A DNA stretch of 64,000 nt from contig OZ250169.1 in the NCBI GenBank assembly GCA_965237955.1, positions 576,001-640,000 of the forward strand. Direction: 5' to 3'. Source of the DNA: Candidatus Marinacidobacterales bacterium (GTDB taxonomy: Bacteria; Acidobacteriota; Vicinamibacteria; Marinacidobacterales; SMYC01). A program made the position numbers and the translations under genes. Of this stretch, positions 1-64,000 are shown piece after piece (positions within the stretch are counted from its first letter, which is position 1; the number at the start of each line of letters is the position of its first letter). Below the pieces are notes generated by a model. That model was not told the origin of the DNA, did no database searches, and saw only the letters and a list, made by a program, of their open reading frames with translations.

Positions 1-269
1 ACACTCAAAAAAAAACTTGGGGAAGCCTGAGTGGTGCCTGGATTCCCCATGACCGTCGTGACGAGGTTGTCGACTTCGTGAACACAATCGCCACCAAGAC
101 CCAGCTTCCGGTCCAGCAGATCGTTCAGTGGTGCGGGGTCGCTCGGGGCAAGTTCTACGACTGGCGCAAGCGGTACGGGAAGGTGAATGAGCACAACGGC
201 CTGGTGCCGCGGGATCACTGGATCGAAGAATGGGAGCGCCAGTCCGTGATCGACTACTTCGACTGCCAC
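1..269 (+). mobile_element. IS3-family transposase fragment (orfA end, A9 slippery site, orfB N-terminus), truncated by repeat copy 1
   Basis: A9 run at 7-15 just before the orfA stop; orfB-like peptide VVDFV...GKFYDWRKRYGKVNEHNGLVPRDHW; ends exactly at the repeat. Confidence 0.75.
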
Positions 270-340
270 CCCGTCCTGTGCCAAAACTCGGCCCTTTTGA
301 AATAGACCATCAATCAGCAGCTTAGTGTCCGTGTTTGCGA
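270..340 (+). repeat. Terminal repeat type A, copy 1
   Basis: CCCGTCCTGTGCCAAAACTCGGCCCTTTTGAAATAGACCATCAATCAGCAGCTTAGTGTC. Confidence 0.95.
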
Positions 341-426
341 AAGGTGCAAACTGCTGACCCGCTGAGCGTTCGAGTATTTGGACCAGACGGGATTGAAACT
401 CTGCCCTTTTTTGGGACTTGCAATGT

Positions 427-756
427 CTAGCAATAAACCCCCGAGACGATCAGCAGCGGCGGGTTCTCCAGCGCCAGCGCGTACAGCCGGAGTTGACCGA
501 AGGCGGCGTCCAGATCGGCCCGCTTGCCCTTGTACTCCCAGGCGAAGTGATGGCGCTTCCAGACATCGGCCCAGCCGTCGCCGCCGGTGTCCTTGCGGGC
601 GCCCCGCTCGAAGCAGTACGTCTCGCCGCTCGGGTCGGCCTCGGCCGGCGTCGGTTCGTCGAGCAGCCGGCACAGGTCGATGAAGTGCTCCTGCGCCGCT
701 GAGCGCTCCTTGAGCGCCGAAGCACGCCACTTGTCGATGAACTCGTACGGCGTCAT
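427..756 (-). pseudogene. Truncated N-terminus of MmeI-like type IIL R-M enzyme (near-identical to the 17838 copy)
   Basis: MTPYEFIDKWRASALKERSAAQEHFIDLC...WEYKGK...ENPPLLIVS, then diverges. Confidence 0.85.
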
Positions 757-806
757 GGGCGTATTCAGCGTAGCCGATGACGCCGCGCCCCGCCACGCCT
801 CGCGGT

Positions 807-1757
807 CTAGCTGCTGATTCCTCCCCAGAACTCGCCTGACGATCCGCCGCTTCGAGATGCTCGGCGCCGCATTCCGGACGTGAGCAAGGCACGAAGGGCC
901 GAGTCATCGTCCTGGTGCCGCGCGATAACCGTACGGCGCGACGAGGCCGCCAACTGTAGGTTCAGTTGGGAGAGTCCGTGTTCGTCTATAGCGCGAACGT
1001 GGGGCACGACGTGCCGCGGCGTCTCAGCACCATCGGGTCCAGCTACGAAGCAGTAACCGGGAGTCATGGGGTACATGAGGCACCAGCCTCCTCCACCCGC
1101 GGAGGTGACCAGTACAGGTTCATCCGGCCGGACGAAGCCCGAATTGGACACCGTGCTCCACATTTCCCAGCGCCGGCTGAGGAGCCGTTGGTACATCTGC
1201 GCGAACACGGTGTTGTTCGAAAACAACGTTTCGTACACTCGTCGCAGACTCCCGACATCTGTCGGAAAATCGAGACCCTGTTCGGCAATAAACCTGCCCA
1301 CTCTCGGAAGAAGACGCAGGATGAAAGCAGGCGTGCGAATACACTGAGTGGCCAAGTACGCCACCCACTGTTTCGTCTCGTCCTCGTTTAGTGGAACCAT
1401 CTGCAGGAGCTTCTTGTAGGGTTTCCCGGCATCGCCCTCAACCAAGCTGAGCAGGTGTTCGAGCCCCTGCGAATACAGAAACGACTCCTGACCCCAACTC
1501 CGGGCTCGAACGTCTTTCCCGCGAACTATTCCATCGACACCAAGCTCGTAGACGCGCACCTTGTCCGCGGAAGCCCAGTACTTGTTGCTGAATGCGGAGC
1601 TGAAGTGCTGCCGCCGGCTGCCATCGTGCGCCGGTCGCCGAGAAATGCGCTTCGCGGACTTCGCAGAATCCGGCGGGATCATGGGGAAGCGGTTCCACCA
1701 CTGCTCGCACAGCGGTAGCCACACGTGGTCCGCCAGAATCGTAGCTGTGTTCTCGAT
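807..1757 (-). CDS. DUF4238-like protein; 5' end abuts repeat copy 2
   Basis: Motifs RRQHFSSAFSNKYW, YLATQCIRTP, FVRPDEPV, YPMTP resemble DUF4238; the predicted N-terminal extension is translated repeat. Confidence 0.6.
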   Translation of the reverse strand: MENTATILADHVWLPLCEQWWNRFPMIPPDSAKSAKRISRRPAHDGSRRQHFSSAFSNKYWASADKVRVYELGVDGIVRGKDVRARSWGQESFLYSQGLEHLLSLVEGDAGKPYKKLLQMVPLNEDETKQWVAYLATQCIRTPAFILRLLPRVGRFIAEQGLDFPTDVGSLRRVYETLFSNNTVFAQMYQRLLSRRWEMWSTVSNSGFVRPDEPVLVTSAGGGGWCLMYPMTPGYCFVAGPDGAETPRHVVPHVRAIDEHGLSQLNLQLAASSRRTVIARHQDDDSALRALLTSGMRRRASRSGGSSGEFWGGISS

Positions 1758-1818
1758 CCCGTCCTGTGCCAAAACTCGGCCCTTTTGAAATAGACCATAA
1801 ATCAGCAGTTTAGTGTCT
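1758..1818 (+). repeat. Terminal repeat type A, copy 2
   Basis: Same ~60-bp sequence as copy 1; the next ~25 bp are shared with copy 16. Confidence 0.95.
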
Positions 1819-2280
1819 CTACTAGCTGCGAGAGGAGATTCGGTCGTCTCGATTTCCTCCTCAGGTCCGTACCTAGTGGATACCAATCACGTTGGAAAAT
1901 GGCTCCAGTCGAACCGAGGTCGGTTGCGTGTCCTTCATCATTATTATAGTCGGAACCCTGGGCATCAGCGGAGGAACCGTCCGGCGCAGCGGGCTTCTGG
2001 TCAGACTCCATCATTGTCCTCCGCCGTGATTCGGCCACGGGCGCTCGGCGACAGGCGGGGCGGACACGGACTCTATGCAGTCGGACGTGGATACCCGAAC
2101 TCGTCTACTGGATGACTCGCCGCGAATAGCGCCTTCGGAATACTCCGCTGGCCTTCGGGAAGGTGCAAACTGCTGACCCGCTGGGCCTTCGAGTATTTTG
2201 ACCAGACGCGTTCAAGTTTTTGACACGACGGCATTTGCCCGAGGTGCTCTTCGCGGCATCCTCAACGGCCGGACACCCAT

Positions 2281-2314
2281 CCCGTCCTGTGCCAAAACTC
2301 GGCCCTTTTGAAAT
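2281..2314 (+). repeat. Terminal repeat type A, copy 3 (short, lacks IHF-like box)
   Basis: CCCGTCCTGTGCCAAAACTCGGCCCTTTTGAAAT. Confidence 0.9.
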
Positions 2315-2343
2315 GGTGCTTATATACATGACTAGACAAGCCC

Positions 2344-2709
2344 CTATTTGGATTCACGAATCAGAAAAAAGCCCTCATAGATGAGCAAGGAGACCGCAAA
2401 CGGCACCATAACCAGCCACAAGGTCCCGCTCTCCAGTCCACTGCCCGCCATCTTCGCCAGGTAATTGTAGGCGTACAGATGAACCAGCGCCCCCACCAGG
2501 ACCGTCACCACGAGCCGAGGCCATTCGGTTTCGCCCCGCATCGAACCGAGGATTTTCTCGACGAAAACGAGCACGAGGGCGACGACTGCGAAAGGGTCGA
2601 TCCAATCGAATATGGGCTTGGCCGCAGCGGGATTGACGGCGTAGAAGAAGTTGTTGAGCGTCAAAACGAAAGCTACGCCGAGCATGAAGCATCCTTTTAG
2701 TGACCGCAT
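2344..2709 (-). CDS. Small integral membrane protein (~4 TM), unknown function
   Basis: 121-aa ORF with four hydrophobic stretches; AGGAG upstream. Confidence 0.7.
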   Translation of the reverse strand: MRSLKGCFMLGVAFVLTLNNFFYAVNPAAAKPIFDWIDPFAVVALVLVFVEKILGSMRGETEWPRLVVTVLVGALVHLYAYNYLAKMAGSGLESGTLWLVMVPFAVSLLIYEGFFLIRESK

Positions 2710-2843
2710 ATTTCATCTTCTCCTATTCTTCTGTCGTGTCTAGTCATGGATATAAGCCCCTTTGAAATGGACCATAACTCAAGAGCTTATCTTCAAATTC
2801 CCTCTTATTTCGGAACAGGGAATTACCATCTAACCATTTTAGA

Positions 2844-3140
2844 TACAGATGGTTACCACGTCAAAAACGGCCCGATCAGCCTCAAAAATGGCCCAAATTC
2901 CCTGTTTTTCCCTGTTATTGATGGTTTCCAGCCGAGACCGGATAGCTCCAAACTGTCCCATCCGCCACCCAGTCTGGCTAATTGCGGCACTGCAGAGACG
3001 GACGAGATTTTCCGCGCGGTTGGCGGGGTTTTGCAGGATCAGGTGTCACCAGAGACGCGCTATAAGGGCTGAACAGGCCTCATTTTCGATATTGGTCTCT
3101 AATCTCGATTTTCGAGTGCCACGTTTGCGCCAAATAGGGG
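2844..3140 (+). repeat. Dispersed non-coding segment; related copies at ~34485-34540, ~35250-35460, ~51676-51765
   Basis: Shared blocks CAGCCTCAAA..GGCCCAAATTCCCTG and CCGAGACCGG..AGCTCCAAACTG..CCGCCACCCAGTCTGG. Confidence 0.8.
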
Positions 3141-3329
3141 AGCGGGCCGCTGACCGGGCCATGCGGGCGGCGGAAAAGAGGCCACCCGAGAGGCCCAGAA
3201 GCCGGGGATACCGCGGCGTAGCGGGCTAGCACGTTCTGGTCCAGGTGCGGCCCGGGCCTCCTTGATGTCCATCTTTCCCCAGGCCTGGATCCAGGCCTTT
3301 GCCCGGGAGCGTGGCATCCCGTTTCTGGA

Positions 3330-3500
3330 CGGTGTTTCCCTGCCACGTACGGGGGAACCCGAATCGGCGAGCAGCCGACAGCGCAATCGCAACATTGCAG
3401 CACAAGCTCGGCTCGGCAAACGAAAGTGGCACACAGAATCGGGCTACAGCAAACGGAGCAAAGTCGAGACAACGTTCCATCGCTACAAGGCTATCGCAGC
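3330..3500 (+). pseudogene. IS5-family (IS903-like) transposase C-terminal fragment
   Basis: RKWHTESGYSKRSKVETTFHRYKAI (W..ESGY..RS..E signature). Confidence 0.7.
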
Positions 3501-3529
3501 GAGTTGCGATCTTCTTTTTTGCGGACGAC

Positions 3530-3777
3530 AGGTACCAACGCAGAAGCGTAGCGGGTGTGGCAACGGACGCAATCTGGGCCAGCGCCTCGCGGCCCAAAGC
3601 CTGGGCCTTGACGGCGAGCCTGCGCCGCTCGTCGTCCGAGAGACTGAGACGCTTGCCCCGAAGCCCGGCTCGGAGCACACGGTTCTCCTCTTGCTGGTAG
3701 TCGATCACATCCTGCTGCTGGCGGTTGACCCAGCCAGCTAGAACGAGCAGTAGGAATTGCACGTGGTACGTCATCAT
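3530..3777 (-). pseudogene. rve-integrase-type transposase N-terminus linked to type A end
   Basis: LAGWVNRQQQDVIDY.QEENRVLR...RRRLAVKAQALGR...TPATLLRW; starts ~130 bp inside repeat copy 4. Confidence 0.75.
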
Positions 3778-3907
3778 GGGTCTGAAGATAACACCCTCGG
3801 GCTAGACGATTGTAAAGCGCACGGCCCTTGGCCCCGGCACAAACACAGACACTAAGCTGCTGATTTATGGCCTATTTCAAAAGGGCCCAGTTTTGGCACA
3901 GGACGGG
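3778..3907 (-). repeat. Terminal repeat type A, copy 4 (full leader up to transposase start)
   Basis: Reverse complement of type A, ending TTTTGGCACAGGACGGG. Confidence 0.95.
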
Positions 3908-4077
3908 AGGCAGAGCCAGCCCTGGACATAGTTGGTCGTCGCCATCGCTGGTTGGCTCCAGCGTGACCAACAGGCCGCTATCGTTTGTGTTTTTGGACAC
4001 GACGCGAGCACCTCCGCCTCAAGCTGCACCGGGGGACGTCGGATGTCCCGAATGTCCAAGAGCGGCAAGGGCCGACA

Positions 4078-4860
4078 TTAACGGACGGGAGGATCGCTAT
4101 TAAACTCCAGCACGAGATGAAATACCAGAACTTCAGACTTGCGTCCGTTGTGTGGTGAATATGGAACCCTGCAGAACAATGTCTCGTCTGGGGATGTATG
4201 TATCCGGTGCTTGAAGGTTGGAATAGGCGGAACCCTAGCAGAGAGCGCACTATCGATCTTGGTGAGCCAATACGAACGGTCACCACAAATCGTATATGCG
4301 ACCATTCCACCAACTTCATGATCGGTATAGGGCTCGTGGGGATCGGAGAATCGTTCTATTCCATCTTTCGAAAGGTACGAACGCGCGATATCGCTGGCCC
4401 TCACAAGACACTTAGCTTCGATGCGAAGGTCGAGGATTTCAGAGCCCAGCCTATACACACGGATGTCGGTTGGTTTGGCGTGCCTGCCGATGCCCTTCTT
4501 CCGGCGTCGCGGGGCTTCCAACGAAAATTGGAGCCCGTCGACATCAACAAGATCATCGTACGCTGGTTCAAGGTTCAGAATGATAGCTTCCCTGAGAGTC
4601 TCAATCACTTCGACGATGGCTTCAGAGACTGCGGTCTCTGATGGAATTCTTACATGGCCTCCCTTCTCCAAACGAGCTTTGACCGGACGCCACCAACCTT
4701 GAAGTGTCGTATAGCGAGATTGGCCTTCTGGGCTCCGAATGCGCTTTTCGGCTTCTTGGAACAGACGAATAACCTGATAAACAGTATGCTCCCACAACAG
4801 GTCCCGGGCCTGATTAGATACAGCATCGCTTCCAAGACTCGTCGGGGAGAACTTAGTCAT
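4078..4860 (-). CDS. Putative PD-(D/E)xK nuclease coupled to the methyltransferase
   Basis: ATG at 4860 overlaps the MTase stop (ATGACTAA); motif PTDIRV...IEAK, then YLSKDGIERF..GGMVAY. Confidence 0.65.
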   Translation of the reverse strand: MTKFSPTSLGSDAVSNQARDLLWEHTVYQVIRLFQEAEKRIRSPEGQSRYTTLQGWWRPVKARLEKGGHVRIPSETAVSEAIVEVIETLREAIILNLEPAYDDLVDVDGLQFSLEAPRRRKKGIGRHAKPTDIRVYRLGSEILDLRIEAKCLVRASDIARSYLSKDGIERFSDPHEPYTDHEVGGMVAYTICGDRSYWLTKIDSALSARVPPIPTFKHRIHTSPDETLFCRVPYSPHNGRKSEVLVFHLVLEFNSDPPVR

Positions 4861-7800
4861 ACGCATGCCGCGAACGAAGCACGTTCTCGGAGATTGCACG
4901 CGCATCTGCATATGCCTGCTCAATCGTCCAGGCCCCACGTGTCCATGGTTTTGAAACTTCCGCGCATGACAAGTAGGGGTCGTACACGATGTGTCCATGA
5001 GGACTGAATTCAGCGCGCGACGGCGCCTCATGGAAGACAGCGAGTGTTTCCTTATCGGGGATAGGACCAGCCATTGATTTTCTGACAATACGAATCGTGA
5101 TGTAGGCGAAGCCTTCGTGTTCAGCCGGATCTGAGAGGCTATATTCAATGTGGGCTTCGGGTCCAAACTGCTGCGACAGCTGCCTTATCAGCATGGAGCG
5201 ATAGTGGACAACGGAATCCGCATCCGGAGGCCTGAGGCTGTCATCTGGAATCTGCGCGTCTTCATATCCGTGTCTGAAGCTAGCGTATTCTTCCACCGCG
5301 CCTATGAAGGAATCGTCCAGACCCACCTTGTCGGTAAACAGCCTCGTCAAGTCGGTCTCGCTGAGAGCCTCAAGTCGATGAAGATCGGCATCACCGACCT
5401 CTTCAAAAGGGAAAGGAATGTTAATTAGGTCATTCTTCTCAAGTCGTGCTCTGTCGAGTAGTCGTGTTCTTCCGAACAAGGCGTAAAGATAGCGGGCGAC
5501 GTCAGAGTTGAGGAACCGGGCCACTCCCCGTAGTGCCGCGGCGCTCGGTTGTTTCGAAAGTGGGTGTTCCAGAAAATAGAGTGCATTGAAGCTAGAACCG
5601 AAAGCGATTGGTTGCTCTATAAACGTCACTTCATTCATGTGCCTTGGAATGAGGACTATGTTCCCGGAGAACATCTTCACGAAGGGTGCATTTGGGTAGT
5701 TGCGTGCTACCTGTTCGTGAGGATATGAACTAAACTGGAGCTCATCCAAATGGAGGCGCTCACGGTAATCCGTCGCGCTTAGTAAGAGCGCTCGCGGAAG
5801 TCCGGTTTGGTTCGGGCTTCCGCCGCGGGACACAGCCAAATGCGTTTTGGCGAGAAACGTACTAAACGTCGAATCATACTTCGACGCCCAGAGTGTCAGG
5901 TAATTGGCAAAGCGCCGGTCGATTGGCCGGAGCATCAAGGTCCAGAACCAAGAGGCGGCAGAGCGCGTTAGATCGCGCAGGCGATAGTGTTCGATGTCAG
6001 ACTCCGAGACAATGATGGACCATAGATGGCCGTGCTCTCCAATGGGTTGCGAGGTTAATAGCGGCGAATAGACCCAAACCGGATCCAGAACCTCGGGTTG
6101 TTTTGCTTGAGCGAAGATAGCGAGTGTCGGATTGCGGGCTCCCTTGAACAGTCGATATCGAAAATGAGACAGGTTGGCGAAGCCAACAAGCTTCGTCTGC
6201 TTGGCCAGCGCATTGGGAAACGCAATTGCTGTTCGTGCGACGAAACTGCGTGTCGAGACTAGAATCCCTAATACTCCGTTACGCGCTATAAGATCGCGTA
6301 GAATCTTCCAGACGAATAGCTCCGACAGCCGCTTGTTAGTGACTGGACACTTGGACGGATCAAGTTCGTCGAAGAACACGATGGCGGGTTCAAGACTTGC
6401 ATGGCGTTGCTCTATCTGCGATGCGACACGCTGCACATTCGTGCGATCGGACCTCCTCCCCATGCTACCCCAGGGCGGATTTCCGATGACGTGCGTGAAA
6501 CGGCCGACTTCATCTGCGCCATGCTTGTTGATAGTGAATACGTCCCGATTAAGAATATTCTCCGTGAGTGGTGGGAACACCCGTTCCCGCTTCATCAGTT
6601 TGCGCAAGGCATCAATCGCTGTGTTCTCAACGTAGTCGAGCAGTGTGAGATATAGGCTGAACCGCGTAACATTAGCTGCTTGCGGATTGCGCTCGATGCC
6701 GAAAATTGACTCTTCGAGTAAAGTCCTTGCTTTCTTGAAGTGCTCGGCTTTCCAACGGCTACGAGGCATCGTTCTTTCGAGAATTCGGCGATACGCGCCT
6801 ACGAGAAAGATGCCGGAGCCGGCCGCCGGATCGAGCGTTCGACTTGCTGCTGTAAAGGGTCGGATTCGATCGACTTCATCAAGAACGTAATCGACGAGGA
6901 ATGGCGGAGTGTAGAATGCTCCGTCGTCGTTCTTGTCGTTGGAGGATTCTAAGAGAAGGAAAAGCTCATAGATCGCAGAAAGTGTTTCGGTCCGAAGCGT
7001 TGCAAAAGAGACATCGAGAAATCCGAGCTGCCTTGTTCCTTGTCGAAGGAGATCGCCGTGGCGGATTGCGCGACGTACAAGATGTAGCGCTTGAGATGGT
7101 ATACGCTTCCGGTCAGCAGCGCTGATGGGAAAAATAGCACCGTTCATGATATCATCGATACGATCAAACAGTGCCCATACTTCGCTGGCTGGCCACGCCT
7201 GGTCGGCGATGTCGACGCGTCCGGCTTCGAGGAGAGATCGCGCAATATCTCCGCATAACGGCTTGGCGTTGCTGTCCTTAAGACTTGTGAGCCATGATGC
7301 GGTAACGATGCCCCGGTCGAGCAAGACGAAGAAATAGATGAAACGGCCGATGATAGAGTTGACCAAAAGAGCGCGCTGTTCCAGGTCGTGAAACTGCCCG
7401 CGCACCTCATTGTTGAGTTCTGTTATCGCGTCGAGAATGGCGCTATCGACACGACTACGCCGGTCGATAGCGTAGTCGTTCCAAACTACCGAACTCTTCA
7501 ACGACACAGCCGTTAGCGAGGTCAGCTCTGCAGGAATCGCCTGATCGTCGGCGAGTCTGTCCCAGGGGACGGATATCGGATGTGCACTTGGTGGTGTCAA
7601 GCTCTTGCGGATTTGTAGGGCGGTCGGGGTCGCTATCAGCAATATGGGGACAGTGCCCTGGCTCCAAACTAGCCGATGAAGCGAATCCGCCTCTTTCTCA
7701 TCGCGGCTGATCGCAAAATACAGAATGGGTGCGTACTTGTTGGGCTGGTCCAACCGGCTGGAAGGAAAGCCGAATACCGCATGGACATGTATAGTATTAA

Positions 7801-7954
7801 AAGCCTGCCGCACGACATGGCGGCTAGTGACGGCCTTGTAGTCAGCCCAGCGTCTGATCAATGCCGGGTTGTCGGCAAAACCGAGCCGACTCATCACCCG
7901 CTCGAGGCGAAGGGCGAGTTGGTCTGAATCTGTGATTAGCGGTTCTGTGGACAT
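4853..7954 (-). CDS. Large N6-adenine DNA methyltransferase (Eco57I/type IIG-like)
   Basis: GAFYTP, LDPAAGSGIFL (motif I), GNPPW (motif IV); 1033 aa. Confidence 0.9.
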   Translation of the reverse strand: MSTEPLITDSDQLALRLERVMSRLGFADNPALIRRWADYKAVTSRHVVRQAFNTIHVHAVFGFPSSRLDQPNKYAPILYFAISRDEKEADSLHRLVWSQGTVPILLIATPTALQIRKSLTPPSAHPISVPWDRLADDQAIPAELTSLTAVSLKSSVVWNDYAIDRRSRVDSAILDAITELNNEVRGQFHDLEQRALLVNSIIGRFIYFFVLLDRGIVTASWLTSLKDSNAKPLCGDIARSLLEAGRVDIADQAWPASEVWALFDRIDDIMNGAIFPISAADRKRIPSQALHLVRRAIRHGDLLRQGTRQLGFLDVSFATLRTETLSAIYELFLLLESSNDKNDDGAFYTPPFLVDYVLDEVDRIRPFTAASRTLDPAAGSGIFLVGAYRRILERTMPRSRWKAEHFKKARTLLEESIFGIERNPQAANVTRFSLYLTLLDYVENTAIDALRKLMKRERVFPPLTENILNRDVFTINKHGADEVGRFTHVIGNPPWGSMGRRSDRTNVQRVASQIEQRHASLEPAIVFFDELDPSKCPVTNKRLSELFVWKILRDLIARNGVLGILVSTRSFVARTAIAFPNALAKQTKLVGFANLSHFRYRLFKGARNPTLAIFAQAKQPEVLDPVWVYSPLLTSQPIGEHGHLWSIIVSESDIEHYRLRDLTRSAASWFWTLMLRPIDRRFANYLTLWASKYDSTFSTFLAKTHLAVSRGGSPNQTGLPRALLLSATDYRERLHLDELQFSSYPHEQVARNYPNAPFVKMFSGNIVLIPRHMNEVTFIEQPIAFGSSFNALYFLEHPLSKQPSAAALRGVARFLNSDVARYLYALFGRTRLLDRARLEKNDLINIPFPFEEVGDADLHRLEALSETDLTRLFTDKVGLDDSFIGAVEEYASFRHGYEDAQIPDDSLRPPDADSVVHYRSMLIRQLSQQFGPEAHIEYSLSDPAEHEGFAYITIRIVRKSMAGPIPDKETLAVFHEAPSRAEFSPHGHIVYDPYLSCAEVSKPWTRGAWTIEQAYADARAISENVLRSRHAYD

Positions 7955-8275
7955 CGGCGACTGTCTATGGGGTCATGTTCCTGGGTTCCCCTCCGTGCTG
8001 CCCAACGTACTCTCTTTCTGGGCGCAGGGGCACGGATTGACACTGGTGCGGGGGGGTCTCAACGCACAGGCCCGGTGCGCGCCGACGATGTGCGATGCGG
8101 GCCTGCCAAGCTGAGACATCTACTGAGCATGTTACACTCAACAGTGGCCGCAGTCTGCTGCAAAGCGGGACTGCGCGCTCAAGGGCCTCCCCTGAGGATC
8201 GACGTGTACCGGAAGAAGGCATCTTCCACACGGACCTGCCGATGGTACTCTGCGTCCTTCTTCCACCGTCGCCAC

Positions 8276-8380
8276 CCCGTCCTGTGCCAAAACTCGGCCC
8301 TTTTGAAATAGGCCATAAATCAGCAACTTAGTGTCTGTGTTTGCGACCGGGCCAAGGGCCGTGGGCTTTACAATCGTCTT
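8276..8380 (+). repeat. Terminal repeat type A, copy 5
   Basis: Type A plus leader GACCGGGCCAAGGGCCGTGGGCTTTACAATCGTCT. Confidence 0.95.
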
Positions 8381-8459
8381 GGGCGGGCGGGTCGTCACCA
8401 TGCAGATGACCTCCTAGTCGAGAGCGAATATCGAAGCGTCCAACGCCAGCTGTGTGACC

Positions 8460-8699
8460 TCAAGTGGCCGCCTTCCGTTCCAGTGGATTTTGTGCGCGAC
8501 TCCTGACCGTCGGTGACGTGTGTCGACTCGTGCGGGTGAAAGGATGTTCTAGGCGGTAGCCGGCACCTATGTCAATTCCGGCTTCGTTTAGGCGATCCAG
8601 TATTCCGAAAAGCTGCTCGATGCGCTGTCGCTGTGGCTTTGGCACTGAATCGACCAGTACTTGATAGTCTTTTTCTCGGTCACCCGGCTCCGAGCTCAT
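8460..8699 (-). CDS. Small hypothetical protein coupled to the protease
   Basis: ATGA overlap with the stop of 8696-9616. Confidence 0.65.
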   Translation of the reverse strand: MSSEPGDREKDYQVLVDSVPKPQRQRIEQLFGILDRLNEAGIDIGAGYRLEHPFTRTSRHTSPTVRSRAQNPLERKAAT

Positions 8700-9616
8700 A
8701 AGTACTCCCTTGTGTGCATGACCATGAACTCTCCGCCATAGTTCTTGTAGACGTAGTCAGAGAGCAACGAGAAGTACGACAGAAGTTTCTCACTGAGTTC
8801 CTTATTCTGATCGAAGTCATCGATTCGAAGCTTCAAGACATCCCGTACCGTCCCCATTGAGATGCCCCGCCCGTGCGAGTGCCACATCTCATTGTTGCTC
8901 AAAACGTTAGCTATTTCTTCGGCCCTTTGCTTCTTCATCTCCTCGGTTACTTTTATCCCGCAGGTCTCCGTCTTCTCCCAGTCCTTAAATTTGTAGGTAG
9001 TCAGCCACTTCTTTAGAAGTGTAACCGCGAGATTTCGGGCCTGTTCGTACTGGTGTAGCTCGGCAAGGTCGAGCTTCATCAGGAGGCCAAGTTCTGCGTC
9101 CGTAAGCTCGCCGTTCTTTGACTTTTCGATGAAACGATCAAACTGTGCGAGATAGGATACGGCAGGGACCAACTTGTCGTCGCGGACTATCTGCGGGTCA
9201 ATCGGGCCGAGTCGCGAGAAATAGTTCATATGAATTGCGTCTCCAGACATGACGAAGATCGTCCCAGCGGAGAAAGCTACATCGGGGACGTAGAATTCGA
9301 CCTCCTCGTACTTGTGCCGAAGAACATCGACCATCCGCTCGACTATTTCGACAACACCCCCGCCAGTCTGTAGGACGACAGCAATCCTTCGCCTCCGTCC
9401 TTGCTCCGGAATCGAACCGATAGCGTCGCGCAGGTTGTGTTCGGCCCCGGCTCGAATTGGACCGATGGCTGCAACCACGTCCGAGTAGAGCAGCTCCTCT
9501 AACTCACCGATGCTCTTCTGGAGTTGTCGCTGCGCGACCACGGTCACACTCTCTCGTTCCTGCATTGCCTTCGGGCTGTTACGCGAACCCAACCTTGAAT
9601 TCAATGATGGCAGCAC
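8696..9616 (-). CDS. ClpP-class serine protease (SDH_sah-like); true start possibly ~9565
   Basis: LQTGGG, VPDVAFSAGT, LGPIDPQ, WHSHGRGI motifs. Confidence 0.85.
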   Translation of the reverse strand: MLPSLNSRLGSRNSPKAMQERESVTVVAQRQLQKSIGELEELLYSDVVAAIGPIRAGAEHNLRDAIGSIPEQGRRRRIAVVLQTGGGVVEIVERMVDVLRHKYEEVEFYVPDVAFSAGTIFVMSGDAIHMNYFSRLGPIDPQIVRDDKLVPAVSYLAQFDRFIEKSKNGELTDAELGLLMKLDLAELHQYEQARNLAVTLLKKWLTTYKFKDWEKTETCGIKVTEEMKKQRAEEIANVLSNNEMWHSHGRGISMGTVRDVLKLRIDDFDQNKELSEKLLSYFSLLSDYVYKNYGGEFMVMHTREYL

Positions 9617-9674
9617 TGAAGGTGGCTACGCAACTGCTTGCTTGGCGCTTGAATGTGGTGCTTCCGCAATCAAG

Positions 9675-10468
9675 TGATGGAATGGACTCCTCCGCTGACA
9701 TAGACGGCATCGATGTGCCAAAGTCAGTCGAATACGCATCGAAAAGGAGGAGTCCGAATGAAAGATACGACGATCGCTGTGGATCTTGCAAAGAACATCT
9801 TCGAGATTGCCATCTCGGGAGAAGCGGGGAAGGTGTCCAAGCGACTCCGTGTGAGTCGACCCAAATTGGTGTCGTTCTTTGCCAAACAGAGCGCTGCCAC
9901 CGTGCTTCTCGAAGCCTGCGGCTCGGCTCACTTCTGGGCAAGGACGTTGCGACGGTTGGGACACGACGTCGTCCTGCTCCCACCTCACCTCGTGAGGCCG
10001 TATCGACGCGGGAGCAAGAACGACCGCGCCGACACGAAGGCGTTGCTCGAGGCCTACAGGAACGAGGAGCTTCTTCCCGTACCCATCAAGTCCGTGCACC
10101 AGCACAGCCTCGCCGCGCTCCATCGCCTGCGCTCAGGATGGCTCTCCACACGGACCGCACGCATCAATGCCGTACGCGGGATCCTGCGCGAACTCGGATT
10201 CATCATCCCAAAGGGCGCTCACTTCGTCGTGCCCGCCCTCTTCGAACTCGTCGAAGACACTGATTCTGATTTGCCCGACGTGCTCCGTTCGCATCTCCGT
10301 GATGCCTGCTCCGAGATTCGAGACCTCAAGGACAAGTGCGCTGGCATCGAGCACGAGTTCAAGGCGCTCACCAAGCAGCTTCCTGAAGTCCAACGACTTC
10401 TCGCCATTCCCGGCATCGGACTTCTGACCGCGACCGCCATCGTGGGCTTCGTCGGCGATCTTCGCCGC
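9675..10468 (+). mobile_element. Truncated IS1111-group IS110 element (transposase from 9758), copy of 54242-55667
   Basis: IAVDLAKN, LLEACG, KNDRAD (DEDD); same left end TGATGGAATGGACTCCTCC; lacks C-terminus and non-coding region. Confidence 0.9.
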
Positions 10469-10469
10469 T

Positions 10470-10698
10470 TGGGCGTGGGCGCTCTTTCTTCAGCGCCCTC
10501 ACTTGCTGCCGCAAAGCGACGTTCTCCAACACTAGGTCGGCGCGGTGCCGACACATCGCCCGAATGGCACGGACGCCAAGTGAGACGAGGAAGACAACAA
10601 CGTCGAGCATAGCGGCCGAGTTTCGCCGTCTTCGGCCCGGAATTCAAGCGGAGCGTAAGTCCTTGATTTCGTGGGCGGAGCAGTTTTGACGATGCACA
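10470..10698 (-). mobile_element. Left end and N-terminus of a second rve-integrase-type element
   Basis: Terminus TGTGCATCGTCAAAA; peptide DLVLENVALRQQVRALKKERPRP. Confidence 0.65.
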
Positions 10699-10784
10699 AG
10701 GTTGATCGCCAGCGCGCCGTCTTATATCGTCTCCGTCTCGAATCTTAGAGTGGCACTACATACGAAGCCGAAAGGAGACCACCA

Positions 10785-12488
10785 TTGGGCAGGTTCAAGC
10801 GCGCCGAGCCGATTCTGGTCGCGGCGGAACACTGGAAGCGCCGATGCCTCCTCGGTGAGCGATCCTTGTTCACCGACCGATCTCTCTGGACTCGCTCAAA
10901 CTTCCAAGAGCTACAGGAAGTGTACGTGGAGAAACTCGACGATCAGTCTTCGGACTCGTTCCTAGTAAAGTTGAAGCGCCAGCTTGAGCCCAGTTCGCCG
11001 GACGCCAAGTGCCTATGGGCCGAACTGACTTGGGTGTATCGCTTGATCCAGAACCGACAGTCCATGAGACCCGCAAACAAGCGAGCGCGGATCGTCGAGA
11101 TATGGAAGTGGTCGAGGCGAGACTTCCCTGAAGACCATGAGCTCCTGAACGACGCAGTGCTCGGAGCGGGAGTCGTCACCCCGGGCACCGCGTACAACAC
11201 GCTTGCCTGGAAGGAATTTCGCTTCTTCGTGGTCGCCATGCTGGACTGGTCTTCGCTGGAGGTAAACGAGCGCAAATCCCTCCTCGATCGCGCATGGGAC
11301 TTCGCGTCATGGCTGGACGCCACCAAGTTTGCCGAGAATCGCATGTTCCGACATGCGCTCCTGTTCCTGCTCTTCCCTGACGAATTCGAATCGATAGTCT
11401 CCAACCAGGTGAAGAGACAGATCTTCAACCGACTGCATCAAGGCGACCGTCCTGACACCTCCAACGCAGTCGAGCTCGACCGAGCCCTGTTCGCAATCCG
11501 TCGCCGCCTCGAGAACGAGTATCCCGGTGAGGTTCACTTCTACCGGCCCCCGATCAAGGAACTCTGGCAGTCAGGACCGGCACCTCCCGATCCATCAGAT
11601 GACGAAGAGGACCCGAGCGGAACATACAGCCCCGGCGACGCCCACCAAGACCTCTTCATTCCCCCCGACCACTTCAAGCGCCTCCTCACCTCCATCAAGT
11701 TCCGCAAGAACCTCATCCTCCAAGGCCCGCCCGGCACCGGAAAGACCTTCATCGCCCGCCGAATCGCCTGGTGCCTCATCGGCCGCAAGGACTCGGATCC
11801 CATTGAGATGGTCCAGTTCCACCAGTCCTACGCCTACGAAGACTTCGTTCAGGGCTATAGACCCACCGACGAGGGCGGATTCAACCTCAGGGACGGGGTC
11901 TTCCACCGCTTCTGCGAACGCGCGCGGGCCAACCTGAAGACGCCCTACGTCTTCATCATCGACGAGATCAACCGCGGCAACCTCTCCCGGATCTTCGGGG
12001 ACCTACTCATGCTGATCGAGGCCGACAAGCGCGGCGAGGACTACGCCGTCGCGCTGACCTATTCCGACAAACGGTTCCATGTCCCGGCGAACGTCCACAT
12101 CCTCGGCATGATGAACACCGCCGACCGATCGCTCGCCCTGGTCGACTACGCGCTCCGCCGACGATTCGCCTTCGAGACCCTCGAACCGGCCTATGGGAAG
12201 TCGGAGTTCGAAGAGTACCTGAAGCAACGGGGCGCCGATCCACACTTGGTCGCCCGCATCTCCGAGCGAATGGGCACCCTCAACAAGACGATCATAGGCG
12301 ACAAGGAACTCGGTCGCAGCTTCCAGATCGGTCACAGCTACTTCGTTCCCGGCAAAGGTGACGAGCCTTCGGAAGCCTGGTACAAGGACATCGTGGACAC
12401 CCAGATCGCGCCGCTCCTCCGCGCGTACTGGTCCGACTCGCCGCACGACATCGAGAAGGAAGTGGCAAGACTCACCGCCGACGCCTGA
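10785..12488 (+). CDS. mcrB: McrB-family AAA+ GTPase (type IV restriction)
   Basis: GPPGTGKT, QFHQSYAYEDFVQG, IIDEINRGN, MNTADRS, RRRF. Confidence 0.93.
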   Translation: MGRFKRAEPILVAAEHWKRRCLLGERSLFTDRSLWTRSNFQELQEVYVEKLDDQSSDSFLVKLKRQLEPSSPDAKCLWAELTWVYRLIQNRQSMRPANKRARIVEIWKWSRRDFPEDHELLNDAVLGAGVVTPGTAYNTLAWKEFRFFVVAMLDWSSLEVNERKSLLDRAWDFASWLDATKFAENRMFRHALLFLLFPDEFESIVSNQVKRQIFNRLHQGDRPDTSNAVELDRALFAIRRRLENEYPGEVHFYRPPIKELWQSGPAPPDPSDDEEDPSGTYSPGDAHQDLFIPPDHFKRLLTSIKFRKNLILQGPPGTGKTFIARRIAWCLIGRKDSDPIEMVQFHQSYAYEDFVQGYRPTDEGGFNLRDGVFHRFCERARANLKTPYVFIIDEINRGNLSRIFGDLLMLIEADKRGEDYAVALTYSDKRFHVPANVHILGMMNTADRSLALVDYALRRRFAFETLEPAYGKSEFEEYLKQRGADPHLVARISERMGTLNKTIIGDKELGRSFQIGHSYFVPGKGDEPSEAWYKDIVDTQIAPLLRAYWSDSPHDIEKEVARLTADA

Positions 12489-12491
12489 CCG

Positions 12492-13568
12492 TTGAAGAAC
12501 ATCCCGATCCTGAACGTCTACTACCTCCTCTGCTACGCCTGGGGACGGGTTCAGGAGCGGGACACCGTGCGGCTGGCCTCTCTGGAAGGCCTCTCGACGG
12601 TCCAAGACCTGCTGGGCAAGGTGCTCGCCGGCGGCGTGAACCACCTCTTTCGGCGCGGCATCGATCGCGGGTACGTGGAAAGACGGGAGGATCTCGCCGG
12701 AATCCGGGGAAAGCTGGCGGTCAGCGAGACGGCGAAGCGTGCGCTCCGGTCGCGGGGACGGGCGGCATGCGACTTCGAGGAGCTGTCGATGGACATCCTG
12801 CCGAACCGCATCCTGCGCACTTCGCTGCACGGACTGCGGGACCGGCGTATCAGGCTGGACAGAGATGTCCTGGGCGAGGTGCGTTCCGCGTACAGGAGAC
12901 TTGACGGCGTCTCACGCACCCGGCTGAAGAGAAACACTTTCGGTCAGGTCCAGCTCGGCGGAAACCGGCGGCTCTACCAGTTTCTGCTCTCGGTGTGCAG
13001 GCTCCTGTACGAGAGTTCGGTGGTCGACGAGAACACCGGCCGAACCACCTTCCGCGACTTCCGCCGCGACGAGGCGACCATGTGGGCGCTCTTCGAGGAA
13101 TTCGTCACGGGTTTCTACCAGCGCGAGCAGAGCGTGTATCGGGTGAATCCGGGGGGCCGAAACGTCGCGTGGGCGGACAAAGGCTGGGCGACCGACGAGG
13201 ACCGGGCGCTGATCCCCGTCATGACCGCCGACGTGATCCTCGACTCGCCCAAGTGCCGGATCATCATGGACACGAAGTACTACAAGGACGCTCTGGCGCG
13301 TGGACGCGGTTCGGGCAGCGGCAAGCTGTATTCCGACAACCTGTACCAGCTTCTTGCGTATCTGCGAAATCGCCAGGACACGCAGCCGGACGGTGCGAAG
13401 CACCGAGGCATCCTGCTGTATCCGAAGGTGGACAAGTCCCTGCGTGCCGACATCCGCCTTGAGGGCTTCCGCATTCAGGCCCGTACCGTCGATCTCGATC
13501 AGGACTGGCGCCTGATTCACGATGAGATGCTGGACTCGATCGGGATTGACGGGTCGAGTTCAGGGTAA
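12492..13568 (+). CDS. mcrC: McrC-family restriction endonuclease subunit
   Basis: IPILNVYYLLCYAW, LFEEFV, ADV...IMDTKYY, NLYQLLAY, GILLYP; 3 bp after mcrB. Confidence 0.93.
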   Translation: MKNIPILNVYYLLCYAWGRVQERDTVRLASLEGLSTVQDLLGKVLAGGVNHLFRRGIDRGYVERREDLAGIRGKLAVSETAKRALRSRGRAACDFEELSMDILPNRILRTSLHGLRDRRIRLDRDVLGEVRSAYRRLDGVSRTRLKRNTFGQVQLGGNRRLYQFLLSVCRLLYESSVVDENTGRTTFRDFRRDEATMWALFEEFVTGFYQREQSVYRVNPGGRNVAWADKGWATDEDRALIPVMTADVILDSPKCRIIMDTKYYKDALARGRGSGSGKLYSDNLYQLLAYLRNRQDTQPDGAKHRGILLYPKVDKSLRADIRLEGFRIQARTVDLDQDWRLIHDEMLDSIGIDGSSSG

Positions 13569-13717
13569 CGTATCTTCTCTTCGGCCGCACGGTAGCCAAG
13601 CCCTGATCGCTCGGTGCGGAAGTTTTTTAAGAGGTGATCCTGCCCTTGACTCAAGTAGAGGCGTACGGCAGGAGCGGGCTCGGAGGCAGGCAGGCCGGGG
13701 GCTGATGCACCGCACCA

Positions 13718-13777
13718 CCTGTGCTCCGCAATAAGTCGATCCAGCGGTACGCGATCTTCTTTTTTGCGGACCACAGG
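13718..13777. mobile_element. 60-bp miniature element (two element ends fused)
   Basis: IR CCTGTGCTCCGCAA...TTGCGGACCACAGG; relatives at 35610-35707, ~15457, ~3508, ~43672. Confidence 0.7.
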
Positions 13778-13790
13778 CGGAATCGCAACT

Positions 13791-14957
13791 CTAGATGGAT
13801 CCTCCGGTCCACTCGTTCGAGCTGTTGTAATACGGACATCGCTCTCGATTCGTCGCCTGCGCCAATACGTCGAAAACCGGTTGCCAGACACCCGCGCTCG
13901 GCTTGTGACAGTCCGCTTCCTCCAACCAGAGGCCTGGCAGCACCAACACGTCACGGTCGAGTGCCGTTCTCAACTCATGTGAGAAGGCCGACCGGTCTCC
14001 GAATTCGATGTGGCGTCCCCTGGCACCAATCACCGTTAGATGCACCGAATATGGAGGCGGAAGCCCGAACTTACGGATGGTCGAAATGTATTGATCAAGT
14101 CTGGAATTCAAGCTCCGCAGCATATGCAGACCAGGCAGCTCATTGCGATCACCGTAGCATGCCACTCCTTCTATAGTTCCGTTGCGAAATACCTGCACAT
14201 AGCTTTGAGAACGAATGTGTGGCCCGCTCGGATACTCCACCACCCAACCATCGAGGTTGAAGCGTTCGTTCCCGCCACCGCCGAGTGGTAGCACGGCACC
14301 CTTCGCCAACTGAAGATCGATATCGTTTCTTGACAGGCTCGCAATTGGTACGACGTGGAGAACCATCGCCGGCCCAGGCACTAATGGGATGGTCGCGTGC
14401 TCTGTCTGCATTTCTTGCGTTCGTTTACGGCAGAAGGTTGCCACTCGCTCGGCGACTGACTGGGACATAAGGACCGCCTCGCGGACTTGGAGTGCATTCA
14501 TCTCGAAGTTACCTTGATTAGCGCGTGCCCAAAAGCGGAACTCGTCCTTTACCATGTGCGGTCCCACCCAGCTTTTCTGAACACGAACCACGAGCACAGG
14601 ACCGTCGGGATATCCATCGATCTGACGGAGTTGCACGTAAACACGCGGCTCGATGCCCGTGCGAACCCACTGCTCAAGCTTAATTATTAGAGACTCGTCA
14701 AGGTCCCTCACGCCCAGAATTCTTGTGGCTCGCCCGGTGTGTTTGCTCCCCGAATTACGTTCTTCCTCAATACCGAACACTAGATCGCCGCCGTTGGTGT
14801 TCGCGAAGGCGGCCACGTCCTTCAGGAATCCGATGCGCCTGTCAGGCCCCTCCGGAAGCTCTCGTTTGTAATCAAGCTCGCGGTTCTCCGAAATCCCGTC
14901 AGCGAGCAAGGCGTCGATGTGGCTCTTCGTGATGTCGCTGATCGCGTACGGCAGCAT
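13791..14957 (-). CDS. AlbA_2 (Schlafen-like) domain protein
   Basis: [36 protein letters not shown]. Confidence 0.88.
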   Translation of the reverse strand: MLPYAISDITKSHIDALLADGISENRELDYKRELPEGPDRRIGFLKDVAAFANTNGGDLVFGIEEERNSGSKHTGRATRILGVRDLDESLIIKLEQWVRTGIEPRVYVQLRQIDGYPDGPVLVVRVQKSWVGPHMVKDEFRFWARANQGNFEMNALQVREAVLMSQSVAERVATFCRKRTQEMQTEHATIPLVPGPAMVLHVVPIASLSRNDIDLQLAKGAVLPLGGGGNERFNLDGWVVEYPSGPHIRSQSYVQVFRNGTIEGVACYGDRNELPGLHMLRSLNSRLDQYISTIRKFGLPPPYSVHLTVIGARGRHIEFGDRSAFSHELRTALDRDVLVLPGLWLEEADCHKPSAGVWQPVFDVLAQATNRERCPYYNSSNEWTGGSI

Positions 14958-14968
14958 TCAACATTTAC

Positions 14969-15227
14969 TCATTGAAGGTCCGGCGGCATCAGGTCGGAGT
15001 CGTAGAGGTGGTCGGCCAGCAGTGCGCCGAGATGGGCGTCGCCTGCCCTCTGGTGGATGTCAGCTAAGATCCATTGAAAGGGTCTTCGACCTTTTATGTG
15101 TGCAACCCAATCGAAGCACACGAGAGTTCCAAACAGGAAATGAGCGTCGTTGTCGAGTTGCCCCTTGAACATGTAGATGGAACGACCCTGAAACATGTAC
15201 TGGTGACGAACGTTCTGCTCCCTCCAG
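14969..15227 (-). pseudogene. C-terminal remnant of the gene upstream of AlbA_2, possibly nitrilase-fold
   Basis: FGTLVCFDW resembles a C-N hydrolase nucleophile motif; cut by the MITE at 15228. Confidence 0.35.
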
Positions 15228-15347
15228 GGTACTGTCAAGTTGAGGTCTCGAGTTTGGAGCGGGCCGCTAGATAATGGGGCTCGAGCACACCGCGTTGCCA
15301 ACATCTTGGGGTCGGATCGGCCCTGAATGCCTCAACTTGACAGTACC
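15228..15347. mobile_element. 120-bp IS6-like MITE
   Basis: Perfect 18-bp IR GGTACTGTCAAGTTGAGG / CCTCAACTTGACAGTACC; no TSD. Confidence 0.8.
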
Positions 15348-15518
15348 GTCCTACATCTTCAACGAGCACGGCGTCGGCTATCGCATGCCGGACCCCGACG
15401 AGCGGTAGGCGCCGTTGCCCCATCGGCGGCGAGGAAGGGCCATGGCCATCGCACGCTGTGCTCCGCAAAAAGTCTATCCAGCGTTGATTGCCCACCGTCC
15501 ACGCCGCGCCAACTGCTC

Positions 15519-15561
15519 GCTTGTAACGTTGCCCGTGGATCAAGTTTTGGCACAGGACGGG
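15519..15561 (-). repeat. Terminal repeat type B (right end), copy 6
   Basis: GCTTGTAACGTTGCCCGTGGATCAAGTTTTGGCACAGGACGGG. Confidence 0.9.
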
Positions 15562-16490
15562 CTCGTGTCCGCAGACGAGCGCTGTGCTGACCGCGCAAAG
15601 AACTGCAAGCACGTGTGGGCGGCGGGATTGCGTCGCCCCTTCTCGGTGAGCACGCCGCAGTAGTGGTTGTCGAAGTCGACGAAGCGGTCGGTGAGTGTGA
15701 CCAGCGCCCCAGTGTCGAGGTGCCGGTCGATGAAATGCCGCCATCCCAACGCGATCCCATGCCCGGCGGCGGCTGCTTCCAGCACGTAGGCGTACTGGTC
15801 GAGGCCGATGGTGCGGGGCCTGCGCGCCGGACGTCCGGCGGCCGCGAACCAGTCGTCCCAGGACGCCCAGCCTTCGTTGGGCCGTGTGAGATCGAGGAAG
15901 GTGAGCCCCCCCCAGCCACTGACGGGTCCGTTGAGGACGTCCGCGTGGGTGGCGGCATAGCCGGGCGAGCAGAGCGGCTGCACCGCTTCGCCATGGATCA
16001 CCACGCGGTCTTCGGCCCCGATGGTCGCCTCCCAGCCCAGCACCATGTCGGCGGCCGGCTCGCGCGGCAGGTTCTGCCGTTCGTAGTGGTAGGTCAGGAT
16101 CCGGATCTCGACCTGCGCGTCGAGCACGGCGCGTAATGCGCCATATCGCGGCAACAAGAAGAAGTGCGAGGCCTCGTGCGAGCAGGCGATCACGACCTGT
16201 TCTCCGCTCGTCCATGCGATCTCGGCGACCGCCGCCCGGATGATGCCCAGCCCGGCGCTGATGTCGTCATGGAAGCGTCGTCCGGCCGCGGTTAGGGTCA
16301 CCCCGGTCCGGGATCGTTCGAACAGCTGGGCCGCCAGGTGCTTTTCGAGGTTCGCCACCTTGCGGGTGATGGCGGGCTGCGAGGTCCCCAGTTCCTTGGC
16401 CGCCCGGGACAGGCTGCCGAGCCGGCCCGCGCTTTCGAAGGCGATCAGGGCTCCGGCCCCTGGAATTCCGGACGGCTTGTTTCCTAACAT
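15540..16490 (-). CDS. LysR-family regulator (GcvA-like); C-terminus runs into the type B end
   Basis: AFESAGRLGSLSRAAKELGTSQPAITRKVANLE HTH; AAAAGHGIALG. Confidence 0.92.
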   Translation of the reverse strand: MLGNKPSGIPGAGALIAFESAGRLGSLSRAAKELGTSQPAITRKVANLEKHLAAQLFERSRTGVTLTAAGRRFHDDISAGLGIIRAAVAEIAWTSGEQVVIACSHEASHFFLLPRYGALRAVLDAQVEIRILTYHYERQNLPREPAADMVLGWEATIGAEDRVVIHGEAVQPLCSPGYAATHADVLNGPVSGWGGLTFLDLTRPNEGWASWDDWFAAAGRPARRPRTIGLDQYAYVLEAAAAGHGIALGWRHFIDRHLDTGALVTLTDRFVDFDNHYCGVLTEKGRRNPAAHTCLQFFARSAQRSSADTSPSCAKT

Positions 16491-16503
16491 ATCAGTTAAG
16501 ACA

Positions 16504-16519
16504 TATTGTTATGACAATA
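16504..16519. promoter_or_regulatory. Palindromic operator candidate in AT-rich region upstream of lysR
   Basis: TATTGT-N4-ACAATA. Confidence 0.45.
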
Positions 16520-16819
16520 CAAGTATACCAATAAACATTGAATTGTCACGATGATAGGTATGTAGTATCAGGCTAGCGTGTCGATACATATTATGATATA
16601 TGTCTCTCAGACATGGGGGTGCTTGTGCTGTTGACTGTTGGTGATGTGTACGCATCCCTTTGCAAAAAGAGGCTGTCCATCATCATTATTAGTCCGGGAC
16701 TGGATCTAGGCCCGGACCGCCCTCAAGCCCATGCTGGAGAGCGTGGTCAGCGCGCGAGGGAAGGTGCTGAGGACGAACTTCTCGGCGACCAGCCGAGTAA
16801 CGCGAGCGACCAAGCTGAC

Positions 16820-16975
16820 TCAGGCTGCCTCTCGCCACTCGTATCGGTGGTGCAGTCCACCGACTCGCGGCAGTGCGACGACTTTCGCCGTAGGAAACGG
16901 TCGGTGCGTGACCGCTCTCAAGCTCGGTGTGTCCTTGTTCAGCCCCAAGTGGCAACGGTCCTCGTGATAGTAGCT
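16820..16975 (-). pseudogene. rve-integrase C-terminal fragment
   Basis: YHEDRCHLGLNKDTP...PRVGGLHHRYEWREAA*. Confidence 0.7.
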
Positions 16976-16977
16976 GA

Positions 16978-17170
16978 TTTATGCCGAGTACCGGATTATG
17001 CCGCGTAGGGGTGGTGCGCGTTGGATCGATGCACGGTTGGCGCGGGTTTTGCGCGGTTGAAGGCATTCTCTACGCGGCATAATCAAAGGCTCTCCAAGAA
17101 GGCGAGTAGCTGGTCCTGAGGGCGGAAGCGTCCAGGCCTTGTATTGGGCAGAGCGGTCTTTGCGAGCGCA
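16978..17170 (-). mobile_element. RIT (recombinase-in-trio) right-end remnant
   Basis: GRFRPQDQLLAFLESL* tyrosine-recombinase C-terminus followed by TTATGCCG motifs and TTATGCCGAGTACCGGATTATGCCGCG. Confidence 0.6.
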
Positions 17171-17171
17171 C

Positions 17172-17477
17172 GTGCCCGCTTTAGCTCACGGTTCTCTCGC
17201 TCAAGCTCCTTCAGCCGCTGACGCTCGCCCGTCGTCAGTCCCGCTCGTTTCCCAGCATCACGCTCTGCTCGCCGCACCCACGTGCGTAGCGTTTCCCGCG
17301 TACAGTCAATCTTCGACGCAATCGATGAGATCGCTGACCACTGAGATTCGTGCTGAGCCTGCTGGTCGAAAACCATCCGTACTGCGCGCTCTTTCATCTC
17401 CGGTGAATACCTGCTTCGTCTTGTCATGACTCCATCCTCTCAAGAGTTGGAGTCTCTGGAAAACCCGGGGCGGTTCA
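17172..17477 (-). mobile_element. IS3-family left end and orfA (truncated)
   Basis: IR TGAACCGCCCCGGGTTTTCCAGAGACT; RYSPEMKERAVRMV...LERENRELKRA. Confidence 0.88.
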
Positions 17478-17837
17478 GTCCAGAATCTAGGCCAGGCTAC
17501 CACAGCGTAGCGGGCTAGCACGTTCTGGCCCAGGTGGGCCTGGGCCTCCTTGATGCCCTTACTTGCCTGGTGCTTCCGCCATTAAATGTTGGTGAGATGA
17601 CGCTAAGACTTTACAGTGCATTAAATTACGGCCAAAATAGCGCTCGTGACCTTCGCTGCGCGCTAAATGGAGCGTAAGCGTTTCTTTTGCAAAGGGATGC
17701 GTACACATCACCAACAGTAAACAGCGTAAGCACCGCGGTAACCACAACACGCCTATGCTCCATCCGCACGATGGCCGACGCGCGGGTCGGCCCCGTCCTA
17801 GCAAGTGCCGGTCATTATCGGCTACGCTGATGCGCCC

Positions 17838-19170
17838 ATGACGCCGTACGAATTCATCGCCAAGTGGCGCGCCTCGGCACTCAAGGAGCGCTCGGCGTCG
17901 CAGGAGCACTTCATCGACCTGTGCCACCTGCTCGGCGAGCCGACGCCCGCCGAGGCCGACCCGACCGGCGAGACGTACTGCTTCGAGCGCGGCGCGCGCA
18001 AGGACACCGGCGGCGACGGCTGGGCCGATGTCTGGAAGCGCCACCACTTCGCCTGGGAGTACAAGGGCAAGCGGGCCGACCTCGACGCCGCATTCGGACA
18101 GCTGCGGCTCTACGCCCTGGCGCTGGAGAACCCGCCGCTGCTGATCGTCTCCGACATGCTGCGGTTCCGCATCCGCACCAACTGGACTAACAGCGTCAGC
18201 AAGACCTACGAGTTCGGACTGGACGACCTGGCCGACGCCGCGACACGTGACAGGCTCAAGTGGGCGTTCTCGGACCCTGAACGGCTACGGCCGGGCGAGA
18301 CGCGACAATCGCTCACCCAACAGGCGGCGCAGTCTTTCGCGGCGGTCGCGCAGTCGCTGCGGGAACGCGGCCACGACCCGCACGCGGTCGCGCACTTCGT
18401 CAACCGGCTCGTCTTCTGCATGTTCGCCGACGACGTGGGCCTGCTGCCCGGCCACATGTTCACCCGAATGCTGGAGCAGGCGCGGCGCACGCCAGCGCAC
18501 TTCGCCGACCTTGCCGACGATCTGTTCCGGGTGATGGCTCGCGGCGGCCGGGTCGGTTTCGAGACGGTCGACTGGTTCAACGGCGGACTGTTCGACGACG
18601 CCACAGCGCTGCCGCTGGAGAGGTCCGACATCGACACCGTGTTGGCCGCATCGCGCCTCGACTGGTCGGAGATCGATCCATCGATCCTCGGCACGCTGTT
18701 CGAGCGTGGACTCGATCCGGGCAAGCGCGCCCAGCTCGGGGCGCATTACACGGACCGCGACAAGATCATGCTGCTCGTCGAGCCGGTCGTGATCCGGCCG
18801 TGGCTCGCCGAGTGGGCCACGGAGAAAGCAGAGATCGCCGCCGAGTTGGAGCGAGCGGAAGCCACCAAGTCAACGGCCGCTCGTACCAAGCGTCGGAACG
18901 AGGCCGAGCGGCGGTACCGGGCGTTTCTCAACCGGCTGCGTGCGTTCACGGTGCTCGACCCGGCCTGCGGCTCAGGCAACTTCCTGTATCTCGCCTTGCA
19001 GGCCCTCAAGGACCTGGAGCACCGGGTGCAGTTCGAGGCGGAGGTTCTCGGCTTCCAGCGGGCGTTTCCGGAGATCGGCCCGGCCAACGTCAAGGGCATC
19101 GAGATCAATCCCTATGCCGCCGAATTGGCTCGCGTTTCCGTCTGGATCGGCGAGATCCAGTGGATGCGGC
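17838..19170 (+). pseudogene. MmeI-like type IIL restriction-modification enzyme, truncated after motif I
   Basis: WEYKGK, FNGGLF, LGAHYT, LDPACGSGNFL; no NPPF motif or TRD; joined to an IS6 fragment. Confidence 0.88.
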
Positions 19171-19421
19171 CGCTAAACGCTTCTTTCGTAAGCTGCTGAA
19201 GAGGCAGGGCCGGCCACCCTGGCGGCTCGTCACCGACAAGCTGAGAAGCTACAGCGCCGCTCACCGCGAGGTCATGCCATCCGTCGTCCACTGCACCGAC
19301 CAGCACCAAAACAATAGAGCCGAGGTCTCGCACGAGCCGACGCGGCAACGTGAACGGCAAATGCGACGGTTCAAATCTCCGGGTCAAGCCCAGCGATTCT
19401 TGTCCGTTCATGGACTTGTCC
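19163..19421 (+). pseudogene. IS6-family transposase internal fragment
   Basis: AAKRFFRKLL...VTDKLRSY...NNRAEVSHEPTRQRERQMRRFKS. Confidence 0.85.
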
Positions 19422-19586
19422 GGCAGCGCAAACAGCGAGCGGATCGACTGGGAATTTTTCACTCGGTTAGCCTATCCTAAAAATGGACCACTTTTCAGCA
19501 CCTGATGAAGTACTGGATACCTTTTCCACACAATGAGTTACACTGTTTTTCCGTCAGAACTTACCCACACGAATCCGCGTAGACCC
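19422..19586 (-). mobile_element. ISL3 left-end fragment (copy of ~39317-39482)
   Basis: Near-identical sequence including IR GGGTCTACGCGGATTCGTGTGGG. Confidence 0.85.
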
Positions 19587-19716
19587 AATAAATAGAAGCC
19601 ACAACCTCCCCGAGATCGCCTGGGAGACGGAAGTCTGGGTTGCGGACGCTCCGGAGCACCTTATCCATTTCAACGGTGAGCGCTTCCTGGGACCGTACGA
19701 GAGCGCGGGGGAAGAC

Positions 19717-21396
19717 CTAGCGGCGGATTCTGATCCGCGGCCCTGTAACAGGGAGCCGTAGTTCCCCGTCCCCGCGCCGATCGCAGTGCGCGGCGACGGC
19801 GATTTCGTAGATCTCTCGCGAGGGAGCGGTCGCCCCATCTGCGAAGACCAAGGCACTCCCGTCAGGGCTGATGCGAGCGTTGCCGAGAACCTCCCGCTGC
19901 CGCGTATCGCGCACCTTGAACGGTACATTGGCGAACAACCCGTTGTCGAAGACCACGGTTACGGCCTTGTACAGGTCGGTCCGCGTGTCGGTGCCGTGGG
20001 TGCGCACCGAGACCAGCCTGGGCTCCGGCCTCCATTCCAGGAGGGCGTCTCTGTCCGGGTGTACCGAAAGCACGCACGAGTGGCTGGCTGTGTTGTGGGC
20101 CGAGCCGAGCGAGAGCGCACCGATCTGGTTGAGGAAGTCGAGCACATGGCGTGTGCCGAGCACCATCTGCTCACCCTGCCTGAACCACTTGAGGACCACA
20201 CATTTCCGTGCTTGCTCCGCGCTCGCGATCCCGTTGTTGTGGAGGAGGTCGTTGCGGATGTGCCGGAGATCTCCAAAGGCGTCCATCTCGGGGCGGATGG
20301 CATCGCCCGCTGTGATGGACGCCTGTAGGTTATTGCGATAGCGATTCTCCCAGAGTGCATAGGTTTCGGCGATCCATCCCGTGTACGCCATCCGGGCCGC
20401 GGCACCGTTCGGACCATACAGATCGTCGTCGGGAACCTGGATGATGGCAGGAAAGAGGCACAGCGACAGCCCTGGAAACGCTATGGGGTGCGCTACTCCG
20501 GGGGCCACGTGGTGCTTACGGCGATTCGTTGCACCGCTCGACAGCAGGAATAGCAGCATGACCGCTGCTTGGAGGACATCGTAGAGCAGCGCGTCTAGCA
20601 CGCGAGCCGGGTGCGAGTCGTTCATCGGTTCGGTGGAGCGCAGGCGGGACACGCGGGCACTCCACCGAAGGATTCTACCACCCGGTCTCAGAAGCTTGAA
20701 GCGTTCGTTCCCGCGACCTCGGAGTGGTAGCACGGCACCCTTCGCCAACTGAAGATCGATATCGTTTCTTGACAGGCCCGCAATTGGCACGACGTGGAGA
20801 ACCATAGCCGGCCCAGGCACTAATGGAATGGTCGCGTGCTCCGTCTGCATTTCCTGCGTTCGTTTACGGCAGAAGGTTGTCACTTGCTCGGCGACTGACT
20901 GGGACCTAAGGACGGCCTCGCGAACCTGGAGTGCATTCATCTCGAAGTTGCCTTGATTACCGCGTGACCAAAAGCGGAACTCGTCCTTTACCATGTGCGG
21001 TCCCACCCAGCTTTTCTGAACACGAACCACGAGCACGGGACCATCGGGATATCCATCGATCTGACGGAGTTGCACGTAAACACGCGGCTCGATGCCGGTG
21101 CGAATCCACTGCTCAAGCTTGATTTTTCGAGCGTCGTCAAGGTCCTTCACGCCCAGAATTCTGGCGGCTCGCCCGGTGTGTTTGCTCTCCGAATTGCGTT
21201 CTTCCTCAATACCGAACACCAGATCGCCGCCGTTGGTGTTTGCGAAGGCGGCCACGTCCTTCAGGAATCCGATGCGCCTGTCAGGCCCCTCCGGAAGCTC
21301 GCGTTTGTAATCAAGCTCGCGGTTCTCCGAAATCCCGTCAGCGAGCAAGGCGTTGATGTGGCTCTTCGTGATGTCGCTGATCGCGTACGGCAGCAT
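19717..21396 (-). CDS. Chimeric ORF: AlbA_2 duplicate (~233 aa) in frame with a HEPN-like protein (own ATG at 20625)
   Basis: N-part near-identical to 13791-14957 up to NERF; C-part has [14 protein letters not shown] (RxxxxH). Confidence 0.7.
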
Positions 21397-21448
21397 TCAA
21401 CATTTACTCATTGAAGGTCCGGCGGCATCAGGTCGGGGTCGTAGACGT

Positions 21449-22410
<962 letters not shown>

Positions 22411-22411
<1 letters not shown>

Positions 22412-22529
22412 TAACACCCTCGGGACAGACAATTGTAAAGCCTACGGCCCTTGGCCCCGGCGCAAACACAGACACTAAGTTACTGATTTATAGCCTTTTA
22501 AAAAGGGCCGAGTTTTGGCACAGGACGGG
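22411..22529 (-). repeat. Terminal repeat type A, copy 8
   Basis: Reverse complement type A with leader; tip 45 bp upstream of the REase ATG. Confidence 0.95.
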
Positions 22530-22543
22530 ATCTGTGTTAGGTT
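22515..22543 (+). promoter_or_regulatory. Candidate hybrid sigma70 promoter for the R-M operon
   Basis: TTGGCA (inside repeat)-17 bp-TAGGTT, with TGn extended -10. Confidence 0.45.
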
Positions 22544-22574
22544 GCAATTTGCAACCTATTCATCTAAGGACTGC

Positions 22575-23228
22575 ATGAATTTGCAACTTACGGTCGAGGC
22601 CCTCCGAATGGAAGCGGCCACCTTTGCAGAGGTGGAATCCGCCCATGATGAACCGAGTCTATATGGCATCACCGACGGCAAGGCGGTAGGCACGTATTTG
22701 GAGCACAAGTTCCAGGAACTACTCAACACGAAGTACACCTACAACCGGGGCAGTTCAGCGAAAGGAATAGACTTTCCTGGTCTCAAAGTGGATCTGAAAG
22801 TCACGAGCATCAGGCAGCCTCAATCATCCTCCCCATTTAAGTCCGCCCGACAGAAGGTGCGAGGACTCGGATATTCACTGCTCGTCTTCGTCTACCAGAA
22901 GACGGACGACGATGTGAAACGGGCAGCGAAGCTCCAGATCCTCCACACCATCTTCGTCGACGCTTCGCGCACTGCTGACTACCAAACTACGCGGGGCATC
23001 CGAGAGATCCTTGAGCGTGAAGGCAATTCAGATGACCTAATCGCGTTCATGGGCGACCGGAACCTCCCCATGGACGATGTCGAGGCTACGCAACTCGCAG
23101 AGGAAGTGCTGAAGAACCCGCCGGAGCTGGGGTACTTGACGATTTCAAATGCTCTTCAATGGCGGCTTCAGTATAAGCGAGTCATTGAGAAGGCGGGTAC
23201 GATCGACGGAATCCTCCGAGTAAGCTAG
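22575..23228 (+). CDS. Type II restriction endonuclease, NspV-like
   Basis: AAGGA RBS; LYGITDGKAVGTY, GIDFP..VDLKVTS, ISNALQWRLQY recalled as resembling R.NspV. Confidence 0.8.
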   Translation: MNLQLTVEALRMEAATFAEVESAHDEPSLYGITDGKAVGTYLEHKFQELLNTKYTYNRGSSAKGIDFPGLKVDLKVTSIRQPQSSSPFKSARQKVRGLGYSLLVFVYQKTDDDVKRAAKLQILHTIFVDASRTADYQTTRGIREILEREGNSDDLIAFMGDRNLPMDDVEATQLAEEVLKNPPELGYLTISNALQWRLQYKRVIEKAGTIDGILRVS

Positions 23229-23231
23229 AGC

Positions 23232-24719
23232 ATGTCTACGAAGACGAAGCAGAAGGTGGAGTTCGGAGACTTCCAAACTCCGGAAGTACTCGCTCGTAGA
23301 GCATGCGAGTTACTCCACTGCTTGGGAGTATCTCCTAGATCAATCGTCGAACCAACCTGTGGAAAGGGTTCGTTTCTCCGGGCCTCAGTAGCTACCTTTC
23401 CTAGATGTACCCTGTCACTCGGGTTCGAGGTCAATCCGGACTACGTGCAGGTAGCCAAGGCAGTGGAGCAAGCAGAGGTCCATTGCGAGAACTTCTTCGA
23501 GAAGGACTGGCCTGGAACGCTAGATAGTCTTCGAGAACCGATCCTCATCATCGGCAACCCACCTTGGGTGACCAACTCTGCCGTGGGCACACTGAATGGC
23601 ACGAACCTGCCTACCAAGTCCAACTTCCAGCGACTCAGAGGTTTCGACGCGATCACGGGCAAGAGCAACTTCGACATCTCGGAGTGGATGCTAATGCACC
23701 TCCTAGAATGGCTCTCGGGACGAGAGGCCGTGCTCGCGATGCTCTGCAAGACCGCAGTCGCTCGGAAGGTGCTCCGTCATGCCTGGAGCAGGAACTTGCA
23801 GGTCGCAAAGTCGTCTATCTACTCGATCGATGCGGGTAAGCACTTTGGAGCCTCAGTCGATGCATGCCTGCTAGTCTGCATGCTCGAACCAGGAGCCATC
23901 TCTAGAAAATGTACCGTCTATCCGAATCTTGAGGCATCCACGCACGAGTCCACGTTCGCAATCCACGACGGACGACTGGTTGCAGACTTGAACGCCATCA
24001 ATACCTATGCCCACCTGTATGGCACATCTCCCCTCAAATGGCGGTCAGGCGTGAAGCACGACTGCTCGCGAGTCATGGAGCTGTGGCCCAGGGGATGCGA
24101 TGACTTCGAGAATGGATTAGGTGAAGTCGTAAACCTCGAATCGACCTATCTGTATCCCATGCTTAAGAGTTCCGAGTTAATGAAACCGCATCCAACTCCG
24201 TCGCGCTACATGCTCGTCACTCAGCGGTCGATGGGAGAGGACACATCGCGGATCGAGCGCAAGGCTCCTCGGATCTGGGCCTATCTCCAGTCGCACGCAG
24301 ACCGCCTCGATGGGCGTGCAAGCTCAATCTACCGGAATCGTCCTCGGTTCTCCGTCTTCGGCGTAGGACCGTACAGTTTCGCACCATGGAAAGTCGCGAT
24401 CTCGGGCTTCTACAAGCGTCTTGACTTCCGCTGTGTCGGGCCCTACGGGGCCAAGCCGGTTGTGCTCGACGACACCTGCTACTTCCTGCCGTGTCAAACC
24501 GAGCACGATGCCAAGCTCCTTGCGAAGCTACTCAACTCGAAGGCTGCTAGGGGTTTCTTCCGCTCGTTCATTTTCTGGGATGCGAAGCGACCCATTACGG
24601 CTCAGCTGCTTGCAAACCTCGACCTTAGGATGTTGGCCGCGGAAGCCGGCGTATCGCTCCCTGCGGGGTCGGATGCTTCGCAAGCCATGCCCCTCTTCAA
24701 GTGCATAAAAGATAGCTAG
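23232..24719 (+). CDS. Cognate N6-adenine DNA methyltransferase (M.NspV-like)
   Basis: FGDFQTP, VEPTCGKGSF, GNPPW. Confidence 0.9.
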   Translation: MSTKTKQKVEFGDFQTPEVLARRACELLHCLGVSPRSIVEPTCGKGSFLRASVATFPRCTLSLGFEVNPDYVQVAKAVEQAEVHCENFFEKDWPGTLDSLREPILIIGNPPWVTNSAVGTLNGTNLPTKSNFQRLRGFDAITGKSNFDISEWMLMHLLEWLSGREAVLAMLCKTAVARKVLRHAWSRNLQVAKSSIYSIDAGKHFGASVDACLLVCMLEPGAISRKCTVYPNLEASTHESTFAIHDGRLVADLNAINTYAHLYGTSPLKWRSGVKHDCSRVMELWPRGCDDFENGLGEVVNLESTYLYPMLKSSELMKPHPTPSRYMLVTQRSMGEDTSRIERKAPRIWAYLQSHADRLDGRASSIYRNRPRFSVFGVGPYSFAPWKVAISGFYKRLDFRCVGPYGAKPVVLDDTCYFLPCQTEHDAKLLAKLLNSKAARGFFRSFIFWDAKRPITAQLLANLDLRMLAAEAGVSLPAGSDASQAMPLFKCIKDS

Positions 24720-24771
24720 TTACCATGCTTTCAACCTCGTGAAGCAGGCGCTGTTCGACAACGGGCACGAC

Positions 24772-25064
24772 CCCGTCCTGTGCCAAAACTCGGCCCTTTT
24801 GAAATAGCCCATAAATCAGCAGTTTAGCGTCTGTGTTTGCGACCGGGCCAAGGGCCGTAGGCTTTACGGTCGTCTGGACCGAAGGTGTTATCTTCAGCTC
24901 CATAATAATGTACCACGTGCAATTCCTACTGCTCGTTCTAGCTGGCTGAGGCAACCGCCATCAGCAGGATATGATCGACTACCTCCGAAAGGAGAACTGT
25001 GTGCTCTGAGCCGGGCTTCGGGCTTGTAACGTTGCCATTGGATCAAGTTTTGACACAGGACGGG
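24772..25064 (+). mobile_element. 293-bp internally deleted rve element: type A end (copy 9), decayed transposase start, type B end (copy 10)
   Basis: CCCGTCCTGTGCCAAAACT ... AGTTTTGACACAGGACGGG; inner DNA matches 3660-3777 and 27680-27790. Confidence 0.85.
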
Positions 25065-25119
25065 ATCGTCGCGCGCGAACGAGGAGTGAGCGTGCGATGA
25101 TGTACTAGAGAGACAGACC

Positions 25120-25662
25120 ATGAGTGCCGAGAGGTTTTACCTCGTCGATGCCTACAACGTGATCCGCCGGGTCGACCGCCTGCGTCACGTCGAGAGCCGA
25201 AAGGGCCTGGAGGTGGGCCGGGATGCGCTGGTCTCCGAAGTCCTTGCCTCCGGTGTGCTTCGACGCTTCAAAGTGGTGCTCGTGTTCGACGGCAGTGGTG
25301 AGGGGGGATCCGGCCCGGCGAGGCTTCATCCCAGACTCTCGATTCATTATTCCCGGCCCCCCGAGAACGCGGATGCTGCGATCTGCCGCCTGCTCTCCGG
25401 GGCCGAGCGTCCCGAACGTGTGACAGTGGTCACCGCCGACCGTGAGCTGGCGTGGAAGGTGAGTCGGCTCGGTGGCGCGGTCCAGGCTCCCGAAAAATGG
25501 GAGGCGGTCCGCAGAAGAGACTCTGCTCAGCGTAAACGAGCCCCCCAAGCGCAGGCTTCGGAGAAGCCGGTGGCGACGAGAGCGGACGTGGCCTGGGGGT
25601 TGAGCGTTTTCGGTGACGAGAGCATCGAGATCCCTTCCACGAAGCGCAAGCGCCCCAAGTGA
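25120..25662 (+). CDS. NYN/YacP-like PIN-fold nuclease
   Basis: YLVDAYNVI, VLVFDG, NADAAI, VVTADREL. Confidence 0.85.
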   Translation: MSAERFYLVDAYNVIRRVDRLRHVESRKGLEVGRDALVSEVLASGVLRRFKVVLVFDGSGEGGSGPARLHPRLSIHYSRPPENADAAICRLLSGAERPERVTVVTADRELAWKVSRLGGAVQAPEKWEAVRRRDSAQRKRAPQAQASEKPVATRADVAWGLSVFGDESIEIPSTKRKRPK

Positions 25663-25717
25663 AGCGAGCCTCAGCGGGCTGCTGAAAAACGCAGCAGCCT
25701 GTAGTCGAGAGCGAATA

Positions 25718-25754
25718 TCGAAGCGTGAAATCGTTCGTTCACTCGAAAGTACCC
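25718..25754 (-). repeat. Tn3-like terminal IR; partner at 27173-27201
   Basis: GGGTACTTTCGAGTGAACGAACGATTTCACGCTTCG. Confidence 0.6.
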
Positions 25755-25806
25755 GCCGTTGCGTTTTTTGCATCGCCCGTTCCCTTTCCGTACAATCCGC
25801 GGCATA

Positions 25807-27136
25807 ATGACTCATGACAAAATCTTTGCAGTTACCCTAAGTCTCGTTCTGGTGATGGCATCTACCGCCGGTGCCCAGAGCGTGCCGCCATCGGGCATCG
25901 TCGACGATAAGATCGGACCGGCGGTGGAACGCCATGTGGCGAAAACACTCACGTTCCGGCATCAGATTCACCAGAACCCGGAGCTTGGCAATCGTGAGTA
26001 CGAAACGGCAAAGCTCGTAGAAGAACACCTTTTGGCGCTCGGCATCGAGGTTCGAAACAGCATCGCGCACACGGGAGTGATGGGCGTCCTGAAGGGGGGC
26101 AAGGATGGTCCCACCATCGCCGTCCGCGCGGACATGGACGCGCTCCCCGTTACCGAGGATACGGACCTTCCGTTCAAATCGACGAAGCGGGGCACCTACA
26201 ACGGCCAGGATGTCGGCATCATGCACGCCTGTGGGCACGACATTCACACCGCGGTGCAGATGGGGGTGGCCTCGGTTCTCGTCGACCTGAAGGCCGACAT
26301 CCCCGGAACCGTGCTTTTCATTTTTCAACCTGCCGAGGAAGGCCCACCCCCGGGTGAAGAAGGAGGGGCGGAGCTGATGATAAGGGAAGGTGTTTTCGAC
26401 GACCCTCACCCGGAAGCGGTGTTCGGCCTGCACGCGCTGGCGCACCTGCCGGTGGGTCAGATCGGCTTTACGGAAGGTCCAGCTCTTGCTGCGGTGGATC
26501 ACTTCAGAGCCACGGTGAAAGGAGTTCAGACCCACGGCGCGCAGCCTCATCAGGGCGTCGACGCGATCGTCATGGCCTCCCAGGCGGTTGTCGCCCTTCA
26601 AACGATCGTTTCCCGAAACCTGGACCCCTTGCAACCCGTCGTCGTCACGGTGGGCATGTTCCACAGCGGCGAGCGGTTCAACATCATTCCTGCCGAGGTG
26701 CGCCTCGAAGGAACAGTGCGAACCTACGATGCCGGGGTTCGCGACACCGTCGAGCGGAGAATGGGAGAGATTCTGGACGGGATCACGAAGGCGGGCGGAG
26801 GGAGCTTCGTCCTGGACTACGACCGAGGCACGCCAGCCACTATCAACGATCCGGAAGCTCACGCAATGGATGGTACCGTCCGTGAGAGCCATCATGGGCG
26901 GCGAGGGTGTGGTCGAGCTCAATCCGACGATGGGAGGCGAGGATTTCTCGTACTTCGCGAACGAGGTCCCCGGCTTTTTCTATCGCCTGGGAACCCTCAG
27001 GGAAGGGACCGTGTCGGGCCCGCACCATTCGCCGACGTTCCGTGCGGATGACGCCGCCGTTCCGATCGGAATGCGGGTGATGTCGAACGTGCTCTTGGAC
27101 TACATGATTCGCCGTGCGCAGGGTGCGAAGCCTTAG
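25807..27136 (+). CDS. M20-family amidohydrolase with signal peptide; one frameshift near 26855
   Basis: RADMDALP, MHACGHD, FQPAEEG; GGEDFSYF and PHHSP in a second frame. Confidence 0.88.
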
Positions 27137-27475
27137 CCCGGATTCATGGTGCTTCCGCAATCAAGTGTTGGCGGGGTACTTTCGAGTGAACGAACGATTT
27201 CGGTCACTCCCCGATGACCTCCGCCCGCACGGGCGGTGCCATTGCTGTCAAGTTTTCCACGGCCTGACGGCCACCCCGAATGAATGAAACGCGGTAGTCT
27301 CTGGAGGTGGCACCGGCTCAACACAACGCCTGAGGGAGCTCGGTTTTGACGTCACTGCCCCAAAACGCTACACCCTGAGTTTCTTATTAGTTGAGGTCTC
27401 AAGCTCGGAGCGGGCCGCTAGATAATGGGTGTGCCTTCTATTTATTCATCCACGCGCACCGAACTTGATTAGTCT

Positions 27476-27923
27476 CCCGTCCTGTGCCAAAACTCGGCCC
27501 TTTTGAAGTAGCTGATAAATCAACAGCTTAGTGTCTGTGTTTTAGCGGTACCAGCGCAGAAGCGTAGCGGGTGTGGCAACGGAGGCAATCTGGGCCAGCA
27601 CCTCGCGGCCCAAGGCCTGGGCTTTAACGGCGAGCCTGCGCCGGTCGTCGTCAGAGAGCCTGAGACGCTTGCCCCGAAGCCCGGCTCGGAGCACACGATT
27701 CTCCTCTCGCAGGTAGTCAATCACATCCTGCTGCTGGCGGTTGACCCAGCCAGCGAGAACGGGCAGTAGAAATTGCACATGGTACGTCATGATGGATCCG
27801 AAGATGACACCCTTGGGTCAGACGATTGTACAGCTCGCGGCCCTTGGCCCGGTCGCAAACACAGACACTAAGCTGTTGATTTATCAGCTACTTCAAAAGG
27901 GCCGAGTTTTGGCACAGGACGGG
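27476..27923. mobile_element. 448-bp unit with two inverted type A ends (copies 11 and 12) around a transposase N-terminal fragment (27546-27790, minus)
   Basis: Both ends share the private variant GAAGTAGCTGATAAATCAACAGC; ~67-bp inverted match. Confidence 0.9.
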
Positions 27924-28001
27924 GTCTTGTTCCAACCGATTTTGCCACTGCGGTCAGGCTTGTGTTCCCCTCCCGGATGCGGGAACTGAACGAAGCAACG
28001 C

Positions 28002-28767
28002 TTACCGGCCATCCTGATATGCCTTCAGCACCAATGCGCCTGCCTTCCGCTTCTGGCCTGTCGGGCAGCAGCCCAAAGGGCTTTTGAGCCGCTGCGCCGA
28101 AGATGAACAGCGACTGCTCTCCGCCTACGTCGTACCACCGTGCGCGGATCTCGTATGGCCGGGAACGAAGGTCGCCGCTGGCTGTTCGCTTGAAGGCGTG
28201 GATGACCTCCCAATTGGTCATGGGCATGAACTTGATGCGTTTGAGGTGCGCCTTTGCCACCGATAGCGCCACGATTTGTGGTTGTAGCTCCTCCAGAAGC
28301 ATGTGCCAGAGCGGGTCACCGTCGGACTCGAGTGCCGCACGATCAGCCTCGTCGAGTTGGCTCCACGTCGGGTTCGTCGCGACGGGTGAGCAGATGTCCG
28401 TGTGGAGCGCCGTCGATGCGCCGCCCTGGTAGTAGCTCGTGTTCATGCCGTTGAGCAGCGGCTCGAAGGCGCTGAACCACCCTTTGTACGGGTCAGTCCG
28501 AAAATAGGCGGACATTGCGTCGAGGTAGCGGGACGGCTCCCGGCCGAGGCTGCCTTCTGCGAGCGGAAAGCGCCGGAACGGCTGGTCAGCCGGAAACTCA
28601 TGCCGCGAGGGATTCAGTCCGACCGTCAGCACGTGTAGCGGCGAAGCTCGGTACGCGTCGAGGTCGCCGAAGAACAGAATCGGCACAGCCGGATTGACGC
28701 AGCACATCCGGCGGGCGGCGCGGTCGAATGCGCGCCTTGCTTGCATCAATGCCTGAGCAAGACTCAT
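28002..28767 (-). CDS. UDG-superfamily-like hypothetical protein; probable frameshift near 3' end
   Basis: PILFFGD, LTVGLNPS, HTDICSP.AT.P.W; ATGA overlap with upstream remnant; alternative frame ends QDGR* at ~28002. Confidence 0.55.
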
Positions 28768-28960
28768 CTGTCGGGTAACTCCTTTGCAACATGCCCTGCC
28801 CGCAGGATGGCGATCATCAGCGAGTTCAGCCCGTATGGTGCAAATAGTACATCGAGCTCGAAGTCGGCCTGTGGAGGGTCGATGACCGGCTGAGTTTTTG
28901 CACCATAAGCGTCCAAGCTGTTTCCGCCGCGCGCTGTAGTCCCACTTCCGCGCAATGAAG

Positions 28961-29195
28961 TGACCCCGCTTTCGTGGACAGGTTAAGAGTTAGGGATCAA
29001 GCGGCACTATAGTAGCTCCTTTCGAATTGGGTCGGCGAGCAATAGTCGATGGCGGAGTGTCGGCGTTGCGGGTTGTACCAGCCTTCGATGAAATCGAAGA
29101 TCGCCATGCGCGCCTCAGCATGGGAGGGAAACGACCGGCGCTCGATCAGCTCGCACTTGAGCGTTGCGAAGAAGCTCTCGCACATCGCATTGACG
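28961..29195 (-). mobile_element. IS3-family orfB C-terminus and right IR
   Basis: NAMCESFFATLK.E...IEGWYNPQRRHSAIDYCSP; end TGTCCACGAAAGCGGGGTCA. Confidence 0.85.
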
Positions 29196-29524
29196 CCCCT
29201 ATAAGTCAAGAGTGTCATTCATGGGGCAGTGTTGGCGGTCAGTCGGGCTCGATGGTCGGCCATGACGCAGTTTTCGAGACGACCACGATCGTGCGCGAGC
29301 ACGTCCGCGAGCTGCCGGACGGCACCACCCTGAAAGAAATCTGGAAAGAGACTCGCCCACCGGATATTCGTGGGGCGCTCTGGTGGCTGGAGAGACGGGC
29401 AGATGGATTTGGCCGACGGCCTGAGCGCTCAGGCAAACTCAAGGAACGATTCGAAACCGTAATCGTCGATCCAGCCGAGTCTGAGTCGGGCGACGATACG
29501 AAACCCACGGGGCGGCTCGGATCA

Positions 29525-29625
29525 AACATTGCCCGGCGCACGCACGCCGTGAGCTCCGGCGTGACTACAACCGGATCGTCTACGCCAAGAATGGGGTCGA
29601 TGCTCGCAAAGCCTATGACGAGCTC
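29525..29625 (+). pseudogene. Isolated internal IS256 fragment
   Basis: Near-identical to ~30692-30793, with neither IS end. Confidence 0.85.
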
Positions 29626-29792
29626 GCCACCTTTGCTGCGACAACGAATGCCGAGTCGCACCGCGGCTAGCCTCCCCGGAGACCGTTCTCTGCTGATATC
29701 CAACCGGCAATCGCTTTCTCGCTCCAATTAAATCGTGACAACGCCTCGGTTCCTAAGCTTACGCTCCCACTCCTTCCAGTTCCGAATTCGGT

Positions 29793-31158
29793 GGATCCGT
29801 CCCGATTCCCGTGGAAATAAGAATGGCGTAACCTCCGGTTAGCAAAACCAAACCGCGCCTGGAAAGGCGAGGAGGAGGATTACGCCATGAAGAAGCCTAC
29901 CACCATATCGAAGGAGTCTGTAATCGAGTACCGGGAGTTCGTCCAGCTTCGGTTGCGCAAGCGGGTGCTGGAGGCGAACGAGGTTATGCTCGAGGAAGAA
30001 GTCGACCAAGCGCTGGGGTGTCGTAGCTACGAGCGTGCAGAAGACCGCCGCGGATATTGCAACGGAGCCGAAACCCGTCGCGTGACGACATCGGTGGGAA
30101 CTCGCGAGCTCCGGGTGCCACGAGCCCGCGTGCGAGACGAGGAAACGGGAGAGACGACAGAGTTCAGGAGCGAGCTGTTGCCCCGGTACGCGCGCCGGAC
30201 TCGTGAGGTCGACGAGGCGATCTTGGGGACGTACTTGTCGGGCGCGAATAGCCGCCGGATCCGCAAAGCGCTGAAACCACTGCTCGGTGAGGAGCACCTA
30301 TCGAAGAGCGCGGTGTCTCGCGTGGTTAGCCGGCTGAAGGAGCGCTTCGAGGAATGGCAGAACCGTGCTCTCAGCGAGGAGGTCTACGCGATCGTTTACC
30401 TGGACGGCTTCCACCTGAAAGTGCGGATGGCGAAACGTGTGATCAGCGTACCCGTACTGGTCGCGCTCGGGGTCGCGCCAGACGGGCACAAACGTCTGTT
30501 GTCATTGCGTCTGGCGGTGAGCGAAGCCTCGACGCATTGGGGCTCCGTGCTGGAGGGACTCCAGGCTCGAGGACTCCGGGCTCCCAAGCTAGTGATCAGC
30601 GACAGCCACAAGGGGCTGACGAAAGCGCTCGAGAAGTGGCCGGGGTGCCGGTTGCAGCGATGTACCGAGCACAAGCGCGCCAACTTGCTCCAACATTGCC
30701 CGGCGCACGCACGCCGTGAGCTCCGGCGTGACTACAACCGGATCGTCTACGCCAAGAACGGGATCGATGCTCGCAAAGCCTATGACGAGCTCGTCGCCAA
30801 GTGGACGCCTCTCGCGCCGGCCGTCGTCCGAAGCCTAGAGGAGGCCGGTAATCAGCTGCTGACCTTCTATGAATTCCCTCGTGCCATGTGGAAATCGATT
30901 CGAACGACCAATGCTCTGGAGAATCTCAACCGCGAGTTTCGACGCCGGACGAAAACCCAAGCGTCGTTCTCCAGCGAGGAGTCCGCGGTCGCTTTGCTGT
31001 TTGGGCTTATCGCCTCTGGCCAGATTCAACTACGACGCATCGACGGCTACCAACGTCTGAGCGAGGTTCTCGAACACGCGGAGGTTGCCGCCTGATATGA
31101 TACTCTGATGACGGAGTGGAGGGCGCCGTTCTTTTTCCACTGACCTCGGGACACATCC
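29793..31158 (+). mobile_element. IS256-family element (transposase 29887-31095)
   Basis: VYLDG, ISDSHKGL, QRCTEHK, RTTNALE; IRs GGATCCGTCCCGATTCCCGTGGAAA / TTTCCACTGACCTCGGGACACATCC. Confidence 0.93.
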
Positions 31159-31265
31159 GTTGTTGTCCTTGCGCGGCTCTATACTTAGAAGGTGGAATGA
31201 ATGGGGTCGTCCTCCGAGTGAAGCCCTTTTCGGGGGACTCGACGGAATCAGAAAAGGAGTGAGCG

Positions 31266-32036
31266 ATGTTTGGGCTACCGTTGGGTTGGTTCATTGGTCT
31301 TATTCTTCTTGCAATCTTTTTCCTCAACTGGATCAAGGTTCTCAACGAGTACGAGCGAGGAGTCATCTTTCGCTTCGGGAAGCTCCTGCCCTATCCCAAG
31401 GGGCCGGGCCTCATTCTCGTCTTCAGTCCCATCGATCGCATGGTGAAGATGAGTCTCCGCTTGGTCGCGCTCGACGTGCCGCCCCAGGATGTGATCACGC
31501 GCGACAACGTTTCGGTGAAAGTAAACGCGGTGGTGTTTTTCCGTGTCATTCATCCGATCAAGGCGGTGGTCGAGGTAGAGAACTTTCTCCATGCTACTTC
31601 TCAGCTTGCGCAAACGACGCTCCGCAGCGTCCTCGGTCAAGTGGAGCTCGATGATCTTCTATCCGAACGGGAGCGACTCAACATGCAGCTCCAGGATCTC
31701 CTGGACAAACACACCGAGCCGTGGGGCATCAAAGTCACCTCCGTGGAGGTCAAGCACGTCGACCTACCGGCCGAAATGACGCGCGCGCTGGCCAAGCAGG
31801 CGGAGGCGGAACGGGAAAAGCGAGCCAAGATCATCCACGCCGACGGTGAGTTCGAAGCCTCGGATAAGTTGGCGGCGGCGGCGAAGGTCGTCGGCCAACA
31901 CCCGATGGGGATCCAGCTACGCTACCTACAGACTCTTACCGAGATCGCAACCGAAAAGGACTCGACGCTCGTATTCCCACTTCCGATCGAACTGATGCAG
32001 AAGTTCTTGAATCCGGTCAGGGGCGGCTCTTCGTAA
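31266..32036 (+). CDS. SPFH/stomatin (slipin) family membrane protein
   Basis: [44 protein letters not shown]; AGGAG RBS. Confidence 0.93.
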
Positions 32037-32116
32037 GAGGGACTTGGACACGAGCGCGTCCAGCTAAGGCTGGCATGTTCAGTGGGAGACAACCCCACCG
32101 GGGAAATAGTTAGCAC

Positions 32117-32172
32117 CCCGTCCTGTGCCAAAACTCGGCCCATTTGAAATAGACCACAAATCAGCAGCTTAG
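32117..32172 (+). repeat. Terminal repeat type A, copy 13
   Basis: Type A ending just after the IHF-like box. Confidence 0.93.
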
Positions 32173-32322
32173 ACGCTCTTGGAATCCGCGCAGAATCGAG
32201 GGTATTTCGCGCCGCAGGGCTGGCTCAAATCGGCTGTGGGGCGAGCTGCGGGCAGTGAGCTTCGCACCCGGAAGTCCCTCATTAGACTGGACTTTATCGA
32301 GCACAAGAGCGAACGTTCGGGG

Positions 32323-32754
32323 ATGCCGCAGGATACAGGGGTTGGCCGGAACGTCGTTCTGGACGGTTTGGACTTCGCCAGCCTGCGGCGGGTCTGGGAG
32401 CAGACCTTTGGGGCTGCTCCGCCAAGCTCGCTCTCGCGTATCTTCATGCGCCGCGTTCTCTTGCACGAACGCCAGTGCCGGACCCATGGCTGGCATTCGG
32501 CCACAACCCGGCGCGCTCTGGCTGCCATGGCGAACGAGACACCAAGCTCCGGCGCTCCCGCAGAGTCCGTTTCTCCCGGCACCCATCTCGTCCGCGAGTG
32601 GAATGGCCGGACCTACCAGGTCGAGGTAATCGACAACGGCTATCGGTTCGACGGCAAAACCTATCCGTCCCTCACTACCATCGCAAAGCGAATCACCGGC
32701 ACCCACTGGTCAGGACCACGCTTTTTCGGTCTGACGCCCAAGCGCAAGGCCTAA
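32323..32754 (+). CDS. DUF2924-family protein
   Basis: PGTHLVREWNG, Y.SLTTIAKRITGTHWSGPRFFG. Confidence 0.88.
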   Translation: MPQDTGVGRNVVLDGLDFASLRRVWEQTFGAAPPSSLSRIFMRRVLLHERQCRTHGWHSATTRRALAAMANETPSSGAPAESVSPGTHLVREWNGRTYQVEVIDNGYRFDGKTYPSLTTIAKRITGTHWSGPRFFGLTPKRKA

Positions 32755-32755
32755 C

Positions 32756-34417
32756 ATGAAGAAAATCCGCTGTGCCATCTATACGCGAAAGAGCGCGGAA
32801 GAGGGTCTCGAGCAGGATTTCAACTCCCTCGATGCGCAGCGAGAAGCCTGCGCCGCGTATGTCGCGAGCCAGAAAACGGAGGGCTGGGTGCTGCTGCCAA
32901 CCGTCTACGAGGACGCGGGGATCTCGGGAGGAACCCTGGAGCGCCCGGGCCTCCAGCGCTTGCTCGCCGACATCGATGCCGGTCTCGTCGACCATATTGT
33001 GGTCTACAAGGTCGACCGGCTGACCCGTTCCCTCTCCGACTTTGCAAAGCTCGTCGAGCGGCTCGAGGCGGCCGGCGCGGTTTTCGTCTCGGTGACTCAG
33101 TCCTTCAACACCGCGACCAGCATGGGACGACTGACGCTGCATATGCTGCTGTCCTTCGCACAATTCGAACGCGAGGTCACGGCCGAGCGGATCCGCGATA
33201 AGGTCGCTGCCTCCAAGCGCAAGGGACTATGGATGGGCGGCCGCGTACCGCTAGGCTATGAGAAGGACGGGCGCACGCTGCGCATCAACGAGGCTGAGGC
33301 CGAAACGGTCCGGACGCTCTATGCGCTGTACCGAAAGCACGAAACGCTCCGGCAGGTGAAGGCCGAGGCGGACCGTCTGAGACTGCGTACCAAGCAACGC
33401 TTCGCCGCGGATGGAACCCGAACGGGCGGGCTGCCGTTCCGTCGCGGACACCTTCACTGCCTGCTGACCAATCCTCTCTACGCCGGCCGCATCCGGCACC
33501 AGAGGCGTGTCTACGAGGGCCAGCATCCATCGATCATTGCTCCGGAGCTCTGGGACGCGGTCCAGGCGCAGCTGCAGGCAGGGGCTGCCAAACCAAGGAG
33601 ACGCACGACGAAGGGCCGCGCAGCCCCCTCCCCACTGGCAGGCAAGCTCTTCGACGAGACCGGGGACCGGCTGACGCCGAGCCACACCAAAAAGAAAAAC
33701 GGGCAACGGCTCCGCTACTACGTCTCCCGGCGCCTCATCCAGCACAGTGGCCAAAAGGACCTCTCCGGCTGGCGGCTGCCCGCCCTGATGCTGGAACAGA
33801 CCGTCTTGCATCTCATCCGACAGCATGTGGATGCTACGACCTTCTCGGCCTCGTTGATCCACACTCCGACGATGCAAGAGCTCGCCTCGGTGCGTCGCTT
33901 TTTAGACGGGCTGTGTTCCGATACTAATAATGATAGTGCCTCGGCAGCCCCCCTGCTCCGTCTTATCCGGCGGGTCGACATCAGCCCCGGCTCTGTGTCC
34001 ATCCTGCTCGACCGCAATGCGTTCGCTGCTTGCCTCTCTATGGGGCCCGAGCGCATTCGCGAGGATGCACTCTGCATCCACGCACCGTTCCGCTTGCGTC
34101 GACGCGGCGTCGAGACCAAGCTCGTTCTGGGCAACCCCACGAAATCCGTCGACCGCACACTCCTGCGCAATATCAGAAACGCCCTCTCCTGGCTCGACCG
34201 AATCAAAGCAGGCAAAACCTATGAGCAGATTGCCACCGAAAACGCCATCCCAACGGACCGCGTGCGCAAGGCAATCCGTTATGCCTTCCTGGCTCCCGAC
34301 ATCGTCCGCGCCATTGTCGAAGGCCGCCAGCCCGTTGGGCTGACCTCGAGCTACCTCTTGCATCATCCGCTTCCCGACGATTGGGAGAAACAGCGAGTGC
34401 TCGTCAAAACGCTGTGA
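32756..34417 (+). CDS. Large serine recombinase (resolvase + recombinase domains)
   Basis: CAIYTRKS, SLDAQRE, ISGGTLERPGL, KVDRLTRS, FEREVTAERIRD, LTNPLYAG. Confidence 0.93.
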   Translation: MKKIRCAIYTRKSAEEGLEQDFNSLDAQREACAAYVASQKTEGWVLLPTVYEDAGISGGTLERPGLQRLLADIDAGLVDHIVVYKVDRLTRSLSDFAKLVERLEAAGAVFVSVTQSFNTATSMGRLTLHMLLSFAQFEREVTAERIRDKVAASKRKGLWMGGRVPLGYEKDGRTLRINEAEAETVRTLYALYRKHETLRQVKAEADRLRLRTKQRFAADGTRTGGLPFRRGHLHCLLTNPLYAGRIRHQRRVYEGQHPSIIAPELWDAVQAQLQAGAAKPRRRTTKGRAAPSPLAGKLFDETGDRLTPSHTKKKNGQRLRYYVSRRLIQHSGQKDLSGWRLPALMLEQTVLHLIRQHVDATTFSASLIHTPTMQELASVRRFLDGLCSDTNNDSASAAPLLRLIRRVDISPGSVSILLDRNAFAACLSMGPERIREDALCIHAPFRLRRRGVETKLVLGNPTKSVDRTLLRNIRNALSWLDRIKAGKTYEQIATENAIPTDRVRKAIRYAFLAPDIVRAIVEGRQPVGLTSSYLLHHPLPDDWEKQRVLVKTL

Positions 34418-35515
34418 GCCTGCCAGCGCCCACTCCGTGAATGGGCTCGGTTAGCAGCAAGCTGCTCTCCGACACTGGCCTCTACCAATCAGCCTCAAAC
34501 TGGCCCAAATTCCCTGTCATGGTTTCCAGACTCGGATAGCTCCTTGTACTGGACCGTCTGCGGAGTCATCTTCGTTTCCTCCGTAAAACTCCGCTGGATG
34601 AATTCGAGGTTTGGCCAATTCGAATTCCGCCATTCGCCTTCTCCTCAGGCGCGATCTAGGCGTTAAGCGTCTTCTCATTGTCTGCACGATTAAGCGCAAA
34701 AACGTCCCGATAAGCCCCAAAATCGCCCCAAATTGCACGCTAAGGGCCTGTTTTGCTCTCTTTCTGATCGTTTTCAGCCTAGAACCAGAAGCTCCAGTCG
34801 CCCCCACTCGAGCCTCCCGACTGCGATAGCCGGAAAGATGTTCCCGTCGACGAATATTCGCTGATGAGACGTAAAGCTTTTTATAACAATGAGTAACGGC
34901 CGGCGGTGGCGCCGGAGGGTTCACGACACGACCTTCTTTCAGGCGTCCAGGAAGTTGAAATTGCCGTATAGAAAAGATGATTAAAGCCAATTAAAATTCC
35001 GGCTCGAACGACCACCCGTCGATGATGCGTGCAGGGACCAGCACGTGACGGAGGCCGTTAAATCACTGTAGGGGAAGAGGATGGAACGAAATGGGCATCA
35101 TGGTTGAAACCCGAGAGGGCGTAAAACAGCCTTCTCCCAAAACCTGTGTACGCGTCAGAAAAGTCAATAAATGCGCGAAACTCGAAACCTCCTAAATCTC
35201 CACTTATTTTTCTCTTTGAGGATTTCCGCCAAAAGCTGGACCGCCTTTTGCCGAGACCGGCTAGCTCCAAACTGCACCATCCGCCACCCAGTCTGGCCAA
35301 TTGTGGCACTGCAGAGACGGGTGAGATTTTCCGCGCGGTTGGCGGGGTTTTGCAGGGGTAGGTGTCACCAGAGACGCGCTAGAAGGGCTGAACGGGCCTC
35401 ATTTTCGGTTTTCGTCTCTAATCTCGATGTTCGAGTGCCACGTTCGCGCCAAAGGGGGGAAAATACTCGAACACCCAGCGGGTCAGCAGTTTGCACCTTT
35501 CCAAAGGCCGCCTAC

Positions 35516-35600
35516 CGCCCTTGGCCCGGTCGCAAACACAGACACTACGCTGCTGATTTATGGTCTATTTCAAAAGGGCCGAGTTTTGGCACAGGACGCG
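35516..35600 (-). repeat. Terminal repeat type A, copy 14
   Basis: Reverse complement type A; the only copy whose flank is not GG. Confidence 0.93.
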
Positions 35601-35609
35601 AATGGAACC

Positions 35610-35707
35610 CCTGTGCTCCGCAAAAAATCGATCCAGCGTTGATTGCGCGTTCTACACCTTCTACGTTCGACTGCTTCTGGCTAATCTTCTTTTTTGCGGA
35701 TCACAGG
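35610..35707. mobile_element. 98-bp miniature element related to 13718-13777
   Basis: CCTGTGCTCCGCAAAAAA ... TTTTTTGCGGATCACAGG. Confidence 0.7.
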
Positions 35708-35739
35708 TTGAAATTGCCGTATAGAAAATCTGATTAAAG

Positions 35740-36019
35740 CAAGCCCAGACGTCGCTCGGCGTCCGTCAGGCGAAGCTTCTTCCCGCGAAGCCGAGCTTTG
35801 AGGACTCTGTTCTCCTCAAGCAAGTAGACCATAGCGGCCTGTTGGTCACGCTGGAGCCAACCAACGATGGCGACGACCAACAAGGTCAAGGGCTGGACCG
35901 GCGTGCTCATGACCGAGGATTCTAGCTCCCATTGGCCAACCAAGCGTAGACACGTTTATTACGAAACGTCCCGGCGCGGCGAGCCGGTCTTGAGTTCGTT
36001 TGTGTTTTTGGACACGACG
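35740..36019 (-). mobile_element. Left end and N-terminus of another rve-type element
   Basis: Terminus CGTCGTGTCCAAAAAC; GWLQRDQQAAMVYLLEENRVLK. Confidence 0.7.
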
Positions 36020-36198
36020 GGAGAGACTCTTCCCGCTGGGAGGGAGTCAGCCGGTCGTGGTTCACTGTCGCAGATCCGAATGACGACTACATCTAACTTG
36101 TGAGGATGCGCGGAAGTTCCGCGTCGACCGCGAACAGGCTGGTCCGGTGATGATAGACGTGCAGTAGCAACAGCGGGCGCGCCGGAGTATCTTCGACA

Positions 36199-38023
36199 AT
36201 GAAGTGGGCGAGGTGGTTTCTCCCGATGTTGTGCTTCGTTCCGTGTTGCGCTTCTCCTCCGGAGAATCCCTCCCTACCCGTGCTCTTCGCGCGGCAGGTC
36301 GACGAAGCAGAAAAAGACTACGACGAGACGCTTTTTCGCTCCTATCGTAAGGACGGATTACTGTCAGCACCGGTCACTTTTGGGAAGGAGACCCGTCGCT
36401 CTCTCACGCCTCCCGTCCCTTCGCGACTGACCTTCACAGTGCCGATTCCTGCTGACCCTTTGCTGAGTTTCTCCATTGGCGTTTCCACCCTCGGAGAGCA
36501 AACACTTGTCCGGCCCGTCCGCTTCACCATCTATGTGGACGAAGACATCGCCTTCAAGGAGACGGTGCGGGACCAACCGAATGTCTGGCTCCCTCGTACG
36601 GTGGACTTGTCCGAGTGGTCGGGAAGAACAGTTCGCCTCGGTTTCGAAACTGTCTTGCGCGGAACGAGCCTTAAGAACGATGGCGGCGCATTCCTTCCGG
36701 CTTGGGGGAATCCGGTGCTGGATGGATCTCCGGCGAATGAGGACGGAATGAATCTGGTGCTGATATCGGTGGATTGCCTTCGTGCCGACCATGTCAGCAC
36801 CTACGGGTACACAAGGAACACCACCGCCAATATCGATCGCTTCGGCACCGAAGGAGTTATATTCCGTAACGCCGCCAGCGTCTCCTCCTGGACGCTCCCC
36901 ACTCACATGTCCATGATGACTGGGCTGATGCCATCCCTTCACGGAGTTAGTACAAAATACAAGCTGAGCTCTTCCGTTCCCTACCTTCCCGAGATACTCG
37001 CGGACAACGGCTACCAGACGCTAGGCGTCGCTGCCGGGGACTACCTCTCGCAGGAGTGGGGCTTCGAGCGTGGCTTCGATGTTTAACCGCATGCTCATCC
37101 AGCGTCGCGCCAGCGAGATTGTCGATGCGGCACTCGAGCTGGCACGAGGGACTCGAAGCGCGAAGAAATTCTTGTTCGTACACCTGTTCGATGCTCACTG
37201 GCCGTATCTTCCGCCGCCAGGCTTCCACGATCGGTTTGACGAGCGCCCGCCGGATATCTCCGATATCCTGACCAAGGTGCGTGACAGACTGCCGTCCTCC
37301 GGGCCAGAGGAGATCCATCAACTTGTAAATCTATACGATGGGGAGATCGCGTACCTCGACCAGGAGCTGGGAAGATTCTTTGCCGGACTCAAGGAAGCAG
37401 GCATCTACCACCGGTCCTTGATCATTCTCACCGCCGACCACGGCGAATCTTTCTACGAACACAATGCATGGGAACACATGGGTTCACTTTTCGAGGAGGT
37501 CACGCACATTCCGTTGATCGTGAAATGGCCTGGGGAGTCTCCCACCGGAACCGTCGAGTCCTTGGTGAGTCAGCTCAACATCTTCCCCACCCTGCTCGAG
37601 GAAGCAGGACTCGTTCCCCCATACGACTGCGTCTCGCTCGCCCGATTCCTTGGAGAAAGTCCGGCACCTTCTAAGAACGCTCTTAGCGAGATTACCTGGG
37701 ACGCTAAAGAAGGTCAGGGAGCGGCGATGAAGATTGCTGTCAAGGATAACCGGCTCAAGTACATTCTGATGCTCGCCGGAGAGGTCGAAGACGAGCTGTT
37801 CTTCTCGGAAGTGGTGAACGAGGAACTCTACGATTTGATCGAGGACCCCGGCGAGCAGAAGAACTTGCTTCCCGAGACGACCACCGATATCGGCCCGTTG
37901 CGGCGCGATGCCCTCTTTTTACTGGAAAAGGCCCGGACCCTACAGGCCAAGCGACGGGGCCAGGAAGTCGTTCTGGATGAAGAGCTCTTGGAGCGCCTCA
38001 AGGCCCTGGGCTATATCAATTAG
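36199..38023 (+). CDS. Exported sulfatase-like protein; one frameshift near 37080
   Basis: LISVDCLRADH, SWTLPTHMSMMTG, HLFDAHWPY, YDGEI, TADHGE, LKALGY. Confidence 0.85.
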
Positions 38024-38039
38024 TCATGCGCGGTCTGCC

Positions 38040-40800
38040 GGATCTGTCCCGATTCCCGTGGAAATAAGAATGGCGTAACCTCCGGCTAAGAAAAACGGGT
38101 CTACGCGGATTCGTGTGGGTTGAAAACTGCATTTCTGGGTAATGGCGGAAGGAAAGCCGCCACGATCTTCAGCTTGAGATATTCCTCGTCGCGATAGCCG
38201 TAGGCGCGTCGTTGCAGAACACGGATTTTGTTGTTGACCCCTTCAACTATGCCGAGACTGACTTTGTTCTCCGGATGACAGTAGGAGGCGATACCATCCC
38301 AATGGGACTCAATCATACCGGCGAACTTCTGGTACGGATGCAGGCGTTGCCATTTGAGGCTGTCTTTCCAACGAGTGAAAAAGGCGCGAGGGCCGCGTTC
38401 GGTGCGGTAATCCCAGAGTTGCCCGAAGGCCTCCTTCAAAATATAGGCGGTGTTCAGGCGCCGGTTGGCCTGGAGCAACTTTTTGAGTGCGCGGCGACCG
38501 TCTAGGCTCAGGTTCTCCCGCCGGGAAAGCAAAGTGTAACGCTGCCCCTTGATGTACGACCGGTCCTTGCCGCTGAGGCGTTTGTACTCACCGCGTCGGA
38601 CCTCATCGAGGGCCTTTGACAGATGACGCATGATATGAAACTTGTCGAAGATGATCCGCGCATTAGGCGCGTTGTGAATCACCGAGTTCCGGAAGGGCTT
38701 CCACATATCCATGGCGGCCAGCTTGATACGGGCGCTTTTCTTTCCGCCCAACGCCTTGAAGAACAAATCGATGTCGGTTTCTTTGCGACCCTCACCGCCC
38801 ACCCAGATGGGACGCGCCCGCTCCAGGTCGCTGACAATGACGCGATAGTTATGTCCCTTGCGGATGGAGATCTCATCGACACCGATGGCCCGAGGCGCCG
38901 GTAGGCCCCGCCCGGTCGACCTGCTCTTGCATGTAGAGCGTATCCAGAGCCTTCACCGTACCGTGGTGCAGACGTTCCATCTCGGCCACCGCCTTGTTCG
39001 GCATATCCCGGCACAGCTTGCCCACATGCGTCGCAAAACGCTGGGTGTAGCGCGAGTTGTTCGCCAGCCAGTCTAGGTGTTCTACATGCACACCGCCGCA
39101 CCCAGAACAGTTGACGCGCCAACGCTCGTATTCCAGATAGATCCGCCAGCCTGCCAACGACAGGTCGCGGACCCGGCACACTTGCTTGTCATAGCGCCCC
39201 CGGCACCGTTGCCCACAGTAAGAGCACACAGCTGTTTTTTTCGCCTCTTGAGCTGGATGACGCGGGCGTATCGGTCACCGAATAGACCCTTCAATCCGGC
39301 ACCAACCACGAAACCTGGCAGCGCAAACAGCGAGCGGATCGACTGGGAATTTTTCACTCGGTTAGCCTATCCTAAAATATGGACCACTTTTCAGCACCTG
39401 ATGAAGTACTCGATACCTTTTCCACACAATGAGTTACACTGTTTTTCCGTCAGAACTTACCCACACGAATCCGCGTTAACCCAGAAAACCCAAACCACGC
39501 CTGTAAAGGCGAGGAGGAGGATTACGCCATGAAGAAGCCTACCACCATATCGAAGGAGTCTGTAAGCGAGTACCGGGAGTTCGTCCAACTTCGGCTGCGT
39601 AAGCGGGTACTGGAGGCGATCGAGGTCGTGCTCGAGGAAGAAGTCAACCAAGCGCTGGGGTGTGGTAGCTACGAGCGTGCGGAAGACCGCCGTGGATATC
39701 GCAACGGAGCCGAAACCCGTCGCGTGACGACGTCGGTGGGAACTCGCGAGCTCCGGGTGCCACGAGCCCGCGTGCGAGACGAGGAAACGGGAGAGACGAC
39801 AGAGTTCAGGAGCGAGCTGTTGCCCCGGTACGCGCGCCGGACTCGTGAGGTCGACGAGGCGATCTTGGGGACGTACTTGTCGGGCGCGAATAGCCGCCGG
39901 ATCCGCAAAGCGCTGAAACCACTGCTCGGTGAGGAGCACCTATCGAAGAGCGCGGTGTCTCGCGTGGTTAGCCGGCTGAAGGAGCGCTTCGAGGAATGGC
40001 AGAACCGTGCTCTCAGCGAGGAGGTCTACGCGATCGTTTACCTGGACGGCTTCCACCTGAAAGTGCGGATGGCGAAACGTGTGATCAGCGTACCCGTACT
40101 GGTCGCGCTCGGGGTCGCGCCAGACGGGCACAAACGTCTGTTGTCATTGCGTCTGGCGGTGAGCGAAGCCTCGACGCATTGGGGCTCCGTGCTGGAGGGA
40201 CTCCAGGCTCGAGGACTCCGGGCTCCCAAGCTAGTGATCAGCGACAGCCACAAGGGGCTGACGAAAGCGCTGGAGAAGTGGCCGGGGTGCCGGTTGCAGC
40301 GATGTACCGAGCACAAGCGCGCCAACTTGCTCCAACATTGCCCGGCGCACGCACGCCGTGAGCTCCGGCGTGACTACAACCGGATCGTCTACGCCAAGAA
40401 CGGGATCGATGCTCGCAAAGCCTATGACGAGCTCGTCGCCAAGTGGACGCCTCTCGCGCCGGCCGTCGTCCGAAGCCTAGAGGAGGCCGGTAATCAGCTG
40501 CTGACCTTCTATGAATTCCCTCGTGCCATGTGGAAATCGATTCGAACGACCAATGCTCTGGAGAATCTCAACCGCGAGTTTCGACGCCGGACGAAAACCC
40601 AAGCGTCGTTCTCCAGCGAGGAGTCCGCGGTCGCTTTGCTGTTTGGGCTTATCGCCTCTGGCCAGATTCAACTACGACGCATCGACGGCTACCAACGTCT
40701 GAGCGAGGTTCTCGAACACGCGGAGGTTGCCGCCTGATATGATACTCTGATGACGGAGTGGAGGGCGCCGTTCTTTTTCCACGGACCTCGGGACACATCC
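38040..40800 (+). mobile_element. IS256 copy 2 (transposase 39529-40737) with ISL3 nested in its left end
   Basis: Near-identical to 29793-31158; left end split at 38096/39483. Confidence 0.92.
38097..39482 (-). mobile_element. ISL3-family element (transposase in three frames)
   Basis: IRs GGGTCTACGCGGATTCGTGTGGG / CCCACACGAATCCGCGTTAACCC; near-TSD AGAAAAAC/AGAAAACC; MDMW, DKFH, EGVNNKI. Confidence 0.92.
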
Positions 40801-40980
40801 CTCTACTTCGTGCACTACAACTTCTGCCGGGTCCACCGGGGCCTTCGTGTGACGCCAGCGATGGAAGCCGGAATCACCAACACGGTGCACGACATGGAGT
40901 GGATCGTCAGCCTCATCGATGCGCGGGCACCGAAGCCAGGCCCACGCGGACCCTACCGGAAGCGCCAGCAGGCAGCATGA
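40801..40980 (+). pseudogene. IS1-like transposase C-terminal fragment
   Basis: LYFVHYNFCRVH..LRVTPAMEAG. Confidence 0.65.
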
Positions 40981-41047
40981 TGCGCCGAGCCACGTTCTGT
41001 CTCGTAGTGGCGACCGTAATAACTCTGCCTCTCCTGCCATTTCAGTG

Positions 41048-42746
41048 GATCCTCTCGAGGGTGAGACCGCCACAGTTTAGGTAGACGAGACTGATGAGAG
41101 CTTCGGCAGAGTGGAGTCCAAAGCTGCCGGTGGCTCAGCAGCCGGATTTTGTTGTTCATTCCTTCGAGTCGGCCGTTGCTGAGTCTCCACGTGACCCACG
41201 CGATGACGCCATCGAAGTGGCTGCGGATCATCTTCGCCGCGCGTTTGACGGGCTCTATCCTCGAGCTCATAGCGCGCCGCAGCCATCCTCGGAGAAACTT
41301 CTTGGCCCATGTCTCGGTTTTGTAGGTGTAGAGGTCCATGAAGTCGTCGCGCAGAAGCATGGCGCGGTAGAGGCGACGATTAGCTCGCACCTGCTCGCGG
41401 AGCACCCGTTTGTCTTTCGCGCTGCGGTTGTGTTTGGCCTTGAGAAGGGGAAACTTGGTGTTCTTGAGGTTGCGCCGGGCAGTCCCTTTGAGCTCGCGCA
41501 CCAGCTCGCGCCGGGTCTTATCCACGGCCTCGTTCAGATGCTTGACGATGTGGAAGCGGTCAAAGATCACCCGTGCCTGAGGAGCCTTTTTGCCGACGAC
41601 AGTTATGTACGGCTCCCACATGTCCATGCTGACCGCTTCGAGCTCCGCGGCTCTTTGTGGTCCGAGCTTGCGGAAAAACCGCAGCAGCGTCTTGGCCTTG
41701 CGCTCCTTTCCCGCCCAGACGACCCGGCCGCTGAGATGGTCTATTACCACTGTTAAGTACTTGTGGCGTTTGCGGTAGCTGATCTCGTCCATCCCAATCA
41801 CCCGCAATCCATCGAGCTCGCGCCGCTCATCCCGCTGCTCGGCAACCACTCGCTGGATGATCCGTCGCACCGAACGCCACGTCACTCGGAAATAGTTCGC
41901 TACGGCGCTGACGTCCGTCCTCTGTGCCAGCCACGCTACCTCTTGTTCGAAGCTTTTGGTAAAGCGGCTTCCCTTGTCTGCCCAAGGCACCTTTTCTCTG
42001 ACCACTCCACACCGCCGACATACCACTCGTCGGATCGAGTAGCGAAGATAGGTCCGGACTCCGAACAGGTCCAAGTGCCGCCAGTAGCGATTGTAGCGAT
42101 CTTTGTTCTTGCGGACCTTTCGTCCGCAAATCCCGCACAGAGGCTTCCTCCTCCGTGGTACTACATCCACCACCACTCTGGCTTTGTCCGCCTGGAAGTG
42201 GAAACCTCGGACCCACAGGCCTTGCAATCCGATGAGCTTGTTGACTAACGTAGTAACGCGCATCGCGGGAACGCTCTTTTCTCTTTCGGAAAAAAAGATT
42301 CTAGCGTTCTCGCCGATGCGCATCTACACATGGCTTACCCTCTCAACCCACGGGCCTCACCAAATGCCACTGCCCCTCAGCGGGAGACAAGGCTGTGGGA
42401 AACGCCCCCACGGTTCTGGTCGTTCAGACCTTGCTCACGACTGAGTTCTCTTCGAAGCCTGGAAGGGCGTTTTCCATAGCCTCCACTAATCGAGCCCCCC
42501 CTTCCTTATTCCATATGAATTAATCTTTCTTGTATATATATCAGGAGGGGCCTGTGGGCGCTCGTGGAAAACGCGAAGCGTTTTCCAAGCGATTGTGGAA
42601 AACGCCGCTCCACGTTTGTACGTGCTCACAACCTTTCCCTAAACGCCTCTCTCGCCCGGAGTTTCCGGCGTTTTCCACAATCGCGGCAGCGTCCATAGGC
42701 CATGCCCTCCAACACAAATCAGATCCCCCGAAACGACAGGAGAACC
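41048..42746 (-). mobile_element. Second ISL3-family element (transposase ~42263-41050, C-terminal frameshift) with structured leader; ends approximate
   Basis: CGIC/CRRC zinc finger, IGMDE, SMDMW, FDRFH, EGMNNKI; TGTGGAAAAC-type inverted motifs at 42390-42680. Confidence 0.8.
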
Positions 42747-43421
42747 ATAACTCTTAACCTTCTGCCCGCCTGGAACATCCACGTCGTGCCGGAGTCCTGG
42801 AGACGCGTCTTCGATTTTCGATATGACTGGAACAGAAGAACTGAGTATGAGTTGTGGAAGGAACAAAAGGATTCCATCCAAGCCGAAATCGGGCTAATAC
42901 TCAAGCAGTATTTCGGTCCAGAAGACAGCATCGTTGTTGCCGCAATCGGTGAGATCGGATACTACTCGGACCTGCACGTTTACGACAGGAATAGCCTTAT
43001 CAACCGTGATACCGTCGATCACTGCGACAAGGCACTTTCTGCTCCCGGCCACGACAAAAGCGTTGAACCTCACTGGTTTCTTCCCTTAGAACCGACAATT
43101 ATCAAGTTTGATGTGATCGATGGTCCTCCTCCGGAGCGCATAAATCCAGAGTATCCGTTACGGCGTCGCATTCGTTCAAGAGCCGAGGAGCTTCAACGAT
43201 GGGGCAGGCGGTCTGGGGTACACGTCTGGAGACGCTACGTGCCTCAGATCTTTCCAATGAGTCCATCGCCTGAAGGGAGCGAGATGACGCTGTTGGTCCT
43301 TCGATTGATTAAAGAGGAGCCTCACGTCAAGAAGCTACCACAAGCCGAGCGCATAGCCATTCGCAAGGAGCGAGCACGTAAGGAGTGGGCTAAGTTCTAC
43401 CATTCGCTTGAGAGTTGGTGA
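42747..43421 (+). pseudogene. C-terminal part of a paralogue of the 43848 membrane protein
   Basis: LLPAWNIHVVP, IGYYSDLHVYDR, PGHD, NPEYPL shared with 43848-45971; cut by ISL3. Confidence 0.8.
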
Positions 43422-43550
43422 TGCACTGGAGGCCCATTTTCTTGATTTCAAACTGCGACACTACCCAAGAACCACGAGGCCCTCCGTGTCAACATCCCTG
43501 AGACACTCCGCCTGTGCCTTCTATTTATTCATCCGCGCGCACCGAACTTG

Positions 43551-43606
43551 CTAAGCTGCTGATTTATGGTCTATTTCGAAAGATCCGAGTTTTGGCACAG
43601 GACGGG
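43551..43606 (-). repeat. Terminal repeat type A, copy 15
   Basis: CTAAGCTGCTGATTTATGGTCTATTTCGAAAGATCCGAGTTTTGGCACAGGACGGG. Confidence 0.93.
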
Positions 43607-43847
43607 ATCTCCACCGAGGCGAAGACCAGTTCGCAGGACCTCCCACTCATGGCTGTCTGCCCGTCGATACACGATCTTCTTTTTTGCGGATCACAGCCGA
43701 TCTCGTTGGATGGCCCGTTGCTGGACACCTCGGTCCTGACAGGCGAGGCAGTAGCGACGCCAAATCAGGACATTAAAAAAAGCGACCTGCTTTTTTGCCT
43801 AGCCGCCCTGTTCTGCTACTCTTCTCAATCACTCGGTAGGACTCTCA

Positions 43848-45971
43848 ATGAACAACGCTGACGACAGACCCACAGTTGGTCGGGATTGGATCGCCTTCGT
43901 TGTCGCGTGGATCCCCTACTCGTTGTTGACCTATAGATTCTGGCACAACGTCGACGACGCCTTCATCAGTTTCCGTTACGCAAAGAACTGGGCGATGGGG
44001 TACGGACCTCGTTACAACCTAGGGCTGCAGCAACAGGAAGAGGGATACAGCAACTTCCTGTGGGTAGTCGTTTGTACGTTTATCGAGTACCTGGAACTCG
44101 ACATTACTTTCTGGGCACCGATGCTCGGTTTCGTCTGTGGTTCTTTGCTCTTGTACCTTGTTTTTCGAACGCTCCGGCGAGATTTCGACATGGGGCTTGG
44201 TGTAGCTTTCTCCATAACGCTGGGCCTGGGCCTTTTCCCACCTTACGCTTTGTGGTCGACGGGTGGTCTGGGCACCATGGCGTTCGCCCTTTCCATCTTT
44301 GCGACGGCCTACTTTCTTGTTCTGCGTCCGGCTGGCATCGCGCCTTACCGCGGTGCGCTCGCCGGCGTAGCCACGACATTGTTGCGTACCGAAGGCATTG
44401 CCTGGTCTTTGCTCATTGCCCTGCTGGGCATCATCACCCGACGGCTGAGAGGGGAAGCTGTCTGGCGACCGGTGGCCGTCTATGTCGCAACCGTGGGCAC
44501 TGCTTTTTTAGTCTATTTTGCATGGCGATACTCCTATTACCAGCTCCTTTTTCCCAATCCGGTCTACGCCAAGGTTGGTTTCAGTCCCGAGGTCGCACTG
44601 CGAGGCTTCCGATACGTGGCTGCCTTCGTTCTCACATTTGTGACACCGCTTCTATTGTTGCCGGCGGCTGGCTACGTGGCTTGGCGGGAAGCACCGAAGC
44701 CGGTAGGGCTTGTCCTCGGAACCTTGAGCCTGGCATTTCCCGCCTACGCTGTGATGGTCGGCGGGGATTGGATGGCTATGGGACGGTTTCTAGTTCCCGG
44801 TTTCGCCTTCGGAGCACTCTTGATGGGATGGTTGGTGGCTCGGTTGTGGGAACGCCTGTCATCGCGCCTTGTGGTCATGGCGGTAGTGATAACGACGATC
44901 ACGGTGGGTCTCCTTCCTGCGTGGAACGTGCATCTCGTACCCGACTCGGTGCGTCGCCTCTTTCATTTTCGTTACCTCAGTCCCTTCCGCACTGAGTATG
45001 AGAAGTGGAGAGTAGAGCCCAACTTTTTCACGGACAGAAAGGAAGAGGCTCTGGCACTGAAGGCGCATTTCACCCCAGGAGATAGCATCGTTCTTGGCAA
45101 GATCGGGCTACTCGGATATTACTCCGACCTACACATCTACGACCGCAGTGGCCTAGTCGACCGGCGCGTCGCGATGCGCCCCCGCACGCGCAATCCGCTC
45201 CGCATGCCGGGGCATGATAGCAAGGTCTCTACCGATTTCTTTTTCGCGGACGAGCCTACCGTCGTGCTTCACGAAAGGCTAGACGGACCTCCACCTAGCC
45301 GAAAGAATCCCGAATACCCGTTGCTTCGGCGTATCAGAATGAAAGCCGAGTCCTGGAGGAAATTGTCGGTCTGGCGACGTTACGTGCCGGAGGTTCTGCC
45401 ACTGGAACCGTCGCAGCAAGGTAGCCCTAACGTGCTCATAGTCCTGCGGTTGATCGAGGAAACGCCCCGTATCGCCACACTTTCCAGTCCACAGCGGCGT
45501 GCCGAAAGAGCCTGGGATGACTTTTTTAGGGAGTTGGATTCTGCTCTACCCTTTGTTGTACTGGCCTACACCAGCGGCTGGTACCCGAAGGAAACAGCTC
45601 CGGAATCGACGGGACGATGGACCCATCAGACCGCCACGCTGTCGTTTTTTAACCCGCAGGCAGACGCGACGTTCTCCCTCGACTACGCCGCACGCGCGCC
45701 GCAGACGGTCACGGTCAGCGTCGGCGACCAACTGCTGCAGTCATTCGTCGCCGATGCATCCGGGCGCCGCCGCCGCCGCCGTATTCCCCTCCCCGCAACG
45801 GCGCTAGGAAATGGGGACAGGGCTAAGATCCAGATCACTGTGGATCGGACGTTCGTGCCGGCGAATCTGATCGCGGGCTCACGCGACACCCGCGAACTTG
45901 GCATTAAGGTCTATCACGCGGCCGTTGAACGCGACCCCGTCCTGTGCCAAAACTCGGCCCTTTTGAAATAG
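43848..45971 (+). CDS. Polytopic GT-C-like glycosyltransferase (AftB-like); last residues supplied by repeat copy 16
   Basis: VDDAFISFRYAKN, EGYSNFLW, RTEG, PNPVYAK, GGDWM; many TM segments. Confidence 0.75.
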   Translation: MNNADDRPTVGRDWIAFVVAWIPYSLLTYRFWHNVDDAFISFRYAKNWAMGYGPRYNLGLQQQEEGYSNFLWVVVCTFIEYLELDITFWAPMLGFVCGSLLLYLVFRTLRRDFDMGLGVAFSITLGLGLFPPYALWSTGGLGTMAFALSIFATAYFLVLRPAGIAPYRGALAGVATTLLRTEGIAWSLLIALLGIITRRLRGEAVWRPVAVYVATVGTAFLVYFAWRYSYYQLLFPNPVYAKVGFSPEVALRGFRYVAAFVLTFVTPLLLLPAAGYVAWREAPKPVGLVLGTLSLAFPAYAVMVGGDWMAMGRFLVPGFAFGALLMGWLVARLWERLSSRLVVMAVVITTITVGLLPAWNVHLVPDSVRRLFHFRYLSPFRTEYEKWRVEPNFFTDRKEEALALKAHFTPGDSIVLGKIGLLGYYSDLHIYDRSGLVDRRVAMRPRTRNPLRMPGHDSKVSTDFFFADEPTVVLHERLDGPPPSRKNPEYPLLRRIRMKAESWRKLSVWRRYVPEVLPLEPSQQGSPNVLIVLRLIEETPRIATLSSPQRRAERAWDDFFRELDSALPFVVLAYTSGWYPKETAPESTGRWTHQTATLSFFNPQADATFSLDYAARAPQTVTVSVGDQLLQSFVADASGRRRRRRIPLPATALGNGDRAKIQITVDRTFVPANLIAGSRDTRELGIKVYHAAVERDPVLCQNSALLK

Positions 45972-45998
45972 ACCATTAATCAGCAGCTTAGTGTCTGT
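45936..45998 (+). repeat. Terminal repeat type A, copy 16
   Basis: Same ~60-bp sequence as copy 1. Confidence 0.95.
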
Positions 45999-46639
45999 AC
46001 TACCTGCGAGAGGAGATTCGGTTGCGTCGTGTCCGAAAATGCGAACGGAGCCAGAAAGCTCGAATCCTAGAGGCGTTCTCGAAATTCGCAGAGACCAGCC
46101 GACGGGGCACTGGCTCTGCGATAGGCGCTCCCGAGCAGACCTCTCATTCTAGCTCCTATTGCCAACCGAGCCTCAGACCTCCTGACATGCCCTCCTAGAT
46201 TTAAGTGCCTCTTTCGGCGCTAGACTGCGTATTCCAGCCATCGTGAACGCCGAATCCAGAGCAAGCTGAACAGCGAATCCGGTGAAGCCGAACGCTCATC
46301 GAAGCGATGAAGTGTTGGGTGACCTCCTTCCCACTGATTGAAAACGTGAACCTATCTTACCTGCGTGTTGTGTAGCAAGGGGCGGCAGGTCGGTGCCGGA
46401 GGGAGCGGGCGTAAGGAAAGACGCGAAGCGACCTTCCCGCTCCCGTAGGCAGCGACCTGCCGCGGCCGAACCCCGGGCGATGTGGGGCTGGTTTCGGGGT
46501 GTTGCTGGGGTATGGCCTGGCTCGAGAAGACGCTTCCTGAGGCATTCTCGCGCGTCGTTTTGGCGCCGCATCGTCTGGTACCCCGGGTTTGGCGGTTTCA
46601 CCCGTTTTTATCGCATCGACGCTGTGGTCCCTCGCTCGC

Positions 46640-47398
46640 TCATGCATCGGCGTTGTCAAATGCCTTTGGCGCAGCCTTGGTCTTTCTCAGAGAAGCTCCT
46701 TTGAGAGTGATGCGGTGCGCGCTGTGGAGAATGCGATCGCAGATAGCGTCTGCCTGGTTTGGGTCGCCAATCGCTTCGTGCCACTGCTTGAGCGGAATCT
46801 GGGTCGCGATGAGTGTGGAGCCACGCTCGGCGCGGTCTTCGATGACCTCCATTAGATCCCGTCTCTCCGATTCTTTCAGCGGGTGAAGCAGCCAATCATC
46901 GATAGCCAGTAAGTCCAGCTTGGCGAGTTTCGTCAAAAGCCGGGCGTAGGAACCATCACCACGAGCGACCGCGAGCTCGTGGAGCAAGCGCGGTGCTCAC
47001 ACGTAGCATCCGGTGAAGCCGCGACGACAGGCCCGCTCCACGAAGGCGCAAGCCAAGAACGATTTGCCAATCCCCGTCGGGCCGGTGATGAGCAGGTTAT
47101 GGCGCTCACCGACAAAGCGGCAGTTGCCCAGGCTCAAGATCTGTTCGCGGTTTAAGCCTCGAGGCGCTTGGAAGTTCACGTTCTCCAAACATGCCGGATA
47201 GCGGAGCTTTGCCGCTCGCAGTCGTCGAGAAAGCTTACGCTGTTCGCGGGCGGTCCACTCGGCATCGACCAGGAGTCCCACACGTTCCTCGAAGCTCAGC
47301 TCCTTGTATTCGCTCGAGCTCAACTGGGTTTCGAACGCGGACACCAAGCCGAACAACTTCATGGCGTTCATCTTTTCTATCGTTTCGGGTGTCAGCAT
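46640..47398 (-). CDS. istB: IS21 helper ATPase IstB (frameshift near 46997)
   Basis: GPTGIGKS, LLAIDDW, ADAICDRI. Confidence 0.88.
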
Positions 47399-48948
47399 CG
47401 GGACTCTCCTCCTTCGTAGTGATCCGCGCCTCGGATGTTCTCGTGCTCCTCTCGCGGTTTCGCTTCGGCGTCCGATTCGAGCACCACACGATCCAGACCA
47501 GCCGAGAGAATGTTTTTCACCGTGCGATAGCTGTAAGAGCTCAAAGCTTCCGCTCGTGCGCAAGCGGCCTCGAGACGCTCACTGCCCCAGCGGCTGCCTA
47601 GTCGCATGACTCCCAGGCAAGAGCGAAATCCCTGCTCCGGGTGAGGCCGACTCTCTAGAATCCCCGCAACCAGCCTTCCCGTGGCGCGACCTGACTGCTC
47701 CGCCCAGTGGAGCAGCCGCGACGGCGTCCACTCCAGGTGCTCCCGATGCGAACGTGGCATATGCTCCGGGTTCGTGGAGTAGTGCCCCTTTCCTTTCTTG
47801 CGGGGATGCGACGCGACGCGCTTTCCCTTGAACAGGACCTCCACCACCGAGGCCGTCACCCGTGCCTCGACTTTCTCGTGAATGAGCTGATAGGGAACGC
47901 TGTACAAGTTGTTCTCCACCTCCACGTGGTAGTCGATGTTCACTCTGCACCGCTTCCACGTCGATAACTCGTAGCTCTCCTGCGGTAGCGGTTTCAGTAC
48001 GGGCCGGTCTAGCCTTTCGTACAACTCCCGCCGACTCACACCGAGCTTCTGCATCGGACGCGCATTCAGGACCTCTAACTTCTCCCAGATGGCTTCGTTC
48101 AGTTCCGCCAGGCTGAAGAACGTGCGATGACGAAGCACCGCCAGGATCCAGCGCTGCGCCACCTGCACTGCCGACTCCACCTTCGCTTTGTCTTTCGGCT
48201 TGAACACCCGAGCCGGGACCACAACCGCACCGTAATGCGTCGCCAGCTCTTCGTACGTCCGGTTGATCCCTGGCTCGTAACGGTCCACCAAATCCACGCC
48301 GCTCTTCAAGTTGTCCGGAACCCAGATCTCCGTACTGCCACCGAAGTAATCCGACATCCCCTTATGGGCCTTCGCCCACGATTCCAGCGACTGGTTCAGT
48401 GTCGCTTCGACGTAGGTGTAACTGCTCGCGCCCAACGTCCCGACGAACAGCTCCATTTCGACGAGCTCTCCCGTTTTCGGATCGACGATGTGAGGCTTCT
48501 TCCCCGAAAAATCGACGAATGTCTTCTCGCCTGCTCGATGCCGTTGACGCATCGTCGGGTTCAGCTTCTTCTTCCACTGACCGTACAGCTCGCAATAACG
48601 GCTGTAGCCGTACGCTCCCGGCTTATTCTCCGCGTACTCCACCCACAGCTGCAGCAACGTCAGCTCTCGGTGACGCCTCAGCTCCTCGTGGATGTGGGCA
48701 TAGTCCAGACCCGGCCGTGCGCCAGACGAGCCCGGCGGCGGAAACAGCCCTGCCTCCAGCTCCCCGTCGCTCAGCTCCTCCGGGAGCGGCCAGCTCAGAC
48801 CACCCTTCTTCGCCTTGGCCAGGTACTCACTCACCGTTCCAACCGCCACGCGAAGTGCCTTTGCGATCATGCGGTGAGTAAAACCCAGCTCGTACTTTAA
48901 CCTTAGAACCTCTCGTATTTTTCTCATCGATAACCTCTTAGCTGCCAT
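47392..48948 (-). CDS. istA: IS21 transposase IstA
   Basis: MRKIREVLRL, FVDFSG, VPDNLKSGV, KDKAKVE, YSVPY. Confidence 0.93.
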   Translation of the reverse strand: MAAKRLSMRKIREVLRLKYELGFTHRMIAKALRVAVGTVSEYLAKAKKGGLSWPLPEELSDGELEAGLFPPPGSSGARPGLDYAHIHEELRRHRELTLLQLWVEYAENKPGAYGYSRYCELYGQWKKKLNPTMRQRHRAGEKTFVDFSGKKPHIVDPKTGELVEMELFVGTLGASSYTYVEATLNQSLESWAKAHKGMSDYFGGSTEIWVPDNLKSGVDLVDRYEPGINRTYEELATHYGAVVVPARVFKPKDKAKVESAVQVAQRWILAVLRHRTFFSLAELNEAIWEKLEVLNARPMQKLGVSRRELYERLDRPVLKPLPQESYELSTWKRCRVNIDYHVEVENNLYSVPYQLIHEKVEARVTASVVEVLFKGKRVASHPRKKGKGHYSTNPEHMPRSHREHLEWTPSRLLHWAEQSGRATGRLVAGILESRPHPEQGFRSCLGVMRLGSRWGSERLEAACARAEALSSYSYRTVKNILSAGLDRVVLESDAEAKPREEHENIRGADHYEGGESRC

Positions 48949-49160
48949 TTCCTAGATCGTCCTCCTTCCGGGTACGACCTAGAGTTGCCTTGAAACGTGC
49001 TATCGATGAGCGTTCGCGATGCCGGAACCGGCGTTCACGTTGCCTGGAATCCGTGTTCACCTTCCCCGGAATCCGTGTTCACGATGCTTTGGAATGGATG
49101 TTCACCTTCGGCTGGAATCTGCGTTCACGATGCCCCGGAATACGCACAAGTCCCTCGTCA

Positions 49161-49318
49161 TCACCGAGGAGGGCGAGTATCACCCCTCTGGTCCGTGTCG
49201 GCGTCAGATCTAGACGAACCTCTAGGAACCGGAACAACAATAGGCTTTTTATTGTTCATTGCCGCCCAAACCAGAGCCCCAATCCAGCCGATCGCCGTCC
49301 AACCGGCAAACAGGTTCA
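49161..49318 (-). pseudogene. Superinfection immunity protein C-terminal fragment
   Basis: LNLFAGWTAIGWIGALVWA. Confidence 0.65.
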
Positions 49319-49490
49319 GTTGCACATCTTGATCGACAGCAGCGGTCTCGCTGCCCACGCCGGCCAGCTGCGCAGAGCACCAAATAGCAGGGGGCTATCG
49401 CAAGCTCCATCTGTGTGTCGACGAGCAGACTGGCGAAGTCGTTGCCGGCGAGCTGACGAGCAAAAGAGCCCGCGATTCATCGCGGGCGGA
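49318..49490 (+). pseudogene. IS903-like transposase internal fragment
   Basis: LHILIDSSGL...RKLHLCVDEQTGEVVA (across a frame change). Confidence 0.6.
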
Positions 49491-49491
49491 A

Positions 49492-51195
49492 CGTGTCAAC
49501 AACTTTGAGACACCCGCGGACTGCATTTAGTGAGCCTCAATCAATGCAGTAAGACTCGTGGGCCCGGGGCGGTCACCGTCTGCGTGCGGCGAGATCTGGT
49601 CGCGTTGGCCTGAATCCGGGGGTACCCCAGGTGTGGACCACCTCGAGAAAGTGGCTCCGGCGGCCTCCTGGCGCGTCGTTTTCTCCGGCGGCGGGTTGAT
49701 CCAGGCCTGAGGAGGCAAAACGGGGGGCTGTGGCATTCCGCGAACGAAGCGTTCGGGATGAGCCCGATGAGCTTCGAGGAGGATTTGGCGCCGGGCAGTG
49801 GTGAGCTGTTCCGCGAGACCATCGTGAACGGCGGCCGGTGTCATGAGGCCGATTCCCGAGTGCCGGCGTTCGTGATTGTAGTAGTCGAGGAAGCCGCCGC
49901 AGAACAGCCGGCCGTCTTCGATGGAACCAAAACGGCTCGGAAACTGAGGGCAATACTTCAGAGTCTTGAACTGGGACTCGGAGTAGGGGTTATCGTTCGA
50001 GACGTAAGGTCTGGAGTGGGTCTTGGTAACGCCGAGGTCAGCCAGGAGCATAGCTACGGACTTGCTTCGCATCGAGCTGCCACGGTCGGCGTGGATGGTG
50101 AGCTGGTCTGGTTCGATGTTCTGTTTGCGGCAGCTCTCGCTGATGAGACGACGAGCGAGCTCAGCGCTTTCTCGTCGAGCCAACATCCACCCGGTCACGT
50201 AACGGGAGAAGATGTCCAGAATCACGTAGAGGTAGTAGTAGGTCCACTTGACGGGGCCACGCAGCTTGGTGATATCCCACGACCAAACCTGGTTCGGCGC
50301 TTCGGCCAGCAGCTCCGGCTTTTGATAATTCGGATGTCGCAGCTGGTTCCGGCGCTCTCGGACCTCTCCGTTCTCCGCCAGAATCCGATACATCGTGCGG
50401 ATCGAGCAGTAGTAGATTCCCTCGTCCAGGAGCGTGGCCCACACCTGAGCGGGCGCCTTGTCGACGAACCGCTCGGAGTGCAAGGCACCGAGAACCAGCT
50501 CACGTTCGGTCACATCGAGGGCTCGGTGCGACCGAGGGCGGCGTTTCGCATTGGACGTCACCGTCTGGCGCCTGCGATACAACGTGGAGCGAGCTATTCC
50601 AAGGGCCTCGCAGGCTTCCGCCGTCTGTCCAATTCGTCCCGCCAGCTCCTCGGCCGCCACCATCAATCGTTCTCGTCGCTGTCTGGTGGATTCAGGGGGA
50701 TCCCCAGAAGTTCGGAGGTTTTTTTTTGGATCTCTAGCATCGTCTCCACCCGAGCCAGGCGATGCTTCAATCGCGCGTTCTCGCGCTCGAGCTCCTTGAC
50801 CCGTGGATCCTCTGCCTTCGCCTTCCGTCCTCGCTTCCTCGATGTCAACCCCGCCTTGGCAATCTTGTCACGTTGGCGACGCCAACTCGAAAGATGCGAC
50901 GAGTACAGTCCCTCTCGACGCAGAAGAGCCGCAACATCCCCGTCACCCTTGCAAGCATCGGCCTCGCGCACTATCCGCAGCTTGTACTCTGCGGTAAAGC
51001 GTCGACGCTTCGCTTGCTCACTCACTTCGGGATCCGGGACCCCTGCCGCATCGCGGCCGGCGCGATCTGCAGTCGCCCTACGGGCTCCTTCCGATCCCGC
51101 CGGGGTCATTCTCTCAATCAACGTAGTCATTCATGATCCTCCTCCGCCCTCTACACTAATTTCAAGGGGCGAAGTGTCTCAAGGAGGTTGGCACA
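49492..51195 (-). mobile_element. IS3-family element, apparently complete (orfA 50663-51130, orfB 49527-50666)
   Basis: RRRFTAEYK; WSWDITKL, HADRGS, DNPYSE; imperfect IR containing TTGAGACAC. Confidence 0.92.
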
Positions 51196-52042
51196 GAGGG
51201 GGCGGGACAACCGCTCTGGAACAGACGAAGCCTTTGGATAAGAAGCTCTCAGTGTGGAGACCCGGGACATTCTTCGCGCATAAGCGCTCTCTTTACGTTC
51301 CGCGGTCCGTCGATAAAAGTGAGTACACGCTAACGATGGGGCTCGATGACAGAGCGACGAAGGCTGCTCTACCCGCGTTTAGCTCCAATGGTCGCCCCCT
51401 GGAAGGAGAGATCCAGCTCGGCTCCATCACGATAAACTGATCGAGTACTCAAATCCACATTGGAGATGCCGTCGAAAGAACGTGCAGTAAGAAAAGGGGA
51501 GGTCGGCGAACCCCCTGGCAGCACCTGGACCAGAACGTGCTAGGCTGCTACGCCCCGGTAGCCCCGGCCTCGATTCTGGGCCTCTGGGGTGTCATCAAAT
51601 CGCCACGCAGCTCCGTGCGTTCGACCTTGATGATGCGATCGTTCCTGCGCGTCTTGAGGACCTGGCCGTAGAAAATACAGATGGTTACCACGTGAAAAAA
51701 CGGCCCAATCAGCCTCAAAATGGCCCCAATTCCCTGTTATTCATGGTTGCCAAGCCGAGACCGGAAGACGCGTTAAGTCTTAGCGTCATCTCACCAACAC
51801 TTAATGGCGGAAGCACCGGCCGCACCGTCTTCGTTCTTGCCTGGGTCTCCGCCCGGGGCAGTCACGGCGGCCGCGTCTCGACCGTCGCGAGGGAGCACGC
51901 GAAAGCTGAGTCATAATGACGGCCGAGCAAAGGGGGCCCTTCTCGATCTGCTTCCTCAGCAGCGTTCAGTACGCGCAACCGCTCGACCCCAACGAGCGCA
52001 AAGAAGTTCCGGGCCCTGAGTGAGTTTGACCTCTGTCCACCG

Positions 52043-53533
52043 TTAATAATTGACGACACGTTCTTCCGGGACAGAGCGTCGGAATCGATTGAACAGAGTC
52101 CGTACTCCCTCTGCCGCAAGGACCGCGATGCACACGGTTGTCGAAGTCCGCATCCTGGTGTCCATCCCGGATGTTTGCGACGCCATCGTTGCTAGAGTGA
52201 CATAGCCGATGATGGTCAGTGTGATAAGAAAGCTAGGCCAGTCCTTCCGCTTCCATATGACGCCAAGCCCAATGCCGGCAAGCGCATACAACGAGAGATT
52301 GTAAATTAGCTCCAGCAAGGATGGCGCACCGTAAAGTGTACTGAAGCCATACATGGAAAAGAGCCCAACTGGAATCAAAGCGATGTACCAAAATGGATGC
52401 TCGAGGAAAACTGATATCGCGATGCGACGCATCGCTCTGACGCGTCGACCGTCCTCAGGTGCAAAATTCCGCCAGAAGTTTGACACTTCGAGCTCCTCCT
52501 GCGGACTGCCCAATCGCTCTTCCAGTTCCAACATAAACTGACGGCGAACGACATCGGGGGACACGCCCCCCCGTGCCCAGCGCTCCACGCTCGCGGCACG
52601 GTAGAAAAGCATGTTGAAGGTACTTACGGTGGTATAGGTGAATTCGCCAATAAAGGATAGATTCCGGCCGCTCCATACAAGCACACAGATGAGAGGGAGA
52701 ATCGCGAAGGCGCTGTACATCCGCCAGCGTAGCCGGACCAAAGAACAGAAGATGGGAAAGCAAAACAGGAACAGATAAATTGTCGTCGGCCTAGCGAGCA
52801 CGGACAATCCCAGCCAAAGTCCAGCAAGACTGGCATCTGACAATCGCTGGAGCTTGACGCTACGCGCCAACCAAAGCACTGACAGGGCGATAAACAAGTT
52901 TGCGAGAGACTCGGCTAGTCCCCTGGATCTTTGATTACTATACAAAGTTAGGCTTTTCGCCAGCCCATAAGATTCATAAGATTCATGCACTTAGAAGGGT
53001 TTCGGCAAGCTCTGCTTTATCTAGTTTGTTCTGATACAGGGGACTAGCACGTTAATGTTGTGCGCCGTAGAGGCAGGGTCGATCGCGACCAGGGCCCCCG
53101 CGACAACGCTGAAGGGAGTGTTGTGTATCAATCTCAGACCAACCAGGTAGGCAAGAGCGGCGGTGGCCGAGCCGAGCAGCGTGTTCGCGACGGCGACCGC
53201 TAGATGCGATTCACCGAAGATCCCATACAGTCCAGCGACGAGAAGCGGCATAAGCGGCGGCCGCGCCGCGAACAGATGGCTCGACCAGCCTGATCCACGC
53301 AGCAAATCCAACGCCAGGCTGTGATACGTATCGTCGGAAGAGAGCTCGAAAGGAGAGAGCTCTCGGGAAAGAGCAAAATAATAGAGACACCCGATACGCA
53401 AGGTGAGAGCACAGGTAAAAATGCCCCCAAGAATCATCCAGTCTTGTCTTCGGAGCGCCACGCCGCGAATCTCTGCCTTGCGGATACTACCAGAAACATC
53501 GTAGATGTTTCTATCTAATACTTCTCTCCAAGT
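52043..53533 (-). pseudogene. PMT/ArnT-like membrane glycosyltransferase interrupted by a MITE; 5' end abuts IS256
   Basis: SDDTYHSLA, RPPLMP; removing the MITE restores NVLAESLAN in frame; LARP. Confidence 0.75.
52915..53047. mobile_element. ~130-bp MITE inserted at CTAG
   Basis: CTAGTCCCCTG ... CAGGGGACTAG; AT-rich interior. Confidence 0.8.
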
Positions 53534-54086
53534 GGATCCGTCCCGCTTCCCGTGGAAATAAGAATGGCGTAACCTCCGGTTAAGCAAAACGAAACCGCGC
53601 CTGGAAAGGCGAGGAGGAGGATTACGCCATGAAGAAGCCTACCAACCATATCGAAGGAGTCTGTAAGCGAGTACCGGGAGTTCGTCCAACTTCGGCTGCG
53701 TAAGCGGGTACTGGAGGCGATCGAGGTCGTGCTCGAGGAAGAAGTCGACCAAGCGCTGGGGTGTGGTAGCTACGAGCGTGCGGAAGACCGCCGTGGATAT
53801 CGCAACGGAGCCGAAACCCGTCGCGTGACGACGTCGGTGGGAACTCGCGAGCTCCGGGTGCCACGAGCCCGCGTGCGAGACGAGGAAACGGGAGAGACGA
53901 CAGAGTTCAGGAGCGAGCTGTTGCCCCGGTACGCGCGCCGGACTCGTGAGGTCGACGAGGCGATCTTGGGGACGTACTTGTCGGGCGCGAATAGCCGCCG
54001 GATCCGCAAAACGCTGAAACCACTGCTCGGTGAGGAGCACCTATCGAAGAGCGCGGTGTCTCGCGTGGTTAGCCGGCTGAAGGAGC
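53534..54086 (+). mobile_element. IS256 copy 3, frameshifted and truncated
   Basis: Matches the left part of the other IS256 copies up to CGGCTGAAGGAGC. Confidence 0.9.
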
Positions 54087-54212
54087 TTGAGCGAGAGAAC
54101 CGTGAGCTAAAGCGGGCAACGAGCTCCTTCGCAAGGCGTCGGCGTTTTTCGCCCAGGCGGAGCTCGACCGCCGACCGAAGTGAAGGTATTGTTCGTAGAC
54201 GAGAACCGTGAG
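54074..54212 (+). pseudogene. IS3 orfA/orfB junction fragment
   Basis: Matches orfA at ~17175-17217 and continues into ..FAQAELDRRPK*. Confidence 0.8.
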
Positions 54213-54254
54213 AGTCCACTGCCCGCAGCCGCCTAGCAACATATCTGGACTCCT

Positions 54255-54550
54255 CTAGTCAAGCCCCTTTCTTAATAAATCTTCCATCGAAGCTGCGCAT
54301 CCATCGCGTCGTGACGAGTGGGTCAGACTGCAAACGTATTCTTCGGCCTCAGTGAGGAGCGTCTTGGGTGCTCCGGGCCATGATGGAAAATCCGCGCGCG
54401 AGGAGCCAATCACTTTGAACGACCTCTTAGGGCCAGTGTTGCTATCGGCTTGACCCCGCGCCGGTCCGACCGGTACGCCATCAGTTGGATGGGTATCGTC
54501 GCAGCCTCTTTTGGAAGGGAAAAAGGAAAACACGAAAGTGGAGCCTCTAA
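54255..54550 (-). ncRNA. Predicted seekRNA/bridge RNA of the IS1111 element
   Basis: Structured non-coding region after the transposase stop; contains UAGCAACACU (complement of target) and UUCCAUCA (complement of element end). Confidence 0.75.
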
Positions 54551-54552
54551 GT

Positions 54553-55584
54553 CTAAGCGGCCATCGGCGACTGGAATTCACTCTCGCGGGTGGAGACGGC
54601 CCAGACGATCCGGGCGAGTTTGTTGGCGACAGCAATCACGGCCTTGTTGTGTCCCCGCGAGCGGTGGACCTTCCGAGCCCAGGCGCGGAGCTTGTCGGGC
54701 GGGCTCTTACTGACGTTCGCCGCGCGGAGCACGGCGCGCCCGCCCTGGGTGAGGAGCATACGGAGGTAGGAGTCGCCACGCTTGGTGATGCGTCCGAGGC
54801 GGCGAATGTCGCCACTGGAGTTTTCCTTGGGAACTAGGCCGAGGTAGCTCGAGAAGCGGCGCCCCGATGGGAAGCGGCGAAGATCGCCGACGAAGCCCAC
54901 GATGGCGGTCGCGGTCAGAAGTCCGATGCCGGGAATGGCGAGAAGTCGTTGGACTTCAGGAAGCTGCTTGGTGAGCGCCTTGAGCTCGTGCTCGATGCCA
55001 GCGCACTTGTCCTTGAGTTCTCGAATCTCGGAGCAGGCATCACGGAGATGCGAACGGAGCACGTCGGGCAAATCAGAATCAGCGTCTTCGACGAGTTCGA
55101 AGAGGGCGGGCACGACGAAGTGAGCGCCCTTTGGGATGATGAATCCGAGTTCGCGCAGGATCCCGCGTACGGCATTGATGCGTGCGGTCCGTGTGGAGAG
55201 CCATCCTGAGCGCAGGCGATGGAGCGCGGCGAGGCTGTGCTGGTGCACGGACTTAATGGGCACGGGAAGAATCTCCTCGTTCCTGTAGGCCTCGAGCAAC
55301 GCTTTGGCGTCGGCGCGGTCGTTCTTGCTCCCGCGTCGATAGGGCCTCACGAGGTGAGGTGGGAGCAGGACGACGTCGTGTCCCAACCTTCGGAACGTCC
55401 TTGCCCAGAAGTGAGCAGAGCCGCAGGCTTCGAGAAGCACGGTGGCAGCGCTCTGTTTGGCAAAAAACGACACCAACTTGGGTCGACTCACACGGAGTTG
55501 CTTGGACACCTTCCCCGCTTCTCCCGAGATGGCAATCTCGAAGACGTTCTTTGCAAGATCCACAGCGATCGTCGTATCTTTCAT
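54553..55584 (-). CDS. IS110-family RNA-guided transposase/recombinase
   Basis: AVDLAK, LEAC, KNDRAD, IPGIG, GLVPKENSSG, AVANKLARI; GGAGG upstream. Confidence 0.95.
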   Translation of the reverse strand: MKDTTIAVDLAKNVFEIAISGEAGKVSKQLRVSRPKLVSFFAKQSAATVLLEACGSAHFWARTFRRLGHDVVLLPPHLVRPYRRGSKNDRADAKALLEAYRNEEILPVPIKSVHQHSLAALHRLRSGWLSTRTARINAVRGILRELGFIIPKGAHFVVPALFELVEDADSDLPDVLRSHLRDACSEIRELKDKCAGIEHELKALTKQLPEVQRLLAIPGIGLLTATAIVGFVGDLRRFPSGRRFSSYLGLVPKENSSGDIRRLGRITKRGDSYLRMLLTQGGRAVLRAANVSKSPPDKLRAWARKVHRSRGHNKAVIAVANKLARIVWAVSTRESEFQSPMAA

Positions 55585-55688
55585 TCGGACTCCTCCTTTT
55601 CGATGCGTATTCGACTGACTTTGGCACATCGATGCCGTCTATGTCAGCGGAGGAGTCCATTCCATCACTTGATGACGGAAGCACCGCG

Positions 55689-55850
55689 TCTGTGCCGTCG
55701 GACTACGATGGAGTCGTCTATACCAAGTTGGATGACGCTGGCGGTTGGAAGACGAAGCTTATTGAAGAGTTGAACGAGGTGGGATTCGCAGGTCAGTTTC
55801 AATTTCCAACTAAGCATCGTACGCGCAGGGCTCGCGATCTATCTGGGTAG
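55689..55850 (+). pseudogene. C-terminal remnant of a TIR-like nucleotide-binding (CAP12-type) protein
   Basis: VPSDYDGVVYTKLDDAGGWKTKLIEEL. Confidence 0.6.
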
Positions 55851-55894
55851 AAACTCCAGTGCTGCATGGAGCGTCCGTTTCATACAATAGCGGG

Positions 55895-56048
55895 AGCATC
55901 CGGGAACCGAGGCCGACTCAACACTGGTGCGATCCAGCCCGTAACTAAGCATGGCCCGGGGATGTTTCGGCACTGTCAGTGGTGACACGCGTGAGCGTGA
56001 TCCCGTTTAGGAGAATGTAACGAATGCCCATCCCTGTTCCCGGATGCT
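55895..56048 (+). ncRNA. Predicted bridge-RNA-like structured RNA
   Basis: 13-bp closing stem AGCATCCGGGAAC/GTTCCCGGATGCT; internal TTAGGAG equals the element's right end. Confidence 0.55.
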
Positions 56049-56057
56049 TCACGAAGT

Positions 56058-57461
56058 ATGAAGGAGCATCTGATGAAGCACAATCGTCGTCAACCCAAGA
56101 AGCGGACTTCTCCATCCCTGCTGAAGCAAATCAACGTGAATGTCGCTGGGATCGATTGCGGCTCGGCCGAGCATTTCGTCGCAGTTCCACCGGAGCGCGA
56201 TCCTAAACCGATCCGTTCCTTCAGGAGTTTCACGGCCGATCTTCATCGGCTCGCCGACTGGCTCGCGACTTGCGGCGTGACGAGCATCGCGATGGAGTCG
56301 ACCGGCGTCTACTGGATCGCACTGTATGAAATCCTCGAAGCCCGTGGCTTCCAGGTCCTCTTGGTCAACGCGCGCCACGTCAAAAACGTCCCGGGGCGCA
56401 AGAGCGATGTCAGCGATTGCGAATGGCTCCGGGAGTTGCACAGCGTGGGGTTGCTCCGCGGAAGCTTTCGACCCGAAGCAGCCATCACCGCCCTTCGTGG
56501 CTACCTCCGCCACCGAGAGACTCTCGTTCAGAGTGCGGTAACCCATATCCAGCGCATGCAGAAGGCTCTCGTGCAAATGAATCTTCAACTCCACCTTGTG
56601 GTCACTGATATCACGGGTGTCACTGGCATGCGGATTCTACGAGACATCGTTGCCGGACAAACCGACCCCCATCGGCTCGCTAAGCACCGTGACCACCGTT
56701 GTCAGTCCTCCGAGGCCGAGATCGCCGCTGCACTCACCGGCAACTATCGCCCCGAGCACCTCTTCGCTCTCAAGCAGAACCTCGAACTCTTTGATGCTTT
56801 TCAGCTCCAGATCCAAACCTGTGACGTGGCCATCGAATCGCACCTGCAGCTTCTAGCTCAACGCTCAACCCCGAACACCTCCTTGCCACCGCCTCGAAAA
56901 TCGCGCAAGCCCCGAGTGAACGAACCTCGGTTCGAGCTCCGGCCTCTCCTCCACCAGATCGCCGGGGTCGACCTCTCCCAGATCGACGCCATCGGACCCT
57001 ATTCCGCGCTTCGCTTGCTCGCCGAGATCGGTACCGATATGAACCGATGGCCTACTGAAAAGCACTTCACTTCCTGGCTTACCCTCGCGCCCAATAACAA
57101 AATCTCCGGCGGGCGACTCCTCAGCTCGAAAACACAACCCTCTGCAAACCGCGCCGCTGGCATTCTCCGCATGGCCGCACTCAGCCTCGGGCGTACACAG
57201 ACCGCTCTCGGCGCCTACTATCGACGTCTCGCCTATCGCGTCGGTAAATCCAAAGCCATCACCGCCACCGCTCGAAAGCTCGCCATTCTCGTCTACCGCA
57301 CTCTCAAGGATGGGCTCGTCTATCAAGACCCCGGGGCCGCCGCCTACAACGCTCAAGATCGCTCCCGTGCCGTGCGCCGCCTGACCCAACGCGCCGCTGA
57401 CCTCGGTTTCGCTCTCATCGACACTCAAACGGGCGACGTCGTTCAGGCGGTAGTTTCTTAG
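56058..57461 (+). CDS. IS110-family transposase
   Basis: AGIDCG, MESTGVYW, GRKSDVSD, LAPNNKISGG, ATARKLA. Confidence 0.93.
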   Translation: MKEHLMKHNRRQPKKRTSPSLLKQINVNVAGIDCGSAEHFVAVPPERDPKPIRSFRSFTADLHRLADWLATCGVTSIAMESTGVYWIALYEILEARGFQVLLVNARHVKNVPGRKSDVSDCEWLRELHSVGLLRGSFRPEAAITALRGYLRHRETLVQSAVTHIQRMQKALVQMNLQLHLVVTDITGVTGMRILRDIVAGQTDPHRLAKHRDHRCQSSEAEIAAALTGNYRPEHLFALKQNLELFDAFQLQIQTCDVAIESHLQLLAQRSTPNTSLPPPRKSRKPRVNEPRFELRPLLHQIAGVDLSQIDAIGPYSALRLLAEIGTDMNRWPTEKHFTSWLTLAPNNKISGGRLLSSKTQPSANRAAGILRMAALSLGRTQTALGAYYRRLAYRVGKSKAITATARKLAILVYRTLKDGLVYQDPGAAAYNAQDRSRAVRRLTQRAADLGFALIDTQTGDVVQAVVS

Positions 57462-57586
57462 GAGTTTGGCATACTCTCACGTCATGAGGTGCGCCTGCTA
57501 CGGACTGGCGGAGAGTCTGCACGGTGCAGGACCTCCGTGCAAAGACAGGCGCACCCCGCCCAGATTCTAACTCTTAGGAGACGACG

Positions 57587-58441
57587 ATGCAGAACTTCGT
57601 TTTCCCGGTAACGGACCCGATTAGACAGACCATTGGAAGAAAAGCTCAGCACGTGTATCGTGCCATCGGTCGTATCCCGTTTGCGCAAAAACCCGTTAGA
57701 CCAGTTTTCGTCGTTGGTACAGGTCGATGTGGCTCAAGGGTAGTGCGTAGTCTCATTGCTAGCCACCCAGATTTTGTGTCCTATCAGAGCGAAGCAAACG
57801 ACCTTTGGCATCCACACTCATATAATTACCACCGAAGAACAATAGAAACCCCATCCATGCTATTCGACCCGCAGGAATTTACCAAACGCTCGCTGAAAAG
57901 TTGGACGGTGGAACGCGCGAACGCCATCCGCCTAATATTCTCTGGCTTCTTGACGGTATGGGGGCGTGGAAGACGCCTTGTGCTCAAAAGCAGCATGGTG
58001 AGCTTCATGGTGAAGCAGTTGGTACAAGTATTTCCCGACGGTCTTTTCATCCATATCTACCGAAATGGACCTTCGTTTGTGTTTGAGTCCGTGAAGAAAA
58101 ACTGGCACAAATATCAACATCTAGAAGACGAATCCACGATGCGGATTCATCGCGCCCAATATTGGAGCCGTTGCTTGATAGAGCTTCATCGCGTTAGCCA
58201 AGAGCTGAAACCAATGGGACGGTGGTTAGAGTTCGCATACGAGCGACTATGCGCAGATCCGCGGGACGTGTTACGTGAGATAAGCGTTTACGCCGGAATA
58301 GATCCGGACGCGTACACCTTTGATGTGTCGAGAATTCAGTGCCAGAACTGGAAGGGAAGGAACATCGAGTCGGACAAGGCATGGGAGCCAGCACTCAATG
58401 CCATGCGTGAAGCAGCAGCCCTAAAAGGGTACAGTTTTTAG
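57587..58441 (+). CDS. Sulfotransferase family protein
   Basis: FVVGTGRCGS PAPS loop, LVLKS, FIHIYRNG, YERLCADP; AGGAG RBS. Confidence 0.88.
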   Translation: MQNFVFPVTDPIRQTIGRKAQHVYRAIGRIPFAQKPVRPVFVVGTGRCGSRVVRSLIASHPDFVSYQSEANDLWHPHSYNYHRRTIETPSMLFDPQEFTKRSLKSWTVERANAIRLIFSGFLTVWGRGRRLVLKSSMVSFMVKQLVQVFPDGLFIHIYRNGPSFVFESVKKNWHKYQHLEDESTMRIHRAQYWSRCLIELHRVSQELKPMGRWLEFAYERLCADPRDVLREISVYAGIDPDAYTFDVSRIQCQNWKGRNIESDKAWEPALNAMREAAALKGYSF

Positions 58442-58539
58442 TGGGAAGAAGACAAATGAGCCAAGAGTGGATACGTGTCCCAGCAATTGTTCTAACCGTT
58501 ATCGGCACCAACTATAAGACACACAAAGACATCGTGGTG

Positions 58540-58660
58540 TGCCCCCTGTTAACTGGCCCACTGAAACCTGAACGAACGCGTCAGCTTTTCTAGCGAATAC
58601 GCTTGGAGGCGTTCGATCAAGAGAACTGTGAGGACGCTGTTCGTTGTACGCATTCAACAA
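58540..58660 (-). pseudogene. IS3-family C-terminal fragment and right end
   Basis: YNEQRPHSSLDRTPP. Confidence 0.65.
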
Positions 58661-58754
58661 TCCCAGCTGGACAGAAAACGCAATTTGGGGTACGCGCAGG
58701 ACTCCCAGCCACACTTGACAACGGGCTCAGTCGCACCAACGTCGAGCCGACCTC

Positions 58755-58834
58755 TGAGCCGGTGCCACCTACAGAGACTACCGCGTTTCATTCATTCGGG
58801 GTGGCCGTCAGGCCGCGGAAAACTTGAGAGTACC
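58755..58834 (-). repeat. IS6-like end fragment; related copy at ~27243-27320
   Basis: GGTACTCTCAAGTTTTCCGCGGCCTGACGGCCACCCCGAATGAATG. Confidence 0.6.
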
Positions 58835-59043
58835 TCTTCACCTCTTCGATGTATCGAGAAGCCGAGTCGAAACCTTTGACCGAGTCAAGACGGATTCGTG
58901 CACCAACGCCCTGCTGACTTGGCCTCTTCACCTCCTCGCCGCCCTCCACCCCACGCGACTCTCTTCGTCAGCATCATCGCGCTCAAGTCCAACCAAAGGA
59001 TCCACGAGGAGAGCGACTGGGACGTGATTGCGAGAGCCATTCG

Positions 59044-60435
59044 TTAGATGCCCGCGTACCACAGTGTCGCCACCAGTAACATCGCCAATAAGTAATGAAG
59101 GTTGTCGCGCAACTGCCAGAGTACCCCGTGGCGGTTCGCGATCACGAGCATGATGGTGCTGCAGGCGGTGGCGACCATCAACGCGATAGCACCTCCGACC
59201 GCCTGCGCGTGCGGGACGAGCAGCATCGTGAGCACCGTGAGAATGCTCGCCTGCAAGATAGAAACGACCATGACGGCTCGGGTATCGCTCCCGAAATGGA
59301 ACCCAAGGCTATTCGACTGCGACAACGCGCTGAACAAAAGATTGATGGAGAAAAAAAGCACTACCATCGCGACCTCGGCGGTCGGCTCGATCCCGAGCAA
59401 CCCGAAGATGGGTCGCTGCAAGACGAGGATAGCGGACGCCGCAGCGACGCAAAACGCCAGCTGAACCCAGGCGAAAAAGAGAAACTGTTTTCTGAAATGC
59501 GCGGGGTCCGCCTCCATGGCGCCGACGATCTTGGGCAGGAGCGCATGCATCGTGCTCAGAATGAACTTCCTGGGGACAACGAAGATACGGTTCACGACCT
59601 GGTAATAGGCGACCTGCGTGACCGAAGCCGCCTGCCCCAAAACGATCACCGCGATATGTTCTTTCAAGAACGCGCCGACCGAAGCCAGTTGGAGAGGCAG
59701 CGTATAGCGCCGATTGAAATTCTGGTGAACCCGCCGGCAGACTGGAATCCATTCATACGGCCCGATTCGAGCAAGCTGTGACCAAACATCAGAGATATGA
59801 GACAAATAGACTAGAGACAGAACGACCACGAAGACTTGCGAGACCACGCGAGAGCCGAGCACGAAAACGCATCCCCAGGCGCGGTCGGAAAGCAGCAAAA
59901 AGGCGGCCAATAACCAGGTGAGGTTCAACACGATCTCGAACGTAGCCATCAGCTTGGCGGTCCTGATCTTCTGTTGCGCGTTGACCAAGGCGCGCAGCGA
60001 ATTGGCAAGCACCGCCGTCAACAAAGAGAGCAGCACAATCGCGACGTTCCAAGCAACCTGCGGGTCCGTCAGAGAATGCTCGATGTTCCAAAACCTCGTT
60101 GCGGGGAAAATCGAAAACACCAAAAAAGCAAGAGACACAACGCCGAACGCGATCGCCACCTGGAACAGCAAACTGGAAAGGAAAATCTCTGCCTGCAAAC
60201 GGGTGTCGTCCACGGGTGCGAACCGTCGTATCGTTAACGTGAAATGGTTGTAAAAAGCACGGGGGAAGGCGCCGACCGCGGTAAAATATTGAACAACGCC
60301 GAAGTAGTCGACGCCGAGATAAAGAATCGTCCCGAATGCAATGACGATTAGCAACCCCTGATTGAAAGCGTCGAGGAGCAACAAGTTGGCCACGAGCTTG
60401 AGAACGTCGCGCGAGAACACGATTCTGGACGGCAC
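59044..60435 (-). CDS. Wzx-like oligosaccharide flippase
   Basis: Many TM segments; LGVDYFGVV, QVAYYQV, GGAIALMVA pattern; next to GT4. Confidence 0.75.
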   Translation of the reverse strand: MPSRIVFSRDVLKLVANLLLLDAFNQGLLIVIAFGTILYLGVDYFGVVQYFTAVGAFPRAFYNHFTLTIRRFAPVDDTRLQAEIFLSSLLFQVAIAFGVVSLAFLVFSIFPATRFWNIEHSLTDPQVAWNVAIVLLSLLTAVLANSLRALVNAQQKIRTAKLMATFEIVLNLTWLLAAFLLLSDRAWGCVFVLGSRVVSQVFVVVLSLVYLSHISDVWSQLARIGPYEWIPVCRRVHQNFNRRYTLPLQLASVGAFLKEHIAVIVLGQAASVTQVAYYQVVNRIFVVPRKFILSTMHALLPKIVGAMEADPAHFRKQFLFFAWVQLAFCVAAASAILVLQRPIFGLLGIEPTAEVAMVVLFFSINLLFSALSQSNSLGFHFGSDTRAVMVVSILQASILTVLTMLLVPHAQAVGGAIALMVATACSTIMLVIANRHGVLWQLRDNLHYLLAMLLVATLWYAGI

Positions 60436-60441
60436 GGTCTA

Positions 60442-60717
60442 TCAGCCAGTGGCAGAAGTGGAGTATTCGGAGTCGGCGTCCAAAGTTGGTGGCAGCCATC
60501 CTTTGATGCTGCTCGCGACCAAAGACGCGACCTCGTCTTGCATGGCCATGGCGTCGGCCCGCTCGTAAATGTTCGCCTTGATCGGGTTCTCGCTCATGAC
60601 GACGTATTGATACATTCCTTCACGCTCGAAATCATAGGTGCAGATATCGCCGAAGATTTCAGGCGATTCGTGTTCGGTGCTGATGTCGCAGAGATCGTGC
60701 TCATATCGAGGCTGCAA
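60442..60717 (-). CDS. Possible small protein or gene remnant between GT4 and flippase
   Basis: Co-oriented ORF filling the gap; no recognised motif. Confidence 0.3.
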   Translation of the reverse strand: MQPRYEHDLCDISTEHESPEIFGDICTYDFEREGMYQYVVMSENPIKANIYERADAMAMQDEVASLVASSIKGWLPPTLDADSEYSTSATG

Positions 60718-60853
60718 ATCACGAGCGAGATCCCCACCACGTGAAGCTCCGCTATCTCGGAGGGCTTTCGAACTTTTTCTTCTGGTGCGGATCGAGCGGA
60801 AGCCGGTAGCGGCTGAAGCCGATATTCAAAACGCCGACGCGGGCGGCCTACCG

Positions 60854-62113
60854 TCACCGGGTAGCGCCGCACTCGACGGGCGCCCAATGGGAACGCTGGA
60901 CCGGTGCACCGCTGAGATAAACGAATTCGAGAATGGCCGCGGCGCGTTGGTCCCAGGTCCGGAAACGCACACTCTCACGACCAGCAGCGCTGAGCCGTTG
61001 GGCCAGGGCAGGGTCCTCCAAAATCTGACGTATACCGCGTGCCAAATCATCGGGGCAATCGGGCCGCACCAAAAGCGCGTTTTTCCCGTCCTCGAACAGC
61101 TCGCCCAGCGACGGAAGATCGGACGCAACCACGGGACGCCCCGATGCCATGTACTCGAAGGCTTTGAGGGGCGACGTGCACCTCGCTGAGATCCGTGCAT
61201 TGGCAGAATTGGGCAGAAGAAGAACGTCCGACGCGGCGAGATAGATGGGCACCCGAACCGGAGGCACATGGTCCTCGATACGCACGTTCGATAACTCTTG
61301 CACCTCCACTCTTTGACGAAGGCGAGAGACGTCCTCCGTCGTCCCACCCACGACGAGGAACGTGACATCGGGCATTTTCTCGGCGCAAGCCACCACGGTG
61401 TCGATCCCCTTCCAGGAATAAAGATGCCCGGTATAACCCGCCACCGGTCCGTCAGTATCGAGCGCGAGCGCTCTTCGCGCTTTCTGTCGGTCCATGCGCG
61501 GTGTCAAAAGACGGGCATCCACGGCCGTGGGAGCGACGAAGAAGAGCTCTCGCGGAGCGCCTAGAGCCACGCAATCTTCAACGAGATGGCGATTGATGAC
61601 GACGATCGCCGTCGCGGCGCGAGAAATGATTTTAACCCAGCGCCTCGTCAGCCCGCGATCGGGAAGCGAGTGAAGCTCCATAACAAAGGCGCGTCCTGCG
61701 AGCGCAAGACCGAGAGCCACGAACATGTCCCGAGTGTAGAGCAAAGGGTTCCCGTCCCATCGGCGACGTACGGACTGGATGGTGAACAGCGTCGAATGAG
61801 CGACGAACAGCATCATTTGTATGCGTGGGTTGGCGCTGAGTCTCAGTAAGTCGGGGCAATTCGTTTCGACGAGCCGGAAGGGACACTCCACGTCGTAGTA
61901 GCTCAGCGCGTCGACACCTTCCATCGCAGAGGTGTTTCGCCGACGTGGATATGTGAGCTCGACGTCGAGACCGAGCCGGCGAAAAGCTTCACGCATCTTG
62001 AAGCTCTGCAGGACGTGCGCCTTCTCGCTCGGCACCCGCAGGTTGGCGACGTAGACGAGCTTTCCTTCATAGCACGCCAGCGAGGAATCCATCGGCGCGA
62101 TCTTACACGGCAC
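60854..62113 (-). CDS. Glycosyltransferase family 4
   Basis: YTGHLYSWKG, DVLLLP, SPLKAFEYMASGRPVVASD. Confidence 0.92.
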   Translation of the reverse strand: MPCKIAPMDSSLACYEGKLVYVANLRVPSEKAHVLQSFKMREAFRRLGLDVELTYPRRRNTSAMEGVDALSYYDVECPFRLVETNCPDLLRLSANPRIQMMLFVAHSTLFTIQSVRRRWDGNPLLYTRDMFVALGLALAGRAFVMELHSLPDRGLTRRWVKIISRAATAIVVINRHLVEDCVALGAPRELFFVAPTAVDARLLTPRMDRQKARRALALDTDGPVAGYTGHLYSWKGIDTVVACAEKMPDVTFLVVGGTTEDVSRLRQRVEVQELSNVRIEDHVPPVRVPIYLAASDVLLLPNSANARISARCTSPLKAFEYMASGRPVVASDLPSLGELFEDGKNALLVRPDCPDDLARGIRQILEDPALAQRLSAAGRESVRFRTWDQRAAAILEFVYLSGAPVQRSHWAPVECGATR

Positions 62114-62165
62114 GGTCGGACCTCACAACGTTGTTTCGTCATCACCTCGCGACAGAGGATTGATA

Positions 62166-62437
62166 ACATGGGCGCAAGCATGGACGGCCGCTACCGTAAA
62201 AAGGAAAGTGGGCGACGGAAGCGTCGGGAACAAAGTCGTCGTCACCGACGACGTCAACAGGAGCGAAAGCGTAGAGGGGAAGACGTTCTTGTCGCGGTGG
62301 AAGCGCCCGCGTGGGTCATCACCCAGGAAAAAAGATCGAGCTCGTGCGACCGTCCTGGCTGCTACGAGAGTTTTGAACGTATGCGGTCCAAAGAGGTTGA
62401 GCGTGAGGTATTGCCAAAAAGATGGAAGGAGTTCTAG
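62166..62437 (+). CDS. Small basic protein with CxxxxC motif, probably part of the downstream element
   Basis: Arg-rich; CDRPGC; lies upstream of parB-like/istA. Confidence 0.4.
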
Positions 62438-62531
62438 TTTGACGTAGCCCAAGGGGAGGAGGGGGCGAGCCGGCGTGAATGGCCCGTCCCTCTTCTCTCG
62501 ATTATAGAAGAGAAGGAGCTTTGTAGCAGCG

Positions 62532-63444
62532 ATGGCGTCGCCAGTGGAGTTGGTCAAACTCGATCTCGAGGAGCTGGGCGAGCACTTTGGTCGTCTGCGA
62601 GTTCACACGCCGGATTCGGAGCGCGGGATGGCGCGGTCGATGCGTCTTTATGGGCAGCTGTCTCCGGTGGTTGTTTGCTTGCGCGCGAGGCGCTACGAGT
62701 TGATCGATGGCTTCAAACGTCTGGCGGCGGCCCGAAGCCTTGACGGTTGGGCTCGATTGCTGGCGCGCGTGATGGCAGTCGATGACAAGGCGGCCAAGGC
62801 GGCGATCTACGGTTTGAACCGGGCTGGAGGAAAGACTACGGAGTTGGAAGAAGCGTGGATCGTCTACGCGTTGGTACGCGAGGACGGAGTCCCACAGGTC
62901 GAAGTTGCGGAGCTTCTGGGCCGGCACAAGACATGGGTATGCCGCCGACTAGCCTTGGTGGAAAAACTTTCGGAAGAGGCGAAGGAGGAACTCCGTGTGG
63001 GGTTATTGACTCCGACGGCGGCGCGTCACGTGGCGCGATTGCCCCAGGGCAACCAAAAGGAGTTTTTGCAGCTGATCCATCGTGAGGCGCTGACGGTACA
63101 CGAACTCGAGGACGTAGTCGGCCTTATGCTCAGCACGCGGAGTGTCGAACAGCAGCGATTCGTGCTCGACTATCCCCGCGAGGCTCTCAGCCAGACGACA
63201 GGAGCTGAGGTTGAAGCGCGCGACCCGCGACTGAGCCCAGTGGCGAGTCAGTTGTGGCGGAAAGTTTCAATGCTGCTTCGGAATGCTAGCTCGGATGGAT
63301 GGGTTTCTAAGCTCTCAGGGACGAGCGGGACTGACGCCGAGGGACCGCGAACTTCTTGCACCACGCTTCGAGCGGCTTCACCGAGACGCCACCTCGGTGG
63401 CCACGCGCTCACGCGACCTCATCTCGGAGCTGGCACGAACATGA
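62532..63444 (+). CDS. ParB/Srx-domain HTH protein of an IS21-like element (apparent frameshift ~63280)
   Basis: YGQLSPVVV, ELIDGFKRL, QVEVAELLGRHKTWVCRRL; AGGAG RBS. Confidence 0.8.
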
Positions 63445-64000
63445 GCGAGGCCGAGCGAGCCGAGATCATTCGCCAATGGTACGGCGGCGGCTCGTTTCGC
63501 GGCATCGCTCGTGCTTTGGGTATGAACCGCAAAACGGTGGCCGCCGTCATCAAGGCTCACAAGGACAAACGTGCTCAGCCCCATCTCAGCGTACCCGCAC
63601 CCGCTTCGCAGCGAAAGAGTCTTCTCGACCCCTACGTCAGCCAGGTCGAGACGCTTTTGCAGCGCTATCCCGACCTAACGGCAGTGCGTTTGCAAGAGGA
63701 ACTGTGCGCAGCGGGATTCAAGGGGGGCTACAGCATCGTCAAGCAACGGCTCCGGCAGATGCGGCCGCGGCCGGTGCGCCAACCGGTCATCCGATTCGAG
63801 ACCGGACCGGGGGTTCAGGCGCAGATGGATTACTCGTTGTTCGAGATCGATTTTCTCGAAGAGGGCAAGCGAAGAGTCTGGGCTTTCAGCTACATCCTCG
63901 CCTACTCACGTAGGCGTTACCTGCGCTTCGTCGAATCGCAGGACTCCACCACAACCGTGCGCGAGCATGTTCGGGCCTTCGAGTATCTCGGGGGCGCGGC
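63441..64000 (+). CDS. istA: IS21-family transposase, runs off the window
   Basis: IARALGMNRKTV, SLLDPY, RFETGPGVQAQMD, LAYSR. Confidence 0.88.
   Translation, partial: MSEAERAEIIRQWYGGGSFRGIARALGMNRKTVAAVIKAHKDKRAQPHLSVPAPASQRKSLLDPYVSQVETLLQRYPDLTAVRLQEELCAAGFKGGYSIVKQRLRQMRPRPVRQPVIRFETGPGVQAQMDYSLFEIDFLEEGKRRVWAFSYILAYSRRRYLRFVESQDSTTTVREHVRAFEYLGGA

Follow-up and report, generated by a model that had tools for sequence, protein, structure and literature searches.

Here we report an analysis of a 64-kb stretch of the source genome (G000), hereafter the window, in which gene blocks lie between copies of a short repeat. All 16 copies named in the original prediction were recovered, 15 exact and one (25046-25062) with one mismatch, against a chance expectation of 0.02. 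They occur in both orientations, and their division into 14 type A and two type B copies (15559 and 25062) was reproduced. The position first given for the copy at 35598 was exact, and the other 15 tips lie 2 bases inside the positions given, because two target-derived bases had been counted with the repeat. The features of the window are as follows (IS, insertion sequence; IR, inverted repeat).

272..389: 118-bp mini-unit, type A tip (272, +) joined to a sister type D tip (389, -)
272: this A tip cuts an IS3-type transposase gene (label inferred from the Pfam match of copy 21491-22381); 21 copies have the uncut allele
1760..2230: A tip with 59 bp of IR (1760, +), facing inward to sister tips 2208 and 2230 (-)
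2283..2314, +: A tip with 32 bp of IR
3490-3771, 24911-25048 and 27545-27787: 5' fragments of the transposase gene (tblastn)
3531..3905, -: IS left-end remnant of 375 bp with the first ~90 transposase codons
4004, -: type C tip of a sister family; the first cargo block has its true inner limit here
4005..8277, -: cargo present once, flanked by facing tips; encodes a type IIG restriction-methyltransferase (4853-7954, PADLOC)
8278..8439, +: IS right-end remnant, 162 bp of the right arm
8278..15559: 7.3-kb stretch with outward tips; SDH protease, IS110 fragment, McrBC-like pair, Schlafen/AlbA gene
15543..15559, -: type B tip; a LysR gene (15540-16490) reads in and stops there
21449..21503, -: A tip with 55 bp of IR
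22411..22527, -: left-end remnant of 117 bp
22528..24773, +: cargo present once, flanked by facing tips; genes for a type II REase (22575-23228) and an MTase (23232-24719), both by PADLOC
24774..25062: 289-bp deletion derivative in which a left-end remnant abuts a type B tip
25063..27477, +: cargo; genes for an NYN_YacP protein and an M20 peptidase
27478..27921: 444-bp derivative, non-autonomous, its two tips facing outward
27922..32118: cargo; unassigned ORF stopping inside the IR, IS256-family insertion, SPFH gene
32119..35598, +: 3.5-kb passenger unit with outward tips; DUF2924 gene and large serine recombinase gene
35749-35883: transposase fragment of a sister element (tblastn)
36019, -: sister type C tip
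43551..43604, -: A tip with 54 bp of IR
43605..45937, +: cargo; gene for a 707-aa membrane protein, reading into the tip and stopping in the IR
45938..46045, +: A tip with 61 bp of IR, then a sister C-like tip at 46025

The six sister-family tips (389, 2208, 2230, 4004, 36019 and 46025) and the identity of 8278 as a right end had been overlooked in the original prediction. Most of the labels first given to the cargo have Pfam or PADLOC matches (methyltransferase/nuclease, restriction-modification (R-M), NYN, M20 and SPFH); the UDG-like label has none in either, and the GT-C label for the 707-aa protein corresponds to GT-C-like neighbours found by language-model features only. This protein is 81-94% alike in relatives, and a tip-free allele is present in G033 and G018. 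The spacing claimed for the R-M block (45 and about 50 bp) measured 47 bp from tip to ATG and 54 bp from stop to tip; the last 43 bp of the block are a scrap of another gene, whose tip-free continuation is found in four relatives and also outside this block in G000. No close copy of the R-M block was found in 55 genomes, and an amidase block sought in five relatives was matched at 72% at best. Cargo genes also include sulfatase, amidase, TolC-type, VPS10 and lgt genes, a wider range than the defence and envelope genes first proposed. Only 5' fragments of the cognate transposase gene lie within the window, as had been stated, and no IntI tyrosine recombinase was found by Pfam among 41 window proteins, the longer of its 245 ORFs.

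The intact element and its transposase

That the repeats are IS ends is borne out by an intact copy outside the window (G000:448590-450017), 1,428 bp in length, with a ~100-bp type A inverted repeat at both ends and one ORF for a DDE-type transposase of 354 aa. The transposase is encoded outside the window, as predicted: counting the query copy, the source genome has 28 tblastn matches of at least 250 aa at 90% or more. The narrower idea of orphan left ends fell with the same element, since a type A repeat at both ends rules out a left-end-only model; of the 501 tips of the main element in the source genome, 102 extend into the left arm and 65 into the right, and the other 334 are broken off within the shared repeat. 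Type B tips number eight.

Profile searches identified rve_3 and HTH domains in the transposase, residues D175, D241 and E276 are invariant across 31 aligned sequences, and the modelled core matches HIV-1 integrase (Z 14.6, rmsd 3.3, 148 aligned) as well as IstA and TnsB. The nearest family profile is that of IS481 (NF033577; 101.8 bits, cut-off 224), and the IS3 profile (NF033516) scored 83.5 bits against a cut-off of 160. Transposases of IS3 are encoded by two ORFs fused by frameshift. No match was obtained to the IS6 profile, to the DEDD (IS110-type) domain or, with the single sequence, in the PDB, where the transposase profile reached Sleeping Beauty at E 0.006. Both scores are below cut-off. 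We treat the IS as unclassified. The protein family is large, with E 1e-20 or better for 7,933 of 8,000 scored candidates. Tips start with CGT in G000 and at 13 distant loci, and those of Streptomyces relatives with TGT, TGC, GGT or CGC. A reading of the ends as longer or inverted, with the tip at TGT, was rejected, CGTCC being absent from uncut alleles; no hairpin above background was found at the tip site in four folds (z 0.08-0.77), and a search with a degenerate pattern for the element end gave 0 matches.

Tip islands and one-sided target sites

Including sister elements the source genome carries ~790 tips, and the islands that hold them make up 19% of the genome. Clustering in islands, a point raised with the original prediction, is evident from the occupation of 31 of 82 100-kb bins, where uniform placement gave a minimum of 80. 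Half of the island DNA consists of repeats, which adjoin 315 of 679 island tips; neighbouring tips alternate in orientation in 55-57% of pairs within 3-30 kb, and a gene is cut by 36 of 134 tips with unique flanks (27%), so that the term integron-like cassette array overstated the order of these regions. There was no outward-promoter bias at the tips (44 gene starts and 39 stops face them) and no replichore bias (386 vs 403). Nine relatives from two families have 31-526 tips each, and the transposase core is present in all nine, with a partial match in one of 31 other genomes.

The closest facing type A tips in G000 are 25 bp apart, and no abutted circle junction with a 2-3 bp spacer was found there; unitigs from four runs, which drop rare forms, contained one 6-bp spacer at depth 3.6 and one longer. 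That the lone ends are misassemblies of a repeat-rich metagenome is favoured by the 6.2% contamination of G000 and by the failure of any examined unitig to bridge a window junction. However, nine other assemblies also show the tip excess, identical junctions recur across genera, and short-read unitig depth at the tip is about tenfold that of the transposase core in three runs, which makes misassembly scarcely credible.

The sequence joined to a tip is the left half alone of a polar site, GAY-S-N|N-GT, which resembles the element's own junction. Of the 501 tips, 498 have C or G at position -2, and in 312 uncut targets, mostly from other multicopy ISs, N1 is C or G in 300 and N3 in 160 (P 2e-41); this polarity argues against symmetric two-ended insertion, which should not produce it. 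No clean insertion was seen among the 44 two-ended units that were informative, some of them copies with 0-3 differences, or among 215 units with both flanks seen elsewhere; one of 61 units (4676452-4677890), without an uncut allele and outside the 44, is a size coincidence rather than a member of the family. In line with what the original prediction requires, no target duplications (TSDs) were found at source-genome junctions, and of 27 full elements in relatives, 22 lack even a single duplicated base. The partner halves of 248 tips showed no constant offset, with five candidates at offset -1 that are compatible with rare insertion at a 1-bp stagger.

These observations bear on normal two-ended insertion (copy-in or copy-out, with 0-1 bp of duplication), after which frequent adjacent deletion and inter-copy recombination would have replaced nearly all flanks, much as in IS-rich islands elsewhere. 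Missing TSDs often arise by adjacent deletion and IS-IS recombination, as described in PMC11708052, the target is quasi-palindromic (GAC-NNN-GTC) in a way that fits a 1-bp stagger, a 1-bp match occurs in 5 of 13 low-copy distant loci, and the repeat content of the islands fits as well, as does the absence of scars if the circles from deletions are lost. We nevertheless consider this explanation unlikely, although it deserves serious attention. Partner junctions should then often show A or T at -2, yet 3 of 501 do, and even near-identical copies among the 44 units are not clean. The 1-bp match rate is that of chance (16 of 61 units, ~16 expected), and deletion alone gives no dispersed tip-bounded duplicates. 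Three Streptomyces copies, the three loci in that comparison, also show one half only; L118 and L122 stood outside it, and L119 had no informative flank. The same flank motif recurs in MAGs of Myxococcota, Gammaproteobacteria, Phycisphaerae and others. A Pfam search meant for split genes, covering 48 of 64 frames flanking 12 distant elements, found no family on both sides.

Filled and uncut alleles, compared at 321 of 332 sites after 11 with more than 3 mismatches were dropped, disagree at -1 in 28 cases and at -2 in 18, against about 4 at -5 to -8. Donor-derived coupling bases at -1/-2 were mostly dismissed, as the weak excess could also come from mosaic alleles, and dinucleotide memory was unconvincing (P 0.05-0.35).

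It is also conceivable that the large serine recombinase, a passenger of one multicopy unit, uses the tips as att-like sites: 76 tips continue into this DUF2924-recombinase unit at its inner end, 32 of the 38 matches to a 100-bp probe for it lie in islands, and related tips weakly tend to share a non-CC dinucleotide (P 0.05-0.08, three of four lengths). We regard this as very improbable, since in several phyla the DDE gene lies between these same ends and flank motifs, the filled allele mostly agrees with the uncut one at -1 and -2, there is no excess of reciprocal scars and the dyad centre is 3 bp.

Cassette exchange and a proposed one-ended reaction

The original prediction on cargo is supported in that tip-bounded cargo is copied, trimmed and exchanged between genera. 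At 46 junctions a low-copy duplication ends exactly at a tip while its partner copy runs on (~3 expected, 670 boundaries). A 1.77-kb lgt cassette stands against the same tip in nine copies from five genera, nearly unchanged between them, with a right junction identical in 9/9 copies and further trimming in one; genes are shared between families at 99% identity. The uncut partner has no side or orientation bias (26, 37, 29 and 24 of 116), so a simple tandem-duplication route is not supported. Reciprocal tip-free scars are not enriched among 1,453 breakpoints away from tips, which themselves reflect much other deletion activity; a conservative exchange keeping both products is thus not supported either. 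Replacement of a nearby target segment was discarded, the few kb-scale co-occurrences being mostly chance pairs of multicopy ISs.

Cassettes might instead be moved by the host, through recombination or microhomology joining in the 20-100 bp of shared repeat, the transposase making the junctions and the tips acting as passive homology. The host encodes RuvC and Ku, many breakpoints lie away from tips, copies with a common flank diverge at varied points inside the repeat, and shared interiors of 20-65 bp, which host recombination could equally give, occur in 38 of 63 flank groups. Yet the shared stretch is 30 bp or less in 14 of the 63 groups, tips of different sister families, with few bases in common, sit at the same base of four flanks, and the 46 duplications that stop at a tip have partner copies lacking the repeat; we judge passive homology improbable.

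The reading that we prefer, with a probability of roughly 0.55, is that the transposase handles its ends singly, attaching a tip to a look-alike of the element's own junction, a reaction predicted from its end products to be single-end strand transfer akin to IS26 targeted exchange. The roughly 500 tips would then carve up a fifth of the chromosome probably because the enzyme joins single ends to look-alike sites. The enzyme would nick one tip and transfer that strand into a look-alike site, and replication or junction resolution would fix the new flank|tip joint alone. A site outside the tip would yield an adjacent deletion (trimming), and a site on another molecule or at an existing tip junction would yield flank exchange; a pair of such events could relocate a two-ended unit or enclose a segment between tips that face each other. 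Element interiors would erode through other deletions as tips beside useful genes persist. Existing junctions would be good targets and events in core genes costly, which would confine the process to islands. The scheme does not readily account for a two-ended unit acquiring two new flanks while avoiding a lethal intermediate. More tentatively, and at less than even odds, this would be a large DDE family, found from marine Acidobacteriota to Streptomyces, without a clean insertion route, acting as a one-ended, loosely site-specific recombinase that targets copies of its own junction; in these marine bacteria it would build cassette fields of megabase size, where genes are captured, trimmed and traded across genera, as an integron equivalent built from IS tips.

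Known systems and significance

In ISEcp1/IS1380 and ISCR/IS91, one true end suffices for capture of neighbouring genes, and the captured DNA lies inside the moved unit. In contrast, captured DNA is here often outside the tip, the enzyme families differ and there is no 5-bp TSD; unlike IS91/ISCR, the transposase has a DDE profile and fold rather than HUH (Y2), with inverted repeats at both ends. Integron arrays employ attC single-strand hairpin sites in direct orientation and the tyrosine recombinase IntI. The likeness to these arrays and to pdif modules, described in bioRxiv 2022.12.17.520857, is one of outcome, namely short gene blocks between repeated sites, common to several lineages, whereas here the site has no hairpin and occurs in both orientations, many genes are cut, and the enzyme is of DDE rather than tyrosine type.

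Targeted conservative exchange, translocatable units and pseudo-compound arrays are described for IS26/IS6 (PMC7885326; PMC7986276), and the likeness extends to a DDE enzyme, a proposed single-end transfer at an existing IS end with exchange of flanks, a targeted route without new TSDs and cargo arrays between IS copies. IS26 is also described as having copy-in with an 8-bp TSD and as needing extended identity at the reacting end, whereas here the sites are plain ~9-bp look-alikes, no TSD route is seen, orientation is near-random, most ends are 20-100 bp remnants and the IS6 profile is not matched. The products seen here look compatible with an exchange at like ends that, as in IS26, depends on the transposase and not on RecA. 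IR targeting by IS30 and IS911 shares one-ended transfer beside an IS end, host processing and occasional sequence conversion at the junction; the same account (PMC9333248) describes abutted IR-IR junctions with a 2-bp spacer alongside TSD-making insertion, whereas facing A tips in G000 are at least 25 bp apart and attack replaces a tip of the same orientation. In Pseudomonas fluorescens SBW25 a TSD-less IS481 copy lies at a duplication junction and is linked to rearrangement (PMC11708052), and our element resembles IS481 in nearest profile, a single ORF with HTH and rve domains, a YGT-like tip, the DDE triad and an integrase-type core. However, that account gives 4-bp TSDs for the four resident SBW25 copies, none of which has a counterpart here, and IS481 ends begin 5'-TGT (bioRxiv 2022.12.17.520857) rather than CGT; the profile score is below cut-off and a short direct target repeat is absent.

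Our literature search found no description of such an element or process. The absence of target duplications is commonly put down to later damage; in this case an entire IS family leaves only half-targets at a polar site mimicking its own junction, in hosts as far removed as Streptomyces. Should one-ended joining be the usual mode of this family, the targeted route of IS26 would extend to plain 9-bp sites, a compact 354-aa enzyme would be available for studying single-end transfer free of a competing insertion route, and a fifth of these chromosomes could be explained as a shared pool of defence, envelope and hydrolase genes. Given the size of the protein family, such behaviour may be common and overlooked. 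As a minor observation, the 444-bp derivative of the window also occurs in the relative G008, in two copies at 100% and 98%.

An insertion sequence whose two ends share a repeat, and its islands

The original prediction was sound in its description of the repeats: both strands of the window carry the 17-mer, with 16 copies in all (chance expectation 0.02); these divide into 14 of type A and two of type B, and only 5′ fragments of a cognate transposase lie among them. The source contig is single (8.13 Mb, 60% GC), and six tips of sister elements accompany the 16 copies. Intact elements are present elsewhere in the source genome (G000) as 1,428-bp copies with a single ORF of 354 aa. Genome-wide we found 501 tips (sites matching the 17-mer with at most one mismatch); 26 plus/minus pairs are spaced 1,400–1,500 bp apart, with a stop-free frame of at least 360 codons in 20. 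Type A had been taken for the left end of the element, which it is not, because both element ends begin with one ∼100-bp repeat: the left arm follows 102 tips and the right arm 65, while the other 334 break off within the shared repeat, most often near 31–35 bp and 54 bp. Full-length copies account for 46 of the 501, and the total including sister elements with related tips is 789.

The transposase has rve_3 and HTH domains and scores below the profile cut-offs of both IS481 (101.8 bits against 224) and IS3 (83.5 against 160). All 31 sequences compared keep residues D175, D241 and E276, and the core of a structure model (mean pLDDT 69.5) matches integrase-type cores, namely those of HIV-1 integrase (148 aligned residues at rmsd 3.3, Z 14.6), IstA (Z 13.3) and TnsB (Z 12.7). 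Judged by their flanks, two-ended units (stretches between outward-pointing tips) do multiply: distinct flanks number 48 of 50 for 25 full ISs, 29 of 30 for 15 copies of a 317-bp unit and 18 of 18 for nine copies of a 129-bp unit. Within the first 54 bp from the tip every reading frame of the type A repeat meets a stop codon (for example window 272–325); 41 called genes in G000 run into a tip and end there, and three of these lie in the window. Gene starts show no excess over stops beside tips in G000; at one element locus (L001) an outward-facing −35-like hexamer, TTGGCA, lies 7 bases inside the tip.

The tips are clustered rather than evenly spread, falling in 31 of 82 100-kb bins where uniform placement gave at least 80. 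Sixteen islands, delimited by the tips themselves, cover 1.57 Mb (19% of the genome) and contain 487 of the 501; as an outside comparison, they hold 43 of 46 copies of the cognate transposase core and 4 of 62 ISL3 copies. Among 40 relatives screened, nine from two families carry 31–526 tips, five carry one or two and 26 none; the core is present in all nine tip-rich genomes, with one partial match in the other 31. No unitig bridging a window junction was found. Misassembly is nonetheless a very improbable source of the lone ends, because relatives carry the tips and the unitig depth of the tip is ∼10x that of the core in three independent runs. One 20.8-kb island duplication (G000:136621–157372 and 495924–516686, 98.7%) has ends that are not at tips.

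Target site and route of movement

Uncut alleles, in which the target runs on without a tip, gave from 312 examples the near-palindromic consensus (G/C)-A-(C/T)-S-N|N-G-T, similar to the junction GACCC|CGTC of the element itself; of the 501 tips, 498 have C or G at position −2. This near-palindrome is used in a polar fashion: N1 is C or G in 300 of 312 uncut targets, whereas its dyad partner N3 is so in 160. A two-ended insertion would join tips to both target halves, which would even N1 and N3. Normal insertion, with relentless deletion of adjacent DNA afterwards, is an unlikely account. Clean insertions numbered 0 of 44 informative two-ended units, including pairs 0–3 differences apart, and 0 of 215 units with both flanks found elsewhere. 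Of 61 units, 16 show a 1-bp match, about the 16 expected from flank composition, and 22 of 27 full elements in relatives have no duplicated base. The other target half showed no constant offset when 248 tips that have an uncut allele were compared; five candidate partner halves at offset −1 lie mostly between different sister families.

The reading we favour, at a probability of roughly 0.55, is that one tip's strand is transferred into a site resembling the element's own junction. The joint would be fixed by replication or host resolution (the host has RuvC) and the other product lost; a target outside the tip would trim the flank, and one on another molecule or at an existing junction would exchange flanks. 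Four flanks bear tips of different families at the identical base, and in 38 of 63 groups with a common flank the copies diverge no more than 65 bp from the tip. Against single-end transfer stand the lack of any side bias of the uncut partner and of tip-free reciprocal scars, which scored 0–0.6% per offset of 1,453 non-tip breakpoints (background 0.5%), compared with 19.5% of 174 tip breakpoints at offset 0. Signs of junction conversion or memory are also weak, and single-end transfer does not explain how a two-ended unit could safely acquire two flanks. Passive host recombination at the repeats is an improbable explanation. Repeated sequence makes up half of island DNA, and 315 of 679 island tips adjoin repeats. 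No hairpin formed at the tip site. Facing tips 24–27 bp apart (G000:326432/326457, 7838746/7838772 and 7854559/7854587) are extreme trimming products, and no shorter spacer occurs among G000 type A tips.

Cargo and the cassette model

Low-copy duplications have 670 boundaries, at which 46 distinct junctions fall exactly at a tip while the other copy continues (∼3 expected). Twelve of these partner copies lie more than 10 kb from any tip of type A or of the sister families C, D and E, including a sulfatase gene with a tip at either side, a TolC-type gene with its twin next to truA, and a VPS10 gene; identities are 95–98%, so some may derive from related strains. One partner terminates at a further sister tip. 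A 1.77-kb block of lgt and a chalcone-isomerase-like gene has nine copies (one partial, 98.7–99.8% identity) in G000 and four relatives (G008, G018, G021 and G033), spanning five genera and two families. Its right junction is common to all nine, with differing interiors beyond; on the left, four copies share one tip, two have a tip-free allele, and in G008 the tip lies 102 bp further in, close to the gene end. The tip-free allele of window tip 45938 continues CGTCCC in G033 and G018, and an unrelated gene is the source of the 43 bp that immediately precede tip 24774, so trimming includes other deletions too. One passenger unit is fused to a tip:

Window 32119–35598: DUF2924 gene and large serine recombinase gene, multicopy (dozens).

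A further example lies at G000:235253–237858, and one copy of this unit has its recombinase split into two ORFs. That a serine recombinase is responsible for the junctions is very unlikely.

The integron-like cassette array that had been proposed is an overstatement: tip-bounded blocks are duplicated and exchanged, but orientation is near-random, alternating in 55–57% of neighbouring tips within 3–30 kb, and genes are cut. By a hexamer model built for this analysis, a gene is interrupted at 36 of the 134 tips whose flanks are unique, compared with 374 of 600 look-alike sites; this bias away from genes is real, and selection alone can produce it. For the R-M block of the window, 55 genomes yielded no close copy.

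Elsewhere in the window, two truncated type IIG (MmeI-like) R-M gene pieces (314–907 and 17805–19199) are 92% alike over 336 bp, and two Schlafen/AlbA_2 genes (13791–14957 and 19717–21396) adjoin McrBC-like and type IIG genes. Beyond the last tip, on its right side, other ISs are stacked across 46000–57464 (IS21-like, IS110 and an unassigned 560-aa ORF); that ORF (49758–51440) has 18 copies and no Pfam match. An IS256-family element (29793–31158) is 96–98% identical in five relatives from two families, a spread that points to a shared mobile pool beyond the tip-bearing IS.

Known systems and family range

In membership tests the element fell outside IS6, IS3, IS481, IS91, IS110 and integrons, and features of ISEcp1, ISCR and attC entered the comparison. 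It is most like the targeted conservative route of IS26, for which single-end transfer and Holliday junction processing are proposed (PMC7885326; PMC7986276). Its action also resembles IS30 IR-targeting (PMC9333248), and PMC11708052 reports an IS481 that moved without TSD at the junction of a duplication. The element may be a variant of IS-end-mediated gene capture, apparently undescribed in the literature searched: full-text searches gave no description of these ends, their target polarity or the islands. ISfinder, TnCentral and most subscription journals lie outside that scope, so the family may already have a name.

Relatives at 54–86% identity occur in MAGs of Myxococcota, Gemmatimonadota, Gammaproteobacteria, Phycisphaerae and Bryobacterales, with CGT-type ends and the flank bias of G000. 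Two clear ends were present at 13 of 21 distant loci examined, with a 1-bp match at five of the 13; in one deltaproteobacterial MAG there are 42 tips, several without a partner. That the family's transposase is obligately one-ended is rather less likely than not. Streptomyces plasmid copies at 34–37% identity retain the flank motif; an informative flank was present at three of four loci searched, and all three elements adjoin half of a gene or IS whose other half is missing at the far side. In Streptomyces cathayae (locus L119:5748–7217) a relative has a CBASS-like neighbourhood, adjoining one SAVED-domain and one JAB/Mov34 gene.

Follow-up and report, generated by a model that had tools for sequence, protein, structure and literature searches.

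An IS1111-group insertion sequence whose predicted two-loop guide RNA likely directs it to the right end of an IS1-like element

Insertion sequences of the IS1111 group, a part of the IS110 family, are defined in the available portions of PMC11187229 by subterminal inverted repeats of 11-13 bp, extensions of 7 bp on the left and 3 bp on the right, a long non-coding region downstream of tnp, and a transposase of 330-350 aa with a GL-P-x4-SG motif. For this group, publications already describe guidance by RNA, RNAs encoded downstream of the gene and natural reprogramming (PMC11187229, PMC11208160 and the review PMC13604230). Targeting of repeats has also been published, and ISEc21 targets IS3-family genes (PMC11187229). 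The mechanism is already known, and the element described here, whose target lies in an IS1-like repeat, adds a new case to it without altering the view of how the family works. In the literature that we searched, no report of an IS1111 element aimed at IS1-family repeats was found, and the literature on ISPa25 with attC and on ISMhu11 likewise contained none; ISfinder and supplements lie outside this scope, and a named equivalent may exist there.

The DNA analyzed here is a stretch of 64,000 nucleotides from Candidatus Marinacidobacterales (hereafter, the window), and the element occupies 54242..55667 on its minus strand. The closest named element is ISPa25, which is 46.3% identical in amino acid sequence over the full length (the best named match among 5000 plasmid records scored). 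ISPa25 belongs to an attC-targeting group together with ISKpn4 and ISPst6, and is identical to our element in the first 19 bp, with the same subterminal repeats, RNA scaffold and order of segments. In contrast, the guides and the target differ (attC in ISPa25, an IS1-like repeat here), and in our element the top-strand guide is shifted by 2 nt and spans the cut. Several metagenomic homologues have attC-like right flanks. In 2003, Partridge and Hall reportedly found that IS4321 and IS5075 enter the terminal repeats of a different mobile element, at one position and with one orientation. In that case the hosts are the 38-bp repeats of the Tn21 family, whereas here they are an IS1-like element and its MITEs, and nearly always the right end.

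The seekRNA elements ISEc11 and ISXne4, as portrayed in the available portions of PMC11187229, share with our element the downstream non-coding region, the 7- and 3-bp extensions, the lack of target duplication, a top-strand match located 5' of the bottom-strand match, and natural reprogramming of close relatives. The account given there concerns target matches only, whereas in our data the donor-binding loop also covaries; furthermore, the reprogrammed pair described there is 72% identical, compared with 93% identity within one genome here. IS621, as far as PMC11208160 and PMC13626964 are available, is alike in its two internal loops, four guides, and DEDD residues with a catalytic serine. 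Unlike in IS621, the RNA lies downstream, the guide order is reversed and the subterminal repeats are long. An RNA upstream of tnp, a short or absent subterminal repeat and a shared core dinucleotide, which mark the IS621 type, were not found.

The element, its ends and its recombinase

This copy is 1426 bp long. Across 15 near-identical copies in genome G000, the length is 1423-1427 bp and mostly 1425 bp, and in a BLAST search of the same genome 18 full-length or near-full-length matches, with fragments besides, have a common start base. A match to the element was found in 10 of the 31 genomes searched, and relatives at 93-98% amino acid identity are present in Candidatus Marinacidobacterales records. 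In contigs from two public runs of two studies (X1 and X3), position 54239 is joined to 55666 at flank depth, with 1426 bases skipped. Because the flanks are joined at flank depth in these contigs, an empty allele of this locus exists in public runs; the difference between the empty and filled alleles is exactly the element.

The left end begins with a 7-bp terminal extension (55661..55667, minus strand), which contains the first TG and is the target of the right-donor guide, followed by an 11-bp subterminal inverted repeat (55650..55660, minus strand) that is kept in homologues. The right subterminal repeat (54245..54255, minus strand) matches the left one at 10 of 11 positions and is followed by a 3-bp extension (54244-54242). 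A 311-bp non-coding region lies 3' of tnp, the insertions have a single target and a single orientation (17/17), and no target duplication was seen. The original prediction, made from the letters of the window, had placed the element in the IS1111 group, and the enzyme profiles, subterminal repeats, extensions and ends bear this out. Its coordinates and sequences for the element and the segments are correct, and TG is present at both junctions of 55667-54242, as it had described.

The transposase is a 343-aa DEDD recombinase (54553..55584, minus strand). Both PF01548 and PF02371 score above the Pfam cut-off for this ORF, and the NCBIfam profile NF033542 gives 308.9 bits against a cut-off of 140. 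The protein has a DEDD RuvC-like N-terminal domain and a PF02371 domain with the SG motif, which are the features of the IS110 family in the broad sense. The recombinase residues are D9, E52, D89 and D92, together with S257 within the GL-P-x4-SG motif, as this motif is given in PMC11187229. A PDB search matched 8wt6 of the IS621 system (E 2e-8), which has the DEDD residues and the catalytic serine, and found no close structure for the IS1111 group.

Upstream of the gene, a hairpin is predicted at 55587..55658 (minus strand; fold z = -3.41), in which the left subterminal repeat (55658-55649) would pair with the ribosome-binding-site region (55596-55587). According to this folding model, the hairpin could silence read-through transcripts. 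In several homologues a second, similar copy of the subterminal repeat is present ahead of the start codon. At the other end of the element, a -35-like hexamer (54257..54262, minus strand) would, if the ends were joined, stand 18 bp from a sequence in the left end that resembles an extended -10 element. From these hexamers, which were read by eye, we infer that the joined ends would form a junction promoter; junction promoters are described for the family in PMC11187229. The sequence proposed earlier for the circle junction holds as a predicted joint, the circle itself being presumed. An end-to-end circle joint was not found in the contigs of four runs, and contigs drop rare forms.

A predicted guide RNA and its covariation with targets and ends

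The core of the predicted bridge/seek RNA lies at 54321..54471 (minus strand) and comprises a basal stem, a target-binding stem-loop and a donor-binding stem-loop. When 29 downstream regions were folded together with RNAalifold, the consensus was a basal stem with two stem-loops, each of which has a large internal loop, and 18 of the 34 pairs are compensatory. In this alignment, 94% of cells are paired compared with 35-46% in slid controls, and none of 500 shuffles reached this level; these values are to be read with the structure being derived from the same alignment. The fold of the single sequence is weak (z -1.82), and the informative fold is the alignment fold only. A search of Rfam gave no family for the guide RNA, its sole match being the ALIL pseudoknot in the adjacent IS3 fragment. 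In the RNA runs X17 and X18, contigs of relatives give little or no cover of the guide-RNA region.

Four guide segments, all on the minus strand, can be read in this RNA, and all of them are unpaired in the predicted fold. The top-strand (right) target guide (54435..54444) complements the target at 10 of 10 positions across the insertion point. This segment had been named in the original prediction, and it is indeed the reverse complement of the target strand over all 10 nt; when mononucleotides were shuffled 2000 times, the 311-nt non-coding region and the 20-bp target shared a match of at least 10 nt in 3 cases. The bottom-strand (left) target guide lies at 54411..54419. The resemblance of 54418-54411 to TCAAGTG that had been proposed reads as described, but the ungapped pairing is 5 nt and a pairing of 7 nt needs a 1-nt bulge. 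TCAAG is kept at three non-repeat insertion sites of a relative; therefore, bulged pairing is favoured for this guide. The right-donor guide (54381..54388) is complementary to the left end of the insertion sequence at 8 of 8 positions, in agreement with what had been claimed for 54388-54381. A fourth segment had been overlooked: the left-donor guide (54335..54342), which matches the right end of the insertion sequence and the next dinucleotide.

We parsed ends and RNA at 76 loci in genomes and 53 in metagenomes. After removal of two misaligned rows (L085 and L138), of near-duplicates and of rows without flanks, 23 rows were used in the permutations for the top-strand guide and 19 for the other guides, from 38. 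The top-strand guide gave 197.0 with the right flank, compared with 138.6 +/- 5.3 in permutations (0/20000; 23 elements), and the bottom-strand guide gave 90.5 with the left flank, compared with 53.7 +/- 5.3 (0/20000; 19 elements). The values for the right-donor guide were 129.5 and 120.9 (1/20000), and those for the left-donor guide were 95.0 and 85.5 (5/20000), the latter driven by 3 variant elements; kinship among the homologues inflates all of these permutation values, and therefore close pairs weigh more. In its own row, the bottom-strand guide of our element ranks second of 19. The check by folding and covariation that had been suggested thus returned a two-loop fold and target guides that covary. 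Both target matches lie in unpaired loops, the top-strand match being the more 5' of the two, and the donor-binding loop matches the joined ends, more weakly and with few variants. By covariation, the three segments named earlier are supported as guides.

Among the close pairs, the sister element in G000 (L005, 5247238-5245814) is a single copy, 93% identical in amino acids and 91% in nucleotides, at a different site. Compared with our element, 4 of 10 and 4 of 9 target-guide positions are changed, in step with the target, and the right flank of the sister can form 9 Watson-Crick pairs and 2 wobble pairs with the sister guide. The site of the sister may be attC-like. Guides also change in step with targets in the pairs L129/L130 and L116/L118, and two copies in genome G009 (L147 and L156) have a third guide/target pair, their own guides matching their own targets. 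Homologues that kept the same segments at other targets would have spoken against the guide reading; the segments change with the targets. The two G009 copies belong to a relative that is approximately 69% identical in its 5' part, and they are inserted in an inverted repeat in whose left arm the sequence of the top-strand guide recurs, which makes the target hairpin-like.

The target in the right end of an IS1-like element

In the window, the left half of the target is the outer 18 bp of an IS1-like right terminal repeat (55668..55685, minus strand), and the right half is the inner part of the IS1-like end (54216..54241, minus strand), which IS3/IS256 fragments cut short after 26 bp. The repeat is present at approximately 200 ends in G000. 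Because the site sits in this repeat, conservation of the flanks in G000 reaches well past the guides. A complete IS1-like element of 1197 bp (G000:3086457-3087653) has the repeats on both sides of its transposase, which is 85% identical to a 355-aa copy (PF03400, IS1: 32.7 bits against a cut-off of 24.1); the 355-aa copy scores 85.1 with NF033558, under the cut-off of 100. Elements of the IS1 family generate target duplications of 8-9 bp. Around the IS1-like element and its MITEs, no target duplication longer than 5 nt was found at 21 of 21 paired ends, and therefore we use the label IS1-like. Many MITEs of 160-250 bp have the same ends as this element.

It is the right terminal repeat of the IS1-like element and its MITEs that the guides match. 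In G000, every end with a perfect 13-mer is occupied (17/17, with 14 distinct left flanks), compared with none of 146 ends with 1-6 mismatches, 15 of which have a single mismatch; outside this scoring are 45 ends whose right side does not resemble the repeat and 7 that are occupied by 5' fragments only. Of the 30 two-ended copies in a related genome, 28 share this right flank; of the other two, one sits in a left-type end and the other has a duplication after it. Two further copies, L043 and L044, are not located in a repeat and retain the short motif alone; therefore, the site is a short linear sequence. The free right ends of transposase-bearing IS1-like copies are changed within the guide-paired bases, by single substitutions or by a loss of 3 bp; these could be escape variants or footprints.

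We consider it very probable that this element is an IS1111 insertion sequence of the ISPa25 branch and that its predicted two-loop RNA steers the recombinase to the 13-bp site in the IS1-like right repeat. The ends, the enzyme family, the conserved fold, the guide-target covariation, the occupancy and the empty allele are directly supported. Nearly all copies are in the repeat, and the 18-bp conserved flank exceeds the guides, as might also be seen if the protein chose the site by recognizing the IS1-like repeat (or bound IS1 transposase) and the RNA matches were incidental. However, a one-base change in the guide-covered 13-mer leaves the end empty in 15 of 15 cases, L043 and L044 have only the short motif outside the repeat, an enzyme of 93% identity uses another target with matching guides, and the guides covary across homologues; we regard recognition by protein as extremely improbable. 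Descent is a different matter: the occupied sites might stem mainly from one old insertion that was carried as a passenger of the IS1-like element or a MITE. One left flank is common to four copies and right-end fragments with identical breakpoints recur across genomes, in keeping with such a history. It is nevertheless very unlikely, because several subfamilies of MITEs and elements, with differing inner sequences, are represented among the occupied ends, contigs of X1 and X3 show an unoccupied site, and saturation tracks the 13-mer exactly.

The RNA-guided reading, which we prefer, is qualified by the state of this particular copy. Its left-donor guide has an extra A at 54339/54340, which is missing from 15 of 15 near-identical copies in G000, from 28 of 28 other aligned RNAs and from contigs of X1 and X3; otherwise, the length of this guide is invariant. 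Either a mutation or an assembly error may be responsible. If the A is real and disables the RNA in cis, the family would be RNA-guided and this copy non-autonomous, and its uniqueness among the copies points in this direction. On the other hand, faulty assembly might account for a single added base within an A run, contigs drop rare variants, and five guide bases remain in register. We think that a non-autonomous copy is a real possibility, although the less probable of the two outcomes, and it would qualify the RNA-guided reading rather than replace it. The RNA of this copy may be impaired by the extra A, and sister copies could supply RNA in trans. In the original prediction, the element had looked like a complete member of its group; this fits at the level of the family, but the fourth guide of this copy is altered.

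Junction dinucleotides, guide register and one-ended products

Junction dinucleotides are unequal in 24 of 26 distant homologues, which rules out TG as a duplicated or shared core. In contrast, IS621 shares a CT core (available portions of PMC11208160 and PMC13626964). The right-donor guide tracks the left junction dinucleotide in 17 of the 26 distant homologues, and the bottom-strand guides track the right junction in 14 and 17 of them. Because the junctions differ and the guides follow separate junctions, we assign the first TG to the insertion sequence and the second TG to the target. This assignment fits the IS1111 view in PMC11187229, in which there is no target duplication, and the top-strand transfer described for an IS110 element (bioRxiv 10.1101/2025.10.25.684509), as far as both sources are available. 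Selection on the donor guide could likewise yield the observed junction pattern.

In 27 of 27 other homologues scored, the longest run of the top-strand guide begins at target +2 or later. In this lineage (3 rows), the guide spans from two bases left of the cut through +8, i.e., it is shifted by 2 nt. For IS621, pairing across the cut before exchange is described as inhibiting insertion (PMC13626964, in part). The present element saturates perfect sites despite a top-strand guide that pairs across the cut.

The reaction that we consider very likely is as follows. From what is known of the family, the ends would join into a circle, creating a promoter, and the transposase and the downstream RNA would form a complex. 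The four guides would open target and donor, and the top strands would be cut 5' of the dinucleotide and exchanged, so that insertion would take place with a single orientation, slightly inward of the outer edge of the IS1-like right repeat. The left junction would retain the donor dinucleotide and the right junction the target dinucleotide. One-ended versions of this reaction would yield tandem duplications joined at NG.

We examined 78 right-end junctions (25 from G000 and 53 from L011-L084), in 56 of which the target follows. The remaining junctions, minus 3 cognate or repeat sites, comprise 15 distinct cases. G is at the second position in all 15 (the frequency of G is approximately 0.3), and the first base is T in 9, C in 3, A in 2 and G in 1; two of the 15 may be degenerate targets. 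Eight of the 15 junctions lie within the element, and the 3' part, including the RNA region, is duplicated. Mirror-image duplications of the left host flank, joined at NG, are present at at least four loci in G000, one of which has seven junctions. At this last locus (G000:2861941-2862400), seven tandem duplications of 48-62 bp of host flank lie beside a copy of the element, and in each the insertion point is joined to an upstream NG. A related joint is also present in RNA run X17. NG is not universal: the right junction is CC in 8 distant homologues and CA in 1. Reciprocal deletion products were also sought behind the truncated 5' copies, of which G000 has 8: all of these end at other elements, and in no case does the right half of the target come next. 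Fragments broken at element positions 307 and 1210 recur in G000, G008, G012, G018 and G025 and abut the same end of another element, which suggests shared composite fragments.

Tandem duplication that keeps the left-donor match is described in bioRxiv 10.64898/2026.08.14.744561, and modular circles are described for ISPpu9 (PMC12288879), each source being available in part. The LD-initiated tandem expansion of IS110 elements in the former resembles our case in that the end repeats keep the left-donor half-match only; its available portions are without mention of IS1111, of an NG rule or of host-flank duplication from a target-left junction. We propose tentatively, and with more doubt than conviction, that IS1111 recombinases follow rules unlike those of IS621. 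Under these rules, no shared core would be needed, because the dinucleotide of each junction would come from the top strand of one partner; bottom-strand guides that end in NG would determine the position of the cut; a 2-nt slide of the top-strand guide, with pairing across the cut, would be tolerated and would leave insertion unblocked; and one-ended transfers by the same enzyme, from either junction to NG sites close by, would amplify the guide-RNA gene and the host flank, as in the array with seven junctions. If this is true, IS1111 rules could be tested with the natural pair formed by the element and its sister of 93% identity. The saturated perfect sites, the empty one-mismatch sites, the empty allele and the reprogrammed sister in the same genome are unusually good internal controls. 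For the IS1111 group, the sequences provide evidence of a donor-binding loop and of rules for the junctions, which could aid programming.

A second, unrelated element of the IS110 family in the neighbourhood (55807-57464, plus strand) encodes 467 aa, has a long upstream non-coding region and is present in approximately 10 full copies in G000. It has its own recurrent target flanks. The idea that it takes the other IS1-like end was rejected, given that its main target is a different one and that 3 of its 20 matches touch the IS1-like repeat. A dense cluster of insertion sequences at 47392-54217 includes a 518-aa ORF that is IS21-like (47392-48948) and an IS3-like pair (49527-51130), both labelled by inspection, an IS256 fragment (53729-54211), and the ALIL frameshift signal from Rfam (54141-54217).
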